Part shown: positions 1 to 64,000 of the stretch, piece by piece
Layout of the letters: each line of letters starts with the position of its first letter
Position numbering within the stretch: position 1 is the stretch's first letter
NCBI GenBank assembly: GCA_010093605.1
Contig: MU004187.1
Coordinates: 248,001 to 312,000, forward strand
From: Lophium mytilinum
Lineage: Eukaryota
Direction of reading: 5' to 3'
DNA length: 64,000 nt
Program-made: the position numbers and the translations under genes
Notes under the pieces: model-generated
The model's input: only the letters and a program-made list of their open reading frames with translations
What the model was told of the DNA's origin: nothing
Databases searched by the model: none

Positions 1-66
1 GCAGACGGGGAGGAGAAAAAGAAAAAGAAGAAAAAGAAGGCAGAGGTCGTGGAGGAGGAAGCGTGA
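1..66 (+). CDS. 3' end of a gene with a lysine-rich KKE/D tail (Cbf5/Nop56/Nop58-like, partial)
   Basis: Frame 1 reads ADGEEKKKKKKKKKAEVVEEEA* (TGA 64-66). Such tails are typical of nucleolar snoRNP core proteins, but the tail alone is not diagnostic. Confidence 0.45.
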   Translation, partial: ADGEEKKKKKKKKAEVVEEEA

Positions 67-645
67 TCATGCTATGCAGTGTGCGGATTTCATTACCTAG
101 CGGAGCCAAGGCGTTCGGGGCGCTCTTGTATTGAAGTGGATGCAGGTGGGCAGTCCTTCTTAGTTTGAAAATAGGCTTCTTTTGAGGTACATTTACGTCC
201 TGCAGAATCAACCTATAGTTCGTCAATCAACTATACTACGTAATTGAAACATAGTGCAATTGAAGTATCTACTAAGCGGGTAAGGGTCCGAAGACTCTCC
301 TGGAACCATTGGATTGCTAAGGTCTATAGTACCCTGTTCTATATAATACACAGCGGCTGGCGTCAGACACAAGAAAAGTCTAATGGTGGTAATAAAAGTG
401 TACTAAGACGCTACTAAAGACAAAACCCTAGGGATTGGAAAGCCGGCGGTGTTGCCTGTGAGGTGTATAATCGACGCTCTACGACGATTGATCCAAAGCC
501 ACAGTAGTGAGGTTGGCTTATTTTTTCTCGTCCGGTCCGGACCATTGCAGGTAAGATGTTGCATTAATTGGGTATACCCATCCACCTTACGACTGCGGTC
601 CAACCAGTCGAATTCCTGTCCTCGGAATGTACTGCAAACAGCGTG

Positions 646-1927
646 CTATCCAGCGATCAAAACCCACAGAAGGAAGACTAGTATCAACCGTCAGTAAACT
701 ATGAGACAAGCAACGTATACCCAAGAGAGGAGACTCACATATCATCAACACCCCAAACATCTTAGCCACAAGCCACCTATTCCCACTAACCCGACTCCAA
801 TACTTCATCAACTCCCGCTGTGCCCCTTGCACATTGTCCACCACATCCTCAGTGTTCGCATCGATCCGCTGTATCTGTTCGCTCTGTTCCGACACCATCT
901 GCGCCAGCTGCCCAAATATACTCCCGAGCTCACTGATCGTGCTTTCGATCGTCTCAATCGCCTGGCCCCGCTGTTGGATATACTGATTCTGCGGCTGCGC
1001 CTCCTCCATCAGCATCAACTGCGCATCACTCTGCGGCCCGTTCCGCATGAGCGCCGAGCTCCCCGCCGGATCTAACGACAGCAGATCCTGTTGCGCCGCA
1101 CTCGTATTCTGGAACCCAGGCGACCGCCCTCTTTGCGGCGTCTGGTTATACAGCGGGCTATCCGTCCTCTGCGGGTCCAGCGACTGGCTATGGCTCGCCG
1201 CCACATTCACAAAGTTCTCCGTCCGGCTCCTGCTCGCCTGAATATTCTTAGTCCGCACCTCCAGCACTTCGCGGAAGTTTCCCCCAACGTCCGCGAGCTT
1301 GCTCTGCAGTAGCATAAGCACATTCTGGTTATGCTCCCCAACTTGATCGCCGCCGCCAGGTTTCGCGTTCGGGTGTTGCGAGGCTGTCAGGCTCTGGAGT
1401 CCCTTGATGTTCGTGTTCAGCGCCGACAGGTCTTGCTTGATGATGTATGTGAGTTCGTTGATCTCCACGGGCCGGTCGTCAAAGAGGGTCTTCCGCTTTG
1501 CGAGTTCCGCCAGGCGCTCCAGCTTGCCCATTGTGCCTGAGATCCCGCGACCGATGTCTGCAGCTCGCCGCGCGAACTCGGAGCGCTTGCTGGTAGCGGC
1601 AGCGCCATTTGCGGAGGCTTGTTGGGAGGGGGAGAGGAGCGGTTGGCGGCCCTGTTGGCCCTGCTGGGGGTGGCGGCGCTGGGCTTGGACGAGGATGGAG
1701 CGGAATTCGGCGGTGCGGTCTTGTATAGAGGTGGTCGCCATGTCGGAGGTGATTATGCGGCGGGAGCGCGCGAAACGGGCGGAGGAGTTGGCGTCGTAAA
1801 GGGTGTTGGTGATGTTGCTGGCCGAAGCGTTCATGAAATGCATCGGCAGGGGCCACGGGGGGTGAGCGATCGGCTAGTTGAGTCAGCATCAGCCTACGCT
1901 TCTTTGGGCGTAGATTACACTCACCAT
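646..1927 (-). CDS. SED5: Cis-Golgi t-SNARE syntaxin-5/Sed5
   Basis: N-peptide MATTSIQDRTAEF (ATG 1741), LFDDRPVEINELT, and SNARE motif IESTISELGSIFGQLA. Intron 738-678 precedes the TM tail FFLLWVLIAG*. An upstream ATG exon (1927-1925) plus intron 1924-1874 is in frame. Confidence 0.95.
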
Positions 1928-2322
1928 CTTGTTGCTTTATTGTGAGGTTGAACAGTTACAGTGATGTTGGACTAAAGATGTGAGACGAGACACTGGTCAG
2001 GAAACAAGCACAAATATGGGTTCGGGGGCGTGGAGACATGTGCTGTATAGCAAGAACAAGTGTCAACTTCTTTTCATTGGCTCGAATGCTCACATGATGC
2101 TATCTTTAAATCATCACGTTTCCAGACTTCTTATAGCGAATTCAGGAGCAACGCCTCTCGCTTCCATCCGTGTAACGAATAGCCAGTACTTCTAGTTCAT
2201 TCTTATGAACGGTCCGATAATGTTTCGAACAGTCGATTGACACATCGCCCCGATACTTAGAATGTCGAAGCATTTCAGGAACAGTGTTAGAGTAGTTGTA
2301 CACATACCTACATAGAGGCAAG

Positions 2323-4303
2323 TCATCGCAGAGAGATACCCTCCGGCTCCGACGCTTCAAGCCCGTCATTCGTGAATCCAGTATCCTCCATATCATCATC
2401 ACTCGGCAGGTCAAACCTCATGAACTTTTCGTCGCTCGCCGCCGTCCCCCACTTGACCACATGGCCCTCCTGAACTTCACACTTTTTCAATACCGTTTTA
2501 TCATCGCCTTTTGCGGGACCCCCTTCAATCCTACACCTCCTTCCAAGCACGCAGTCAGACAGCTGTGCATTGGCCCCTACCTCCGCACCGTCCATTATCA
2601 GACAGCGCAAGAGGCGAGCTCCCTCTCCGATCTTGCAGTTGAAGCCGATGACTGACTCCTTTATGTTGCACTTCTCTTCCACGGTGACGTTTTCGGCGAG
2701 GAGAGAGTTTTCGGCCTGCACACTACAGCGCTTTGGTATTGACTTCTTGTGTGCAATTTTGAACTTGTGTGCAAAGGGCGAGGCCTTTTCTACGCCAATT
2801 TCTTCTATTGATGGAAGTTTCGCCAAACGGAGGGAGACGTTGAGTAGGAGCTGCACAGAGTCCACGCGGCGGATGAGGGGGTTGGTCGGCGCTGATGGTT
2901 GGATGTAAGCCAGAATCGGGGGTACAGGTAGTGGTAGCTTTTGGTTTAGTGTCGAGAGAGGAGCTTGAGGGGAGTCGGGATCTCGAACTCTCGAAGCGAA
3001 TGAAAGCGGTGCCTTTCCTCCATCTGCACTAGGATTTGGATCAACCCACGTGCTACTTAGCTTCGCAACATTAATCTCTTCGTCTAAGCCGAAAGACCTA
3101 TCGACTGGACTGTCTGAGGCGCTTCCGTTCTGGAAGATATCTCGTAGACCGAGTTTGTCACCCAGACCTTCCTGCCATCCAGCCTTCGCCCACCAACCCA
3201 ACACTTCTTCGCTAATGCTCTCAAATTTTTCGTTCCTCTTCATCATCTCCAGCACCCAGTACGGGAAGAAGTAGACGTGTGCGTCTCGATGAGTAGTCAG
3301 CATCTTTATGCGCCCATGTTTCTTGAGCAGCTGATGCCGTACCGGTAGGCATTTCCGGACTTCGACAATATCGTTCAGCGTGTCCGTAGGCACTGTGTAT
3401 ACCAGGTTGGAGATATCTCGGCGCAAAGAATCTCGAGGGGGAGGTACAATTGGGGGTGATAGAGGCGTGAGGGCAATGAGATCTGTCTCTTCTCCCTTGA
3501 CACCATCCTCGGTCTTCGTTTCATACCAAACACCTAATCCGCCTCTTCGACCGATCTTTTCACCCCCGAGCCCTATTGGTGCTTTTATCCCATCAAAGAT
3601 GCCCCCCGTAGCTCCGCCGAGACCTCCTTGTTCAACCATCCATGCTTCAGCTAATGAAGCCCCACCAAGCTCGCAAACCAGATCGCACGGCAGGACAATG
3701 AAGTCACCAGTGATGATCCTTTGCACTTCTTCTAGCCGAAATATTTCCCCTGTGCCGGTCTGATGTGTTAAACCTTTCGGAGCCTTGAGGTCAGGGCGAG
3801 GTGCGGGGAGGGACGTGAGGTGGGGGTTTTGCGACAAGGCAGCTTCGATTGCGTCCTTAGACTCGGCGGGTGTGATGAGCGTAATATCTATAGGAGGTAA
3901 GTATGCTACTATGTCTGGAGGCTGCGTATCATGACTCGTGGCAAAGGTGTACACTGTTCTGCCGCCGTATGAGGTAGTCTTGCTCATTTTCGGGAATATT
4001 CACTGATATCAACCCCACTATGCTTAGAGGCTTGAAATTGTAATGAAGGGCTCCTTGCAGCGGTAGAACAGTGTACACAGACCTTCGGTAAGGGAAGTGC
4101 AGGTGGATTCAGGAAGGCGCTGTACCTGTGACTCCCATGCGATAGCACCATTCCAGAGGATACCACACCATAGGCCTATTTGCGATCGGGAGAAGAGCTT
4201 TCGGAATATCGGCGGGACTCGAGGTAAATGTGCTCATAGAGGCACCTGGCCCGCAGAGGATTACGGCCTGGAAGCCTGGTTGCGGCATTGTCGAATGTGG
4301 CAT
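2323..4303 (-). CDS. GCD1: Translation initiation factor eIF2B gamma subunit
   Basis: FQAVILCGPG...PKALLPIANRPMVWYPL nucleotidyltransferase-like N-terminus, DFIVLPCDLV, and a C-terminal left-handed beta-helix (IKESVIGFNCKIGEGARL). Intron 4125-3888. Confidence 0.93.
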
Positions 4304-4773
4304 GGTTTTGGAGAGACCCCCGCTGTGACTGTAGGACTAGGACCCTGGCTCTTTTGATTTTTGAGATAGCTCTATGGTGGAGGAAGAGGCGGTCAATCCG
4401 TTATATAGCGCTCAGAAATTGAACTCACCGTCCACTTATCTAGTGTAGGTCGTCAATTATGGGAAGTACCAGGAAATGAAGAAGCGAAGTTGTAAGAATT
4501 CAAAGACTCGTGAGTCGAACAAACGCAAAGGGCCGTAATATTCACTGACGTAATACGCGTAATGTATCTCGGGAGAGACCGCCAGAACTCCGATCAATTT
4601 TCTATACTCGCATCCCATCCCATCAACTACCACCTCGCAGCCGTCTGCAGCAATTCCCTAGTCGGCTATCGAAGCCACTTTGGAATCATCTCCATCCCGC
4701 TCAACCAGCCTCTCCCAATCAGCGCCGCCTTTTCAACTTCCACTTGGCCGCCGGCTCTACACAGCACATCGCA

Positions 4774-5234
4774 ATGGTAAAACCTACCGCCACCTCCATC
4801 ACCTACTTCTCTAACCCCCCCAGGCGCACCGCATAATAACCCAAGTCGTCCTCACGGGCTCGCGCATCCTCGGCCGCGCCTTCGCCGAGTCGTATCGACA
4901 AGCCGCCGCCTCTCAAAAATACGCCGCCGCTTCTTCGAAAAACCCAAACGCTACAACGTTCTCCGCGTCCGGCCTAACGCTCGACGAAGCCTGCAAGATC
5001 CTGAATGTTCCGCCACCAAAAGGCGGCGAGGCGAACCTGACGGCTGTGCAAGAGCGATTCAAGAAGCTGTTTGATCTGAATGAACCGAAGAAGGGCGGGA
5101 GTTTCTATCTGCAGAGTAAGATTCTGAGAGCGCGGGAACGGATAGAGATGGAGGTGAGGACGGCGGAAGAGGCGGCGTCGAGAGAGGCGGAGTTGAAGGA
5201 GGGGTGGAAGCCGAAGGTGTTCAAAGATCGGTAG
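4774..5234 (+). CDS. PAM16: Mitochondrial import motor subunit Pam16/Tim16
   Basis: ATG, then intron 4777-4823, then AHRIITQVVLTGSRILGRAFAESYRQA...LTLDEACKILNV...GGSFYLQSKILRARERI. Confidence 0.95.
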
Positions 5235-5903
5235 TGGCTTGGTATATTGGAGCGGTATGTTGGGTGGCGGTTTGACGATATTCTCCTCTCTGGGCGCCTC
5301 CGGTCAAAGACGACGCGACATCGTTTGAGCGGGTTGGGTGGGTCCGGGGGTTGGTTGGCTGGGAGAACCTGGGCATTTGGAGACACAGACCTTCGATTGT
5401 TTTGCTATACACGGCGGAACCATATTGAACAGCATTAGCATGGCGTTTGGGGCATTGTAGACCATCTTGTAAAAATAGTGCCCTGCGACGGTTGTAAATA
5501 CATTGCACGTAAGGATCTCAAGCTATCATTGTACGGTGTGAATTCTATATGCACTCGAGCTACGACACTTCTTCATTGCTCGTTGTATTACTCCAAATTG
5601 GGATATGTAAGGCATCCACCATTCTTCTCCCCCATCCGTGATTCTGGATTGCTGCAGTCTGATTCAACCAAATTTCGAATTTGTTGTTCTGGAACTCGCA
5701 TTTCGCTCATTAGGGGGGGTATCTTGGGTTGTTCCGGTCCTCAAGGTCGAGATTGCTTCGATGCAGGGCAGGATCCTGTCCCAGGTGATTGATCGAACGT
5801 GTCTGTAGCATAGCCTCTGAGGCGAAGCCGCTCTTAAACCCTTGGGGGTGATGGAATCCACTTCATACTAAGAGATCGTAGCATTTGACAAGGGCTCCCG
5901 TAC

Positions 5904-7448
5904 TTATATAGACCATCCAGCAGCCGCCTTAGCAGCGCCACGTTTGGAGAATGTTGACGGGGCGACAGAAGGGGCGACAGCAGGAACGAGCTCCGGGACA
6001 GCTTCTCCATCCTGAATATCAAGAACCTCCATCCCGTCGACGAGACTCGAATGCAGGAGTCTCAGATTGGCCGCTGTGACTGGACCGCCTTGTGAGGGGA
6101 GCACGTCCTCATCTTCTGTGGGCGGGAGTGTTCCAACCTCAGGCTGAACAGGAAGGCCCTCTTCGGGCTCGCTGTCATCTTCTTCCTCTTCGCCTTCTGC
6201 CCGTCCTTCGCCCTCGACACCGTCCGCACCGACTTCTTTCATGTAAGCATCCAGTTCTTTCGCCATCTTTCTGCTGAACCCTGAGGCTTCAACCGCAATA
6301 TCCAACCGATTTTGAACAACCTTGATAGACTCTGCAAAGAAGGGGCCCGGATCATCGCTAGTGAAGTGGAACCTCCTAGAGAAGAAGCGCTTGATACACG
6401 CCACATCCCTATCGAAATAATACTGTGCATTTGGGTGGTCGATCGAAACCATTTGCGGAAAATCAATGATAGTCGGGACGAGCGTAATCGATTCCGCGGG
6501 CTCCTTCACCTCATCGCCGCCTTCAGGCATCGGCGCGTTCCCTAGTGCATCCAGTTCTTGCTCCTCCTCGATATCTGGTAGCGAATGAGTCCTCCCATCC
6601 ACCCCTGTCTTCCTCTCCTCAATGAGAATGTTGAACTCATTGTAATCTCCGTGAATGAGCCCCACTCCCGCTAACCGCACAATCAGTGCCAACAGCTCTG
6701 CATACAGCCCTGCCGGATCTGGGACACTGCTGATCTGCCGCAGGGGGAACGCATTAATCAGACTCATTACAATCGTGTGTCTACTCTGCGCCACTGGTAC
6801 TGGCACTGGGAAGTCGTTCTCATGTAGCGCTTTCATGATCGCAAACTCTTTCAGTGCCGCGAGCCGGCTCATATACATCCATGATCCAGACGTTCGATTA
6901 CGGAGATAGTCGCGATTAGCCTTGACAGTGCGGAAGGAAATACGGCCCAGACGATGGATCTTGAGCACGCGCTGGATGCCTTCTGCGGAAGCGACGACGT
7001 AGATGTCGGATTCTTTGCCAACGCCGATTTGGTTGCCGACGCTGTAGATGCTAGTGGATTTGCGGTGGGTATTGAGGGCGAGGTAGTCCAGGCCGCCGTA
7101 GGTTAGGCGGTAGCCGTCGTCTTGTCATGTGTGAGTGGGTGATATTGGAGAAATGAAAGTAGACGTCAACGAAAGAATGACTGAACTGAGACCTACATTT
7201 CGCGTTTTGGATTTTTGCGATCAGGTTTACTTTGGCTAGATTGGATATATTTCTATGAACGCTGTTCCGGAGGCCAGATAGTTGTCCTATCAGTTTCGTG
7301 GGAACAAGTTCATGGTTTTTGCTGCCCATTTCCACCTGTGGGATATTAGTTCCGTTCTATCCAAATTTTCGCAGAGCGCACGCACAGCAGTAAGAACTCT
7401 CCAGTCCTCGGCCGTCAGGTAGCGGATAGCCTTGGTATCTAACTTCAT
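5904..7448 (-). CDS. RIO2: Atypical kinase Rio2 (pre-40S maturation)
   Basis: MKLDTKAIRYLTAEDWRVLTA, EMGSKNHELVP, GVGKESDIY, LIHGDYNEFNILI and IIDFPQMVS; two introns. Confidence 0.96.
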
Positions 7449-7682
7449 CTTGGTTGTTTGGTGATTTTGCTATAGCTCTTGTTGCGTTGGCAAGTTTGGG
7501 ACGTTCCAAAAGTTGTGAAGTTCACAAATCACTAGCGGGCTTGGCACATTTGTGAAGGTTTTAGGAGCTAGATATCTTTTTTTCTTGAAGCATATATAGC
7601 TTCGTGGAAGCGCCATACAATTCGATACACGGACCTTCCCACCACCTGAACGCCTGCCATAGCCAAAGAAACCAAATAGCAC

Positions 7683-8598
7683 CTAGTAGCTTCCTCGTCC
7701 CCTCGGAGTGAACCCTCGACTACCTCCCCTAGGGGCACCACGAGAAGACTGGAACCCTCCGCCTCGTCCTCCAAAGCCTCTGGATCCGCCCCTGCCACCC
7801 CGATCACCGAAGCCTCCCCGTCCTCGTGGTGCGCCTCGTCCGCGTGAGAATCCTCCTCGAGCACCCCCAGCTCCTCCGCGACCACCACCGGCACGTTTTG
7901 GTTTTGCAGCTCCTGTACACTCAATTAGTACCGTAGTAAGACCGTTTAGTAGAGGAAAGACATACCTGGTGGGGGCTTCGGCTTCGGCAAGAACCTGTCC
8001 AAGTCGTCAGCACTTGTCCTCAAATCTCATCCGGGGCAGCCATACTTCTCCAACGGTAATAGTTTATCCCCGCCAATGAAGAACTTGTCCCCGTTCTTGA
8101 ACGATTCCGCTTGGATGCCTTCTTGCGGCTTGATGGTGAAGTAGACCTGGTTCAGCGGCCCTAGGATCTCGTCGACTTTTCCAATCGGTGTCTGCGCTCG
8201 CATTAGCTCCTGTGTTCGCAATACTTCGACCAGTATTCCTGTAGTATTCGCATACCTTGTTCTCGAGGTAAATCGGCGCATTGAAGTACGGGATCTTCAC
8301 ATTGATCGACTCGCACACGATCTCGCCTTCGCAGGCATGAACGAATTTGCCCATCTCTGCCCCACTTTAGCTTCATTCTTTCTCTTTCCAAAGATCTAGT
8401 ATTTACGCACCAAATACAGCGGATGGGGGTCCGTATGATTGCTGGTAAGCTCCTCCGCGACCTGCAAAGATATTAGCTAGCTGTTACAGCTTTTTGCGCA
8501 GGTCAAGACGCACCTCCGCGTGGTGTGAAATTGCTTCCGCCGCCTCGTCCGCCAGGGGAGAAGCCGCCGCGGCCTCGAAAACCGCCTCGGGATGCCAT
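7683..8598 (-). CDS. GAR1: H/ACA snoRNP protein Gar1
   Basis: RGG-rich termini; core [30 protein letters not shown] / [19 protein letters not shown]; several short introns. Confidence 0.96.
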
Positions 8599-8911
8599 TA
8601 TGAGTTGTGTGAAGGGTGGACTGGGAGCTCTTGGTGGGACAAAGTTGCGCAAAATCGAGATAGAAAATCGATCGGATCAAAGTTTGGATTTTCGCCGAGA
8701 TCACATGACGGAGAACGTTTCTCGCTCGCTATTGGTCGAATCGACCTTATGGTCTTTGCGATTTTACTTACCTTAGGTAGTCACTTATGACGGTTTCGTA
8801 GTGCGCTTCAATGAGTATCTGGTCATTCATCTGGGCATCACCTCCCACAGTGACCCAATCGTTATTATTTTGGGTATATCTTTCGTACGCATCCAATCAT
8901 ACAATCACATC

Positions 8912-10184
8912 CTACCGCATCAACGCTGCCAGCGCCCGCTTCATCCGCTGCGCCTTGATCTTGAGCAGCTTGACGCTCTCTAGAAACAGCTCATCGCTCT
9001 CCCACTGACCTGTGCTCTCGACCTTGAAGATGAAGTGATCCCTGACACGACCGAGCTTGACCTTGTCCTTTAACTCTGCATGTCGTAAGCACTCTCTCGA
9101 CACGGTGTCTCGCATCGTGTCCTCCACTACTGCCTTCATCTCTCCCTCATGCCCCTTATATTCACTACCTTCTCTCTGCCCTTCTTCACGTGTGATTGGC
9201 TCCAGTCCAATCACACCTTTCGGGAAGCATCGTGCGAACTTCTCTGCGTCTGGGCCGATTATAGGTTTCAGGATGTCGATGGTTGGTAGAAGTCGGTACG
9301 ACGCTGTTGCGACGGGGGAAAACTTGGCGTGGTCGGCACCAATGCCCTTCATGGCGTACATCCTCATGTTGATCTTCTGACCGGGTCGTAGCTTGGCTAT
9401 CAGAATGTCTGGATTCGCGGCTCGGACAGGGTCGTCGGCAAATCTTGTAATTTGCTGGCCAGTTGGCTCGTAGATGATGTCACGGGCATACACTGGGCCT
9501 AAGTCAGCCGAGAAACTCCTGCTGGGATCATGGAGGCTTACCGTTGTGGTTGTTGTACAGCTTGTTCGGGTCTGTCTCTCCATTCACAGCTCTCATCTGA
9601 CCACCTGCCTGCCATGCGCATTCTATCTGTAAGTTCAGAATGCAAACGTTGTAGTCGTTGTGTGTGCTGCCTTCTGGGTCCTCATCGTTCCCCTTCTGGA
9701 ACCAATGCATCCACCTCAAGCCCTCTCGACTGCCTCTGAATGGTATAAGGCCCATGCGGTGGCATAAGACTTCATCTTGAATGATTGATGTGTTGTGTAT
9801 CACGAAAATATCTTCGATGGCGACAGTGGGGACTTCAGCAATGAGGATGCGCCTGAAGGCGTTTGCGACGGATGCATCGAGGCCAATGAGCGAAAAGGAG
9901 GAGTCGAATTGGTCGTTAGAATGGAACTTGACATTAAAGGTCTGGTAGAGTCAGCGTGTGTCCTCTAGAGTACGGCGAGCACTCTCTTACCCTTTTGAAG
10001 AAGTCTAGGTCCCAAGAATGATCTTCACCTGGCCATTGTCCGGGGAAGTCTGTCGAAGTGACGTTGGTCACTGTCTCAGCATTTATGCCGACGATCTGTG
10101 GAAGACGCATTAGATATATGGTGTGTTATGGCATGCAATTGCTTCAATTACCTTTCGTCGGTCGAGCTCTGCCTGGCCGACCAT
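8912..10184 (-). CDS. RPC40: RNA polymerase I/III shared subunit AC40
   Basis: DASVANAFRRILIAEVPTVAIE, NTSIIQDEVLCHRMGLIP, ILIAKLRPGQ, GIGADHAKFSPVATASYRLLP and DHFIFKVESTG; introns. Confidence 0.96.
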
Positions 10185-10512
10185 GCTCGTCGATTGTCAA
10201 GCAATGGCGGGGTGTTGTTCTGGTGGATCTGTGGCTACGCTTCGAGCGAAATCATGCGGTTTCTTCTGGCAAGAGTGGAGAAGTCGCTGCGGTGTATGTG
10301 GAAGTTCTTTGGGGGTAGGTTTCGCGCGAAAGAGATATAGTCAGAGTTGGAGTGGAGAGTTCCAAGCTGGTGAACAAATTTTGAGACAGAGGCCGCCAAA
10401 GCCCTCTAATTTCTACACCGCCCCGGCGAATGGTTTATCCGTCGGCATGAAGCCTCGAAAAGTTTCTGTCCCGTTTTCCGACGCCTATCGCAAGTCGCAA
10501 AATCTAAACACA

Positions 10513-12807
10513 ATGGCACCCGAACGTAAAAAGCCCAGGCTTTCTGATCCAGAGGTGTTGGACGTAGTACCGGAGACTACGCCTGAAAAAACAACCAAAG
10601 ACGCCCCTGAGCAGCGAAAGTCGCTTTTTGTCAGGTCTCTCCCAGCTACAGTAACGACAGAAGAGCTCACGGAATACTTTTCAAATTCATATCCTATCCG
10701 ACACGCCGTTGCTGTTCTCGACCCAGCTACCAAGCAATGCAAGGGCTACGGATTCGTCACATTTGCCGACGCTGAGGATGCACAACGAGCACGAGAAGAG
10801 TTCAATGGCTCGAAATTCAAGGGACAAAAGATCAAGGTCGAACTTGCCGAGTCTCGACATCGAGATGGGGAGAAAGGTACTGCACCAAGTGCGGTAGCTG
10901 AGGCGAAGGCTGCTAGAGAAGAGAAGAAGAAAGAGAAGCGTGAGGTACAACAACCGCCTAAACTCATCATTCGAAATCTTCCATGGAGCATCAAAACACC
11001 GGAAGATTTGTCCGTACTGTTCCGCAGCTTCGGGAAGGTCAAATTTGCCACAATCCCAAAACAGAAGACTGGTCTGCAGCCTGGTTTCGGGTTCATCACC
11101 ATGAGGGGGCGCAAGAATGCCGAGAAGGCACTGGAGGTCATCAATGGAAAAGAGGTGGATGGCAGGACTCTCGCTGTCGATTGGGCTGTGGAGAAGGCTA
11201 CATGGCAGACGCTACAAGAGGAGGCTAAGCCGGCGACTGCAGACAAGGAAGAGGTAGATGATGCAGAAGAAGCAGACTCGGATGCGTCCGACGCCGAAAG
11301 TGATGGCAGTGCAAATTCGGACGAAGACGAAGACGACTTTGACGAGGAATTCGACGAGAATGAGGACTTTGAGGACGACTCTGCGCCCAAGCACGACTCG
11401 AAACCAAAAGACGATCCAACTACTCTCTTCATCCGCAACCTTCCTTTCAGCGCATCAGACGACTCACTTCGAGAGCACTTTTCAAGATTCGGCCCCATTC
11501 GTTACGCACGCATAGTGTTAGATCAGGCGACCGAACGCCCGAGAGGTACCGGCTTCGTCAGTTTCTACAATTCAGTAGACGCAGACTCCTGTCTCAAGAG
11601 CCTCCCCATAATCAATGTCACGCACGACGTCAAAGCCAAGAAAGATGGCTCGACCATTACCATCGCACACTCCGTTCTCCAAGACTCCTCCGCGGATCCC
11701 ACGGGCGCCTACACCATGGACGGCCGCATCCTCTCCATCACGCGTGCCGTCGACCGCGTCTCCGCAAACCGCCTCGCCACCGAAAGTGCCGCATCCCGCT
11801 TCAACCGCGACAAAGACAAGCGCCGCCTCTACCTCCTCTCCGAAGGCACAATCGCCTCCAACTCGCCCTTATACGCTTCCCTCTCGCCCTCCGAAGTTGC
11901 CATGCGTGAAGCGAGCGCAACCCAGCGCCGCAAGCTCATCGAAAGCAATCCCTCGCTCCACCTCTCCCTCACCCGCCTCGCCATCCGCAACATCCCCCGC
12001 AGCATCACTTCCAAAGACCTGAAAGCACTCGCGCGCCAGGCCGTCGTCGGTTTCGCAACCGACGTCAAAGAAGGCAAGCGCACGCGCCTCTCCAAGGAAG
12101 AGCTCGCGCGCGGCGGCGCCGAGATGCGCGACGCGGAAACGGACCGCAAGAAGCGCGGCCAGGGCGTCGTCAAGCAGGCCAAAGTCGTCTTCGAGACGAC
12201 CGAAGGCGGGAAAGTTGCTGAATCCAGCGGCGCGGGACGGAGTCGCGGGTACGGCTTCATCGAGTATTACACCCACCGCAGCGCGCTGATGGGATTGCGG
12301 TGGTTGAATGGACACGCGGTCGATTATAGGACGATGGTGAAGCTTACGAAGGGGAAGAATAAGAAGGATGATGTGGAGGCGAATCAGGATCGGAAGAAGA
12401 GGTTGATTGTGGAGTTTGCGATCGAGAATGCGCAGATTGTGGTTAGGCGGAAGGAGAGGGAGGATAAGGCGAAGGGCAGGGGGGAGACGAGGGAGGATAG
12501 GGCGCCCAGGACAGGTGGACGTGATGATAGGGGTAGGAGGGAGGAGAGGGGGGATAGGGGGAAGGATGATAGATGGGGTGGGCAGAAGAGGAAGAGGGAT
12601 GATGGAGATGCCGGGGCTGAGCATAAGCCAAGGAGGAATGGGTTGAGTTATGAGGAGAATTCGAAGAGGTTCAAGAAAGGTAGGGGAGGGAAAGGTGAGG
12701 AGGGTGGTGCGGCACCGAAAGCGAAGCCAGATAAGCCAGCGGAGCCAGTGAAGGGGCAATTCGGGATGCAAAGGAAACGTATGGCGCAGAGACAAAAGCG
12801 CGGCTAA
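10513..12807 (+). CDS. NOP4: Nucleolar multi-RRM protein Nop4/RBM28 (60S biogenesis)
   Basis: Four RRMs (LFVRSLP/KGYGFVTF; LIIRNLPWS; LFIRNLPF/RGTGFV; LAIRNIP/SRGYGFIEY), acidic linker and DKRRLYLLSEG. Start taken at MAPERKK. Confidence 0.93.
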   Translation: MAPERKKPRLSDPEVLDVVPETTPEKTTKDAPEQRKSLFVRSLPATVTTEELTEYFSNSYPIRHAVAVLDPATKQCKGYGFVTFADAEDAQRAREEFNGSKFKGQKIKVELAESRHRDGEKGTAPSAVAEAKAAREEKKKEKREVQQPPKLIIRNLPWSIKTPEDLSVLFRSFGKVKFATIPKQKTGLQPGFGFITMRGRKNAEKALEVINGKEVDGRTLAVDWAVEKATWQTLQEEAKPATADKEEVDDAEEADSDASDAESDGSANSDEDEDDFDEEFDENEDFEDDSAPKHDSKPKDDPTTLFIRNLPFSASDDSLREHFSRFGPIRYARIVLDQATERPRGTGFVSFYNSVDADSCLKSLPIINVTHDVKAKKDGSTITIAHSVLQDSSADPTGAYTMDGRILSITRAVDRVSANRLATESAASRFNRDKDKRRLYLLSEGTIASNSPLYASLSPSEVAMREASATQRRKLIESNPSLHLSLTRLAIRNIPRSITSKDLKALARQAVVGFATDVKEGKRTRLSKEELARGGAEMRDAETDRKKRGQGVVKQAKVVFETTEGGKVAESSGAGRSRGYGFIEYYTHRSALMGLRWLNGHAVDYRTMVKLTKGKNKKDDVEANQDRKKRLIVEFAIENAQIVVRRKEREDKAKGRGETREDRAPRTGGRDDRGRREERGDRGKDDRWGGQKRKRDDGDAGAEHKPRRNGLSYEENSKRFKKGRGGKGEEGGAAPKAKPDKPAEPVKGQFGMQRKRMAQRQKRG

Positions 12808-12989
12808 TCAGTACTCATTTTTCAATTTCATAATGCCGAATCAAATTCGAGAGCTGTATATCTGGCCTAAGACCCTGTTCAACGCCGTTCTCGTGCCCCT
12901 GATTATCTAAAAAGCAATGCTTTTGTTGAAACATGCACGTCTTCCGCCCAAGTTCTACCGAACCAGCCCAGAAGAAAAAGCGTCGTCGA

Positions 12990-14426
12990 TCAAGACCCAT
13001 TCGTCATCTCTTCTTGTAGCTTGCTATTTCCTACCACTGTCTTCTCCGCCGGTATCGTCGCCTTCAGCGGCGGCAGCAAACTCCGCGCCGTCTGCCTCGC
13101 CTGTTGCGCCATCAAGGAATCAATAATGACTAATGCGGCCATAGCCTCTACGATAGGCACAGCGCGTGGAACAACGCATGGATCGTGCCGCCCCTTCGCC
13201 TCTAGGACACCTTCTTCCTCATCGTACGTAACCGTCGTCTGGGCCTGGCCGATAGTCGCAGGGGGCTTGAACGCAACATTGAAGTAGATCGGCGCCCCGT
13301 TCGAGATGCCGCCCTGGATACCCCCGGAGTTGTTCGTCTTAGTCGTCAAGCGCGGCCGCCCAGTAGCCGAATCCGTCGCTTTGATGAAAGGGTCGTTATG
13401 GACAGACCCCGGGACTTGACATCCCCCAAACCCGCTTCCGATCTCGAACCCCTTCGTCGCGGGTATGCTCAGCATCGCATGCGCGAGCATGGCTTCTAGC
13501 TTATCGAAGCAGGGCTCGCCGAGCCCCGAAGGACAGTTCCGCACAACGCACGTCACGACGCCGCCGATGCTGTCATGGCGATCGCGATACTCAGCGATGA
13601 GGTCCTCCATGCGCTTGCTCGCGGCGGCGTCGGGGCAGCGCACGGGGATGTGTTCGTCGACGGTCTTACGGTCGATTACGTCAAGGAGTTTGAGGAAATC
13701 GGGATTCGTGGAGGCGGTGGGGTGGGATGGTGTTGGGGGAAAGAGGAACTCGTTGCCGACTGAGGAGGTGAAGGCAACGATTTCGACGCCGTGCGCGAGG
13801 CGGAGGTATTTCTCTGCTATGGCGCCTGCTGCTACGCGGCCTGGGGCGTTTTAGCAATTGGATCTCGGTCGAAGGGTGGAGGGTATAGATCTTCGAAAGC
13901 GTATACACACCTATAGTCTCCCGCGCACTACTCCTCCCGCCGCCGCTGCTCGCCTTCACGCCGTATTTCTCCAAGTAGGTCCAGTCGGCATGGCTTGGTC
14001 GTGGGTAGAGGTCCATAGTCTTGTTCCCATAATCTTGCTTCCGCTGGTTCTCGTTCATTACGCGCAATGCGATCGGAGAACCAAGCGTCACACCAAATTC
14101 TGTCCCGGATTGAATCTCAACACGATCTTTCTCATTGCGGGGAGTTGTAATAGCGCTTTGGCCTGGTCGTCGCCGTGTCATTTGGGGTTGGATGTCGGCT
14201 TCGGTGAGCTCCATACCCGGGGGAACGCCGTCCTTTTATATATGTTAAAACTTTTTCTAACGAAACTAATGACAATGCAGGAGGTATAGAAGTTTGTAAC
14301 ATACCACAGTGCATCCCACTGAAAGGCAGTGAGACTCGCCATAGCTGGAAGATGTTAGTGGGTGACGGTCAATTCGAATAAATGTACCTACGTATGAACT
14401 CTGAAGTGGGTGCCGAAAGTTGACAT
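12990..14426 (-). CDS. ARO2: Chorismate synthase
   Basis: [52 protein letters not shown] and [18 protein letters not shown]; three introns. Confidence 0.97.
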
Positions 14427-14494
14427 GGTGGTGGTGGATTGGTGAGAGAAATGGGGCTCGGAAGTTCTTTATAGTGTTTATAGTAATTGCGGAG

Positions 14495-14576
14495 GAGTCA
14501 TCGGAGGTGGGGAGGGTATTCTAGCTGAAGAGGACGGTGGAACCAATGTACACAGCGCAGTCAGCGCAATTGACTC
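14495..14576. promoter_or_regulatory. Two Gcn4/CpcA-type TGACTC sites upstream of ARO2
   Basis: GAGTCAT at 14495-14501 (ATGACTC on minus) and TGACTC at 14571-14576. Cross-pathway control of amino-acid biosynthesis genes is established in fungi. Confidence 0.45.
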
Positions 14577-14976
14577 GGGTCCTTTATACTCAAGGGAGGC
14601 GTCTGTTGTGTGATGTCGAGGGGATATTTCGGGGACAATGTGCTTGCGAAGGGCGCAGCGGGTAAAAGAAAAAGATGTCCTCCGTCACCGCATCCCACCT
14701 GATCACGGGACCACAACGCTTGTGCTCAAGTGGTGTATTCCGGGGCACCAATCTCTGACGTACTCCAACTTGTTCCAGATGTTCGAAGATACGGAGCAAG
14801 TCCAATCGAAAGTCTTTCAAGTTCTTAGACCTCAGACTGAACCATGCAGACTGGTGAAGCTTGAAACTGAATAAAGCTCTTGCATTTATCCCACCACGCC
14901 GCATGGACCACTCTTCCCAGCTTCCAACATCACTAACTTCAGCAGCACACTTCCGCTATACCATGCAACATCCACC

Positions 14977-16215
14977 ATGGACATAACCCCCGACTTCAAC
15001 GCGGCCTTGGCCCGACACGCCGTATCCCCCATATCTCCCCCCGAAATCTTCGACATCCGCCAACTAGACGACTTCCTCCAAGAAGCCTACCGCATCGTAT
15101 GTCCACGTAGCCATCCGCCTCCCCCTACCTCCTTCAAACCCCTGAATACTAACAAAAGTCCCAATACAGCGGTCCCACATCGCATCCCTCTACAAATACC
15201 TTCGCCAAACCCGCGCGTCCTACCTCTCCACCGACCGCCCCTCACGAGCCCACCTCGCGCGAAGCTCCAGCAACTCCTCAAACACCACCCTACACCCCTC
15301 TTCCCACCCCCACCATGGAATCAAACACCTCACCGACGCGCAGAAAGAAGAAATCGACGCAAGCACCAAACAGCTCATCCGCGAACTCACCGCCGCCGTC
15401 AACTCGCTCAAAGACGCCGAGGCGGTGCGGCAGCAGACAACCACCACCCTCGCCTTGAAGAAGCGCGCGAAGACAGGGCTAGGAGCCCTAGGGCGCTGGG
15501 CATCTGGCGGCGCGATAACAGCGAAGAGTCCCGAGGAAGAGGCGGCCGAGGAGCGGGAGGCGCAGTTCAGCGGGTGCCGGGCCGGGGTGCTGGAGTATTT
15601 GCAGAAGCAGCTGGGGCTGTGTGCGGCGTTCGGGAACGAGATGATAGGGATTCGGATACGCAGGGTGATTGAGAAGGAGAAGAGTGTGCTGCATGCGGTG
15701 CCCAAGGGGATGGGCATACCGGGGATGGAGGCTATGAATGGGAGTGCTGGCATGAACGGTGCGGGGATTGGGGGCAAGGGGTTGGCGGTCTCGGAGCATT
15801 ATGAGGAGGAGGACCGGCAGACGGAGCAGAGGCTGGCGCCGGAGCAGTTGCAGTTGTTTGCGCAGGATAATCAGGATATGTTGAAGCAGTATGAGGATTC
15901 GTTGGATCAGGTTAGGTATGGATGCCGGACGCTTCTTGAGTCGAACTAGAGCAGTGCTGATTTTGCTGATACAGGCACGCTGAGAAGTCACTACTGGAGA
16001 TATCGGAACTTCAGAGCAACATTGTCAATAACCTCGCCGTACAATCCGAGCACATCGATATGCTCATGGAAAACACTTTCCAAACGGCCGAAAACGTAGG
16101 TGGTGGTAACAAAGAGCTGAAAAAGGCTGCAGAGCGTAAGAGCACGGCACGTATGCTGTTTTATGGAACCAGCGCGTTCTGCTTGACGCTGATTGTTTGG
16201 GATCTATTGATATAG
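14977..16215 (+). CDS. UFE1: ER t-SNARE Ufe1/syntaxin-18
   Basis: MDITPDFN N-peptide, FLQEAYRI-RSHIASL, QLQLFAQDN, AEKSLLEISELQ and GGNKELKKA with a C-terminal TM; two introns. Confidence 0.9.
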
Positions 16216-16664
16216 GCGGATTGAGCAGCGCGAACATATACCCAATTAGCCACTATAAATACACCGGCTATCCTTATTTGCTACTGTTGTGATATTTAGG
16301 TTTATTTCGAAACTGAATCAAATGTGCATTCGTCAGTTGGAAGACCAGCGAACTCCTTCATGTCATCTTGGACTACTACAGATAAGTGCACACCAGCTAA
16401 ACGTGTGACCTGTTAATACGCATCAAGATCCTTCTTAAAGTACAGTACGTCAGATAGTCGCATCAAAACGCACAAGCATTGGAAGCAACTGCTTTAGCTA
16501 TGGCTTCTAACTTTGAATATCTGATGTCCTGAATACATCAATCCAGACCACTCAATCTGTTCAATCATCGCTATGCCAGATGTTTTATCTGTATCCCCAA
16601 CCTGCAATGCACCACCGAAAATACGCCTTCTTTATGCTAGAGTGATATCCAAGAGCTCTGCCAT

Positions 16665-18448
16665 TCATAGCATTGCAGACCAGTCAGGCGTGACAACGAA
16701 TTTGCCCCTGACCTGTCCAAATCCCAACGCATCACCTTCATCCCCGGGGCCCACCCGCTCACTCTGCGGCGTGATACGTGTGACAACCGTGTCTTGCAAG
16801 AAATGGGTACTCATGCCCTTCTTGATCTCCAGGCTCATGCCGCCCCAATTCAAAGTCACCTTGCCGGACTTGTGGACTCGTAGCTTGCCTACCCTTCCAG
16901 ACGTGACTGTTGACGAGACTGGCTTGGGTTGAGCGTCTTCTTCGATCTTGACGGACGTCGGATTTGTCTCGGCGATGATAGGAGCCGGTTCCTCCTGCGC
17001 TTCCTTTTTGACGGCTGGTGGGAGGAGGGCAGGAATGATGGGCGGGAATTGGAAGAGGTAGACGCGGTCCTCTTTCATGTCTCTTGTTTGCTCGGTATCT
17101 TTCATTTCGATGTCCGCATCTTTATCTTTGCTTTGTGCCGCGGCCTGCGTCTGGCCGAGCTCAACCAGAATATCTTCAAGTTCTGCCTGCGAACGCTCCC
17201 ATTCTTGCTTCTCTTCTTCGGTTTGAAGTGAGGGCTTTGAGTCGTGGACGCCAGACCGACGGCGTGTGCGGCCTTTGCCTTTGAGGTGAGACTTCTTGTC
17301 CAGCTGTGGCGATTGTGGCTCTTCTTTTTCAGCTGTCTCCTCTTCTGCGACCTCCGGGGCCTCGACTGCTTCTGGGGCTGTGATAGGCTCATCGTCGTCG
17401 TCGACTGGTTCGTCTTTGATCCGAACTTCCTCGTCTTTGTCGTCTGAGTCCTGCCACATGCCTTTGTATGGCTTTCGCACTTCGGTGATCTCAATATCCT
17501 TAGCTTTCGCCTTGCCTTTGCGGGTTGCAGATTCGGTAGCTGGGTCCGTGGTAGAATCCCCCTTCTCCGCTGTCTGCTTCGCAACTTTCGCCGAGGTCGC
17601 ATTGCTGGCTTCAGTATTGATGCCGACCACACGATCCTGGTGCTCTCTTCGCGGAATACGAATGGGCATGAGCATGCGCGGAATACTCGACTCTCTCGGC
17701 TTGCCCTCCTGATCACCCGCTTCGTCGCCAGACGAGACATCAATGGCATCGATGTCCAGACGAGGGCCGAACTCGCCGTCGTCATCACCAGAAGAGATAT
17801 ACCCACCATCCTGCGTCGTCTTCTCCTTCTTAATCCTCGACGTGAAGCCTAACGCGCGGTTCATCTCATCATCTTCGTCATCTTCGCCTTTCATCTCGTT
17901 CTTGATGTACGCTCGTGACCCAGACGCGCCGCCGCTGAAGGCGCCAGATGTCTGCATGCGCTTGGCCATATCTAGACCTCAATTAGCACCGCCGCTTCCA
18001 CCTAGCAAAAAAATCGCTTCTTCATTAACATACCAGCCGTACTCCTCCCCTGCGAAAACGGTCCGCTGATCACATCCCCCATGAACCCTCCTCGTCCTCG
18101 TCCCCGTGCCCCCTCCCCTCGTCCCCTTCCTCGAGTGCCCCGGAAAGATCCACGGTTTGCACGTCGAGCTACAGCATCTCGCTCTGCTTTTCTCGACCTC
18201 TCCAACTCCAAAGCTTCCTTTTCGAGTTGATCACGCTCTGCTTTGCTGCGGCGGCCGACGAAATTTGGTTTTCGGGTTGCGCGGGGAGCTCGTGTAGAAC
18301 TGGCGCCTCGCTTGGTACCTCTCTTTGCTGGTTTTGGCGCTGGTTCTGATGTTGGTGCTGCGGCAAGTGTCGTAGTGGAGGTTGAAGATGAAGAAGTATT
18401 AGTCGAGGCCTGGTCTTGCGCAGTTGGGGGCGGCGGTGCGTCCGCCAT
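16665..18448 (-). CDS. RPC53: RNA polymerase III subunit C53/RPC4
   Basis: C-terminal RPC4 domain YLFQFPP...GRVGKLRVHKSGKVTLNWG...GQVRGKFVVTPDW; one intron near 18.0 kb. Confidence 0.93.
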
Positions 18449-18712
18449 GATGAATAAATTTTTCTAGTTGTGGTGGGAGTGTCTTAAGGTCGTAATGTAT
18501 TTCCCGAGTTTTGAAGTTGGTCAGTTGGTGATGTGTGGTTGCGGTGGAGTGAATTTTATAAAGATGGCTGGATGGGTCATCAAAAACCGAAGTGAGGAAC
18601 GTTAATTAGAGAGGATCGGAATCGATAAGGGTCACATGTTGAAATCTTGGCGATGGGCAAACTATTTTTTTCTCACAGCTCTCCAGCCACACATTTACAT
18701 CACCAATCGACA

Positions 18713-19768
18713 ATGGAGAATTCTCTACCAGCGCTTCTCGCGTCTCTGACGGCGTCGCTCGAGTCTGCAGCGACAGCTCTTCCCCAGGACTCCGCCATTG
18801 TTCCCCCAAAAGACGGCATTTCGCTCCTAGATGTCAAGAACGAGCTCCTGCTCTCATATGTGCAAAACCTCGTCTTCCTCATCCTCTTGAAACTCCGATC
18901 GCATTCCACCGACCACGACGAAGACGACTCGATCCCCGAAGACGCAATAGTCAAGAAACTCACCGAACTCCGCGTCTACCTCGAAAAAGGCGTGCGCCCC
19001 CTCGAAGCGCGCCTCAAATACCAAATCGACAAAGTCGTCAAAGTCGCCGACGACGCCTCCCGCTCCGCCGCCCAAAAAGCCGCGGATCCCAAACCCATTA
19101 AACCGAAATCTCGCCGCGGCAACGAGTCCGATTTCTCAGGCAGCGGCTCCGAGGGCTCGGAATCCGGAGGCGACGATGAAGACATCAGCGAGCTCGCCTA
19201 CCGCCCGAATCCTGCCGCGTTCGTGAGGCCAAAGAATGTAGAGGCGGACGCGGATGCAGGCAAGAAGAAGGACGGCATCTACCGCCCTCCCCGCGTCACG
19301 CCCACAGCTATGCCCACGACTCGCGGCCGCGAGGTGAAGGAATCCCGCAAACCCGTGAAATCGAATACTCTCGATGAATTCATTGCGACTGAGTTGTCCT
19401 CCGCGCCTGTCGCGCAGCCCAGTATTGGCAGCACCATTGTCGCTGGTGGGCGGCATACGAAGTCGCAGCGGGAGCGGGACGAGGAGGCCGAGCGCCAGAC
19501 GTACGAGGAGTCGAATTTTGTGAGGCTGCCGAAGGAGAGTAAAAAGGATAGGGCGAAGAAGGGTAGCCGCAATCGGGATCTGGGATATGGAGGGGAGGAT
19601 TGGAGGGGGTTGGATGCGGGGGTGGATCGAATTGCGAAGTTGACGCAGAGAAAGGGGGGTGCTGGGGGGAAGTTGGAGAGTAGTCGGAAGCGGGAAGTTG
19701 TGGATGGCCCGAGGGGAACGGGGCAGAGTGATGCGTTTGAGGCGAAAAGGAGGAAGTTGAGGAGGTGA
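18713..19768 (+). CDS. LCP5: SSU processome factor Lcp5/neuroguidin (Sas10/C1D)
   Basis: GISLLDVKNELLLSY, RVYLEKGVRPLEARLKYQIDK, GIYRPPR and YEESNFVRL. Confidence 0.93.
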   Translation: MENSLPALLASLTASLESAATALPQDSAIVPPKDGISLLDVKNELLLSYVQNLVFLILLKLRSHSTDHDEDDSIPEDAIVKKLTELRVYLEKGVRPLEARLKYQIDKVVKVADDASRSAAQKAADPKPIKPKSRRGNESDFSGSGSEGSESGGDDEDISELAYRPNPAAFVRPKNVEADADAGKKKDGIYRPPRVTPTAMPTTRGREVKESRKPVKSNTLDEFIATELSSAPVAQPSIGSTIVAGGRHTKSQRERDEEAERQTYEESNFVRLPKESKKDRAKKGSRNRDLGYGGEDWRGLDAGVDRIAKLTQRKGGAGGKLESSRKREVVDGPRGTGQSDAFEAKRRKLRR

Positions 19769-20387
19769 AGAGTGTTAGTTTTGAAGGTAGATTTCACGAT
19801 GTATTGATGCATATGTTCAGCGTATCTTGGGATCTTTAATATATATTGGAACTCAGAAATACTGGCAAACACGCTGAAGCAGGCATGTTTGACTTTGTCA
19901 AAGATAAACAGGTATTTAACCTGTTAGATGAGCTTTACCCTCAAACACGTCGCATGAATTTGCTAGAAAATTTAAACCTCACTCATATGGGTACAGATGA
20001 TCAAATGGATAAGTGATGAGTTCAGATGCTAAGTGCTATTCTACCTTGTCTACGAACGAGAACTTGATGACCAGAAAGGGCCATTATTGGGATATATCTG
20101 TCTACCGTTGCGCCCAGTTCCAACAACACTTTTCCCACGCCAAGTAACCAAGGAGATATGATCCAACCTAAGTGAACGCCAATCATCCGCGCCTATCTCC
20201 GCATCTTACCCAGCTCCTGACAATCTCTTCCGAGGGCTAACACGAGCTGAACCACCTAACGGTCCCCAAAGGCCCGTCAGGAGACCACGCACTGTTCCCC
20301 GTCCGGATCGACTAGAAGCGGCACCGCGGCTGCGTATGCTAGATTGCACTTCCGATATCGATGCTACACGTCTACATCATCAATCAA

Positions 20388-22019
20388 CTAATCCTCAAAC
20401 TTGATGCCTCTCGGGGTGGAGTCAATGAAACCTCCCTTGTAGGCTCCCTTCTTCTTCTTGTTCTTCTCCTTCGTGAATCCTTTCCCCTTCGTCACCACAA
20501 GATCTTGATGCGCCTTGTCCGCGTAATCGTACGACACGTATTTGTTAGACGCGAACTTGGGGTCGACATAGACGTTCTCGGGAATCCGGCTGAAGAATTT
20601 GCGCTCGCTGCCTTTCGGGCGTTTGGCGGAGTTGTCGGCCGCGGAGGTTGGGTCAACGGAGGCTGAGGCGCTGCGTTTGCGTTTGTTGTGGGTTGTTGGT
20701 TTGGGCGAGCTGCTGGGGAGGGTAGTGCTGGAGTTTGAGTCGGTAGAACTTTTGCGAGAAGGGGAGGGGATGGCTTTGGTCTTTTTAGTTTTGGATTTAG
20801 ACTTGGATTTTGGAGCCGAGGCAGAGGAGGAATCCGAGCCAGAACTCGAGTCTGAGGAGTCCGAGGAGGAGTCTGAGTCCGAGCCTGACTCGGGAAGAGC
20901 TTTATTCGCTGGCTCGTCGCTATCTGAATCGCTCGAGGACGAGTCCAAGTCTGAATCCGAGCCGGATTCGGGAAGAGCTTTGTTTGCTGGCTTTTCGCTA
21001 TCGCTCGACGATGAGTCTGAATCTGACTCTGGGAGTACCTTCCTGGTCGCTTCGTCGCTGTCTGAATCGCTGGAGGAGTCTGAGTCGCTGGAGGAGGATG
21101 AATCGCTTGATGACGAGGATGACGAGCTGGAGGATGATGATGACGATGCTGATTTAGCCTTCTTCGCCTTTTTAACCTTCTTGACCTTCTTTGCCGGTGC
21201 ATCAGATTCAGAGTCGGAGCTGCTAGAGCTGTCAGAACTGGAATCTGAGCTAGAATCCGAACTTGAGGAGCTAGAGGAGCTAGAAGACGAAACAGAAGCT
21301 TTCCGTTTCAGGCTCTTTGCTGCACTCTTTTCGACCGGAGCTGGCGACTTCTTCTTAGACGGACTCGAGTCTGCTGACTCGGAGTCTGAGCTTGAAGGTG
21401 GCGTCGCTTTCACAGCAACTGCCTCATCATCGCTGTCGGAGCTATTTTCATCGCTGCTGTCACTGTCGGAGCTTGCACTGGAGGTATCAATGTCCATTGC
21501 CTCCGGTTCCGACTCCTTCTCACCACTCTCAGAAGCGCTACTGCTGTCATCTGAGGAGCTATCGGAGTCGCTGTCGCTGGACGAGGAGTCTTCGTCCGAA
21601 GATGTGTCTGCCTTAATATCCTTCTTCGACTTCTTCACAGGCTTCGCCGCCACGACAGCTGCCTCCTTTGGTAGATCCCTGCTCTTCCCTGGACCCTCCA
21701 CCCATTCATTGAGAATCGTAGTCAGGTCTGGGTATCCCGTATCGGCGCTTTTCCAGGATATTGCGACGGTTACTCCATCCACAGTCTCCCTTCTCTCTGC
21801 TTCAACCGCGAGTTCCCGTGCAGATTTTATGTAGCCATGTGCGTGTAAGAAGTTCTCAATGAGCTTCATGAGCGGGGCCGGAGCCTTGGGGTGCTTGTTG
21901 GACTTGGTGTTCGGCTTGGTGGAATTCTTCTCGCGGGCACCGTCTGCAACGAGCTTTTCAACGATTTCCTTTTTCTTCTCTTTGGTGCCGCCAGCGCGGA
22001 TCTTTTTGTTGCTCGTCAT
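20388..22019 (-). CDS. SRP40: Srp40/Nopp140-like nucleolar phosphoprotein
   Basis: Alternating Ser/Asp and Lys/Ala blocks; C-terminal SRP40_C motif YADKAHQDLVVTKGKGFTKEKNKKKKGAYKGGFID..IKFED. Confidence 0.95.
   Translation of the reverse strand: MTSNKKIRAGGTKEKKKEIVEKLVADGAREKNSTKPNTKSNKHPKAPAPLMKLIENFLHAHGYIKSARELAVEAERRETVDGVTVAISWKSADTGYPDLTTILNEWVEGPGKSRDLPKEAAVVAAKPVKKSKKDIKADTSSDEDSSSSDSDSDSSSDDSSSASESGEKESEPEAMDIDTSSASSDSDSSDENSSDSDDEAVAVKATPPSSSDSESADSSPSKKKSPAPVEKSAAKSLKRKASVSSSSSSSSSSSDSSSDSSSDSSSSSDSESDAPAKKVKKVKKAKKAKSASSSSSSSSSSSSSSDSSSSSDSDSSSDSDSDEATRKVLPESDSDSSSSDSEKPANKALPESGSDSDLDSSSSDSDSDEPANKALPESGSDSDSSSDSSDSSSGSDSSSASAPKSKSKSKTKKTKAIPSPSRKSSTDSNSSTTLPSSSPKPTTHNKRKRSASASVDPTSAADNSAKRPKGSERKFFSRIPENVYVDPKFASNKYVSYDYADKAHQDLVVTKGKGFTKEKNKKKKGAYKGGFIDSTPRGIKFED
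20881..21062 (-). repeat. Intragenic tandem repeat (about 3 copies, PANKALPESGSDSD-like) in SRP40
   Basis: Near-identical DNA units containing tcgggaagagcttt at about 20890 and 20968, and a more diverged unit at about 21030. Confidence 0.7.
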
Positions 22020-22388
22020 GGCGAACAATTAATGTAGGTAGAGCACGGGATTTAGGGTAGTCGTTGGTTTGGAAGATGGACGTCAGGACGTTGAAAAGTT
22101 TCGAGAGATTTGGAACTTTTCACGCACAGACCACCCACGACCGAACATCACTTCTCCCTAGCTAGAGCTGGGACAACGTCAAGTACAACACCACAGCTCA
22201 CTCGACAGCTCTAGCCACCGCTTCATCTCATTGAGGGCACCTCCGGCAGTGCCTGTATTGCGCGTCTTCCACTTCGCGAGCTCCATACCCTCCACCAGCC
22301 GCCCTCGAATTTTCCTCAACTCCGCATTGTCCCTCTCGGGCGAACAAACTGCCCCTCCACGAGAGAGCTCAGAGCACTCCACAACACC

Positions 22389-23894
22389 ATGTCGCACTCT
22401 ATGACAGCACAAGCCCCAGGGCTATCATCATACCTCAAGTCTCTTCGCTCGACTCCAGTCGAAGCCTCGATAGAACACTTCATTGCGTATGAGCAGGCAT
22501 TCACTTCATGACTCACAGCGCTAACAAACGACAGCCTCCTCAAACGACGACAAATTCGGAATTCGAGACCATGCGCCCTTGCTACTACCCAGTTGCTCAT
22601 CCAAGTGGTGAAAGAATTCAAAGGCAAAGATGCGGACAAACTCCTGCGAAGAATCCGGGACGTGGGCCGGAGGCTGATCGCAGCCCAACCGCGGGAGATG
22701 GTAGTTGGGAACATCGTCAGGCGTGTGCTGGGCTTAATACGAGAGATCAAGGATGACAATGCCGACGGAGACTCGAATGCGGTCAACAGCGACACAGGAA
22801 GTCCACTCCCACACCACGATTCCTTCAACCGGCCTCAGTTGGCTTCGAGCATATCCACATTCATGCGGCATGGCGCTCTACCACCCATGGAGTCTGCATC
22901 AGGACCCGAGAGTCTTGCAGACTCTGGAGAATTGCCACATCGGCCCGCCCTCTTCTCGTCTCATACTTCATACGCTCCACTGGGAACCTCCCTGTTTGGC
23001 CTTTTCTCCCAGCCAGACACTCCCTCGAATACTAGCACGCCAACCGGCCGGCATTCTCCAATTGGGAAGCATACCATGACAGCATCAGCTCTAGAACGCA
23101 TAGGGGAGTCTACCATTTTGAAGCGCACAAACATCAAAGCCGAAGTCCTGGAGGGCATGAATGAGCTTCAAGATGAGCTAGAGCAATCCGACGACCAGAT
23201 CGCTGCTAACGCCCTTGACCACATCCACTCCAACGAGATCATTCTAACTCACACTGCCTCTACTTCAGTCCAGAAATTCCTCCTGGCTGCAGCGAAGAAG
23301 CGCAAATTCACCGTCGTCCATGCTGAGGCCCATCCAAACGATCACGACGCTGTTCACGCAACCATATTGACTGGCAAAAAGCGAGACGCTGAAGTCATAT
23401 CCGAAGAAGCAGGAGAACGCTGGAAACCCCTCACAGCTGCCGGTATCACCGTCGTGCTAATTCCAGACTCGCACGTCTTCGCCATAATGGCCCGTGTGAA
23501 CAAAGTCATCTTAGCCACCCACAGCGTTCTCGCAAACGGGGGACTCGTAGCAGCCGCCGGCGCGCGCGTGATTGCATCAGCAGCAAAGGTTCACCGGACG
23601 CCCGTCGTTGTTGTCACTGGTGTCTACAAGCTCAGCCCAGTCTACCCCTTCGATATTGACGAGCTGATCGAGTATGGCGATGCCGGGAACGTGGTACCTT
23701 ACGACGACGGCGATTTCGTCGATAAAGTGGACGTCGACAATCCCTTATACGACTACGTGCCTCCAGATTTGGTCGATCTATACGTCACGAATCTAGGCGG
23801 ACATGCGCCGAGCTATCTGTACAGGATCGTTGCGGATCACTACCACCCTGACGATATCAACCTATCGGGGGCAGTAGAACGGGAGGGGAAATGA
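22389..23894 (+). CDS. GCD7: Translation initiation factor eIF2B beta subunit
   Basis: LLKRRQI, AQPREMVVGNIVRRVL, HIHSNEIILT, FAIMARVNKVIL, NPLYDYVPPDLVDLYVTN and APSYLYR; one intron. Confidence 0.95.
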
Positions 23895-24247
23895 ATACGA
23901 ATTTCGACATAAACTTGATATTCAGTCAAGTAAGCAAATTTAAGCTTGCACAACTCAACTTTTCGATTATGTGCTGTGAAGCTGCGTCTCTTTGCCAACG
24001 TGAGCCAGTGTTGGATTATGCCTCACTTCGACGGGAGGATTTCGGCTTCCCGTCACGACTGCTCTTGTAGGCTTGTCATCTATGTGAACTTGTATTTTTA
24101 TGTAGGTGCAGCACGAGCTCGGATCTAGCAAGAATACCACAAATATCTGATCTTTGCTAGCGTCTATGGAATCTGTTCGGACATGCGAAATTCGTTCAAA
24201 CATTTGAAATCTGTAGATTCGCTCCAGAATAGGGCATATGCTACATG

Positions 24248-25747
24248 TTATGTTAGCAGGAGCTGCTGGCTGCTCGTCTGCCTACTATGATAGCTACTGC
24301 GTCGTTTCGGGCCGTCCAGGGTGCTCAACTCAATGTGTTCATAGTCCATAGTCCCATTTTCCGGCAAACTTTCCGCGCGACTTTCGCTCGTGTGGTTTGC
24401 ACATCCTTGGCATTGGTTCCTGTCTGGGTGCTTCCGGAACAGCAGCCAATCAGTGATCAACGTGAAGATTTTCCAGAGCGCTTGCAGGAAAACAAGGTCT
24501 GCGACCAGCACCGACACGAAGATGTTTCCTGCCGACTTCAGCTTTGGGATCTGGCAAATGTAGTTGGTGCTGATGACGCTAGGAGTCGCCCCTAAGGGTC
24601 CAGTCGTTGCTTTCAAAGTCTTGAAATCCTGCGTAACAGGCCCTGGTTGCGCGTTTGCGTAGTTCTGCATAGCGACGGAGAAGTTTGATGTGAAGTATTG
24701 CAGAGTATCGCCGTTGGTCAAGATGTTCGGCTGGTATGATGTCTGACCGAGGTCTGTCAGGATCGTTGAATAGGCTGATTTGGCTAGACTGTCGGCTTGG
24801 ATCCAGATGTTTGGCTTCGCGTGGATGCTGTCAAGATACGCGACGCTGGTGGTCCAGTTGTAAAGCCCTGGCCAGAGGATACCGAAGCTACCTAAACCGA
24901 CGTCGATCACGAATCGGTAGTCAACCTTGAAGTAGTCCGGGCTGGTGATATCGGAAGTAGATCCGTTGTTCGGCGTGAAGGAGATGGTGCCCTTTCTTAT
25001 GCCGGCCTCGTCGTTAGCGGTCGCGTTTTGTCGGATGTTTTGCATAAGTTTGGTCGTGTATGCCCAATACATGGACATCAGTGATTCGCCCCAGTAAAGA
25101 CTTGATCTCTTTTCCTTATCACGGTCCAGGAAGTTGCTTGCAAGGAAATGGTAGAGGCCGGATAGAGACGCCGCCTTGGTAACGTAATCGTACGTGGTGG
25201 TCAGGTTGAAGTGCGTCTGCCCATCTGCACTCTCGATAGTGCATGAGATGTACGCACGGATGACAGCTCCGTATTCCCCGTACGCAAGCTGGTTAGCTGT
25301 CCTGTCTAGCGCCTCGAGATCCACCTCGATCGAGCCCACGGCGCAGTTTTCAATGACATTGTTGTAGTACGTGAGAGAAGGTAAGACTGTTCTGTTGCCT
25401 TCTGCTGAGACACGCCATACATCCATCAGAGTGTATGTCAAGGCGGTCTGATTTGTGAAAAAGAGAGTGTTGACTTGGATATTTGCTGGTTGACAGCTTG
25501 GTTTAGCTTTGCTAGTAAGGTAGGATGGCCATTTCATGTGCTTGAACCAGATTCCTTCCGAGACGGTGGTGTTTGGATCGAAAGAGCTCACTACGATCAA
25601 GTTGTATCCATTGGACGCCAAGTTTAGGAAGGAAAAGAGGACGGTAGCCACTAGAAATCCAACCAGCACGACCGGGGTAAACCATTTAAAAGGGTACGCT
25701 CTGGTAATTTTGTAACTGAACATAGATTCATGTCTAGAGGCCATCAT
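24248..25747 (-). CDS. Uncharacterised fungal membrane protein, two TM helices flanking a large N-glycosylated loop
   Basis: Intronless 499-aa ORF with TM1 (VVLVGFLVATVLFSFLNL), TM2 (IFVSVLVADLVFLQALW) and many NxS/T sites between them. Confidence 0.8.
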   Translation of the reverse strand: MMASRHESMFSYKITRAYPFKWFTPVVLVGFLVATVLFSFLNLASNGYNLIVVSSFDPNTTVSEGIWFKHMKWPSYLTSKAKPSCQPANIQVNTLFFTNQTALTYTLMDVWRVSAEGNRTVLPSLTYYNNVIENCAVGSIEVDLEALDRTANQLAYGEYGAVIRAYISCTIESADGQTHFNLTTTYDYVTKAASLSGLYHFLASNFLDRDKEKRSSLYWGESLMSMYWAYTTKLMQNIRQNATANDEAGIRKGTISFTPNNGSTSDITSPDYFKVDYRFVIDVGLGSFGILWPGLYNWTTSVAYLDSIHAKPNIWIQADSLAKSAYSTILTDLGQTSYQPNILTNGDTLQYFTSNFSVAMQNYANAQPGPVTQDFKTLKATTGPLGATPSVISTNYICQIPKLKSAGNIFVSVLVADLVFLQALWKIFTLITDWLLFRKHPDRNQCQGCANHTSESRAESLPENGTMDYEHIELSTLDGPKRRSSYHSRQTSSQQLLLT

Positions 25748-26298
25748 TGCGAAATTCGGCCCAAGGCCCTCAAGATTTCAGGATGACGATACAGACAGCA
25801 TGGATAAGATACTCATAGTAGGGTTGACATGATATATACTTAGCAGCAACGTTACAGCGGGGCCGAGGATTGTGGCGAGGTACAGACCCCTACCTACATT
25901 TGGGGGGCCTGACCGCTTTGCAGCGAATTCTAGGCAGTAGAAAGGGGGTATCCTTGTATGATGAGCGTCGGGCATAGAGCATCCGGCTATCATGCGCTCG
26001 GCAATAAAGGGAGTATGATGGTTTCTCGAAGGATGATGCTAGCAATATTGGAAGGCATCCACTCAGCCTCACGGGTGTGAAATATGGGCTTTTTAGGAAA
26101 TTGAAATCCCGAGTGCTTACCTCCTCTCTTCAACAATAATATAGGAGGCTCAAAAAGAATGTCAATTCCATTAATGAACCTTATTCGTCCGATTCTAACG
26201 TTCGCCCGGCTTTGCTGGCTAATGATGGATGTGAGGTTGAAGTACGAAGTACCGTTGTAGAATACCTGCAAGGTCCAGGCTAGGCACTCTAGGTTAGA

Positions 26299-26772
26299 AT
26301 TTGTGGGGTGCAAAATAGCAGTCAATCCTTGGCACATTCCTCTGCCATACCACCCGATTTCTAAAAGATGAAGTTAAGTAAAAATAGGGCTATTACCTTT
26401 AAATCTCTCCAGGAGCTAGTCTATATACTCTTTACCCTACGTCTAGAAGCTAGGCTTAAAATATAAGAGGGTAGAGAAGTTATTAAACAGTAAAGGTGGA
26501 CTTAAAATATTATATTTTGCGGGCGGCACTTTCTTAGTGGTACTTCCAGCAGGCGGCATGCACCTCTTCTTACTACAACTAGAATTATACACTTAAAAAT
26601 GATATTAAAAAACTAAATCCTTAGTAATATACTCTAGTAGCCTAGATGTACAACTTACTAGCTCTTAGGGTTAATTTTATTAATTATCCTTATAGTTGGT
26701 ATTCCTTAGAATTATGTCGGTGTGGCAGAGACCTACGCCAAGATTTTGACTGCTATTTTGCACCCGACAAAT
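26299..26772. mobile_element. Non-autonomous TIR element (MITE-like relic) with AT-rich, RIP-like interior
   Basis: Imperfect inverted repeats of about 55 bp (26299-26352 vs 26719-26772) with an exact core GGGTGCAAAATAGCAGTCAA. The interior is TpA-rich with no ORF. Confidence 0.75.
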
Positions 26773-26870
26773 AAGGTCCTACCCGTACCTGAATATGCCG
26801 CTCTGTAGTCTACCGTACCACGTAGTCCTCCCTATCCTACCACTCCTCAATCAAGCCATTCATACCCAAG

Positions 26871-27900
26871 ATGTCGGGAAAGAAGACCAATCTGGAGCTC
26901 GTCGCAGCTTGTGACAGGTATTGTCGAGTCTGCAACCATTTGAATACTTCATACTAATCAAACAACCATCAGCTTTCCGTATATTCACATTCCCTCTCTT
27001 CCCCACAATGGAGATGAGAAATCATCTTTCTATCAGTTTCTCCTTCCTGACGACTCAAGGCCTCATGGCTACCTGCTTCCCTCTACTGTAAAAGCGATGC
27101 CATGGACGGATGACTTCATAGTCGGTCACGAGCGTCCTCGGACTGTGCAGCTTCTAGACAGCTCCAAGGGCCAGGACACTTCAAGTGCCTGCAATGCTGC
27201 TTTAAAGAAGGTCATCTCGAACGCCACTACTGCTAAAGCGTTCAAAGTTCTGGCGAGTCCTCTTCACGAGGATTACCGGATCATTGGAGCAAAATATCCG
27301 GTTCAAATGGAGCGTACAGCCTCGTCCCTATTCGGAATCGCCCATCGCGGGGCACACATGACTGTCTACACTCGAACCGCCGAAGGGATGAAGATCTGGG
27401 TTCCGCGAAGAGCACCTAACCTGTTCACATATCCTAACAAGCTCGATACTACCGTCGCAGGTGGCGTCAAAGCTGAACATTCTCCGTGGGAATGCATCGT
27501 CCAAGAAGCGGATGAGGAAGCCTCGCTCCCAGAATCTCTAGTCCGCTCTCAGGCTCGCTCTACCGGTGTCTTGACGTACCTTGCAAAGAGCGGCCAGGGC
27601 GATGGGGGAGAGTTTGGTCTCATGGTACCAGATTGCATATACGTATTCGATCTCGAGGTTTCAGAGGACGTCATCTGTAAGCCCAAAGACGGAGAGGTCA
27701 AGGAGTTCTATCTCTGGGACATTGAACGCGTCAAGTTAGCTCTTTCAGAAGCGGAGTTCAAGACTAATTGCGCTGCCGTCATGATTGACTTCTTCATTCG
27801 CCACGGGATCATTACTAATGAAAATGAAAAAGACTATCTAGAGATCATGAGCAGGATGCATCGCAAGCTACCTGTCCCAACGTCGAGCTTGTCTTCATAG
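26871..27900 (+). CDS. Nudix hydrolase, thiamine pyrophosphokinase-related (Tnr3 N-terminal/YJR142W-like)
   Basis: MERTASSLFGIAHRGAH, KIWVPRR..TYPNKLDTTVAGG, Nudix box ECIVQEADEEASLP and IDFFIRHG; one intron near the 5' end. Confidence 0.88.
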
Positions 27901-28156
27901 ATCCGAAATCATCGATTTTCTACCGCCACGTCATCGAGCCTTGCTGTAGCCGCCTGGATAACCCCATACAGGTAGATCGATAGACTTTGCATGCTGTTTG
28001 CCAATCTACGGTATGCGTCAAATAGTTCATTCATCTATATGGACGCATTGAGCTATCAAAGAGGTTCAGAGAATCCAATCTTCACATTGCGGATCTGATC
28101 TGAACTGCCCTTTCACGATGTCAGTTACGTGATGCTGCGAAGGGTATCTCAAATAT

Positions 28157-28885
28157 CTACACCGACGACTCCAGCAGCTTCAACTCTCTCGTCTTCTTAC
28201 TATGTGGCTCCGGTGCTTTCGATAATCAGCTTAGAATTTAAACAGCAACAAGGTCCCCACTCACCTTTCGAATTCTCCTGCACGTAGAATCTCCTTAAGA
28301 GGTTAATCGCCTCCTCCCTAAAGATCCCACCATGCACCGGATACGGTTTATCAATAGACGGACTGTTGAAGTCAATAAAAAGTTCCAGATATATTTATTG
28401 GATCCCACTCACTCTTCATGAATGTTCAAGACACCTCCAGTACCGCCAAACCGATCATTCCAGCACCCAAAATACACGGCTCTGATGCCGTACTGCCGTA
28501 ACGCTGAGGCACACATAACGCATGGTTCGACAGTGACGTAGAGATCTGTGGATTGGAGAATGCTGATGGGGTATTTTGAGAGAATCTGAATGAGTGCTAC
28601 GAACTCCGCATGACGGGTGCCCTTTTATGTTTTAGAATTTGAAGGTTTATAGCTGGAGACGTAAGAGAAGGTACATTAAGGGTTTTATTCGTCTCGTTCA
28701 TTCCTCGTCCTATTATTTCTCCGTCTTTGACGAAGACACAGCCGACGGGAGTCTCGTCACTGGAGAGTGCCAACTCCGCCTGCAAGTTTTGTCAAACTAT
28801 AATATCGTAGACTATCCATCAAGCATACCATTTTGATGGCTTCGCGCATGAAGTTCTCATGATATTGCCTTTCTTCTTCGTCCAT
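28157..28885 (-). CDS. TAD2: tRNA adenosine-34 deaminase catalytic subunit
   Basis: ETPVGCVFV, TRHAEF, YVTVEPCVMCASAL and GAGNDRFGGTGGV; four introns. Confidence 0.92.
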
Positions 28886-29115
28886 GGTTACTATTGTTAA
28901 CAGAACATAGTGGGAATCGTCAGAGAGAGACACTTTCGATAGCATGCAATGCTTCACAAACTTCGGAGTTAAGGATGTGAAGTGATGAAAGATGAATGTC
29001 GTGGTCCTGAGTCCCAGAATAAATACTGTGAAGGTCCGAGCGCCCCAACCCAACTTCTTCCATCGTCACCACCTCGAACCACCAACAACCGAACCACCAC
29101 ACAACTACCCCCAAC

Positions 29116-30006
29116 ATGGCCGACGAATCCCCCAAAGAAGTCGCAGAAACTCCAGTGTCGGACCCTCCCTCAGACGCCGAATCCCCCTCAGAGCCAACCC
29201 CCTCAACCCTAGACCCCGAACCCAGCGAAGCGCAAACCCGCCTCGACCGCTTCAAAGCCCTCCAAGCGCGCCAAAAAGCCTCCCGGAGCGCCAACCTCCA
29301 AGAATCCAAAACCGAGCGCACCCGCCAGGCCACCGACCCCGCGCTGCTCACGCAAATCGAGCGCCGCCGCGCCACCGCCTCTCACAAGCTGCTGAAAGCC
29401 GAAACCGCCGACTTCGAGCGCAAGCGCGCCTGGGACTGGACCGCCGAGGAAGCTGCCGCGTGGGACCGCCGCCTCGAGAAGAAAGCGAAGCACAGGGACG
29501 ATGTCGGCTTCGCGGACTACACGCAGCAGGCGCGCAAGGTGTACAAGCGGCAGCTGAGAGACGTGCCGCCCGACGTCGCGGCGTACGAGAAGCAGAAGAA
29601 GGAGGCGATTGAGCGGGCGGCGGCGAGTGGGGGGCTGGAGATTGTGGAGACGGAGGATGGGGAGTTGATTGCTGTGGATCTGGATGGGTCGTTCTACAGC
29701 ACGGCGGAGAGCACCGAGTTTGTGAATAGCAAGCCGGAGAAGGCGGCGGTGGATCGGCTGGTGGATGATATTCGGAAGGCGGAGGCGGCGCGGATGAAGA
29801 AGAGGAGGGAGAGGGGCTTGGAGGACGATACGGGTGGAGATGTTACTTATATCAACCAGAAGGTATGTGGAATGGTCTTCGTTTGGGTTGCGAGAATGAT
29901 GCTAACTTCTGCACAGAACAAACAGTTCAACGATAAACTGGCGCGGTTTTACAATAAGTACACCTCGGATATTCGGGACAGCTTTGAACGAGGGACAGCT
30001 ATCTGA
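29116..30006 (+). CDS. SYF2: Pre-mRNA splicing factor Syf2
   Basis: [11 protein letters not shown] and [37 protein letters not shown]; intron 29863-29916. Confidence 0.95.
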   Translation: [296 protein letters not shown]

Positions 30007-30222
30007 TGCTTTTGCGGTTCGAGGTTTGCGGAGTATTGGTGCATCGGGGGCGTCAGGGTGCAAAGGGGTCATAGCTCATTAAGATGCTTTTGAGTAGCAA
30101 AAGGATCACGAAATCATTCAATAAGAGAGCCTTTTGATGGTATCTACACGTTAAGACATGCGCCATTCCATGCGTCCTATCCCAAAACGCCATCGCTATG
30201 CATAGACTTGAATATGAAGACA

Positions 30223-31857
30223 TTACTGCTCAGCAGCTAATATCATCTTCTCTCTTTCGGCCTTCCGCCTCGTTGTCCCTTTCTTACTATGTCTCCGCTC
30301 ATTCTCCTCTCGTCGCTTGATCGCCTTCAACTCTTCGTTCTTGATCTCGCCTGCCTTCTTCACCTGCTTGGGGAGATGTCGATGACGTGATATCCTCTTG
30401 ATCTCAGGCATGTGCTTGTACCTCTCTTTCAATGCTTCATCATACTCGAGCTTTTGTCGCTGAGCGAAAGACTTGACACCTTGGCGAGACGATGCCTGGG
30501 AGCGCCATAGCCTGACATTCCCGTCATCACTCCCTGATAGAACGTAGTTGTTATCAGGACTCCAAGCCACGGAAAATACTCGCTGCATCCGCTTAGTGTG
30601 GTACACGTCACGAGAATGGCCGGCGCGAGTCCATAGGCGTAGCGTGCGGTCGTAGGATCCTGTTATGAGTTCTTCGCCAGTAGGTGAGAACTCGACAGAC
30701 ATGACCGCTGAGACATGACCCTTCAGAACATTGAGAGCACGCTTCATATTACGCATGTCGAATAGATAGGTGTTGTGATCTTCACTTGCCACCGCAAAGC
30801 TGGGAAATGTCAGTTTTGCCCAATCTAGAGGAGAAGGGAAGCCTACTTCATGGCTTCATGGGGGTTCCAGCTAATTGAATTCGACGCTAGCGTGAGCACT
30901 GTGCGGTGAAGTGGCGAAGAGGTCCGTAGGTCGTATAATATGACAGCACGATCGGTTGCGCATGACTACTAACTATGAGCATCTCCACATACAGACTAGG
31001 GCAACAAGCTTACAGCAAGGATAGAGGTCTCGGTCTGATTGAATGCGATTGCTCTGATCGTCTGCAACACGGGTTAGCGGGTAACTTTGATAATATAACA
31101 ACACTTACGTCGACAGTTGTGGGCCATGCTAGTGTTTGCGTCGGCTTCTCGGATGCACGATTGACATCGTATATAGATATCGAGGTACTGGAGACTGCGA
31201 AAGAGGGAAGAGAGCGGTGATGAGAGATTCCCGTGAAACCACTTTGACCGAGCCATGTTGCGGTAGGAGAACTGCCTGACTTGTAGGGCTCGAAGAGCTT
31301 CACCGTTTTGTCGGTTCCACAAGTTAAAAGCCTCTTGTCTCGAGTCCAGCACATGCCCTTGACCATGTTCTCGTGAGCTTGACTTTGCCAGATCTCATCT
31401 CGACTAGCCAGATCCCAGACTTTCACGACACCATCTAGTAATCATATGAGGCGGGGGCTAAGAACTGCGGAGCTTTCAAGATCATACCTCCACTACCAGA
31501 TGCGAAATGATCAAGACTTTCAGGATCTTTAGCAAAACAGTAGACACCATCAACGTGCCCGGTTCCAAGTGATGCCAAGAATGGAGCGGCGAACATGCGC
31601 CTGTCATTGAAAATTAGAGAGTTCTCGACGATATATAGAAATGAATTCTTACTCCATCTTTGTCGCGGTGAGTGCTTTGGTATACTCTCGACCTCTCTAG
31701 GAGCCGTTGATCAGCATATATTGCGTATACATGGATGCGATAGAATTCTTACTTCGAATGGGTGCAGTGCAGGGTCGAGATTTCGAGGAACTCGGGAAGT
31801 TGTAGCTCCAGGCTCCATGTGAGAGGAAGCCGGCCGGCTTAGAGCCTTTATCTTCAT
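30223..31857 (-). CDS. SOF1: SSU processome WD40 protein Sof1/DCAF13
   Basis: MKIKALSR, RNLDPALHPFE, WD repeats, YHTKRMQRVF, SGSDDGNVRLWR and IKRISRHRHLPK; multiple introns. Confidence 0.96.
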
Positions 31858-32082
31858 TTTCGAGATCCTTTTTTTTGATCGAGAAGAGGAGGAAGTCTTA
31901 ACAGGAGTCGAAGCGTGGCCGAAGATTGTAGGGAATGGTAACGGCATAAAATAAATTTACTGCCAGTTCACAGCCTCACCGCCTCTTGGCAAACTCTAAA
32001 CCTTGGGTTCGCATCACCACCTGATCTGCAACCCTGCCCGACTCTTCCCTCACCAGACAACACCACCGTCACGGTCTCCAAC

Positions 32083-33843
32083 ATGCCGGAAAAGCGACCA
32101 TATCCCGATGAAAATGGCGCTCGAAACGATAGCAAGCGCTCAAGGTCCAACCACGGGTCTCCCGCGCCTGCGAATGCCGACAAGTTGCAAGCAGCCTTGG
32201 CAGCCAGAGCAAAGGTGGATGCACAACTGGCAGCAAAGAGGGATGCTGGAATCGCGGATGCCAGAGCACGAGCTGCTGCGATTGCAGCCAAATTCGGGCG
32301 ACCAGCACCAGGACAGGCTCCTCCAGCTGCTCCTCAATCTACCTCGACAAATGGGCACTCTACTGCGCCAACCGGCCAGTCTGAAGCGGAAGACAAGAAT
32401 GCTGCTTTGAAAGCCAGAATAGCACAAGCTCTCGCCGGAAGGGCAGGATCGTCCGCTACACCTCCTCAACGCCCTCCACCACCGCCGACACAGACACGCA
32501 TCCAACACTCACCTCCCGATGTCGACGATGCTGCTCAGCGTGCAAGGGGCGGGCTTAATGTTGGACTACACCCCAGTCTCATGGGCGAGATGAAGCAGGA
32601 ACCAAAGGGTAAGGGCAAACCCATGGCACCCAAGTTCGCAACTACCATGGCCAACAGACGGGGCGAGTCACCGGCTGCGGATGAAGAGAAGGAGGAAAAG
32701 AACCCATATCTGGACACTACCGAAAAGGCAGGCCCTGACCGGAGCAGGCTTCCCCGCCAGATTGTCATGAATCAGAAAGGCAAATACATCGAACAGGGTG
32801 CAAGACTTCGAAGGCAAGAAGAAATGGAGGCGCTCAAGCGGAGGATAGCGGCGGAGACACGGAAGAAGCAGTTGGAGGAGAGCAACGAGAAAGGCTTCTT
32901 GATTCCAGAACCACCGGTCTGTGAATGGTGGGATGAGGTTCTATTGGACGCTACAGACTATTCTGCTTTGGATGATCCAGAAAAACTCAAGTTCAACAAT
33001 GACGACTCAATCGTCACTGTCTACGTTCAACACCCAGTGGAAATCCGGCCACCTCAGGAGAAGCTAGTTATTCCTGTCAAGCCCATGTACCTCACGAAGA
33101 CGGAAACCAAGAAAGTGCGTCGTCAACGTCGCGCGGCCGAGAATAAGGAAAAGCAAGCCAAGATTCGTCTGGGTCTAGAACCTCCTCCCCCTCCGAAGGT
33201 CAAGCGGGGAAACATGATGCGCGTTTTGGGCGAACAGGCTATTGCGGATCCGACGGCTATTGAGGCTCTCGTAGAAAAGCAGATTCGGGAACGTCAGGAG
33301 GCGCACGAGGAGGCCAACGAGGCGCGGAGACTTTCCAAGGACCAGCGTCACGAGAAGCTAGCTGCCCAACAGCTGGGAGATGCGGCCAAGGGAATGCATC
33401 TATGTGTCTACAAGATTAACAACCTATCCTATGGGAAACATCGGTTCCAAGTTGACAAGAATGCTAAGGACAACGCTCTCACTGGTATCACTATTCTCAA
33501 TCCGGACTTCAGCCTTGTCATCGTGGAAGGCGGTGCGAAGTCTTGCGACCTGTACAAGAAGCTCATGCTGCATCGAATTAAATGGACTGAGAACGGTATG
33601 CCAAATAGTGTGCGGGAGGGCAACAAGGAGGCCGAGGTTGCTTGGTTGAACTCGGTGGATGAGGAAGGTCAGTTGAAGGACTTCTCGCAGAACAAGTGCA
33701 CTCTAATTTGGGAGGGAGAGGAGAAGCAGAGGGCTTTCAGGAAGTGGGGATCGAGAGTGTGCGAGACAGATGGAGAAGCAAAGGAGGTCCTGACAAGGGC
33801 CAAGATGGACTCTTTCTGGGCTTTGGCTAAGAGTGCGGCTTGA
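32083..33843 (+). CDS. PRP3: U4/U6 snRNP protein Prp3
   Basis: EWWD, YVQHPV, MYLTKTETKKVRRQRR, KIRLGLEPPPPPKVK, NMMRVLG and VIVEGG. Confidence 0.96.
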   Translation: MPEKRPYPDENGARNDSKRSRSNHGSPAPANADKLQAALAARAKVDAQLAAKRDAGIADARARAAAIAAKFGRPAPGQAPPAAPQSTSTNGHSTAPTGQSEAEDKNAALKARIAQALAGRAGSSATPPQRPPPPPTQTRIQHSPPDVDDAAQRARGGLNVGLHPSLMGEMKQEPKGKGKPMAPKFATTMANRRGESPAADEEKEEKNPYLDTTEKAGPDRSRLPRQIVMNQKGKYIEQGARLRRQEEMEALKRRIAAETRKKQLEESNEKGFLIPEPPVCEWWDEVLLDATDYSALDDPEKLKFNNDDSIVTVYVQHPVEIRPPQEKLVIPVKPMYLTKTETKKVRRQRRAAENKEKQAKIRLGLEPPPPPKVKRGNMMRVLGEQAIADPTAIEALVEKQIRERQEAHEEANEARRLSKDQRHEKLAAQQLGDAAKGMHLCVYKINNLSYGKHRFQVDKNAKDNALTGITILNPDFSLVIVEGGAKSCDLYKKLMLHRIKWTENGMPNSVREGNKEAEVAWLNSVDEEGQLKDFSQNKCTLIWEGEEKQRAFRKWGSRVCETDGEAKEVLTRAKMDSFWALAKSAA

Positions 33844-34745
33844 GCCTGGGACCCTTTGCGAGACTTCCGAGAGGACTGCTTTATACTCCTTCACAACCGC
33901 GTGTCTACTACGATTCTCTTCAAAGTGTATCTTCTTGGAGCGGTTTTCCATCTCGAGCATAACTGGCGCTAGCAGGGTCTTCTTCGCATGATGGACTAAG
34001 TTGCATATTCCCCAGGCGTAAGAGCCGAGCATTTGTAATTCCTGAGGGCTTACCACGGCTACAAACTTGTATAAAATTCAAACAAACATGCTCAGGCCTT
34101 CTTTCCACGCCCCTGAACCCGCATTCTTGTGTGTGGTGTCCTTTCTCAAACTAATCAAATCAATAAAGTGAGGTTAAGCTAGACTCAGATCAAATCACGT
34201 GATAAACTCCAAACTTATCTAGAATATGTAGATAGATATCAGGGGACTACTATTTAGTGTATATGCGTGAAAAACCTTCAAAGAGGGATCCGAAAAGCGT
34301 TGCTAAAATGTTCTGACAATCTACCAAGCATGTCCCAACCCCTATCTTGTAGTACTCTACCAGAGACACTGCTTTACTCACGGAAGCCAAAGAGTCTCAG
34401 TCCCAGACACACACTTGTGATGATTGCCATACTTATTCACCTCGACATCACAGACAGCCTCCCTTGCCACATAATTTGCATTTCCTTACCATACCTCCGT
34501 TTCAACAGCATTTCAACACCTACCAAGAACCTCATCCACGACAACCTTGGCACGAGCCCCCCTCTGCCCCTTCCATCAGGTAGCTTATCATCGCCACCAT
34601 AATTAGCAAGAGGTACCAAGCCTAATTAGGCCAGACCATTCCAGCCACCCGTAGTGATCAACGTCAACCCTCTCCTTTATTCCCCTCTACGTCCAACTTC
34701 TCACACGACCTAACAGATCAAGGGAACCCAGCAACCTCGAACATC

Positions 34746-35879
34746 ATGAGTTACTACAGCTATAGTAGCTATGAATGCGAGACATGCGACCGCGAGTTCA
34801 CGACGCAAAGCGGTGCCAACAACCACATGAACGCTTTGGGACATTGGGCTCCTGTTTTCGAGTGCCAGACATGCGACCGCGACTTTACGACTGAAAACGG
34901 TGCGAACAATCATATGAACGCCTTGGGCCATTGGGCTCCAACTTTCCCGTGCGACACCTGCACGCTAGAATTCACGTCGGAAAACAATGCGAACATTCAT
35001 ATGAATACGTTCGGCCATTGGGCTCCAAGATTCGAATGCGAAGCTTGCAACGCAGCGTTCACCACCGAGCAAGGAGCGAGGGCTCATATGGAGCAGAGCA
35101 ACCACTTCCGTACTTACTATTGCTCGCCTTGCTCTCGCGGCTTCCAGAACAACAACAACCTTCAGCAGGTAAGTTTCTCTGTACATGTGCGTACCATTTC
35201 CTGCCAGCAGATGCTCACAAAGTCCAGCATCTCCGCTCCCGGGTCCACCGTCCTGTAGGTGTGGAATGTCCGTTCTGTCGACTGGACTTCGTGACTGCAT
35301 CTGGGGTAGCCCACCACTTGGAGCAGGGTAAATGTGCTAATGCTAAGGGGGTGAATCGAGAGTCCATCTACAAATTCAGTAAGTCTTTCTATATAGCCCA
35401 AACGTGTTTGCATCTGTTTCAGACTATTCAAAATGTACACCCAAATCGTACCGAGATGAAAGGCGTCTAGTACAGTACACACCAATCCTAGAACCCCAAG
35501 CTAACGCCTCCGAGTCCGCTCCCGTGACACAACCGGCGTCATCACAAAGAAGCTTCTTACCTACCAAGATGAGACGGCCGGCCAGATGTTCGCCACCACC
35601 AACACCTGGAATGGCTCCAGTTACGAGTGCTACCTCTGTCACCGTCACTTCCACCAGCTTCAGCATCTCGACCAGCATCTGAAGTCGCCTGTCCACAAGC
35701 AGCGCGTCTACCATTGTCCCAAGAAAGGTAGCTGCGGTAAGGAGTTCGTCAGTCTCGCGTCGCTGTTCAACCATCTGGAGAGCGAGAGTTGTGGGTACAC
35801 GCGCTTTGAGACGGTTCAGCAGAGCGTTGGTGGTATCATGACCGGCAGGGGAGGCCAGAGACTGCTGGGGTTTGCATGA
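34746..35879 (+). CDS. Multi-C2H2 zinc-finger protein with N-terminal tandem finger repeats
   Basis: Repeated ECxTCDRxFTTxxGANNHMNALGHWAP units, then CPFC..HHLE.G.C, YECYLCH and FNHLESESCG. Introns 35169-35227 and 35379-35514. Confidence 0.9.
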
Positions 35880-36018
35880 GGGGTTGAGAGGAGCGATGCC
35901 GGTTTGCAGACTAGATCTGAACGCCGACGTCCATCATCGTCGGCCTCGGTAAGGCTTTTGCGTGGTCTCCTTCACTAGAACATCAGAACTCTGGCAGTCG
36001 GATTGGGTTTGGAGTAAG

Positions 36019-36102
36019 GTATTGGGTGTACTGATATTGGGTATACTAGTATTGGGCGTACTGGTATTGGGCGTACTGGTATTGAGTGTACTGATATTGG
36101 GC
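36019..36102. repeat. 15-bp minisatellite, about 5.6 copies (GTATTGGGCGTACTG)
   Basis: Units are read directly; differences between copies are all transitions. Confidence 0.9.
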
Positions 36103-36303
36103 TTATGATAGTACCGCTACTTGTGTTAGCTATCAAGTCATAGCATTCGACCTAGACCCTAGAACTAAATACCACAATAACATACTTCACAAAGTAGTAG
36201 CAGCCCCTAGGGTATCTGCCCCATGGACTCTTTGGTACGGTGATGCCTCTGATAATGCCCCAGGGGGTTGGCGGTGAGTATATCTATCTGGCTGCCTCAC
36301 GCT

Positions 36304-36690
36304 CTATGTTCTCTCTTTCTCCTCAGCTAATTCTTCGTGTACGGTAGCTTTCATAGGTCTCATAATTGGATTCAAGGCATCCTACATCTGCCTTTTTCAA
36401 AGCATCTCAGCTTCTCCTCTTATTTAGGCCGCAATACCTTCCTTGTTGTCTGTGTCCACAGTCTTATCATCTACTATGAAGGTTGAAAACCATGATACAA
36501 ATCCGTTTGTAGTATTATTGCAAACGAGCTTTGATGCTATATAGCGCGCAACATCTGTGTTAACAATGACACTTAAATAGCTTTTCAATAAGGCCTTTGC
36601 GTGGCCCTCTACTTCTCTTACTATTTTTCCGTTGCTATGTGGTTCGTGAGAACCCCTGTGTGTTCCCTTTTCTCCTAGCTCGGTGCTAGA
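36304..36690 (-). pseudogene. Degenerate coding relic, possibly a dynamin-like GED fragment
   Basis: One frame reads ..HAKALLKSYLSVIVNTDVARYIASKLV..FVSWFSTFIVD..IAA*IREEAEML*KRQM*.. with in-frame stops at 36424, 36397, 36382 and 36304. The family call is resemblance only. Confidence 0.3.
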
Positions 36691-37066
36691 GGTATTCCGT
36701 TAGTCAAGCGTTGTAAGCTTGGGGCTCCTATGCGAGGTCACCTGTCTCGATGGCAGGGTCTTCCTTTGCTCTGTTTTCAAAAGCAATAGCTGGTGGCTAA
36801 TCCAGGTGCCTGCTGGGCTCAATGTTCAATAGGTCCAATGGGTTCGCTGGGTGCCTTCTATGACGCGTCCGCACACGGAGTAGGGCGCCTGCGAGGTCAG
36901 GGCAGCACAGAGGCCAAAAGACGATATAATCGAAAAGCAAGGACCGAGCAGTTGATACTCTGAGGCAAGATTGAACAGAAGAAGACCCTCATAAGGTCAC
37001 GTGAGAGCAATCCTTACAATTGTGACGTTCTTAATGCTAGATAGAAAACACATCCACTCTGTAGCC

Positions 37067-39051
37067 TTACCCATTACCATGCAAATATTTATGGCAAAGG
37101 TCTAGGGGCTGAACTACGTGTTGGTAAAGTTCCCGCCTCCAGGCATCACCGTCTGGAACTTTCTTACTGCCAAGCAAACACCAGTCCACAGCGCCAGCAT
37201 AATCAGGTCCAGCCTCCTCTCCTACTGTTTTGAGCCACTCGAAGGCAGCAAGCTGATCGAAACCTGACTTCGTTTGTTCGTCTCCGGAAGGGTATTGAAG
37301 GCGGGCTGGGTGGTTCTCAATCAACGTTCCAAAGCAAAGCTCCAATAAAACGACGCCGAGAGCGGCAAAGCTAGAAGAATTACTATTCTGAACGTGAATT
37401 GCTGAAGCAGGAGACGAGAAGTTGCGTGTAATGTAGGGCCGATCGAGCAGAATCGTATTGGAATCGTCGCAATCGCGAAGAAAGCATATCTCCGACTTAG
37501 ACCAGCAACCCTTCAGCCACGAAGAGTCACGTAGTTGTAGGAAAGACGATGCTAGAATTAGCGCGCTTGAATACCTCTGACGACGGCTTAGAGGCGGCTG
37601 AGCTTGTGGAGAGAGAAGTTGATCGAGGGTGGCCTCTCGATGAGTGGGGCTGCTAACTTTTTGTGGGACAAAAGACATGTAGCAGCGCTTGTCCTCATCC
37701 TCAAGGAACCCGCGGAGAGGAGTAGTGGGTTTACTGTTGCTTAGTGATAGGCACAGATTCTCGATCTTGGAGATACTGGCATCGTCATCAGTGAATTGCG
37801 GTGGTGGATTTCGTGAAGCTTGTGGCAAGAGATTCGATGTGAGAGTAATTGTCGGCTTTCTGAGTCAATGTTAGTCGCGAAATTAAAACATATCGATTCT
37901 CTACTCACTCAGCATTAGACACACAAGTGCTACTTTGACTCTGGCTAGTCTTACGCTGTGCTCCCAGGGACGGTCTTAAAGGCAGAGCTGTTCTGTGATT
38001 TGGTGTTGACGCAGGTGAAGAGGTTACTGAAGTCATGACTATTGGAACACTCTCAGAGGCGGGCAGAATAGCGTCAAGTAACTTGATATGTGCGTCCTGC
38101 GAAGACCAAGGAGTTGGAGTGGAGAAATTCCTCGACGCTGCAAACATGAATAGCAACCTGAACTCGGCTTCAGCACCAGTTTTGTGTTGAAGAAGCATTC
38201 GAACGCAATGCTCTCCCCAGCAATTGCATTTCCAAGCACCGGAAAGGAGGCTGTAAAGACGATCTGCATGCCGCCAAAACCGGCCCATAGTTGTGCTCAT
38301 AGTTGAAATTGCAGCTGATGCTTGCTGTGAGACATTCTCGCTTTCCAAGACAGCCATGACATCGCTTGTTCCCAACAATTTCTCTAGTCTCTCGTTGCAT
38401 GTTTGGAGCTCATCGAAGAGTCGTTTCCGATTGGGTTCTCCGACACTAAATTTGATGCGATATGCTTCGTATTCGAGATTGGCTTTGACGGAGGTCTTGA
38501 CCTTGGGAGTTTTTGGGACATGTTGTGTGTTCTGCCGCTTTCCCCATGACTTCGAAACCTAGTATGAAGGTGTGGTTAGCTTCGGGACGGTACGAGTAAT
38601 CTATCCGCTACGACGCAAGGGGAATCCGTGCACCAACCTGAAGCCGGCTAACTTTCTCTTGAAAGCCGGTCTTCTCCCCACCCAACTCCTTGTTGAGTTC
38701 GTTCATCGCTTCGTTCATCTGTTGCATTATGTGAAAGTATATCTCGTACGAGTCCTGGAGTCTGTCCTCGAGTTGCCTGGCTAGCTCTGGATCCTTCCAC
38801 CCCGCGCCACCTAGATCAGCAACGAGTCGTTGAATCTGGTCCTTGTCGGCGACCAATGGTAGTAAAAGCTGCTTGAGGTTTCTTGAGAAGATGACTCTAT
38901 GGTAGCTGATCTCGCTGCTGCACTTCTGGTACTCGAGGCGAATCTCCCACCAAAAACCAAGGCTCCTCGCAACCGTGCGGTACTTCTCCAATGCCGTTAG
39001 AGCTACCGGAAACGCACCGAGCACAAGACCGGCTATTTCAACCCCAGACAT
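37067..39051 (-). CDS. Protein with HeLo-like N-terminal helical domain and C-terminal kinase-like (DUF7580-like) domain
   Basis: MSGVEIAGLVLGAFPVALTALEKY start, RIKFS..RKRLFDELQTCNERLEKLL, C-terminal RRQRYSSALILASSFLQL..WL...WSKSEICF and LGVVLLELCFG..YAGAVDWCL. Three exons splice in frame. Confidence 0.82.
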
Positions 39052-39210
39052 GGCACAAAAGAGACTCACGGAAGACAAAGCGAAGAAAAAGAGGTGACGA
39101 GGTTCGTCGAGGCTGAAACTACCTATGGATGCGGCTGAGCCTCTGGAGTTTCAAGTCACATGGTGTGGGGTAATCAGCTCTACGTATCTATTCTAGCCTT
39201 GTAGCAAGCT

Positions 39211-42200
39211 ATGGAAGCTATTGCTGAAGCTTCGTATCACTCCGCAATGCCGTTCACTGCTGTCTCCGTTTCATCGACCAACGAGGGCACTCTCGACTCG
39301 CCCAAGCCCTCAATTGTGACGCTTACAAGGCGCACGAGGGCGAAGTTTGATCACCTAATCCTTCTATCAAGCACCCCCGAGCGTTCCCGGGCTCCTTCCA
39401 TCCCACTCTTTGCCCTTCAAGATGCCCTCGAACGATTTGATTTGTGGGCCGGGAATATTGGGGCCACCCAAGATGCTGGGCGGAGAGCATCGTTAGATTT
39501 TCGTTTGAACGATACTCCGGAAATCAAGGAGCAGATCTGCAGCCTATTGTCTGATATGATCGAAGCTCTGGACGACCGTGTGTTTCCCTTGTCTGTCACG
39601 CGTTCACAAAGTGCAAAAAGCTGATATGTGTTTAGTGGAAGAAATCATTACTGGCGAACGGGAAAATCGGACTAAAGACTCTGTAAACGTGGAGCTTGGA
39701 CGCGGACAGGATGATTTACCACTCAGTGTGGAGCTCGGCCCGGTCGACGAAGCGAAAGACATCCTAGGTGTGGTCCTAGATTGCCTTCGAAATCTTTTCA
39801 GGATTTCGATCGTCATCCGTAAAGCCTCTCCTAGGGACCGTTTCAGTAAAGCTCTCCAGAGATCTGGTGTTCAGTTTCTGGAACAGTTTGACGTCAATCA
39901 CGTTGCTGAAAAGTTTCCAAAGCTTGATAAACCCCAATGGGAGAGGTTACGAATCCGCTTAGGTCATGCTATTACTCAAAGGCGGCAGTTTCTTCACTAC
40001 TGTTCAGACCACCGAGACAGACTTGGCGGACTAGATATCGAAAACGATCCTCTCAACGCCGTTGTTGAGTCGGGAAGACCGGCAGCAACGACGATACAAG
40101 CATCGACGAAAGCCTCGACCCTAGATGTTACACGTTTAGAGTTTGAACCCTCGTGGAAGGATGAAGGAGACGACGGACTTTCGTACACAACGGTTGCATC
40201 ATCTATGGGCATTTCTGAGGGTAACCCACTCCAGCTCCCTACTCTTCACGATGTCTGCCAAGATCAAAAGGAGTTCGAATGTCCGTTCTGTCGTACAATT
40301 CAATCCTTCAAACGAGAGAAACAATGGAGGTGAGCAGCCGCCGCACGAATGGTTTACTACGTTAGCTGACAACTCATCGCAGGCGTCACGCTTTCACTGA
40401 TCTAAAACCTTACATGTGTAGCTTTGGAGAAGGGGAATGCGATCTCGAGCTCTTTGGCGATCGAAAGACCTGGTTCAGCCACGAGCTGCAACACCATCGA
40501 CGCCAGTGGAGCTGTATCTTCTGTACTAAGGAGCCGTTTTTCTCAATCGACCAGATCAAATCTCATATACAGTCCAAACACGTCAAACTGTCGGCCAAGC
40601 AATTCTTGGATATGGCTGAAGTATGCCAGCGGCCATTGGAACAAATACCCGCAGCCGACTGCCCGTTCTGCGACAAATGGGGACACCAATTGAGCACTGA
40701 ACACTCTGCAGACTTTGAATCCCTCGCGGATACTTCCGCTAAAGCAAGAGTCCTTGTAGACTCGAATCGCTTTCAGCGGCATGTGGCAAGGCATATGGAA
40801 CAGTTGGCATTATTTGCCGTGCCTCGACTTGCCACGCATAAACATGAGTTACCTAGCAGCACTGACACTGATGCGAAGGTTCCGTCTCAGGCGGGAAGTT
40901 GGTCTGACGCAGATGGTCTTGCTGACTACGTTTGGCAACCAGATCCTCCGCTACATATCGCTGCCTATAGCGGCAATCTGACCGAAGTCCGGCAACTGCT
41001 TGATGATGGAGCCGATATCCATTCCAAGGGCGAAAGTTGGGGTAGTGCTCTTCGTGCTGCAACTGCTGCGGATCACCCAGGGGTCGTCGAGCTGCTTCTC
41101 TCCCGTGGAGCAGAGCTGGACGAGGACTTAACGCGTGACTCTCAATCCAATACCACCACTTCTAAAGGCTCTCCAAATAGAGCAGTAAGTAGTAGCGACA
41201 AGGGAGGTGACAAAGAGCTAAAGACACAGACCCCAGAAATGAAGAGAGACCACGAAGACGAGCAGCTAAACTCAACGAATCAAACCAGCTCAGCCTCTCA
41301 TCAGGAGCCTGGCGCAATAGCGCCGGCACGGGCTTGGGAAGAGCGTAATCAGGACTATCAATGGGACTCGGTAGCTGAATCCTGGGTTTTTTCGAAAGAC
41401 CATGTAAACAATCTCGAGGCAGACTCCTCAGCTGGAGTGGTCAATGGCAGGAGTGAAAGTTTGACCACTTTTCAGCCTGCGATTGAAATTGGCAACCACA
41501 TTGGAGGAACGGAAGGCGAATTTGTAGAAGTTGATCCAAGTACGTAACGTTCCCGTGAGCAGATGCTTCAGCCATCCCGTCGCGCTGACAAAGCTAGGCT
41601 ATTGTGTCAGAAGTGATGCCCGCAGATTTTTCCGGACAGGCACAGTATGTCCCTTGCCATGTTATCCCCGAACAAGTCCTAACTGCTACCTATAGGTAAT
41701 CTCAGTTCTTTTTAATCAAGACCGCGGAGACATTGCACCCATGCAAGACAACGAAAATGTTACCGTAGTAAGGTATGGTGGTAAGATACTCATACAGGTA
41801 CGGCGGTTTGGTAAGAAGCGTTACCCTCATACAACTTTTTCACATCTAGCTAACTGGGGTTCACAGTGATTGTGCACGAAGGAAACGGGTTTTGCTATGC
41901 ATGGTGAGTTTTAGCCCTTTTCTTCACATTTTTCTAACCAATGATAGTCCGATTTTCACATATAGCAACCGCGCAACCACGAAGCCTGGATGTCGACCTG
42001 CAGAACACGCGATTATATATTATAGTACGCTACAATCGCCTATGCATCTACGCGGTGAAACGGGTATGACCAAACTTCCTATCGGAGTTTTGCCATCACA
42101 GCCTGAATCACGCCCTATGAGCACCGCATCCCGTATACGATTTAGCAAGGTGTATCCCATAGACTGGGGCGTTGAAGTGAAACATCTCGGTCAAGTGATT

Positions 42201-42263
42201 GACGAACACTTACCTAGGTTGATTGAGTACTATAGAGAGGAGGGTGGAACGGTTAGTGATTGA
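39211..42263 (+). CDS. Multi-domain protein: RFxLWAGNIGA N-terminal helical domain, C2H2 fingers, ankyrin repeats, C-terminal DUF6590-like domain
   Basis: ERFDLWAGNIGA..SLDFRL, LGHAITQRRQFLHY, FECPFC..RHAFTDLKPYMC, RHVARHMEQLALFAVP, PLHIAAYSGNLTEVRQLLDDGAD and PIFTYSNRATTKPG..HAIIY..SRIRFSKVYPIDW. About six introns. Confidence 0.82.
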
Positions 42264-43399
42264 TTGTTAGACTCTGCGCAGGTAGTTTGAAGTCTAATCT
42301 TGTGATTCGATAATTCCTCCCATGCACATAGATTTGACCCTGTAACACTATCACTCCAAAGATCCATAATCTCATCGTCTGAATCAACTTCGTTTGGTTC
42401 CTACACCGCCATTACTCGTCTGGAGCCGGTGTGAGTTCTTTGGTTTCAAAGATGACCTCAACCTCTCAATTAATCAACTTTTTCCCAACTCATTTACTCC
42501 GCGAATGCAATAAACACCTCCAATTCCTTTTTCGCTAAAAACTGGAATATGGTACTAAGTGGTGAGAATTCTGATGAATTGCTATGTAGAATGCCTGGTA
42601 TATTGGGCAGCGCCTGAGTCATGTGGTCTTATTTCAAATCAAACATTCTGGCTCGATCGTGTTCTACAAACTGCATCTCGGTCCCCACGACGACTGTGCC
42701 GCAGCGGGTAGCAAGGGTGAGCAAGCGTGAGCTGAAGTTGAGCCGGGCCTGAACCGAACACAGCGGCATAGTATATACTCAGATTTCAGGTGTCTTGAGA
42801 CAGTTCTCCCCAGGTCCATATCCCCGCTATAATCCAAGACGTCAATTTGATTAGTTACCTTAACTTGGTTTAGTGAGTTGCAGCCTGCGTTCATGGCCGA
42901 GGGCCTTTGAATTCGTGATCAAGGGCTAAACCTCACTCCCAAGGCTGACGCGATGCTTGATGATTTAGCATTATGGTAGATATCACTCTCCTATTCGTAG
43001 TATTCAACTTGGTCAGTCGTGATGCCACTTTGGCTTTGGTACTACCGAAAAGACAAGCGGTGTTGTATGTGGAGAGTCTTTATGACGGGAATGGAAAGGG
43101 GCCTTGCAATTCTAATGGTTAGGCTCCCGCTGTTGTTCAAGCAAAGTGCAATGCATTTGCTGTTGCTTCTACAAAGTACACATAATCTTCTCCTCTTCGT
43201 AATCGTTGCGGTCTAAGTCTAGGTAAGTATAATTATATTTCCAGTCAAACGTCAGAAAATGTGGAATTCTACAGAGTATGCGAATTCTCTTATACCCAAA
43301 ATCCCACAATTCTATTGAGCAACTGGGTCGACAAATTACTTTTTCAATAATGCTGATTGATCCTCTTTGTATGCATGAAACAATGTTACGGCCTTTGGC

Positions 43400-44179
43400 C
43401 TAAGGCCCTGGAGACGCTCGACGCTGACTCATTGATAGCGAATATGCGCTCATGCTCGCATCGGAAACAGAATCTTTCATCATGTCATCGACCTCAATCT
43501 TTACCATCCCGTCCTGGTTCTCGAGTCGTACAGCTTTACGCCCCATATCCGCGTCGGAAATGCTCCGGCCATCGATAGAAACACCAAGAATCAGATTTCT
43601 TGAATCAGGATAATCGAAATTGATGAGCTCTCTCCAGTTTCGAGTATGAAGAGCCTTGGTCATGAATAGTAAGACGACCAGCGAGTTGATGAAGAAGATG
43701 GCGTAGATGTAAACTCGTGTTCGAAATCGAATGGCGTTGACGTGGACGAAAGCTGGGGCGTCTGGGGAGAAGTTGCCAACAACGAGCTGGGCACTGCCGA
43801 AGGTAACAAGCATGTCGTCTGTCATGGCCAAGAAGGCCTGCTCAAAGCCAGCAAGTGTGGCCTTCACTTTCATTCGCGTTCGGGTTAGAAACATTGAAAC
43901 TTCTAATGCTAGATTTGAAAGCGTTGCCAACCACAAACTGATAAAGGTTTGTTTCCCCGGCAGAGATCTCTGTATACTTCCGCATGAGAGCCTGCGTGAG
44001 ATTGCGGGTTCTTCGAGATCGTTTTTAAAGCCACTAAGCGTTTCATTTGGGGTGTTCCCATCCCATCGTCTGTCGCACCAGAGGCCTAGAAAGAGTTCCG
44101 AAAGATCGACGCCATCTTTGATGCTTCTCGGGCCCAGTCTTCGAAATCTCTTTGCATAATGCGGAGCGTATCGCTCCAC
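43400..44179 (-). pseudogene. 5'-truncated fragment of an uncharacterised fungal membrane protein
   Basis: The ORF lacks an ATG start. The segment AMTDDMLVTFGSAQLVV..YIYAIFFINSLVVLLF..TRNWRELINFDYPD resembles the C-terminal TM end of a larger protein. Confidence 0.5.
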
Positions 44180-44319
44180 GGGCTGGACCCACCATTCTAC
44201 TTAGCTTTATAGCTATACATCTTCAAAGAGTTCAAGTTACCATTCTGCTAATAAAAGCTGCCTTCAGGCGTATATTTGTGCACTACTCTTGCCTTGGAAG
44301 TTTGGAGTGATCTGCGTCG

Positions 44320-44580
44320 CTTGCTTCTTAAGAGCTTAAATCAATTGCGCCGCTATTGCGGCAGTAGGTGCTTAATGAGTTGCTGCCTTCCGTTCCTTTA
44401 GTGCTTAGAGCTTTGGTAATCTTGTTAGCCTGCTTATATAGCGAACGTAAATATAAGACGGTAAGGGGTTCATGGGTTGGTAACTGGGGTATACGAGAAG
44501 TAGTCCCTTGAGTTAAAGAAGTGGCGGTGGCAATTAACCGTCTAAAGTGGGTTGGAGAGGATAGTAACCCCAATGTAATA
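44320..44580 (-). mobile_element. Possible decayed Fot1/pogo-like transposase C-terminal fragment
   Basis: TpA-rich patch; translation ..LRSLYKQANKITKALSTKGTE.. loosely resembles pogo C-terminal segments. Confidence 0.25.
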
Positions 44581-44600
44581 CCATTTGACTAAATTGCTGG

Positions 44601-47057
44601 TCAACGGTACTGTTTCCCGTATTGAGGCTTCTTTACAGCGTTCGTAGACAGTGCGCAGTGTTCTATGCCGTCGATTGCGCCCTCCGCTATGAGACCCCAT
44701 TGAACAGCCTTTAGATGTGGATCAACTTCATCTGACCGTGGGTGGCAAGCAGCGCTGATTACCAAACTACAGGATGCCGCAAGCGGAATATTGATCCTCC
44801 AACGTCGCAAGCTCATCGCAAGGATTAAGCAAAAAAGTAGGGTGAAGGTGATGGAAAGCACTAGGAAGCTCAATCTCGAGAAGCCGCAAGCAGACTTAGA
44901 ACCACTAGAAGTTACGAGGATGCCATCCTTGTCTTGTACGTCTATTCGAACGAGAAATAAACTCTGTGACATTAACCAATGTACAAGACAGCTGACCGCG
45001 GTAAGGGGGATTGCGTATCGAAATGGTAGTTGTAGGAAGTAGGTACTTCGCTGTTGTCCTTCTGGCTTTGTAACTCGGAGTCCTTTCCTAGATAGGGCAA
45101 GGTTGTCCCATTCAATGGCGTTCGCTATACAGGTGAAGAGTCCATTGAATGTCAGGTAGCCGATAGAGAAGAGGAGCTGGGAACAATTGGCTAGTCCAGC
45201 GTTGTAGAGGGTTCCTATTGTATCGAATCTACCCGCTCCGATAGAGAGCGTTGTAGTAGATGAAGTACCCCAAGAGCCCAGGCCACCATCATCGCCAGTC
45301 GATATGAAAACTATGATCATACCGGCCACGATCATGAAGAGACAGCTAGATTAGATCGCATCGTCAATCGTTGATACTAGAAAGGAGTTGGACGTAATGA
45401 GGAGTGCTCCCTTACATTGACATTCCAAATAGCTGCCTTCCATCACTGATTGCCTCACCATACATTCGCTTACGAGGCTTCCAAATACCGTTAAGACGTG
45501 AGTCCAACTTCGCGACCTTCTCTTCACTAACTAGGACGCTCATTTTTATCTGGCCGCCGAGATTAATAAGCATATCGTCTTTAGAAAGCGAACACAGCCC
45601 TTTCGTTACTGCATCCGGCCTTCCCAAGAACGACGCAGCGGCGTCTCCAAGTGTGACGAGATAAAGAGGACGCTCGTCCAAGAGTACAAGTAGCATTGCT
45701 ATCGCCTTCACAATGTTTGAGACAATAACGATAAGCATGAAGAACAAACTGATCTCCAATCTGCTATTCGCACCCCCTCTTGTTTCTGCGAAGGCGTAGC
45801 GTATGTGAATAGGGTAATGCTGATCCGACTGCAAGACTGATGCCGGAATCCATCCTTCGGCGCTCAGGCCTGGTACTGTAAAAGATGTTGAGTCCTTGTC
45901 AATGACCTCCGTTCTGTTTGTATGGTCAAAGAACTCAATATTGTTCAAACTGTTTGATGTGTTCGTGGAGTAAGTATTGTTTATGACCGAATAATAGGTT
46001 TGGAGGTCCAGGGATATCTCATCGGCGACGAGGAATAAATCGCCCAGGCCCGAGACGTAACTAGAACCGTATGAGCTGCGCCATTGCCCATTTGTCAAAT
46101 TTTGGTGCTTTGCTGAAACATTCTGCGCTGCTGAAATGTTCAGGAAAGTGTACTCGGGGGACATATATTCCACCACTGTCGTATCAAACTGATTTCCAAC
46201 GACAACATCGAAAACCGCCGAGTTATAGCTGTCAATATTAGACCAAATGGATAAAAATCCCGATAAACTTACAAAATGTGAAGTGGAATCGAAGAAATTC
46301 CCAATATGCACCAGAGGATTGACCTCTTAGTAGAGATGTGTCGAAGATTACGCGTGCTTAGGATACCGATATCGAGGTAGTTGCCTTCAGAGTGAACTTT
46401 GTCGACTTCCTCTCTCGTTGGAGAACTAAGGACTTGCATGGTGTAGTTGCTCGCACTTAACAAGAGCGTGCTGAGAATGTTGACGAGAATGTGAAATGCT
46501 GTACTCCAGCTAGTCACATACTCGGCTGAGCCTCGTACTAGGTGTGCGATGCCACGACTAAAGCCACCAGATACAGCGGCACCCGCTATCAAGATAACCA
46601 CGTTTGCCAAGCAAACAAAGACCGCTGTACAAAAGCCTGCCAGTACGCCCATACGCCATCCATCAAAGCGCCTGGCTTTCGCCCAACTGTTGAACTTTGT
46701 ACGCAAATGTAAGGCTTTGATGGAATCTACAAGAGCAGATATGGGGTTCCTGGTTTGATTTGCTGTGAGAGGAAGAGGTTGGGCTTCGGGAGAACTGGAA
46801 TTAATTATCAGCAGATGCCATAGGAGCAGCCTTGCTCAGCGAAAGACATACTGTAGATTACGAAGCTCTGTCCAATCTCCTTCGCCTGAGACTGTATAAT
46901 GGGACGAACGAGCCGAATGGCTCTCCTCGGTATCACTGTCGTCTTGGGTTCTCTCGGGTTCTCCTGGCGCCTGGGTTCTCTCCAACCCTTCTTGTGGGTC
47001 GGGGTTCATGACGCGTAGATAGCGGTACTCCTTCACAGGAGAAGGAGGATCGGACAT
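44601..47057 (-). CDS. DUF6536-like multi-pass membrane protein
   Basis: GWRMGV..HILVNILSTLLLSASNYTMQVLSSPTREEVDKVH..LDIGILSTRNL..SSIPLHI-YNSAVF, LVTLGDAAASFL, QRSTYFLQLPFRY and CSLVISAACHP; three introns. Confidence 0.85.
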
Positions 47058-49259
47058 GATGACAAGGTCGTATAGTGTCTTGAAGACTTGAGGAAACTAG
47101 TGAAATCTCGATATGTCAAGGCTGGCGACAAAGAAGTGGTTGTAAAGTCAGTGTACCGCAAGGCTGAACTCATGTTTTGACATGCTGGCTTCCAGGACAC
47201 CTTGGTAAAAAAGGGCGGGAGGCTTAGACAAAGAAGATGAAGGCCTTGACGTAAACCTAGAATCATGGCCCTCTCGCGAAGGCGTGTCGATGCAGGCGCG
47301 AAGGGGCTCTACTGCATGTGGTTTTCCATGTCCAGCCTCTGTTCCCGTCTGGTGGTCCCGCCCTCCCGTATTAAGCGACAAGCTAACCAATTAAGGTGGC
47401 ATCACCGGGCACCGGTAGGTAGGAATAGCAACTCACTGGCCAATAGATCGTCGAACCGGTCAAGTATTAGACCAGAAAAGAAGTCTACTAGGATCGGCTT
47501 AATTTAGCGCTAGATTACCGGACGTGAAGAGAGGCTTAAAATATTGGATTGTGCGACGGGAACTCTAGTACAGCATATTCCCACGTCTGGTGAACTAGCG
47601 CTAAGCTAAGTCGATCCTGCTCTATCTCGTTTCCAGGCTGTTGCTTAAGCGGCTTGAGGGATGATTGGCCAGAACGTCGCTATTACCCCCTAAAGACGCC
47701 CGGAGTTGCTCCTTTGAACGGCAAGTCTGTGGCTTGATATTAGAGAGTGACCACCGACGTGGGAAGATGCTGTAGATCGAGCTCATTGGTTGAAAACAGG
47801 CTTTTCTGGGGATCGTCACACCGTAACCACTTGTGATGCTAACCACGAGATGCGGCTCGAGGCTGTCCCGAGGACTGCAAGGCTCTCATTCGTCTTGTGT
47901 TTACACAAATAGCCTTGCTGCATGAGCTGAAGGCCATGCAAGCTCGGGATTTGCGATTGTTGGCCGCTTTGATAAAGAGAGCGCCACTTGCCAGGTTCTT
48001 CATGCATGTTAGCCGTGCCTCAAAAAGAAACAGCCCTCAAACTGGTTGCCTTCTCACGTTTCCCTTCTTTGGGACCTTCAACAGAGCCTCAATATCGCAC
48101 CTATTTGCTCGTCAATCGGGCAATCATGCGTGGGCGCGGAGGTCCCGAGAGACTAGAATCGGTGACTGGCAGCCCCTCTGACGCTGGCAACGCTCAGGCG
48201 CTGCAGGCGACGAGGAGCGAGAGCGCGTCGTATCTCGCCTACCCCTCAGCTTGCGGGACCGAGCCGGTCCGTCCCGATCAGGTACCAGATGGCTGGAATT
48301 TGCCACATCCTCTGCGTAGCCATGGCGATAATTATCTCTCAGGGCATACAGCGTAGCGATTCTGCGGATCAGTCGGTATTCCACGCGGTCCACAAGGCCA
48401 ACATGGAAGTATAAGACTTTGGGCCGCAAAAACCATCGGTCTTATGAAGAAGAAGCAAGAAAGATAGCTCAAGAAGATCTACGAAAACCCCCCGGGGCAG
48501 AATGGCCGGATGAGATCGAGACTTTGAGTGCGAGCGACGGGACTAAGATCACGCCAGAGACGTTGTCCCTGCCGACGGTGACGATGCTGACGACGAGGGT
48601 ACCAGGAATATTGAACCGCTGTACTGGGTTCCATATGTTCACTATGGTGATTGATCTGCTCCTCGCTCAGGTCGAGATCACTTGAAGAGGCTGCAAAACG
48701 AAGGAGAGTAACACGAGAATAGGGGATTGGTAGTGTGTAGGCTGGTGTGGCATAATAGAGAGATGGAAGGTCGCTCTCCCATAGGCCTGCCAGGTAAATC
48801 TGCAACACGAAATCAAGTAGAGACTTCTGCGAATATATTGTCTTACTTTGCTCTCCCGCTCTGAGCCTTCGTGCCTCTACTTGAGAAGTGAGAGGGTTCA
48901 AAGCCTACACTCCTTAAGATTTCCACACTAGTTGTACCTGTGTGCAGCTCGTGTAATTACCAATTACCACCTGGCAAGTCCTCTCTCTGCTAAATATGTC
49001 GTTTAGCAATATTGAGGGACTTGCCGTTCGTTTTTGCGGTCCTCCAAATCGTCATTTATGGTACTGCTTGCTATTAGTACCGTCGAAGTGAACGCAGACC
49101 AGTATCCAGAGCCCAGTCCGCCAGGCATTCGAGGTCATCTTCTCGTAATCTTCGACATCAGCCCAATCCAGGGTGCTGTTGGTTTACTATCTCCCTTAAA
49201 GTCATTCTCCTCCGTTCGTGAGTATCAGATGCATTCTCATCGCCGATGCTTCAGACTTT

Positions 49260-50597
49260 CTATATTTTCGCCGCTACGTTGGCCAAGAATGCAGCATCGT
49301 CAACCCTCCCTTCTTTCTGGAGGGCCGTCGTAAGCTCCGCGAGCGCCTTTGGGGTTTCTTCCCCCAAAATTCGGCAAAACTTCCGCAGTGACGAGGAGAG
49401 AACCTTCTTGATTCCGGGATCCGTGATGTCCCCACTCCGTACGAGGGGCAGAGCCCACTGTATAGCGGACTTCAGCAGCGGCTGCTTTCTCTCTGGTAAT
49501 GCTCCTAGGGAGGTATTGAGGTGGTCAAGCGCCTGTCCAAGAGCGCTTGCAAATGCGGGGGATGTCTGCGACACGCCTATGAGAGGTGCTCGGAATTCGC
49601 ACATCGCAGCAGCGGCGCTATTCGGAGATGTCTGGCGGAGATGATCGAGCACATGTGACAGAATTTTCCGCAGGCAGGCGACCGTAGAAGCATCGAAATC
49701 GTTGAACATGGTAAAGAACTCCTCGGCAAAGCTTGTGTTATCCTTGAACTCGCTCATCGCAGCGTCAAAAACGGCAAGTGGGATAGCACCTGAAAGTGCA
49801 GGGGAGGAAGCCAGATTCTGCAGTGCGGTTTGATCCACAGCATCGGTAGTGGCAAGACTCGGATTGATATCTTCCGCCGTGAGAGACGGCAAAAGAATCA
49901 TATCCTCTGTATCGTCTTGATCCTGGGTTTTTGTGGTCGGATCGGCGTCAAGTCCTAGAATCTTCCTTCGGGTCGCAATTTTTGCGATATAGTTCATCTC
50001 CAGCTTGGCCCACTGTATCCACATAACCTTCGAGTGTTTACAGAACCGTAGTCCACGCTGCATATAACTCCTCGCATTCGTGTAATCTGCCTGAGTGTCT
50101 ACTGCATAGCGCGCCGCATATATCCATAGCTCCGGCTTTGTTGGGTGTAATCGCAGCAAACTCGCTAGTATATCGTTGAGTTTCTTGAAGGCCTTCTCTT
50201 TCCGCGCAAACTCGATATACTGCATCCAGAGGCCAATATCGGCGGGAAACTTTCGCGTTCCACGTTGTAGGACGAAGAAAATGCGCTTCTGGCCTGTGAA
50301 TCCGGGGACTTTGACACCTAGTCTCTTCACTCTGTGTTTCCGGAGCGCTTCGAGGTTCATCTCGTACTCAGCATAGCGGGCGTAGTCTGAGGCGTGTGAG
50401 CCGCGGGAGTTGATAGCGTGCTCGAAGCCAGAGCGCTTCTTTGCGAGTGAGGTGATTTCATCCTGGGAATTGTTAGAAATGCGGAACAAGTGGAGCTACG
50501 CACATACTCTTGTGAAGATTTTCTTGACCTCAAGCTCGCGCAGCTCAGGAACTGACTGTTCTAAGAAGAAGCGCGCCTTGTCTGCAGCGTTTGCCAT
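49260..50597 (-). CDS. UTP6: SSU processome subunit Utp6 (HAT repeats)
   Basis: ADKARFFLEQSVPEL..IFT-DEITSLAKKRSGFEH, DYARYAEYEMNL, LHPTKPELWIYAA and ARSYMQRGLRF. Confidence 0.95.
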
Positions 50598-50743
50598 GGT
50601 TGATGAGGTTGTGAAGGGGTGGTGGTTCCGTCTTGAACTTTTTAATGTGGGGAACGATCGCCAAGATTTCACCTCCGAAGATTTTTGGACCTCGAGCTTC
50701 AACACCACTTCGCGTCTACACAAACGGCAATACTAGGAGGACC

Positions 50744-52504
50744 ATGGCTCTAATTGGCACCAAAAGAAAAAGGGGGACCGAAGATCAGGAGCGGAACCTA
50801 AAAGTAAAGTCCAAATCGAAGTCGAAGCCCATCAGGAAGCCCACGACCGACGACGATAGCGAAGATGCCGAAGATACTGGCGCAGAGAAGATACTACTTC
50901 TCGAATCACAAATTCTCGAATCGCGCCGTCACTACAACAACATTGCTACATTGATAGCGCTGGCCGAAGGAAAGCAAGACGAGGGACCCTCCACACTGGC
51001 AGCTGTAGCCCTATGTCGAGTCTTCTGCCGAATGAAGTCTGCTGGGGACATGAGCATGAGCAAAAGCACACCGGAGGCAGAAGCAGTCATCGTAAAATGG
51101 CTGAAGGCCCGGTATCAGGACTATGTTGAAGTTCTCTTGGAACTATACCTGCAGAACGGAGAGGAAGCCGAGCAGTCAACCGCATTGACTCTGCTCATGC
51201 GCCTTGTGAAGCAGGACTTGCAAGATGAAGACGACAAGGCGGCCAAGAAGACACTCGAGAAGCTGGTCTCAAGGCTATTGCTGCTGCCGGAGGGAAGTTC
51301 TACGCGAGAAGAGTTCGGCGAGAAGTACCTTCAAGTATACGACGACATACGATTCTATACCTTCGAAGCTATCGCGTATGTACTCTCTCCTTTGTAACAT
51401 ACACATCCACTAACACCTCATACAGCTCTATCTTCTCCTCCCACCAAGACTCCTCCTCTCTCCCGCTCTTTACAACGAATACTCTCACGCTACTCTCCCC
51501 CCTCACAAATCCCCCCACCACCCCGTCCTCTATAACCTCCTTCCACGGCCCCCCGCCCCCCTCAAAATCCCACCTCCTATCCCACAACGCGCACAAAACC
51601 ACCGCCCAAACCACCTGGCTCGCCCTCCTCCGCACGCCCCTCACGCCCGCGCACCGCAAAACCCTCCTAACCCTCCTAACCCCCTCCATCCTCCCCTGGC
51701 TCACGCGGCCCGAACTCCTCATGGACTTCCTGACCGACAGCTACAACGCGGGTGGCTCGACCTCCCTCCTCGCGCTCTCCGGCCTCTTCTACCTCATGCG
51801 CACGAAGAACCTCGACTACCCCTCCTTCTACCCAAAGCTCTACTCCCTGCTCGACGCCGACCTCCTGCACTCGAAACACCGCAGCAAGTTCTTCCGCCTG
51901 CTCGACGTCTTCATGAGCTCCTCCCACCTGCCCGCCGCGCTTGTCGCTAGCTTTATCAAACGGCTTTCCCGATTATCGCTCCTCGCGCCCCCGGCTGCGA
52001 TCGTGGTGGTCGTGCCATGGGCGTACAACATGTTCAAGCGGCATCCGGCATGCACATTTATGCTGCACCGCGAGAACCACGCGGCGGGGTACGTCGACCC
52101 GTTCGATATGAGCGAGGCGGACCCGACGAAGACGCGCGCGATCGAGAGTTCGGTGTGGGAGCTCGAGACGCTGGCGGGGCACTACCATCCCAACGTGGCG
52201 ACGCTGGCGGGGGTGCTGGGGGAGCAGTTCACGAAGCGGGGGTATGAGGTTGAGGATTTCTTGGGCATGGGGTATAAGACTGTGAGTCATTCTTCACCTT
52301 GCCTTTCATTCAGTGTGAACAGTGTATGCATGAGAACTTGGGCTAATTCTGTGTTTGTAGATTATCGATGCAGAGCTAGCGAAGGATATCAAGAAAGCGC
52401 CTGTGATTGAGTACGAGATCCCGCGACACATTTTCACGAGCGAGGAGGAAGGGGAGTTGAGCACGTTAGGGACGTTGATGGGGAAGGTTTTTGAGTCGAG
52501 GTAG
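50744..52504 (+). CDS. NOC4: Nucleolar complex protein Noc4 (CBF/Mak21 domain)
   Basis: YDDIRFY, LMDFLTDSYN.GG..SLLALSGLF, NLDYPSFYPKLYSLLD, HLPAALVASFIKRLSRL and AIESSVWEL..HYHPNV; two introns. Confidence 0.95.
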
Positions 52505-53099
52505 ACTAGATGTTTTTTATTTGGGGTTTCTATGGGGTTTTCTAGAGATTGGGATATCATTCAGTCTGATGACAAAGAGAATGAAGGGGTGTGAAGCTTT
52601 GTGCTTCTGTTTGAGTGCACTAATGATTGCCCCGTGGGGTCTTTTTTCAGCCCATTGCCTGGTATTCAACGCTTGATGAAGATCCGTCCTACCCATTTTT
52701 CAAAGCCTAAGCAAGAGCACCAAATCCTAAGCACCATCCCAACCAAGAGAGGCGCATCTGGTGTTTACGCAACATAATGATGCTGCTGCTTCTATGGTTG
52801 ATGTCATGTAGCAACATGACCAAAGCAACATGATCGAAATCGCAATCGTAATCGCAAATTAAGTCGGACTCTCCATCGCAAAATAAGATTCCCCTCATCG
52901 AAATTAGTCTCCGCAGTGTTGTTCGATTCGTCCGTAGTGCAATTTGAGTCGCCGACAACACTATCAACTTTCGTCGCGCTGGCCTCTGTGTGCATGGTGA
53001 CCGATAGTGAACAGTCGAACCAGTTCCCGGCTGCACTCTTACATGCCGCCCCAATCTATTATGCCATCAGCATACAGTCAATAGCACATTGCCGAGGAT

Positions 53100-54191
53100 C
53101 TACGACTGAGGAATCTTGTTGATGTCCCCACCCCTCTCGATCCACTCGTCCTTGATGACCTTGTCACGCTCTTGGTAGATGAGTTTGTACGCCGTGCGAA
53201 TCGTGCCGTCGCTGACATCCACGGCGGCGCCAATGTCTCGAGGAGAGCGTGGCTCGCCCATGAGTCCGGCAACGAGGTAGATACAGGCGCCTGTGATGGA
53301 AAGCGGGGAGCGACCGGCGGCTACACCAAGCTCCGCCACACGGGCGGCAGCTTCTTGTGCGATGATTCCAATGAACCTGTCCAGATTGAGCTTGCTACAA
53401 GCACGCCCGATGAGCTCGTGGGCTTCGGTGCTCTTGGTGACCTTGAAAGCGCCAGGGTTCAGCACTGCTCCTCCTGAAGCTCCGTTGGTGGGATTCTGGC
53501 GGGTTACGGTGGAGAGGAACTCTTCTAGCTTCTTGAAGGTGCGGCCGATCTCCTTCTTGGCAACGTTGGTGAGCTTGAATATCTCCCGGAAAGATCGGGG
53601 GACGTTATTCTGGCGGCAGGCGATGAAAATGCAGCCGGCGATGATGGCGTCCTGCGACTTGCCCTTGAAGACCTTGGCATCATCCACCATCTTGAACAAG
53701 TGTTTGGCCGTATCAGCTACGATATGCGGCATGTTGGATGTCTCGGCGAAGGTTCCGATGGCCTTGTACGCAGCGAGGAGCGTCTTAGTGCCTTTGTCGT
53801 GGCTCGAGCGATTCTGCGCGCGGTGTAGGTCGCGGCTACGGACGTTGCCATCACCGTAGGAGATCTCAGTCTGCAGCTGGGAGCCGTTCAGAAGAGGGTT
53901 CGCCGCCTCTCCGACACGAGAGGGGTCATCGTTGCCCTGATCATCGTTGGAGAATGTCCGCCACTCTGAACGGGTGTCGATGATGCGGTCGGCCAGGACA
54001 CGGCCGCAGGAGCCACACACGGTGTCACCTGAGGAGAACTCCTCTACGAGGTTCGGGGGATTTTCGCGACAGTCTGGGCACATGAGAGTAACGTTGAGGT
54101 CCTCCTGCCATTCCTGGGGTCGATCAGGCTGGACACTCTCGGTATAGACCTCGCCAGGCGACAGGACGCGGCCATCTGGGGCGACAGACAT
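53100..54191 (-). CDS. SUA7: General transcription factor TFIIB
   Basis: Zinc ribbon CPDC..GDTVCGSCG, B-reader IDTRSEWRTFSND and cyclin repeats (IFIACRQ..PRSFREI; GRSPLSI). Start taken at MSVAPDG. Confidence 0.97.
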   Translation of the reverse strand: MSVAPDGRVLSPGEVYTESVQPDRPQEWQEDLNVTLMCPDCRENPPNLVEEFSSGDTVCGSCGRVLADRIIDTRSEWRTFSNDDQGNDDPSRVGEAANPLLNGSQLQTEISYGDGNVRSRDLHRAQNRSSHDKGTKTLLAAYKAIGTFAETSNMPHIVADTAKHLFKMVDDAKVFKGKSQDAIIAGCIFIACRQNNVPRSFREIFKLTNVAKKEIGRTFKKLEEFLSTVTRQNPTNGASGGAVLNPGAFKVTKSTEAHELIGRACSKLNLDRFIGIIAQEAAARVAELGVAAGRSPLSITGACIYLVAGLMGEPRSPRDIGAAVDVSDGTIRTAYKLIYQERDKVIKDEWIERGGDINKIPQS

Positions 54192-54885
54192 GCTGGCGGG
54201 GGTTTGCGACGGAGCCGCGAGAGAGGCTGCACAAGGATCCGGCGGTGTTGAAACCGCTGCGGAGTGTTTGCTGGTGGATTCCTTGGGTGTGATGAGAGTG
54301 TGGTGAGAGGGTGGAGGAGCGAGGCTGGCGGGTGTGAGAAGTAGCAAGCGGGCAGAAGAGTGGGCACGGTTAGCTGGCACGCGGGTTCCCTTTGTCGTCA
54401 GTGAGATCGGTTAGCGGTTCGGTGAATGAGCGACAGGCGACACTGCGCTGGGCAGGCGTCGAGTTGGAGAGAACCTCTGCACTGGGTTCGAGGTAGAGGC
54501 TGGAGAGTGAGTGAGTGTGCGGGTAAGGACTATGGTGGCGGATTGTCTGGGGGTGAGATGGAGTTGGAGACGGGCTGGGGTGCACAGTCAGCAGGCCGAA
54601 GCCCGACATGGCTACGGAGTACCATCCGCCCCACTGTGCCACGGACAGCACATATAGTCTGCCGTAATGGCGGAGGATGATGTGCTCGCTGCCGTGCAGG
54701 CCAAGTCGACTTTTTCCTTGCCGGTGTCCTTAAAGCCCCCAGAAAGCCCCCGCCGTGACTCTCAACTTTCTCCTTCACTTCCGCCCACCCTCGACCCCAT
54801 TGTCTGCACTCCTCACAACTTCTCTCCCTCACACCCCAAGAACTCATTCACTTTCCGCCCATCTCCCCCCATACCAACCGCCAAC

Positions 54886-56313
54886 ATGGTCTCCGCAAAC
54901 GGCGTCAACGGCAGTGTTAGCGATGTAAGTCTTTATGCCATTGTCCTCAACCCTCACACCCTGACGCTCGCTAGACCTTCCTGTTCACCTCGGAGTCGGT
55001 AGGAGAGGGCCACCCGGACAAGATCTGGTAAGTTTTCTCCTTCGCTTTTCAACCACTCTGTCGCTATATCCCCGCCTTCTTCCTTCACCGCCGATACTCC
55101 CGAGCATGTCCAAACACCCGAGGCCCTATCTAGCCCCTGTGCACTCCCCTGGCGGCCCAATTGCTCACATCATGCAGCGATCAAGTGTCTGACGCCATCC
55201 TCGATGCCTGCCTCAAGGAGGACCCCTTCTCCAAGGTGGCATGCGAGACTGCTGCCAAGACAGGCATGATCATGGTCTTCGGCGAAATCACCACCAAGGC
55301 CCACCTCGACTACCAGAAGATTATCCGCGGCGCCATCAAGGACATCGGCTACGACCACTCCGAGAAGGGCTTCGACTACAAGACTTGCAATGTGCTCGTC
55401 GCCATCGAGCAGCAGTCGCCCGATATCGCTCAGGGCCTGCACTACGACGAGCAGCTCGAGAAGCTCGGTGCTGGTGACCAGGGTATCATGTTCGGCTATG
55501 CCACCGACGAGACCCCGGAACTGCTACCATTGACTCTGCAACTCGCCCACAAGCTCAATCTCGCTATGAAGGAGGCCCGAAATGACGGCAGCCTGCCATG
55601 GCTGCGACCCGACACCAAGACTCAGGTCACCGTTGAGTACAAGCACGACGGAGGTGCCGTTATCCCTCTACGGGTTGACACCGTCGTTGTCAGCGCCCAG
55701 CACAGCGAGGACATCTCCACCGAGCAGCTACGGAAGGAAATCTTGGACAAGATTGTCAAGAAGGTCATCCCTGCTAAGTACCTAGACGACAAGACCGTCT
55801 ACCACGTAAGCATTTCTCAATTCTACGAAGCGTCCATTTTCCTAACGAGACTAGATTCAACCCTCCGGTCTGTTCATCATCGGCGGTCCCCAGGGTGACG
55901 CCGGTCTTACAGGCCGCAAGATCATCGTCGACACGTACGGTGGCTGGGGTGCTCACGGTGGTGGAGCTTTCTCCGGAAAGGACTACTCCAAGGTCGATCG
56001 ATCGGCAGCATACCTCGCCCGATGGATCGCCAAGTCCCTCGTCAATGCTGGGCTCGCCCGTCGCGCGCTCGTTCAGCTCTCTTACGCCATCGGTGTCTCA
56101 GAGCCCCTCTCCATCTTCGTCGAGACGTACGGCACTTCCGACCACTCCTCCAAGCAGCTCGTAGAAATTATCCTCAAGAACTTTGACCTTCGTCCGGGTG
56201 TCATTGTCCAGGAACTCAACCTCACCAACCCCATCTACCGCCGGACAGCCCAGAACGGGCACTTCTCGGACCAAACCTTCGAGTGGGAGAAGCCCAAGAC
56301 TCTCACTTTGTAA
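54886..56313 (+). CDS. SAM1: S-adenosylmethionine synthetase
   Basis: [38 protein letters not shown] and [34 protein letters not shown]; three introns. SAM1 versus SAM2 naming is arbitrary here. Confidence 0.98.
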
Positions 56314-57496
56314 ATCCCCCCACCTCGGGAGGATTTATAGAGGAGAAGTCTTTGGTTCCCCTTTTGCCGGCATCGAATCAACTTCGATGCCCGCTTCTTT
56401 AACGACATGAACGAGCCATCACACACCACAATGCATGTACAGCGGGGAACTAAAATCGTCTTTCAACAAGTTTCGGCGTCAGCGGGGATATACCCAAATC
56501 ACACATCTAAAAGTTTCCTGCATCAACGGATTGATGCAGCACGAGGCTTTTTTCTATTTAACATAGAGGGAGGGTAGGGATCGGATGTTACATCCGCCCG
56601 AGTTTTCCTTTTTCTTCTCTTCTTCTAATCCCCAAACTATTATCGGCACGGCTGCGGGCGCTTTTCAGCCGCCTGCACTGCTCTCTCCTAGAGCGTTGGC
56701 GTTTTCTATCAAAAGAGAGGATGAGTCTTGAGTTCAACCTTATATGGATGAAAGGATTTCTGTGAGGCCTTCCTCAATGTTGAAGGCTTATCCTGTCATG
56801 ACTTTCTGACCGGCATTGGAGCTGCTATAGCCTGGTTGCTAGGTTGCAATTAATACAATTGAGTATTACAACCTCATCATACAAGACGGCTGTTGTCGTG
56901 AACTGTCTATTTGAATTACAGAGAGCTACCCCCTTCCAGGAGCCTGCAACATGTGAATCATCCGCACCCAATGGTTTCAACACGAACCACTTTCCTCCGA
57001 ACTCCGCCAAAACCCAATCCAGCCCCGACCCAGGACCCACGCCTTCGGCATCCGAAGTCGGGAAAAATGCCTCTCGTCATCCGGACACGAAATTGTGCGA
57101 CGCTCTGCGAAAAAGCCCGTTCAGGGTCCGCCCCGGTTTCGGCCCGAACCGTCCATGCACGTGCTCATCGGATATTGGCCCGAGCACATGGAAATAATAG
57201 ATAAGCAGCTACGTAGTAGCACTTGGATAAGGTTCGATGATCTTGTTTATTTAGCAAACGAGGACAGTGACAACTAGACAAGGACCTTGATAGGATAAAT
57301 CACGAGATGGTAAGGGTGGAATCTGAGCTTTGATTGTTTTTGGTATTGGCTACTCGCTACTCCCGTTGAAGAGAGAACAGTGAGAACAGCTTCATTCATA
57401 GAGCAATTGAAATTGTCATCCCAGACGCCAACCCCATGCTACAGCCCCTCTCGACTTCCAGATCGCATCGACAGCACAGACACCATTTTGTATAGC

Positions 57497-58629
57497 TTAC
57501 TCGGCCTGGATTTCAGCAATCTTAGCCTTGACACGCTCCTCCCTCTCGGCCTTGGTGAGCTTCTTCTGCTTATACTTCAAGCTCTCCTTCTTCCACTCTT
57601 CCTTGGTCTTCTTGTTGCCCTCGTCCTCGTCCTTCTTGAACGGGTCCGCGCGGATCTGCTTGTGCGCCTCGGTGTACAGCTCCTCCAAGCCCTCGGCCTC
57701 AATGTCGTCGTCGATGTAGCCCTGGAACTGCGACTTGTAGCGCTCCTCGTCGTCGTCGGCGAGCGTTTCCATGTACTCGGCAACATGGCCGCCGAAAATG
57801 TACTTGCGCAGCGTCTCAGCGTCGAGCTCCTTGCTCTCGATGTCGAAGCCCGGGAAGCGGTTCTCGGAGTGGGGGATGTAGAGGCCGCCGTCAGACGCAC
57901 CCTTCATGGCGCCGAAGACGCGGGCACCGGTGGAAGTGCGCGCCAGACCAACGTCGAGGAAGACCTTGAAGGGGCGGCGGGATTCGCCGTCGTCGCCCTC
58001 CGCGGCCTCAGTCATGGTGAACTCGCCATCAGCCTCTTCAACGCCGAGGAAGTCCTCGTCCAGCTCGAGCTTCTTCAGAGTGCGGCGGGCGAGTAGCAGG
58101 CCGGTGCAGTAGGCAGCCGCCCAGTTGGTGTTGCCGTGGGAGACGCCGTAGCGCTTGAGCTCGTGGCCGTAGGCGGCGCTGAAGACCTTGTCGCCGTTGA
58201 CTTCCGACGTCACGATCTGCGCGATGATGTCGCGGTTGGTGAAGCGGACGACGAGGCGGTACTTGGGTGCGTTGTACTTGTTCTTCGCCTGGGTGATGAG
58301 GCGCTTGCGGGCGTAGTAGTCGGTCTTGCCAACGCGGCGGCGCTTGTACTTCACCTGGTAGCGGCTGCGGTGGTGTTAGTGGTTGCGCAGGGAGATGAAC
58401 AGAGGGAAGGGAAGCTTACGAGAAGTACGCATCGTTCTTGACCTTCTTGGCCTGTCATTGAAACCCCGAGTCAGCAATTGACGCTTCAAACCTTCGAAGC
58501 AACTTGCAGGGACTCCATTCTGTTCAATGGCCTTGGGAGTCGCCTCTAGAGAAGCGACTCCCGAGGAAATGCAGGGCCGTCTAGGCCCTGTCTAGAGGAG
58601 TATTAATCGGGGAGACTTACGAAAGGCAT
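57497..58629 (-). CDS. RPL5: 60S ribosomal protein uL18 (L5)
   Basis: [57 protein letters not shown]. Introns 58620-58452 and 58419-58365. Confidence 0.98.
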
Positions 58630-59085
58630 GGTGGCGGTAGACCTTTTTCAAGCGGATGTCGATGGTGGTGGAGGAGAAAATGTTGGAAGTTCGCGAGCTC
58701 GAGAAAATGGCCGTGGGCTTGGCATCTCGGCAGTTCAGCCAATAGGATCTAGCCACTCTGGACCATCAACTCACCCCACCATCTTCCATCTAGCACACTC
58801 CCGTGGACCGTTCCTTATGGTCTGTGCTATAAATTATGAGGGGAAATGATACAACTTTCTAACGGGATTGCCAATTCGGGGCTTCTCCGCATACATCAAA
58901 GTCCGACCACACTCTCCAGGCACAGCACAGCAACCAGCTCATTGCGAAGGTTCGTACTTACAGGCTTCAATGGCCATCGATGTGGCGTTAGGGGCACCCG
59001 ATATGCGCAAGAGGATCTCCAAACGAGCCTGCCAAGTCCCTTTCAGATATTACATCCACCATTACCGACCGAAAGACCATTGAAC

Positions 59086-60003
59086 ATGAACAAGCTCCGT
59101 TCCATGTACACCAAATCATCTTCCGCTTCGCAGTCATTCCAAGTCCTCTCCGACCTTCACCTAGAAGTAGGACAGCAATACTTTAGTTTCTCTATACCCC
59201 CTTCGGCTCCGTACCTCATTCTCGCTGGTGATATCGGTTGTCTCGTCGACTATGACTCCTACCTCTCTTTCTTGGCCCAACAAACCGCCCGATTTGAGAC
59301 CGTCTTTCTTGTCTTGGGGAATCATGAGTTCTATGAGCTGAGCTATCTTACCGGCCTTGCCACAGCCAGAAAGCTAGCATTAGAGCCTGTCTTGCGGGGA
59401 AAGTTGGTGCTGCTTCACCAAACTCGCTATGATGTTCCGACCTCAACTATTTCCATCTTAGGGTGTACACTATGGTCCAGGATTCCAGAAAGTGCTAGAC
59501 CCAGGGTGCAGACAGCACTCAATGACTTTAGGAAAGTCGAGGGCTGGACGATTGACTCCCACAATACGGCATTCGAATTCGAACTAGGGTGGTTGAAGGC
59601 ACAAGTTGCGGATATTCAGAAAGAGAATGAAGCTATCGCAAAACATCACACTGGGGGACAGGAGCAAAGAAAAATCTTAATCGTCACACACCATGCACCT
59701 ACTATGGAAGAAACGGCACATCCTCACCATGCCGGAAGCGACTTATCGTCTGCTTTTGCAACTTCGCTGCTCACTGATGAAGACAGATCGTGGGAGCAGA
59801 GCGACGTTAAGATGTGGATATTCGGTCATACTCACTACACAAACACGTTCAAAAAGAGTGGAATCGAAGTGATGAGCAACCAGCGAGGCTACGTCTACCC
59901 ACCTGGCATGCCAGGCATAAGACTGAGGATCAAGAAGAACGAAGCAGAGAAAGAGAAGGGCAAGGACAAAGTATATGATGTGAGCAGAATAATTCGAGTT
60001 TGA
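59086..60003 (+). CDS. Calcineurin-like metallophosphoesterase
   Basis: Motifs SDLHLE, LAGDIG, LGNHEFY, VTHHAP and WIFGHTH; intronless. Confidence 0.92.
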   Translation: MNKLRSMYTKSSSASQSFQVLSDLHLEVGQQYFSFSIPPSAPYLILAGDIGCLVDYDSYLSFLAQQTARFETVFLVLGNHEFYELSYLTGLATARKLALEPVLRGKLVLLHQTRYDVPTSTISILGCTLWSRIPESARPRVQTALNDFRKVEGWTIDSHNTAFEFELGWLKAQVADIQKENEAIAKHHTGGQEQRKILIVTHHAPTMEETAHPHHAGSDLSSAFATSLLTDEDRSWEQSDVKMWIFGHTHYTNTFKKSGIEVMSNQRGYVYPPGMPGIRLRIKKNEAEKEKGKDKVYDVSRIIRV

Positions 60004-60023
60004 GGCTACTCAGCATCCGTTGT

Positions 60024-61400
60024 TCACCTTTCCGGCCGCCGCCGCTCCACGCTTCGGCGATAGAAGACCATACTCTGCTCAGTTCTGCCGATATGGTATA
60101 ACGTTGACCCTGAATACAAAACAGCCGCCATTTTCCTCGCAATCTGCAGCGTTTTGCAACTAATCCCCTTACAAGACTTCCTCCTCCCTCTTATATCTGA
60201 ACTTTTACTTAAAGGCTTGTGGTGTCCCGCTTTTGCTTTCCGCCGGGCTTCAGAGCCCTTCGCCTCACTCCATGACTTTGACGACGGCATGTCCTTCAAC
60301 ATGACCCTTATAGCCTCACAAAGAGTCTCGCACCCATACTTCGTCGTATTACTCGGTTTCATGCGCAGCCCCTCTCCCCGGACGACCATGCCCAACAACG
60401 CATGCACATAATCGACCGACCTCGTAGCCTTCGACGCCTCGGAGAGGTAAATGAGTGTCGCTAAAGAAAAACCATTCGTACTGCTCTGACTCTTGCGATA
60501 CATCTTCGAAATTAACCACACAGGCTGCTTCTCCATTACCTTTCGCCTAGCCTGGCGCAGCCTCCGCTCACTAAAATCCGCAATCGCTACGTTTATTGAG
60601 AATTCAACCAATTGATCCCACTTCAACCACCCATCCCCGCATACCAATGTCGTGTTCTGGGATACCGCCAGCTCCTGCAGTATCCAAATCCGTTCCCAGT
60701 ACTCCCTGGTGAAGATATCGTCAATGGCTTTTGCGAAGCGGGGGTCTCGGGCGAATGTCTCTTCAATGTCGTCGCAGAAGTCGTCGTTGGCGATGGTCAT
60801 TGTATCGTCTGACATATTTTTCCTCGTGGATAGTGGGAGCTGGGTAATGTATTTCATCGCGCGCGTCGTTGACCTATTGCCAGGCCCAAGCCATGCTATC
60901 GTTTCAACGGCCGTCGCGTAGATGGACCTCATGATCCCCAGCTGCGCGAGTCGCTCCGCCTCGCTCTCTTTGTCTTGCATGATGCATAGTGCGTCGATCC
61001 ACCACCAGCGAGTTATGTTGTAGCCCTTTTTGTAATACTGGAACTCGGCGATGTGCTCGAGCACGTCTTGGAGATTTTCCCGGACGCCGAATGGGGCGTC
61101 GTTCACCTCGATTTCCCAGTACTCCTCTGGACCCCAGCAGTAGGACAGCGCGCGGTAGTCTGGCGCTTCGTCTTTTTTAAAGTGGCGGATGGTGCAGCAG
61201 GGCATGAAGCCTTTCTTGGCTGATTGGACCTTCAGAAGGCGGATATACCGGGTGGGGTCGCGCAATGGGGTGTGGATGAAGTTTTCGTCCTCATCTGTCG
61301 AATCTGTGTCGCTCTCTTCCTCTTCAGTGTCGCTAGCGTCGAAATTGACGTTAGTCTCGAATACAGTGCTGTCGTCGCTATCATAATCTTCGTCGCTCAT
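60024..61400 (-). CDS. HET (heterokaryon incompatibility) domain protein
   Basis: IRLL, YRALSYCWG, WIDALCIMQ, QLGIMRSIY..WLG and YWERIWILQE; acidic N-terminus and basic C-terminus. Confidence 0.93.
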   Translation of the reverse strand: MSDEDYDSDDSTVFETNVNFDASDTEEEESDTDSTDEDENFIHTPLRDPTRYIRLLKVQSAKKGFMPCCTIRHFKKDEAPDYRALSYCWGPEEYWEIEVNDAPFGVRENLQDVLEHIAEFQYYKKGYNITRWWWIDALCIMQDKESEAERLAQLGIMRSIYATAVETIAWLGPGNRSTTRAMKYITQLPLSTRKNMSDDTMTIANDDFCDDIEETFARDPRFAKAIDDIFTREYWERIWILQELAVSQNTTLVCGDGWLKWDQLVEFSINVAIADFSERRLRQARRKVMEKQPVWLISKMYRKSQSSTNGFSLATLIYLSEASKATRSVDYVHALLGMVVRGEGLRMKPSNTTKYGCETLCEAIRVMLKDMPSSKSWSEAKGSEARRKAKAGHHKPLSKSSDIRGRRKSCKGISCKTLQIARKMAAVLYSGSTLYHIGRTEQSMVFYRRSVERRRPER

Positions 61401-62107
61401 GATGATTGCTCGAAATGAAAGTAGCCTTAGTTTCCCTCATTCGCTGTAGTTAAAATATCTGAAGACGGTAAACAAACCGCAAAGAGATCGATTGTATACC
61501 TCAGGGACTCGGATGTGACGAACGCGAGGTGTGTCTTGCTGCTAGCTCGTGGTGCGACCTGGCTAGGTATATGTACAATGCCGTTGACGGGCAAGGCTGA
61601 AAACCGTATGCACTGCCACGGTGTCGAGCTGGAATTGGCTTAGCGATTATAATGGATTCGATTAGCTCTCTCTAGGCGATCGTTGCCTGAGTCCAGAATC
61701 GTGCGGGGCGGGAATGATGCAGGGTGGCTGCGCCTCACTTCTATGCTCCACCACTCGTTCTGAGTTCTGCATGGGTGCGCGATACTAGGGGTGGAGGGCT
61801 AGCGCGTGAGATGAAGAATGACGAAATTGACGAAGATAAAAGAAGCGATAATTTTGAAGTCGAGAGGTAGAGTCTGCTGTGTTTTGCTGGGATCAGTGGT
61901 ACATGAATAAACGATCGCTCGTGTTCGAGGAGAGTATACAAGTTCCTATAAACGAATATAGCATGGACCCTTGACTTTCATTAGCGACACGAACAACTGC
62001 TCGGCTCTGACAGAAGAATAGTTCATCGGAATGTCCTAATATATTATAGTAGTACAGTAATCGGTTTCCGCCAAAACGCCAAACACCATATGATCTCCAC
62101 GCCTGAA

Positions 62108-62953
62108 CTACCGGAATTTGCTAACGATAACCGCAACGATGAGCAACACAAGTACGGTGATAATGGCGATGGTAATTATCCGATTTGTAGCCATCCTGAT
62201 TCCGTTAGTGAGTGCTGCTACGCGCAGAGAGAAATCAAGGGGAGATAGTACCTACGGGCCATACCCCGCAACGTCTTGATGCTCCGGTCGGTATAGCTTT
62301 CGCTCTCCAGTAGCGTTCCTCTAGTATGCTCAATCGTCTCCCTCTGTCTGCTCAGATCCGCCAGTGTGTTCCGTCCGATATCCTCAGTCTCCAGTGCGAT
62401 CCTCTGACTTTCCCGAAGACGGCCGCTGCTTCGCTCCAAACGGTCCGTGCCGGAGAGCAGCTGCTGGCGCTGCTCTAGCTGGTCGTCTGTGGTGGGAGCG
62501 TCTGTGTATCGGGATCCAAAGAGCGCTTTGCGGTCGTCCGACAGCGACTTCAGCTTGCGCTTCTGAGAGTCAATGTCCGATTCGTAGTTGCGAAAGCGTT
62601 GGTTGATCTTGGACTTGGCGGGGGCTGGGATGTTGGGTTTCTCGATGCGCATTTGGTCAATCTGCAGAGAAGCACTGCATTAGCATATTGCGATATAAGG
62701 GTCATTGATACCGTGGTTGAGGGTCTATAGCGACTGCAACTCGCTGTCGTCATTCATCAGGCACCAGACTTACAATCTCGTTGGCCTCCTCTAACGCTCG
62801 TTCTGCCGCCCGGACAGCAGCCTTTCGAGGCTCGCCTGATAGTTCTGGGATTTGGTCCAGTTTTTGGTTGAGGTCGGCTTGCACGAGTTTCAGCTCGGCT
62901 TCATAGCTGCTGAAGCGCTCCGAGCCAGCGTCCGAGTCGAGGATGTTTGCCAT
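62108..62953 (-). CDS. VTI1: Qb-SNARE Vti1
   Basis: FSSYEAELKLV, QRQQLLSGTDRLERSSGRL..ALETEDIG..DLSRQRETI, and TM tail IITIAIITVLVLLIVAVIVSKFR*; two introns. Confidence 0.95.
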
Positions 62954-63686
62954 GACGAGGACTGAGGAAGGCGAGGATGTTATGAACAGTCAAAGGCGAT
63001 GCTGAGAGTAGAGGATATATCGTGAGTTCAGGCGATCTGTCGTGGCACTCGGGGGCGGCTTGATGGGTTATGAAGGTCGGAAGATGCAAGGCACATGGGT
63101 AACAGTTGACGTCTCCAATCCTGGAGGCGCAGGCCGCATGATCCTGGTAGCTTGGCGTGCACAACTCTAGTTATGCAATACTAGCGCCGGCAGTTTAGTG
63201 ACTACCTAAGGAAATTTTGTCATGATAAAACGTTTGTATAGCAGCTAGTTAGTTTAAGTAACTTATAGACTAGAACAACCCACAACCCAGACGGCGCCTT
63301 ATGAGGTTTTGAAAGCATAATTGTACATAGACTACCTGGGTATCAACGAGGCATCACAAGTGTGTATGTCCGCTTACCACTGACTGAGGTACCTCCACGC
63401 ATTATCTAAATTCAGTTAAACCTCTTTTTGTTATATCCCTGCATCCCTTGTAGGTGATCTGTGAATACTGGTATGCCGCTGCTTGACTTGCCTCGAGACA
63501 CTTTGAAGAGTTCAAACAAGGTCATCTGCTAAGTTTTTTGGGGGACTTCAGACGACGCTCTTAGAAGTTGTGAAAGGCCTTATGCCGCATGCCCTTGCCG
63601 CCCACGTGATCGGCTCCACTAAAGTTTTCTAACGCCTCACTAAAATTGCTGATCGCGAAAATCCACCACCTGCACAGCTTCAAAAA

Positions 63687-64000
63687 ATGGCACCGCCAAA
63701 GTCACAAAAGGCGTCAAAAGACAAAGATGGACCCATTACGGACCCAAGATTCACAAATTTCCAAACCGATCCACGGTACCGGCTTCCGTCAAGACGCCAC
63801 ACGCATACGAAGCTCGACAAGCGCTTTGCGCACATGCTCAAGGATGACGACTTCTCTCAAAAAGCTAGTGTCGACCGGTATGGACGGAAAGTCGCCAGTG
63901 ATTCAGGCCGAAAAGGGCTGGAGAAGTTCTATCAATTAGAAAATAGTGAAAATGAAGACGAAGAGGAGGACGAAGACGAAGACGAAGAGGAGGACGATGA
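63687..64000 (+). CDS. ESF1: Pre-rRNA processing protein Esf1 (5' part, runs off the window)
   Basis: MAPPK..ITDPRFTNFQTDPRYRLP..KLDKRFAHML.DDDF..VDRYGRK followed by an acidic tract. Confidence 0.9.
   Translation, partial: MAPPKSQKASKDKDGPITDPRFTNFQTDPRYRLPSRRHTHTKLDKRFAHMLKDDDFSQKASVDRYGRKVASDSGRKGLEKFYQLENSENEDEEEDEDEDEEEDD

Follow-up and report, generated by a model that had tools for sequence, protein, structure and literature searches.

A derived, family-level concentration of ribosome-biogenesis genes in Lophium mytilinum

The window analysed here is a stretch of 64,000 nucleotides from Lophium mytilinum, a member of the Mytilinidiaceae (Dothideomycetes). All stop-to-stop open reading frames (209 ORFs of at least 60 aa after shadow filtering) were compared with Pfam, and the ambiguous ones with PDB sequences. 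This gave about 34 genes: 31 assigned to a Pfam family (E <= 1e-3), a 509-aa protein without one, and fragments at the two edges. Two stretches, at about 47-49 kb and 56.3-57.3 kb, are without Pfam matches and could contain additional genes. About 25 of the genes are conserved housekeeping genes, and 11 of the ~34 are verified genes of ribosome synthesis (RiBi genes), namely RIO2, GAR1, RPC40, NOP4, RPC53, LCP5, SRP40, SOF1, UTP6, NOC4 and RPL5 (Table 1).

A sequence-only reading of the same DNA had counted about 26 conserved genes, close to our tally, and had named 12 RiBi genes. Pfam or PDB matches verified 11 of these 12; the twelfth, ESF1 at the right edge, counts as probable rather than verified. 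The RiBi set does include five SSU-processome factors, as had been stated, and the translation and methyl-donor genes suggested as possible parts of the neighbourhood (eIF2B gamma, eIF2B beta, TAD2-like deaminase and SAM synthetase) do lie between its members.

Table 1. Genes and divergent intergenic regions of the window
Feature	Position	Strand	Evidence or remark
Lysine-run gene end, last 21 codons (ADGEEKKKKKKKKAEVVEEEA, then stop)	1..66	+	Translation
SED5 syntaxin-5	590..1873	-	Pfam
eIF2B gamma	2326..3999	-	Pfam; PDB 5b04_E E 2e-16
PAM16	4815..5231	+	Pfam
RIO2 kinase, late 40S maturation	5907..7356	-	Pfam RIO1 E 5e-42, Rio2_N E 4.6e-10
GAR1, H/ACA snoRNP	7686..8366	-	Pfam Gar1 E 1e-13, 1e-8 on two exon ORFs
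RPC40/RPAC1, shared Pol I and Pol III subunit	8915..10110	-	Pfam RNA_pol_A_bac, RNA_pol_L
RPC40/NOP4 head-to-head intergenic	10111..10512		ATG-ATG 403 bp
NOP4, four-RRM 60S assembly factor	10513..12804	+	PDB 9qjc_B 'Nucleolar protein 4' E 5.6e-114
ARO2 chorismate synthase	12993..14235	-	Pfam
SNARE-domain gene	14875..16212	+	Pfam
RPC53/RPC4, Pol III subunit	16668..17969	-	Pfam RNA_pol_Rpc4 E 6e-31
RPC53/LCP5 head-to-head intergenic	17970..18712		ATG-ATG 744 bp; 684 bp if LCP5 ATG is 18653
LCP5, U3 snoRNP/SSU processome	18713..19765	+	Pfam Sas10_Utp3 E 2.5e-19
SRP40, Nopp140-like nucleolar snoRNP chaperone	20391..22019	-	Pfam SRP40_C E 1e-19
eIF2B beta	22512..23891	+	Pfam; PDB 5b04_C E 1.5e-78
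509-aa protein without family	24251..25747	-	
NUDIX	26944..27897	+	Pfam
TAD2-like deaminase	28203..28885	-	Pfam
SYF2	29116..30003	+	Pfam
SOF1, WD40 SSU-processome factor	30226..31857	-	Pfam Sof1 E 2e-32 and WD40; several exons
PRP3	32083..33840	+	Pfam
Multi-C2H2 protein	34258..35876	+	Pfam
Lineage-specific block: DUF7580 (-), ankyrin (+), DUF6590 (+), DUF6536 (-)	37070..46835		Pfam
UTP6, UTP-B, SSU processome	49263..50597	-	Pfam U3_assoc_6 E 1.8e-19; two exons
UTP6/NOC4 head-to-head intergenic	50598..50743		ATG-ATG 147 bp
NOC4, Nop14-Noc4 module of SSU processome (from gene length)	50744..52407	+	Pfam CBF E 5.6e-51
TFIIB	53103..54191	-	Pfam
SAM synthetase	55134..56310	+	Pfam
RPL5/uL18, 5S RNP ribosomal protein	57500..58375	-	Ribosomal_L5e E 1e-77, Ribosomal_L18_c E 7e-17
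Metallophosphoesterase	58840..60000	+	Pfam
HET-domain gene	60027..61400	-	Pfam
VTI1 v-SNARE	62221..62989	-	Pfam
ESF1 candidate, first 104 codons, truncated by window end	63687..64000	+	

The best PDB match of the RPC40 gene, which consists of three exon ORFs with its ATG at 10110, is RPAC1 (7aoc_C, E 2.8e-62); matches to RPB3 reach just ~1e-8. The PDB alignment of NOP4 spans residues 152-824, and its jgi and ncbi names are 'nucleolar protein 4'. LCP5 matches 6rxu_CY ('lcp5-like', E 3.6e-85) and yeast Lcp5 (E 2.4e-21). GAR1 has an RGG-rich C-terminal tail and SRP40 has long acidic-serine tracts. The UTP6 exon matches a protein of Lophium mytilinum at 100% identity. RIO2 has at least two exons, the first probably lying farther upstream, and the first exon of RPL5 lies upstream of the ORF listed. 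We infer from its length (~550 aa) that the CBF-domain gene is NOC4, since NOC1 or NOC3 would not fit that length. At the right edge, the top protein-atlas match is 'ESF1 protein (Fragment)' (0.94), followed by NUC153 clusters; Pfam gives NUC153 at E 0.098, and a PDB sequence search with the 104-aa N-terminal fragment found no match. From its sequence this fragment is probably ESF1. Pfam and PDB searches with the ORF opposite the 21-codon tail at the left edge were without match. The sequence-only reading had taken this tail for a probable KKE-tailed snoRNP gene, but 21 codons are too few to support that name.

The RiBi genes form a run of four (RIO2-GAR1-RPC40-NOP4), a run of three (RPC53-LCP5-SRP40) and a head-to-head pair (UTP6-NOC4), with SOF1, RPL5 and ESF1 as singletons. 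The two runs are separated by ARO2 and the SNARE-domain gene (12993..16212), and the island as a whole is divided by the lineage-specific block of ~10 kb, in which GC is lower (0.46-0.50). Three RiBi-RiBi pairs have divergent promoters of 147 to 744 bp. Head-to-head arrangement also joins a RiBi to a non-RiBi gene (SOF1-PRP3, 226 bp) and two non-RiBi genes (TAD2-SYF2, 231 bp). The yeast RiBi promoter motifs PAC and RRPE were found in none of these five mapped divergent promoters. All 21 matches to CGATGAG in the window fall within gene or ORF spans, none of them in the five promoters, and AAAATTTT does not occur in the window, the RPC40/NOP4 intergenic region included. A k-mer comparison that set nine RiBi promoters against 12 others yielded no convincing common element.

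The concentration of RiBi genes in the window is real and statistically exceptional. Their density is ~10-fold over the base rate (for yeast, PMC3500266 gives 282 RRB genes among 5,797). If 282 to 550 genes of an 11,000-gene genome are taken as RiBi, all of these sizes being assumed, the hypergeometric P for at least 11 RiBi genes among 34 is 4e-10 to 4e-7, and that for at least 12 is 2e-11 to 4e-8 per window. The maximum RiBi count in any 34-gene window was also recorded in 2,000 random gene orders under each of three nulls. With K=360 it peaked at 9; a single order reached 11 with K=550, as did a single order when a quarter of the genes were pre-paired, so that a count of 11 was reached in 2 of 6,000 orders overall. 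Among Pfam-annotated genes, 10 of 28 in the window are RiBi genes. In 13 fungal control loci the count is 3 of 63 (Fisher P 3e-4), or 2 of 34 when only distinct families are counted (P 4e-3). These loci were handled with identical ORF and E-value rules; all are anchored on a single gene (ARO2), and there is partial synteny among them. The clustering goes beyond chance and, as the sequence-only reading had proposed, well beyond pairs.

The arrangement appears to be shared by the sister genus. In Mytilinidion resinicola (protein identity to Lophium 87-94%), the contigs that carry NOP4 (P0001), RPC40 (P0121) and UTP6 (P0242) all measure 546,695 bp, and it is this equal size, not gene order, that suggests a single scaffold. 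Elsewhere the same genes are dispersed. With the count confined to single-member, single-contig clusters, NOP4 and RPC40, which lie 403 bp apart in the window, are on separate contigs in 7/7 other Dothideomycete species, as are NOP4 and UTP6 in 24/24 and RPC40 and UTP6 in 9/9. These include large contigs, for example of 2.28, 2.14 and 0.27 Mb for the three genes in Zopfia, and of 5.88 versus 4.75 Mb for the genes compared in Curvularia clavata. The species with dispersed genes include Lepidopterella and Glonium, which by NOP4 and UTP6 identity are the closest relatives sampled. Further afield, 10 orthologues are spread over six chromosomes in Botrytis cinerea, four occupy four unlinked sites on three chromosomes with unrelated neighbours in Aspergillus fumigatus, and among seven in Neurospora crassa no two have nearby locus numbers, the neighbours of RIO2 and SOF1 being unrelated.

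Beyond ARO2 itself, the 13 control loci have no gene in common with the window; they fall into two conserved types, neither of which is present there. ARO2, inside the island, has therefore left neighbourhoods that are kept in other fungi. Given that the orthologues are dispersed in every lineage compared outside the Mytilinidiaceae, the island is a derived arrangement confined to this family, young and local. It is thus no supercluster conserved across Pezizomycotina. Orthologues scattered in related genera, which the sequence-only reading had named as an observation that would refute its view, are what the comparison shows beyond the immediate family.

The orthologues in Botrytis, Aspergillus and Neurospora are growth-regulated although dispersed. 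In Botrytis, 10/10 of the orthologues found occur in a single up-regulated list (supplement sheet S7a), and in A. fumigatus four rise 8- to 17-fold between conidia and 1 h of germination. As in fungi where dispersed copies rise and fall together, any co-regulation in Lophium would most likely act in trans, gene by gene.

Rearrangement followed by retention of RiBi adjacency within the Mytilinidiaceae is the explanation that we tentatively favour, at a little under an even chance. Rearrangements in the stem lineage of the family would have gathered growth-regulated genes, and the resulting adjacency may have been kept because it was mildly favoured and hard to undo. An inversion breakpoint within a short divergent promoter (147, 403 or 744 bp) would harm two essential genes, and a run of co-expressed genes could occupy one common open chromatin domain. 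By analogy, regulation would most likely still be exerted in trans on each gene, so that the island would tighten or stabilise expression and not create it. Against this account, non-RiBi genes and the lineage-specific block interrupt the island, yeast RiBi promoter motifs are absent from the mapped promoters, and the non-RiBi neighbours are mostly orthologous to genes essential in yeast, as a broader explanation would have it.

That broader explanation, a serious rival that we judge somewhat unlikely, is an essential-gene island: many pathways would contribute dosage-sensitive, essential housekeeping genes to one block, held together by selection or by a rearrangement ratchet. RiBi genes would prevail in it because no other class of essential and highly co-expressed genes is as large, and clustering would make expression less noisy or lower the recombination load, an idea put forward for essential-gene clusters of yeast. 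About 18 of the ~25 conserved genes have orthologues that we take to be essential in S. cerevisiae (SED5, GCD1, PAM16, RIO2, GAR1, RPC40, NOP4, RPC53, LCP5, GCD7, TAD2, SOF1, PRP3, UTP6, NOC4, SUA7, RPL5 and VTI1), plus ESF1. Because this holds for most of the non-RiBi neighbours, what is kept together may be an essential-gene island rather than a neighbourhood of the RiBi regulon. The P for at least 18 of 34 is 4e-10 to 6e-8 if 11,000 genes include 1,100 to 1,500 of this kind. Three SNARE genes (SED5, VTI1 and the SNARE-domain gene) are over-represented (P 5e-5), two of the five eIF2B subunits are present (P 9e-5), and the head-to-head pairs extend to non-RiBi genes. However, RiBi genes make up ~20% of essential genes, and their share among the essential orthologues here is in excess of that expectation (11/19, binomial P 3e-4); the uninterrupted runs of four and three likewise speak against this rival. 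In yeast, essential genes are said to cluster in low-recombination, low-noise chromatin as a weak genome-wide trend. Those clusters and the island are alike in their dense, multi-pathway essential orthologues and many divergent promoters, whereas essential orthologues make up more than half of the genes in the island, most of them from one pathway.

A neutral accident of Dothideomycete rearrangement, with the window as the extreme tail picked from very many, appears improbable. Some 250,000 windows were scanned and any functional coincidence would have been flagged, the arrangement is missing from all other lineages compared, the promoter comparison gave no common motif, and the null most favourable to chance, with 550 RiBi-type genes, hit 11 in 1 of 2,000 random genomes. 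Set against this, the P for at least 12 of 34 leaves at most ~0.01 cases expected in 250,000 fungal windows, a count that gives no credit for the contiguous runs and the three RiBi-RiBi divergent pairs, and the arrangement has persisted at least since Lophium and Mytilinidion split. An ancient, conserved Pezizomycotina RiBi supercluster that survived both here and in related genera, for which only the window itself and Mytilinidion speak, deserves scarcely any weight and is refuted at the depth tested by the dispersal in Botrytis, A. fumigatus, N. crassa and the other Dothideomycetes, Lepidopterella and Glonium included.

Dothideomycete genomes are said to show mesosynteny, in which gene order is rapidly scrambled between orders while chromosome membership is kept. 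The rapid scrambling agrees with the absence of common ARO2 neighbours and with the scattering of NOP4, RPC40 and UTP6. In contrast to mesosynteny, these three genes lie on different Mb-scale contigs in other species, with Zopfia and Curvularia clavata as examples, which implies inter-chromosomal moves.

The closest known system is the adjacent pairing of RRB/RiBi genes in yeast (Wade 2006; Arnone and McAlear; PMC3500266), which concerns the same class of genes as the island and, like it, shows a non-random excess of immediate adjacency, divergent and tandem. In a review of functional, non-metabolic clusters and regulons of Ascomycota (PMC7653285), RP and RiBi genes figure as regulons, some of whose members cluster in S. 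cerevisiae, C. albicans and S. pombe, the partners depending on the species; in the portion consulted it describes neither a large RiBi cluster nor a filamentous-fungus case. In PMC3500266, the RRB analysis for N. crassa and A. nidulans is given as 'N/A'. The same paper places 44 of 282 yeast RRB genes in adjacent pairs genome-wide and describes tighter co-expression as a feature of such pairs. Yeast has scattered pairs, while the island packs 11-12 genes into 64 kb and includes runs of four and three, and the yeast RRP15-NOC4 pair matches no pair in it. Pairing partners also vary by lineage between S. cerevisiae and S. pombe (PMC3500266), and the pairs of the island likewise differ from those of other lineages. 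If the favoured explanation is true, the island would be an enlarged, lineage-specific version of the known RiBi adjacent-pair phenomenon.

The sequence-only reading had named twelve ribosome-biogenesis (RiBi, or RRB) genes in the window. Eleven of these are verified by Pfam and PDB matches, while the twelfth, ESF1, is only probable. The DNA is fungal and intron-bearing, with a GC content of about 0.52. All stop-to-stop ORFs of at least 60 aa were translated, those shadowed by much longer ORFs were removed, and the 209 kept out of 462 were scanned against Pfam. The gene total is 34. Of these, 31 match a Pfam family (E <= 1e-3), one encodes a 509-aa protein that matches none, and two are truncated by the window edges. 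Further genes may hide at about 47-49 kb and at 56.3-57.3 kb, where ORFs have no Pfam match.

For RIO2, GAR1, RPC53, SRP40, SOF1, UTP6 and RPL5, the Pfam match is specific by itself. The multi-RRM protein is NOP4 (PDB 9qjc_B, 'Nucleolar protein 4', E 5.6e-114) and not MRD1. The Sas10/Utp3-family protein is LCP5 (Chaetomium 'lcp5-like', 6rxu_CY, E 3.6e-85), and the Rpb3-like protein is RPAC1/RPC40 (E 2.8e-62) and not RPB3, for which E is only about 1e-8. From its length, the CBF-domain protein would be NOC4. The fragment at the right edge is, on its sequence, probably ESF1: it comprises 104 N-terminal residues, in the protein atlas it scores highest (0.94) with the cluster 'ESF1 protein (Fragment)', its NUC153 match is weak (E 0.098), and it has no match in PDB. 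The 'KKE tail' at the left edge, for which a further RiBi gene had been suggested, consists of 21 codons. The Pol I/III subunits and SRP40 are counted here as members of the yeast RiBi regulon, which we take them to be.

The RiBi genes are arranged in runs and pairs as well as singly. Measured from the start codons, three RiBi-RiBi pairs are head-to-head, namely RPC40/NOP4 (403 bp), RPC53/LCP5 (744 bp) and UTP6/NOC4 (147 bp); SOF1/PRP3 (226 bp) and TAD2/SYF2 (231 bp) have the same orientation. Two housekeeping halves are parted by a lineage-specific block of 10 kb that encodes DUF7580, ankyrin, DUF6590 and DUF6536 proteins. GC falls to its minimum for the window here (0.46-0.50), and the block has the look of an insertion into two housekeeping blocks or of a seam between them. 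No tRNA genes and no Rfam RNAs, including the snoRNA or Pol III genes sought, were found in the window.

Features of the window and, for RiBi genes, orthologues in Botrytis cinerea B05.10 (PMC5821092 supplements), Aspergillus fumigatus (PMC4869263 supplement file 4) and Neurospora crassa (PMC4169166 Table S1), orthology being that of the annotators' gene names
Feature	Position	Strand	Arrangement	B. cinerea	A. fumigatus	N. crassa
SED5 (syntaxin-5)	590-1873					
eIF2B gamma	2326-3999					
RIO2	within 5.9-12.8 kb		run of four	Bcin12g03160		NCU07722
GAR1	within 5.9-12.8 kb		run of four	Bcin02g06650	Afu4g13690	NCU11699
RPC40	within 5.9-12.8 kb		run of four	Bcin06g05640		
NOP4	within 5.9-12.8 kb		run of four	Bcin16g04670	Afu4g06250	NCU06217
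ARO2	12993-14235					
SNARE-domain gene	14875-16212					
RPC53	within 16.7-22.0 kb		run of three			
LCP5	within 16.7-22.0 kb		run of three	Bcin06g07560		NCU07331
SRP40	within 16.7-22.0 kb		run of three			
eIF2B beta	22512-23891					
509-aa protein	24251-25747	-				
SYF2	29116-30003	+				
SOF1	30.2-31.9 kb			Bcin05g02880	Afu1g06290	NCU01595
Multi-C2H2 protein	34258-35876	+				
Lineage-specific block	37070-46835					
UTP6	within 49.3-52.4 kb		pair	Bcin02g08110		
NOC4	within 49.3-52.4 kb		pair	Bcin02g04160	Afu8g05430	NCU00501
RPL5	57.5 kb			Bcin14g04230		
HET-domain gene	60027-61400	-				
VTI1	62221-62989					
ESF1 (probable)	63.7 kb			Bcin12g02850		NCU04485

The density of RiBi genes exceeds chance in theoretical and empirical comparison. 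With 11,000 genes assumed, 282-550 of them of RiBi type, the hypergeometric P for at least 11 RiBi genes among 34 is 4e-10 to 4e-7. In 2,000 random gene orders with 360 RiBi-type genes, the richest 34-gene window held at most 9; 11 were reached once with 550 such genes, and once in a null of 2,000 orders where a quarter of the genes were pre-paired. As an empirical control, we used 13 long fungal loci around ARO2 (chorismate synthase) from a metagenome scan, leaving out locus L027, which is redundant with L029, and the six shortest ORFs. Under the same rules for control and window (ORF >=110 aa, E <= 1e-5), 10 of 28 window genes are of RiBi type, against 3 of 63 non-anchor Pfam genes in the controls (Nop52 in L009, MTR4 in L022 and L023; Fisher P 3e-4), although this is a rough check, since the control loci are partly syntenic with one another. 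When only distinct control families are counted (2/34), P is 4e-3, and when two WD40 control genes of no set identity are counted as RiBi, it is 2e-3 to 1e-2. The control rate agrees with the literature rate of 4-5%.

By the source names of its protein matches, the window belongs to the Mytilinidiaceae (Dothideomycetes), and its UTP6 exon is 100% identical to a protein of Lophium mytilinum. The arrangement appears to be shared only with Mytilinidion, as judged from equal-sized carrier contigs rather than from gene order. In Mytilinidion resinicola, a species of the sister genus, the proteins are 94% (NOP4), 84% (RPC40) and 87% (UTP6) identical to those of the window, and each of the three genes is on a contig of 546,695 bp. 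Elsewhere in the Dothideomycetes, the size of the carrier contig was likewise used to tell same from different contigs, and the counts are limited to clusters that have a single member and a single contig. Separate contigs carry NOP4 and RPC40 in 7/7 species (Lepidopterella, Zopfia, Lentithecium, Clohesyomyces, Lophiotrema, Pleomassaria and Amniculicola), NOP4 and UTP6 in 24/24, including Glonium, Lepidopterella, Saccharata, Aplosporella and many Pleosporales, and RPC40 and UTP6 in 9/9; many of these contigs are Mb-scale, and with small contigs, neighbouring genes may have been parted by a contig break. In Neocucurbitaria sp. VM-36, the locus tags of NOP4 and UTP6 are Nn.00g116730 and Nn.00g052430.

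More distant fungi have these genes dispersed as well. Neurospora NCU numbers follow chromosomal position. The seven N. crassa orthologues carry widely spaced ones; RIO2 and SOF1 adjoin proteasome subunits and unrelated enzymes there (PMC4169166 Table S1). By their positional names, the ten orthologues listed for Botrytis cinerea B05.10 are spread over six chromosomes, and none are adjacent (PMC5821092); RPC53 and SRP40 were not found in the Botrytis lists of its supplements. In A. fumigatus, the orthologues adjoin unrelated genes, namely phosphatidylserine synthase, threonyl-tRNA synthetase, progesterone-binding protein, swi10 and ATP4 (PMC4869263), and UTP6 and RIO2 were not found by name in supplement file 4. 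The supplement of PMC3879963 gives SSU-processome genes as presence or absence, without positions. The proposal of a cluster conserved across Pezizomycotina is thus contradicted by the dispersal of its members in all three of these species and in the Dothideomycetes compared.

The metagenome scan is anchored on ARO2, a non-RiBi gene, and speaks to the neighbours of ARO2 rather than to adjacency among RiBi genes. In 80 loci, no other window gene lies beside ARO2, bar weak cross-matches to a SOF1 WD40 exon (L029, L031) and a RIO2 kinase exon (L047). Two conserved neighbourhoods are encountered elsewhere: M24 peptidase-DnaJ-porin-ARO2-fungal transcription factor, and lipoyl ligase-ARO2 (the loci behind the two types being L001, L002, L006, L009, L011, L015; and L010, L013, L016, L022, L023, L029, L031). 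Both are absent from the window, where ARO2 is flanked by NOP4 and a SNARE gene, and therefore the region has been rebuilt and ARO2 relocated in this lineage.

Several other genes of the window merit description. Three SNARE genes within 64 kb (SED5, a SNARE-domain gene and VTI1) are a second functional coincidence in the window, with a P of about 5e-5 if about 24 SNAREs are present in the genome. Genes for two of the five eIF2B subunits are separated by 18 kb (P about 9e-5 by the same simple model); previously only 'eIF2B' had been named, without subunits. The beta subunit matches PDB 5b04_C (E 1.5e-78) and the other is gamma by PDB (5b04_E), its best Pfam match, to the epsilon LbH domain, being below cut-off. 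The multi-C2H2 protein has about seven or more classical fingers and matches yeast TFIIIA (8ffz_A, E 8e-8), which is one of many zinc-finger PDB matches and not the best; if it is TFIIIA, the island gains one more gene of rRNA synthesis (5S). The 509-aa protein is predicted to be membrane-type, has no match in Pfam or PDB, and in the atlas matches only fungal 'hypothetical protein' clusters (best score 0.98). The Pfam match of SYF2 is split into two stretches with an odd hydrophobic insert in the translation, and the gene seems to carry a short in-frame intron without a stop. A HET-domain (heterokaryon incompatibility) gene and a metallophosphoesterase gene, both between RPL5 and VTI1, are accessory-type genes embedded in a housekeeping block.

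In other fungi, where they are dispersed, the orthologues still behave as a regulon. All ten found in Botrytis are in one 'up' list (sheet S7a of PMC5821092), and the four of A. fumigatus increase 8- to 17-fold between the conidial stage and 1 h of germination (PMC4869263). Because the same orthologues are growth-regulated though dispersed, clustering is not needed for their co-regulation. As promoter elements of the yeast RiBi type, we assume PAC (GCGATGAGC core) and RRPE (AAAAATTTT core). Neither marks the regions upstream of the island members, though these motifs are those of yeast and other fungi may use others. The PAC core CGATGAG occurs 21 times in the window against 11.9 expected, a count reached in none of 100 shuffles; since all 21 copies are inside gene or ORF spans and none in the mapped divergent promoters, the excess is probably due to coding sequence rich in Asp-Glu rather than to promoter elements. 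There are no matches to AAAATTTT in the window, and a k-mer comparison of nine RiBi promoters with 12 others gave no clear common motif, only weak candidates without consistent context.

The island is most likely a derived, family-restricted set of growth genes, and two selective accounts of what such a set represents remain. It may be a RiBi-centred neighbourhood of putatively co-expressed genes, a larger version of the pairing already known; its uninterrupted runs are made up of RiBi genes, and these are still over-represented among the essential orthologues (11/19, P 3e-4). It may also be a broader island of essential genes. About 18 of the 34 window genes (about 25 of them conserved) are presumably orthologues of genes essential in yeast, a status that refers to yeast rather than to L. 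mytilinum, and the three SNAREs and two of five eIF2B subunits, each improbable alone, point the same way. One mechanism could cover both accounts: two essential genes would come to share a divergent promoter of 150-750 bp, a rearrangement breakpoint inside it would be deleterious, and joins of essential genes would accumulate like a ratchet. A bolder and rather doubtful proposal is that the Mytilinidiaceae built a true RiBi 'regulon island' by repeatedly relocating unlinked genes, some between chromosomes, into a single putative growth-switched chromatin domain that would reach past the window. Pure chance is unlikely in view of the P values, of the genes' contiguous runs and of an arrangement that persists in two genera.

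RiBi genes are a textbook case of a dispersed eukaryotic regulon, in which, to our knowledge, clustering goes no further than pairs. With 12 such genes brought together within a single fungal family, the island is a dated and polarised case: every outgroup has the genes dispersed, and two genera have them clustered. This polarised natural experiment, which rests on one locus, is the main value of the island. It could test what assembles large housekeeping clusters, whether selection on co-expression, the expression noise of essential genes, or unbreakable shared promoters. A regulon island, if true, would be the first ribosome-assembly supercluster in any eukaryote and a natural experiment on gene order evolving towards an operon-like housekeeping regulon; even a neutral extreme would calibrate the reach of chance and mesosynteny.

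No large RiBi cluster came up in full-text literature searches, and papers beyond the searched literature could describe one. Of the 5,797 yeast genes, 282 make up the RRB regulon, and adjacent pairs, which involve 44 of them, are the form of clustering known for it (PMC3500266). In the parts of the literature consulted, RiBi clustering is described as pairs, and filamentous fungi were left unanalysed for RRB genes (PMC3500266, PMC7653285). The island matches the RRB clustering of Arnone and McAlear in the gene class of its members, as given by the 11 orthologue identities from Pfam and PDB, and in their immediate adjacency, which the two runs, the UTP6-NOC4 pair and the window-level excess place beyond chance.

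Follow-up and report, generated by a model that had tools for sequence, protein, structure and literature searches.

Executioner/sensor gene pairs are known from the immunity and allorecognition of fungi. To our knowledge, just two activation logics have been described for such fungal pairs: amyloid templating, which acts on HeLo/HELL proteins, and proteolytic cleavage, which acts on gasdermins. The pathways of fungal cell death are often encoded by clusters of two or three genes, and some of the HELL domains are carried by kinase or pseudokinase proteins, as stated in excerpts of PMC12881547. Here we describe a locus from a 64,000-nucleotide stretch of the Lophium mytilinum genome (contig MU004187.1, referred to below as the window, with positions counted from its first letter), in which a protein with the predicted architecture of MLKL (gene A) is joined to a modular zinc-finger protein (gene B). 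The two genes make up a module that is conserved in filamentous ascomycetes and transcribed divergently, and no description of this pair was found in the literature.

Layout of the gene pair

The original prediction placed the two start codons head-to-head and about 160 bp apart, and the distance measured is 159 bp (39052-39210), between the gene A ATG at 39051 (minus strand) and the gene B ATG at 39211 (plus strand). The two genes had also been called co-transcribed, a description that needs to be dropped, as they are divergently transcribed from the shared 159-bp region. The features of the locus are as follows.

37067..39051, minus strand: gene A, 618 amino acids, three exons (38638-39051, 37909-38558, 37067-37859), from joints in the run X1 contig
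38638..39051, minus strand: gene A exon 1, residues 1-138, hydrophobic GxxxG first helix and helical bundle, from AlphaFold2 models and hydropathy
38235..38501, minus strand: gene A residues 158-246, two long helices (158-177 and 179-246) leading from the bundle to the kinase fold, from model secondary structure
37070..38234, minus strand: gene A residues 247-618, predicted pseudokinase, DUF7580 (PF24476), interrupted by intron 37860-37908, from Pfam and structure matches
39052..39210, no strand: intergenic region between both start codons, presumed shared bidirectional promoter, spanned by the run X1 contig
39211..42263, plus strand: gene B, 910 amino acids, intact ORF, seven exons (39211-39577, 39636-40329, 40383-41539, 41598-41644, 41696-41810, 41867-41903, 41948-42263), from six GT..AG joints in the run X1 contig
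39211..40827, plus strand: gene B conserved core, helical N-terminal part and four C2H2/C2HC-type zinc fingers (zf-C2H2_AcuF, PF26082), from invariant Cys/His columns
40942..41121, plus strand: gene B, two ankyrin repeats, Pfam Ank E 6.1e-8, with Ank_2 and Ank_4 also matching
41122..41539, plus strand: gene B, low-complexity linker rich in Ser/Thr/Asp/Glu, from the translation, with no Pfam match
41598..42260, plus strand: gene B, DUF6590 (PF20233) tail, four short exons, Pfam E 1.4e-25 in the last exon

A transcript-like contig shows the two genes in spliced form. One 5098-nt contig of the public run X1 covers positions 36900-42240, with eight GT..AG joints, and all eight introns are absent from it; the label of this run, 'RNA?', is a guess, none of the runs listed as holding the locus being recorded as RNA, and one contig extending across two genes does not demonstrate a single transcript. 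When spliced at these joints, gene A translates exactly into P0001, the annotated L. mytilinum protein (BU16DRAFT_507162, 618 aa), and the gene A exon used as query matches this protein at 100% identity. Gene B, spliced likewise, produces an intact ORF of 910 residues from seven exons, ending at 42263, and this bears out the earlier view of it as one modular gene, with the zinc-finger core, the ankyrins, the linker, and DUF6590 in a single frame. The deposited gene B model, P0010 (465 aa, labelled 'partial'), is truncated, and 25 of the conserved residues are lost from it as a false intron.

The proposed placement in an 'accessory block' lends itself to a weak check at best. The genes around the pair are not housekeeping genes over approximately 13 kb (34.6-47 kb), with PRP3 and Utp6 on either side, and the GC content of this stretch is 0.46-0.50, versus 0.50-0.585 in the flanks.

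Gene A: a helical bundle followed by a kinase fold

In the AlphaFold2 models (pLDDT 82.5 and 85), the N-terminal bundle of gene A consists of helices at residues 3-31, 34-63, 70-78, and 88-122. For the first of these, the Kyte-Doolittle hydropathy averages 1.88 over residues 4-20, close to the family median of 1.9; in 50 of the 67 family members no other window of the protein is more hydrophobic, and a GxxxG motif is found within the first 16 residues in 54 of the 67, suggesting, as far as can be judged from sequence, a propensity for membranes. The bundle is followed by the two long helices, which occupy the position of the MLKL brace, and then by the DUF7580 domain, with P0001 scoring 75.3 bits against a gathering cut-off of 27 (Pfam E 3.9e-20 at the C-terminus) and 66 of the 67 family members matching. 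While the original prediction recognized just an end resembling a kinase C-lobe, the model (pLDDT 82.5) contains a whole kinase fold, at about residues 237-618, with a disordered insert at residues 301-372; kinases were the only proteins among the matches listed by Foldseek and VIA-align, over residues 231-618 (best Foldseek E 5.5e-3). The absence of HRD and DFG motifs, noted from the beginning, holds for P0001 and for the family (HRD in 1/67, DFG in 0/67), VAIK is found in 0/67 and GxGxxG in 5/67, and no Asp or Lys column is conserved at 90% or above among the 67 members, the catalytic Lys and Asp included. A conserved Cys/His cluster is, however, present in A. The fold is thus predicted to be catalytically dead, with the VAIK Lys, the HRD Asp, and the DFG Asp all lost. 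With a bundle headed by a hydrophobic helix and joined by long helices to a kinase fold devoid of catalytic residues, gene A has in its models and motif counts the MLKL arrangement of parts, as had been proposed.

Homology of the bundle to the HeLo and 4HB domains did not emerge from the comparisons made here. P0001 has no match to Pfam HeLo (PF14479) at E<=10, the gathering cut-off of 23.2 bits not being reached, and sub-threshold matches are found in two of the 67 homologues (best E 0.014), one of these in a plausible register. The match in one homologue, P0076 (15.1 bits versus the cut-off of 23.2), falls on the region of the two long helices, residues 158-246. None of 60 N-terminal fragments matches HeLo among the 25 families listed, and an hhalign comparison of the A family with one ORF bearing a Helo_like_N domain (locus L018) gave a probability of 0.6%. 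Searches of PDB sequences with profiles of the N-domain and of full-length A recovered no HeLo, MLKL, or kinase chain at E<=10. Residues 1-138 folded alone resemble helical bundles of a generic kind; the 50 matches listed include neither a HeLo nor an MLKL N-domain, and the Foldseek E-values are 1.2 or worse, for a fragment that may represent half a domain. As to the positive indications, HeLo clusters account for seven of the 30 matches by Atlas features (178 features in common at the best score, 0.93), and two of the 84 homologues of A are called HeLo-domain proteins by their source records. The N-domain matches 1416 representative clusters at E<=1e-3, and among the best 150 of these it is found only on proteins of up to 658 residues, none of them NLR-sized, whereas HeLo/HELL domains are typically found on NLR-sized proteins as well. 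Pfam matches of A to CENPH and DUF6388 (E 0.0011-0.2) were set aside as noise from coiled coils.

Gene B: a constant core and variable tails

The zf-C2H2_AcuF match is precomputed for P0010 and for all 34 of the 34 gene B homologues, and the Atlas feature score of the B core to PF26082 clusters is 0.98. The DUF6590 match in the last exon (90.5 bits versus a cut-off of 27) covers profile positions 62-151, the earlier exons fit in frame, and the joints of the X1 contig connect DUF6590 in frame to the ankyrin exon; comparison of the DUF6590 exon with PDB sequences produced nothing meaningful at E<=10. By score, the two genes are thus members of the families DUF7580, zf-C2H2_AcuF, and DUF6590, all three being families of unknown function. 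Full-text literature searches for DUF7580, DUF6590, and 'acuF-like' found no mention of them.

The proposal that gene B combines a conserved core with a swappable tail agrees with what is found in 18 loci and in database homologues, where the core is constant and the tail domains vary, even among close relatives. In 11 of the 18 loci checked, a single ORF encodes both the end of the core and a tail domain, and these tails include ankyrin, DUF7104, TPR, an NPHP3_N P-loop with ankyrin, ankyrin with Pkinase, tyrosine phosphatase, and C2. One example is locus L037, in which NPHP3_N and ankyrin share an ORF with the core. Another is the aforementioned L018, in which the core continues in frame into a PigL_N/Helo_like_N domain (E 1.3e-41). 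Database homologues of B add NB-ARC (on P0018), TPR, kinase, CNH, and RRM tails, and PNP_UDP is present in one Atlas cluster.

Linkage of the pair, its possible role, and known systems

The linkage of A and B was counted from A to B in 80 metagenome loci, kept from 110 confirmed relatives. Of these, 42 hold the A N-terminus along with at least 1500 bp upstream, and in all 42 the other strand carries a B-type match, with 162-880 bp between the nearest B match and the A start. When clustered at 95% nucleotide identity, B is present directly upstream of A, on the opposite strand, in 32 of the 32 informative distinct loci. In the control, one ORF family occurs within 5 kb upstream of A in all 32 loci, while downstream of A, again within 5 kb and in the 28 loci having 1500 bp or more, no family is common to more than two loci. 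Conserved adjacency of this kind is also a feature of the fungal executioner/sensor two-gene clusters. Among named genomes, A and B homologues are found on equally long contigs in Polyplosphaeria, Corynespora, Massarina, and Karstenula, with consecutive ids in Massarina (466398, 466399), and they are listed on contigs of differing length in Phaeosphaeria sp. and Alternaria alternata. The trees of A and B for the 32 pairs are congruent, with a Mantel r of 0.866, a value reached in 0 of 2000 permutations, and with 19 of 29 bipartitions in common (mean 0.17 and maximum 2 with permuted labels). Shared species history would also produce such congruence. Taken together, the adjacency, the lack of a conserved downstream neighbor, and the congruent trees support the two genes as a real module, as originally suggested. 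A complex predicted for full-length P0069 (A) and residues 118-485 of P0025 (the B core) scored 0.00 when modelled without alignments, which speaks neither for nor against contact.

The best reading of this module, one that we hold with moderate confidence, is that of a putative sensor/executioner pair for cell death. The tail of B would sense a cue, and the B core would then act on the pseudokinase of A, or cease restraining A, so that the N-terminal bundle would be freed to attack the membrane, resulting in regulated cell death. The B core, i.e., the helical region and the four zinc fingers, is the part always paired with A, and the tail is freely exchanged. Such a scheme would resemble the RIPK3-MLKL, NLR-HELLP, and protease-gasdermin pairs, although here the two partners would be connected by a zinc-finger adaptor. 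Several points speak against this reading: the zinc fingers of B could bind nucleic acid; the Pfam HeLo scores are below the cut-off, with the PDB profile searches lacking HeLo, MLKL, and kinase chains; the N-domain is absent from NLR-sized proteins among its best 150 matches; the congruence of the trees may stem from species history; and the contigs listed for Phaeosphaeria sp. and Alternaria alternata differ in length.

We consider it rather unlikely, while still worth attention, that A and B constitute a conserved module for signaling or scaffolding, with no relation to cell death, in which the pseudokinase and helical domain of A would serve as a docking platform and the zinc-finger core of B would recruit the varied enzymatic or repeat tails to it, for example in stress, trafficking, or cytoskeletal signaling. 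It is a good deal less probable that B works as a C2H2 transcription factor on the shared 159-bp promoter, controlling A and perhaps its own gene, with no contact between the proteins: the four C2H2-like fingers and the divergent promoter layout would be in agreement with such a role, but the spacing of the fingers and their family, zf-C2H2_AcuF, are unlike those of tandem DNA-binding arrays of the classical kind (P0010 has no match to the classical zf-C2H2 model, and its match to zf-C2H2_4 reaches just E 0.27), fusions to NACHT-type P-loop/ankyrin, TPR, kinase, and phosphatase domains would be odd for a regulator of a single gene, and tight co-divergence across the whole B core is not expected of one. 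The notion that the adjacency is fortuitous, or merely reflects recent common ancestry of the sampled genomes, is close to refuted, since the A proteins of the metagenome loci, whose relatedness is not directly checkable as they carry no species names, are just 27-51% identical to the A of the window, and B accompanies A in 32/32 loci while downstream neighbors are common to at most 2/28.

Returning to the sensor/executioner reading, we tentatively entertain a broader version of it, in which the pair would represent a third class of fungal regulated-cell-death modules, widespread in filamentous ascomycetes. In this class, the switch for an MLKL-like executioner would be direct contact with a zinc-finger adaptor, rather than phosphorylation, amyloid templating, or proteolysis, and the adaptor would head fast-diversifying sensors, including those of the NLR type. 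Should this be true, the modular bacterial defense pairs would have a eukaryotic counterpart, and the evolution of necroptosis would gain a piece that has been missing. Were the pair to act in cell death, three 'domains of unknown function' would gain a role, a new way to control an MLKL-like protein would emerge, and the B tails would supply a ready-made list of candidate sensor domains. Should it have another role, it still presents a clear, testable case of an obligate eukaryotic gene pair, in a large family (the 1416 N-domain clusters), with a linkage as strict as in the amyloid HeLo/HELL and the gasdermin/protease systems.

As to the known systems, the likeness of A to MLKL of animals and to the plant MLKL-like proteins is in the arrangement of parts, with no detectable sequence similarity. 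A differs from MLKL in carrying the 70-residue disordered insert in the region of the kinase N-lobe, and in having a zinc-finger protein as a partner, while the partner of MLKL is an active RIP kinase. The fungal gasdermin/protease clusters have the two-gene logic in common with A/B, as well as a regulator with variable repeat or sensor domains (excerpts of PMC12881547), but neither A nor B possesses a gasdermin or a protease domain by Pfam. The HET-S/NWD2 and HELLP-type clusters, as presented in excerpts of PMC10197012 and PMC12881547, are like A/B in being adjoining pairs of a putative membrane-targeting helical protein and a modular sensor-type protein. The C-terminus of A is a predicted pseudokinase, whereas that of the HeLo/HELL executioners is an amyloid prion-forming motif, and what stays constant in B is a zinc-finger core, in place of the amyloid motif of the NLR/HELLP pairs. 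Unlike the NLR partners, most of the B proteins have no NOD domain, and this includes the B of the window, whose exons have no NACHT or NB-ARC match in Pfam. Some of the B relatives, however, do carry NACHT-like or NB-ARC domains along with ankyrin or TPR repeats, as do the NLR-paired HeLo/HELL systems.

The gene pair and its setting

Over its C-terminal exon, gene A matches P0001 (BU16DRAFT_507162, 618 aa; source name 'DUF7580 domain-containing protein') with 100% identity, which places the window in Lophium mytilinum. A single 5098-nt contig of a public sequencing run (X1, RNA by guess only) spans 36900-42240 and has eight joints, two in gene A and six in gene B, each of them GT..AG on the strand of its gene. 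When the window is spliced at these joints, the product of gene A is P0001 exactly, and gene B becomes an unbroken 910-aa ORF of seven exons, ending at 42263. As the joints give one intact ORF, gene B is a single gene comprising the zinc-finger core, ankyrin repeats, linker and DUF6590, as the original prediction had it; the two start codons, expected about 160 bp apart, are also where they had been placed. From the contig it follows only that both genes occur spliced; it is no proof of a single transcript. The deposited model of gene B (P0010, 465 aa, 'partial') ends after the zinc-finger core and drops as an intron 25 conserved residues that the X1 contig keeps. The pair and its neighbors are as follows.

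34626-35880, plus strand: tandem C2H2 fingers, jaz/zf-met type, with an internally repeated peptide, immediately upstream of the pair
39051, minus strand: start of gene A
39211, plus strand: start of gene B, 159 bp from the start of gene A
43400-46835, minus strand: multi-exon DUF6536 gene (E 7e-45), directly downstream of gene B
60027-61436, minus strand: HET-domain ORF (heterokaryon incompatibility; E 1.2e-25), some 18 kb away from the pair

The rest of the window is dense in housekeeping genes (syntaxin-5, eIF2B, RIO1, RPB3, chorismate synthase, RPC4, PRP3, Utp6, TFIIB, SAM synthetase and RPL5), and it is the PRP3-Utp6 interval that holds the pair, along with the DUF6536 gene and the jaz/zf-met C2H2 gene, which Pfam does not relate to the B core. 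GC content is 0.456-0.499 at 36000-48000, versus 0.50-0.585 in most flanking 2-kb bins, which is consistent with, without proving, a non-core insert between housekeeping genes. In one metagenome locus (L022), a HET-domain ORF (3-1526) is also found near the A-B pair.

Linkage and joint inheritance

JGI metagenome contigs were scanned with the A alignment, yielding 263 pattern matches, 110 confirmed relatives and 80 loci that were kept, in which B was sought by tblastn with 34 B homologues. In 42 of the 80, the A N-terminus is present with 1500 bp or more of sequence upstream of it, and without exception the opposite strand carries a B-type match, its nearest end 162-880 bp from the A start. 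Once the A regions are clustered at 95% nucleotide identity, 55 distinct loci remain, of which 32 are informative, B being present in 32/32; the divergent neighborhood predicted from the window thus recurs in every informative locus. The 23 uninformative clusters have short upstream sequence or a 5'-truncated A. Examples of incomplete loci are L039 (truncated A match, 1310 bp upstream, no B), L063 (a C-terminal fragment of A only, 2735 bp upstream, no B core) and L077 (truncated A match, with a B-type match only 27 bp away). In all-against-all comparison of ORFs from the upstream 5 kb, one family is present in 32/32 loci, while the same comparison for the downstream 5 kb (28 loci having 1500 bp or more) yields no ORF family in more than two loci, and therefore the loci are not merely syntenic copies of one genome. 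Between their A proteins and that of the window, identity is 27-51%. Among sequenced genomes, Polyplosphaeria fusca, Corynespora cassiicola, Massarina eburnea and Karstenula rhodostoma have A and B homologues on equally long contigs, with consecutive protein numbers in M. eburnea (466398, 466399). The homologues listed for Phaeosphaeria sp. and Alternaria alternata sit on contigs of unequal length, and could be other paralogues.

The A tree and the B-core tree, built from stitched tblastn translations for 31 loci and the window (L058, with only ~950 bp of B, was omitted), share 19 of 29 bipartitions, versus 0.17 on average and at most 2 under label permutation, and patristic distances correlate at r = 0.866, matched by 0 of 2000 permutations. 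The comparison of gene trees that the original prediction had called for thus shows A and B inherited as one unit, an agreement that fits co-evolution and shared species history alike. With high confidence, we consider the pair a functional unit.

Gene A

Pfam assigns DUF7580 (PF24476) to residues 377-608 of gene A (75.3 bits, cut-off 27). An AlphaFold2 model from an alignment of 67 homologues (pLDDT 82.5, pTM 0.68) predicts N-terminal helices at 3-31, 34-63, 70-78, 88-122 and 128-142, long helices at 158-177 and 179-246, and a mixed alpha/beta domain at 255-618, broken by a disordered stretch at 301-372. It is only in this predicted structure that a kinase fold is visible, the family profile matching no PDB kinase at sequence level (E<=10). 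The HRD and DFG motifs, already missed in the window's copy, are found in 1/67 and 0/67 members, VAIK in 0/67 and GxGxxG in 5/67, and no alignment column has Asp or Lys conserved to 90% across the 67. Judged by these missing catalytic residues, the DUF7580 domain is a pseudokinase. Across the family, C391, C530 and C582 are invariant, and C249, C251 and H255 nearly so (window 37070-38234). Residues 249, 251, 255 and 391 could form a structural zinc site within the N-lobe region of the pseudokinase.

The first helix is hydrophobic (mean hydropathy 1.88 over residues 4-20; family median 1.9), GxxxG is present in 54 of 67 members, and in 50 of 67 no other 17-residue stretch of the protein is as hydrophobic as this helix. 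As to a HeLo domain, an ESM Atlas feature search with residues 1-250 has HeLo (PF14479) clusters as 7 of 30 matches (best 0.93, 178 shared features), to be taken as a lead only, the method being uncalibrated for parts of proteins. Sub-threshold Pfam HeLo matches occur in 2/67 homologues; in one, residues 127-238 align with HeLo profile positions 84-190 (E 0.021, 15.1 bits, cut-off 23.2), which would put a HeLo-like domain across roughly residues 1-250 of A. Two of 84 database homologues bear the source name 'Prion-inhibition and propagation HeLo domain-containing protein', probably dependent on the same Pfam signal and so not separate evidence. P0001 itself has no Pfam HeLo match, HeLo is absent among the 25 families listed for 60 A N-terminal fragments, and no PDB chain is matched by the profile of the A N-domain, a 138-residue cut that was set by the first exon and may be half of the domain. 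Searched against 1.84 billion representatives, this N-domain has 1416 matching clusters at E<=1e-3; the best 150 consist entirely of A-type proteins, full-length or fragmentary, of <=658 aa, with no NLR-sized protein among them.

Gene B and known systems

A search with the second exon of gene B gave 34 proteins, P0010 included, all of which carry PF26082 (zf-C2H2_AcuF), and an ESM Atlas feature search agrees (0.98). In an alignment of 32 homologues, the core has a conserved helical block and, after it, four Cys/His clusters; C320, C323, C348, C353, H397, H402 and C433 are invariant (numbering of the homologue P0025). Past the core, the window's protein continues with two ankyrin repeats (Ank E 6.1e-8), then a low-complexity linker and finally DUF6590 (E 1.4e-25), the last exon having no PDB sequence match. 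DUF6590 (window 41598-42260) is not seen in the ORFs scanned in 32 related loci, and the ankyrin-DUF6590 combination is therefore unsampled elsewhere.

The scan covered 83 of the 209 upstream ORFs of at least 110 aa (those ~190 aa or longer) from 32 representative loci. The domains in these ORFs are ankyrin, TPR, DUF7104, NPHP3_N P-loop with many ankyrin repeats, ankyrin with Pkinase, tyrosine phosphatase, C2, annexin/GATA, Myb, Bud6_N and PigL_N, formerly Helo_like_N; database homologues add NB-ARC, CNH, kinase with TPR, and RRM, and an ESM Atlas cluster adds PNP_UDP. Much of this list also belongs to the domain vocabulary of fungal NLRs. Tail domain and end-of-core motif share one uninterrupted ORF in 11 of 18 loci checked (L013, L028, L033, L034, L036, L037, L038, L041, L046, L047, L057); in the others fusion is likely or uncertain. 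In L037 (4174-8460, minus), one 1429-codon ORF joins the B core to an NPHP3_N P-loop NTPase and an extended ankyrin array; its predicted product is NLR-like, the zinc-finger core forming the N-terminal domain. In L018 (5059-6060, minus), PigL_N/Helo_like_N (E 1.3e-41), a domain typical of fungal STAND protein N-termini, starts nine codons past the in-frame end of the core match, though an in-frame stop lies farther upstream within that match. The proposal of a swappable tail is borne out even within one tight clade, in which L033 has DUF7104, L034 TPR, L036 DUF7104 with ankyrin, L046 a phosphatase and L051 no detected tail.

Gene B has the look of a modular sensor, with a constant head matched to A. 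The most economical mechanism would be a sensor/executioner module, the B core controlling A via the pseudokinase and A presumably attacking membranes; the two main alternatives are a non-lethal signalling scaffold pair and a role for B as transcription factor at the shared promoter.

Full-text searches (main texts, limited journal range) found no paper for DUF7580, DUF6590 or 'acuF-like', and only reviews and NLR surveys for MLKL, HeLo, pseudokinase and zinc finger in fungi together; within these searches, the pair has not been described before. Term searches find none of the words 'pseudokinase', 'zinc' and 'C2H2' in PMC9815663, and none of 'AcuF', 'pseudokinase', PF26082 and PF24476 in PMC12258605; the latter describes C2H2 and other zinc-finger domains, mostly C-terminal, in Sordariales NLRs, with no apparent link to the A-B pair. 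Background on HeLo and MLKL is provided by passages of PMC10197012. According to excerpts of PMC12881547, some HELL domains are part of kinase or pseudokinase proteins, and clusters of two or three genes often make up fungal death pathways. Gene A has the arrangement of MLKL.
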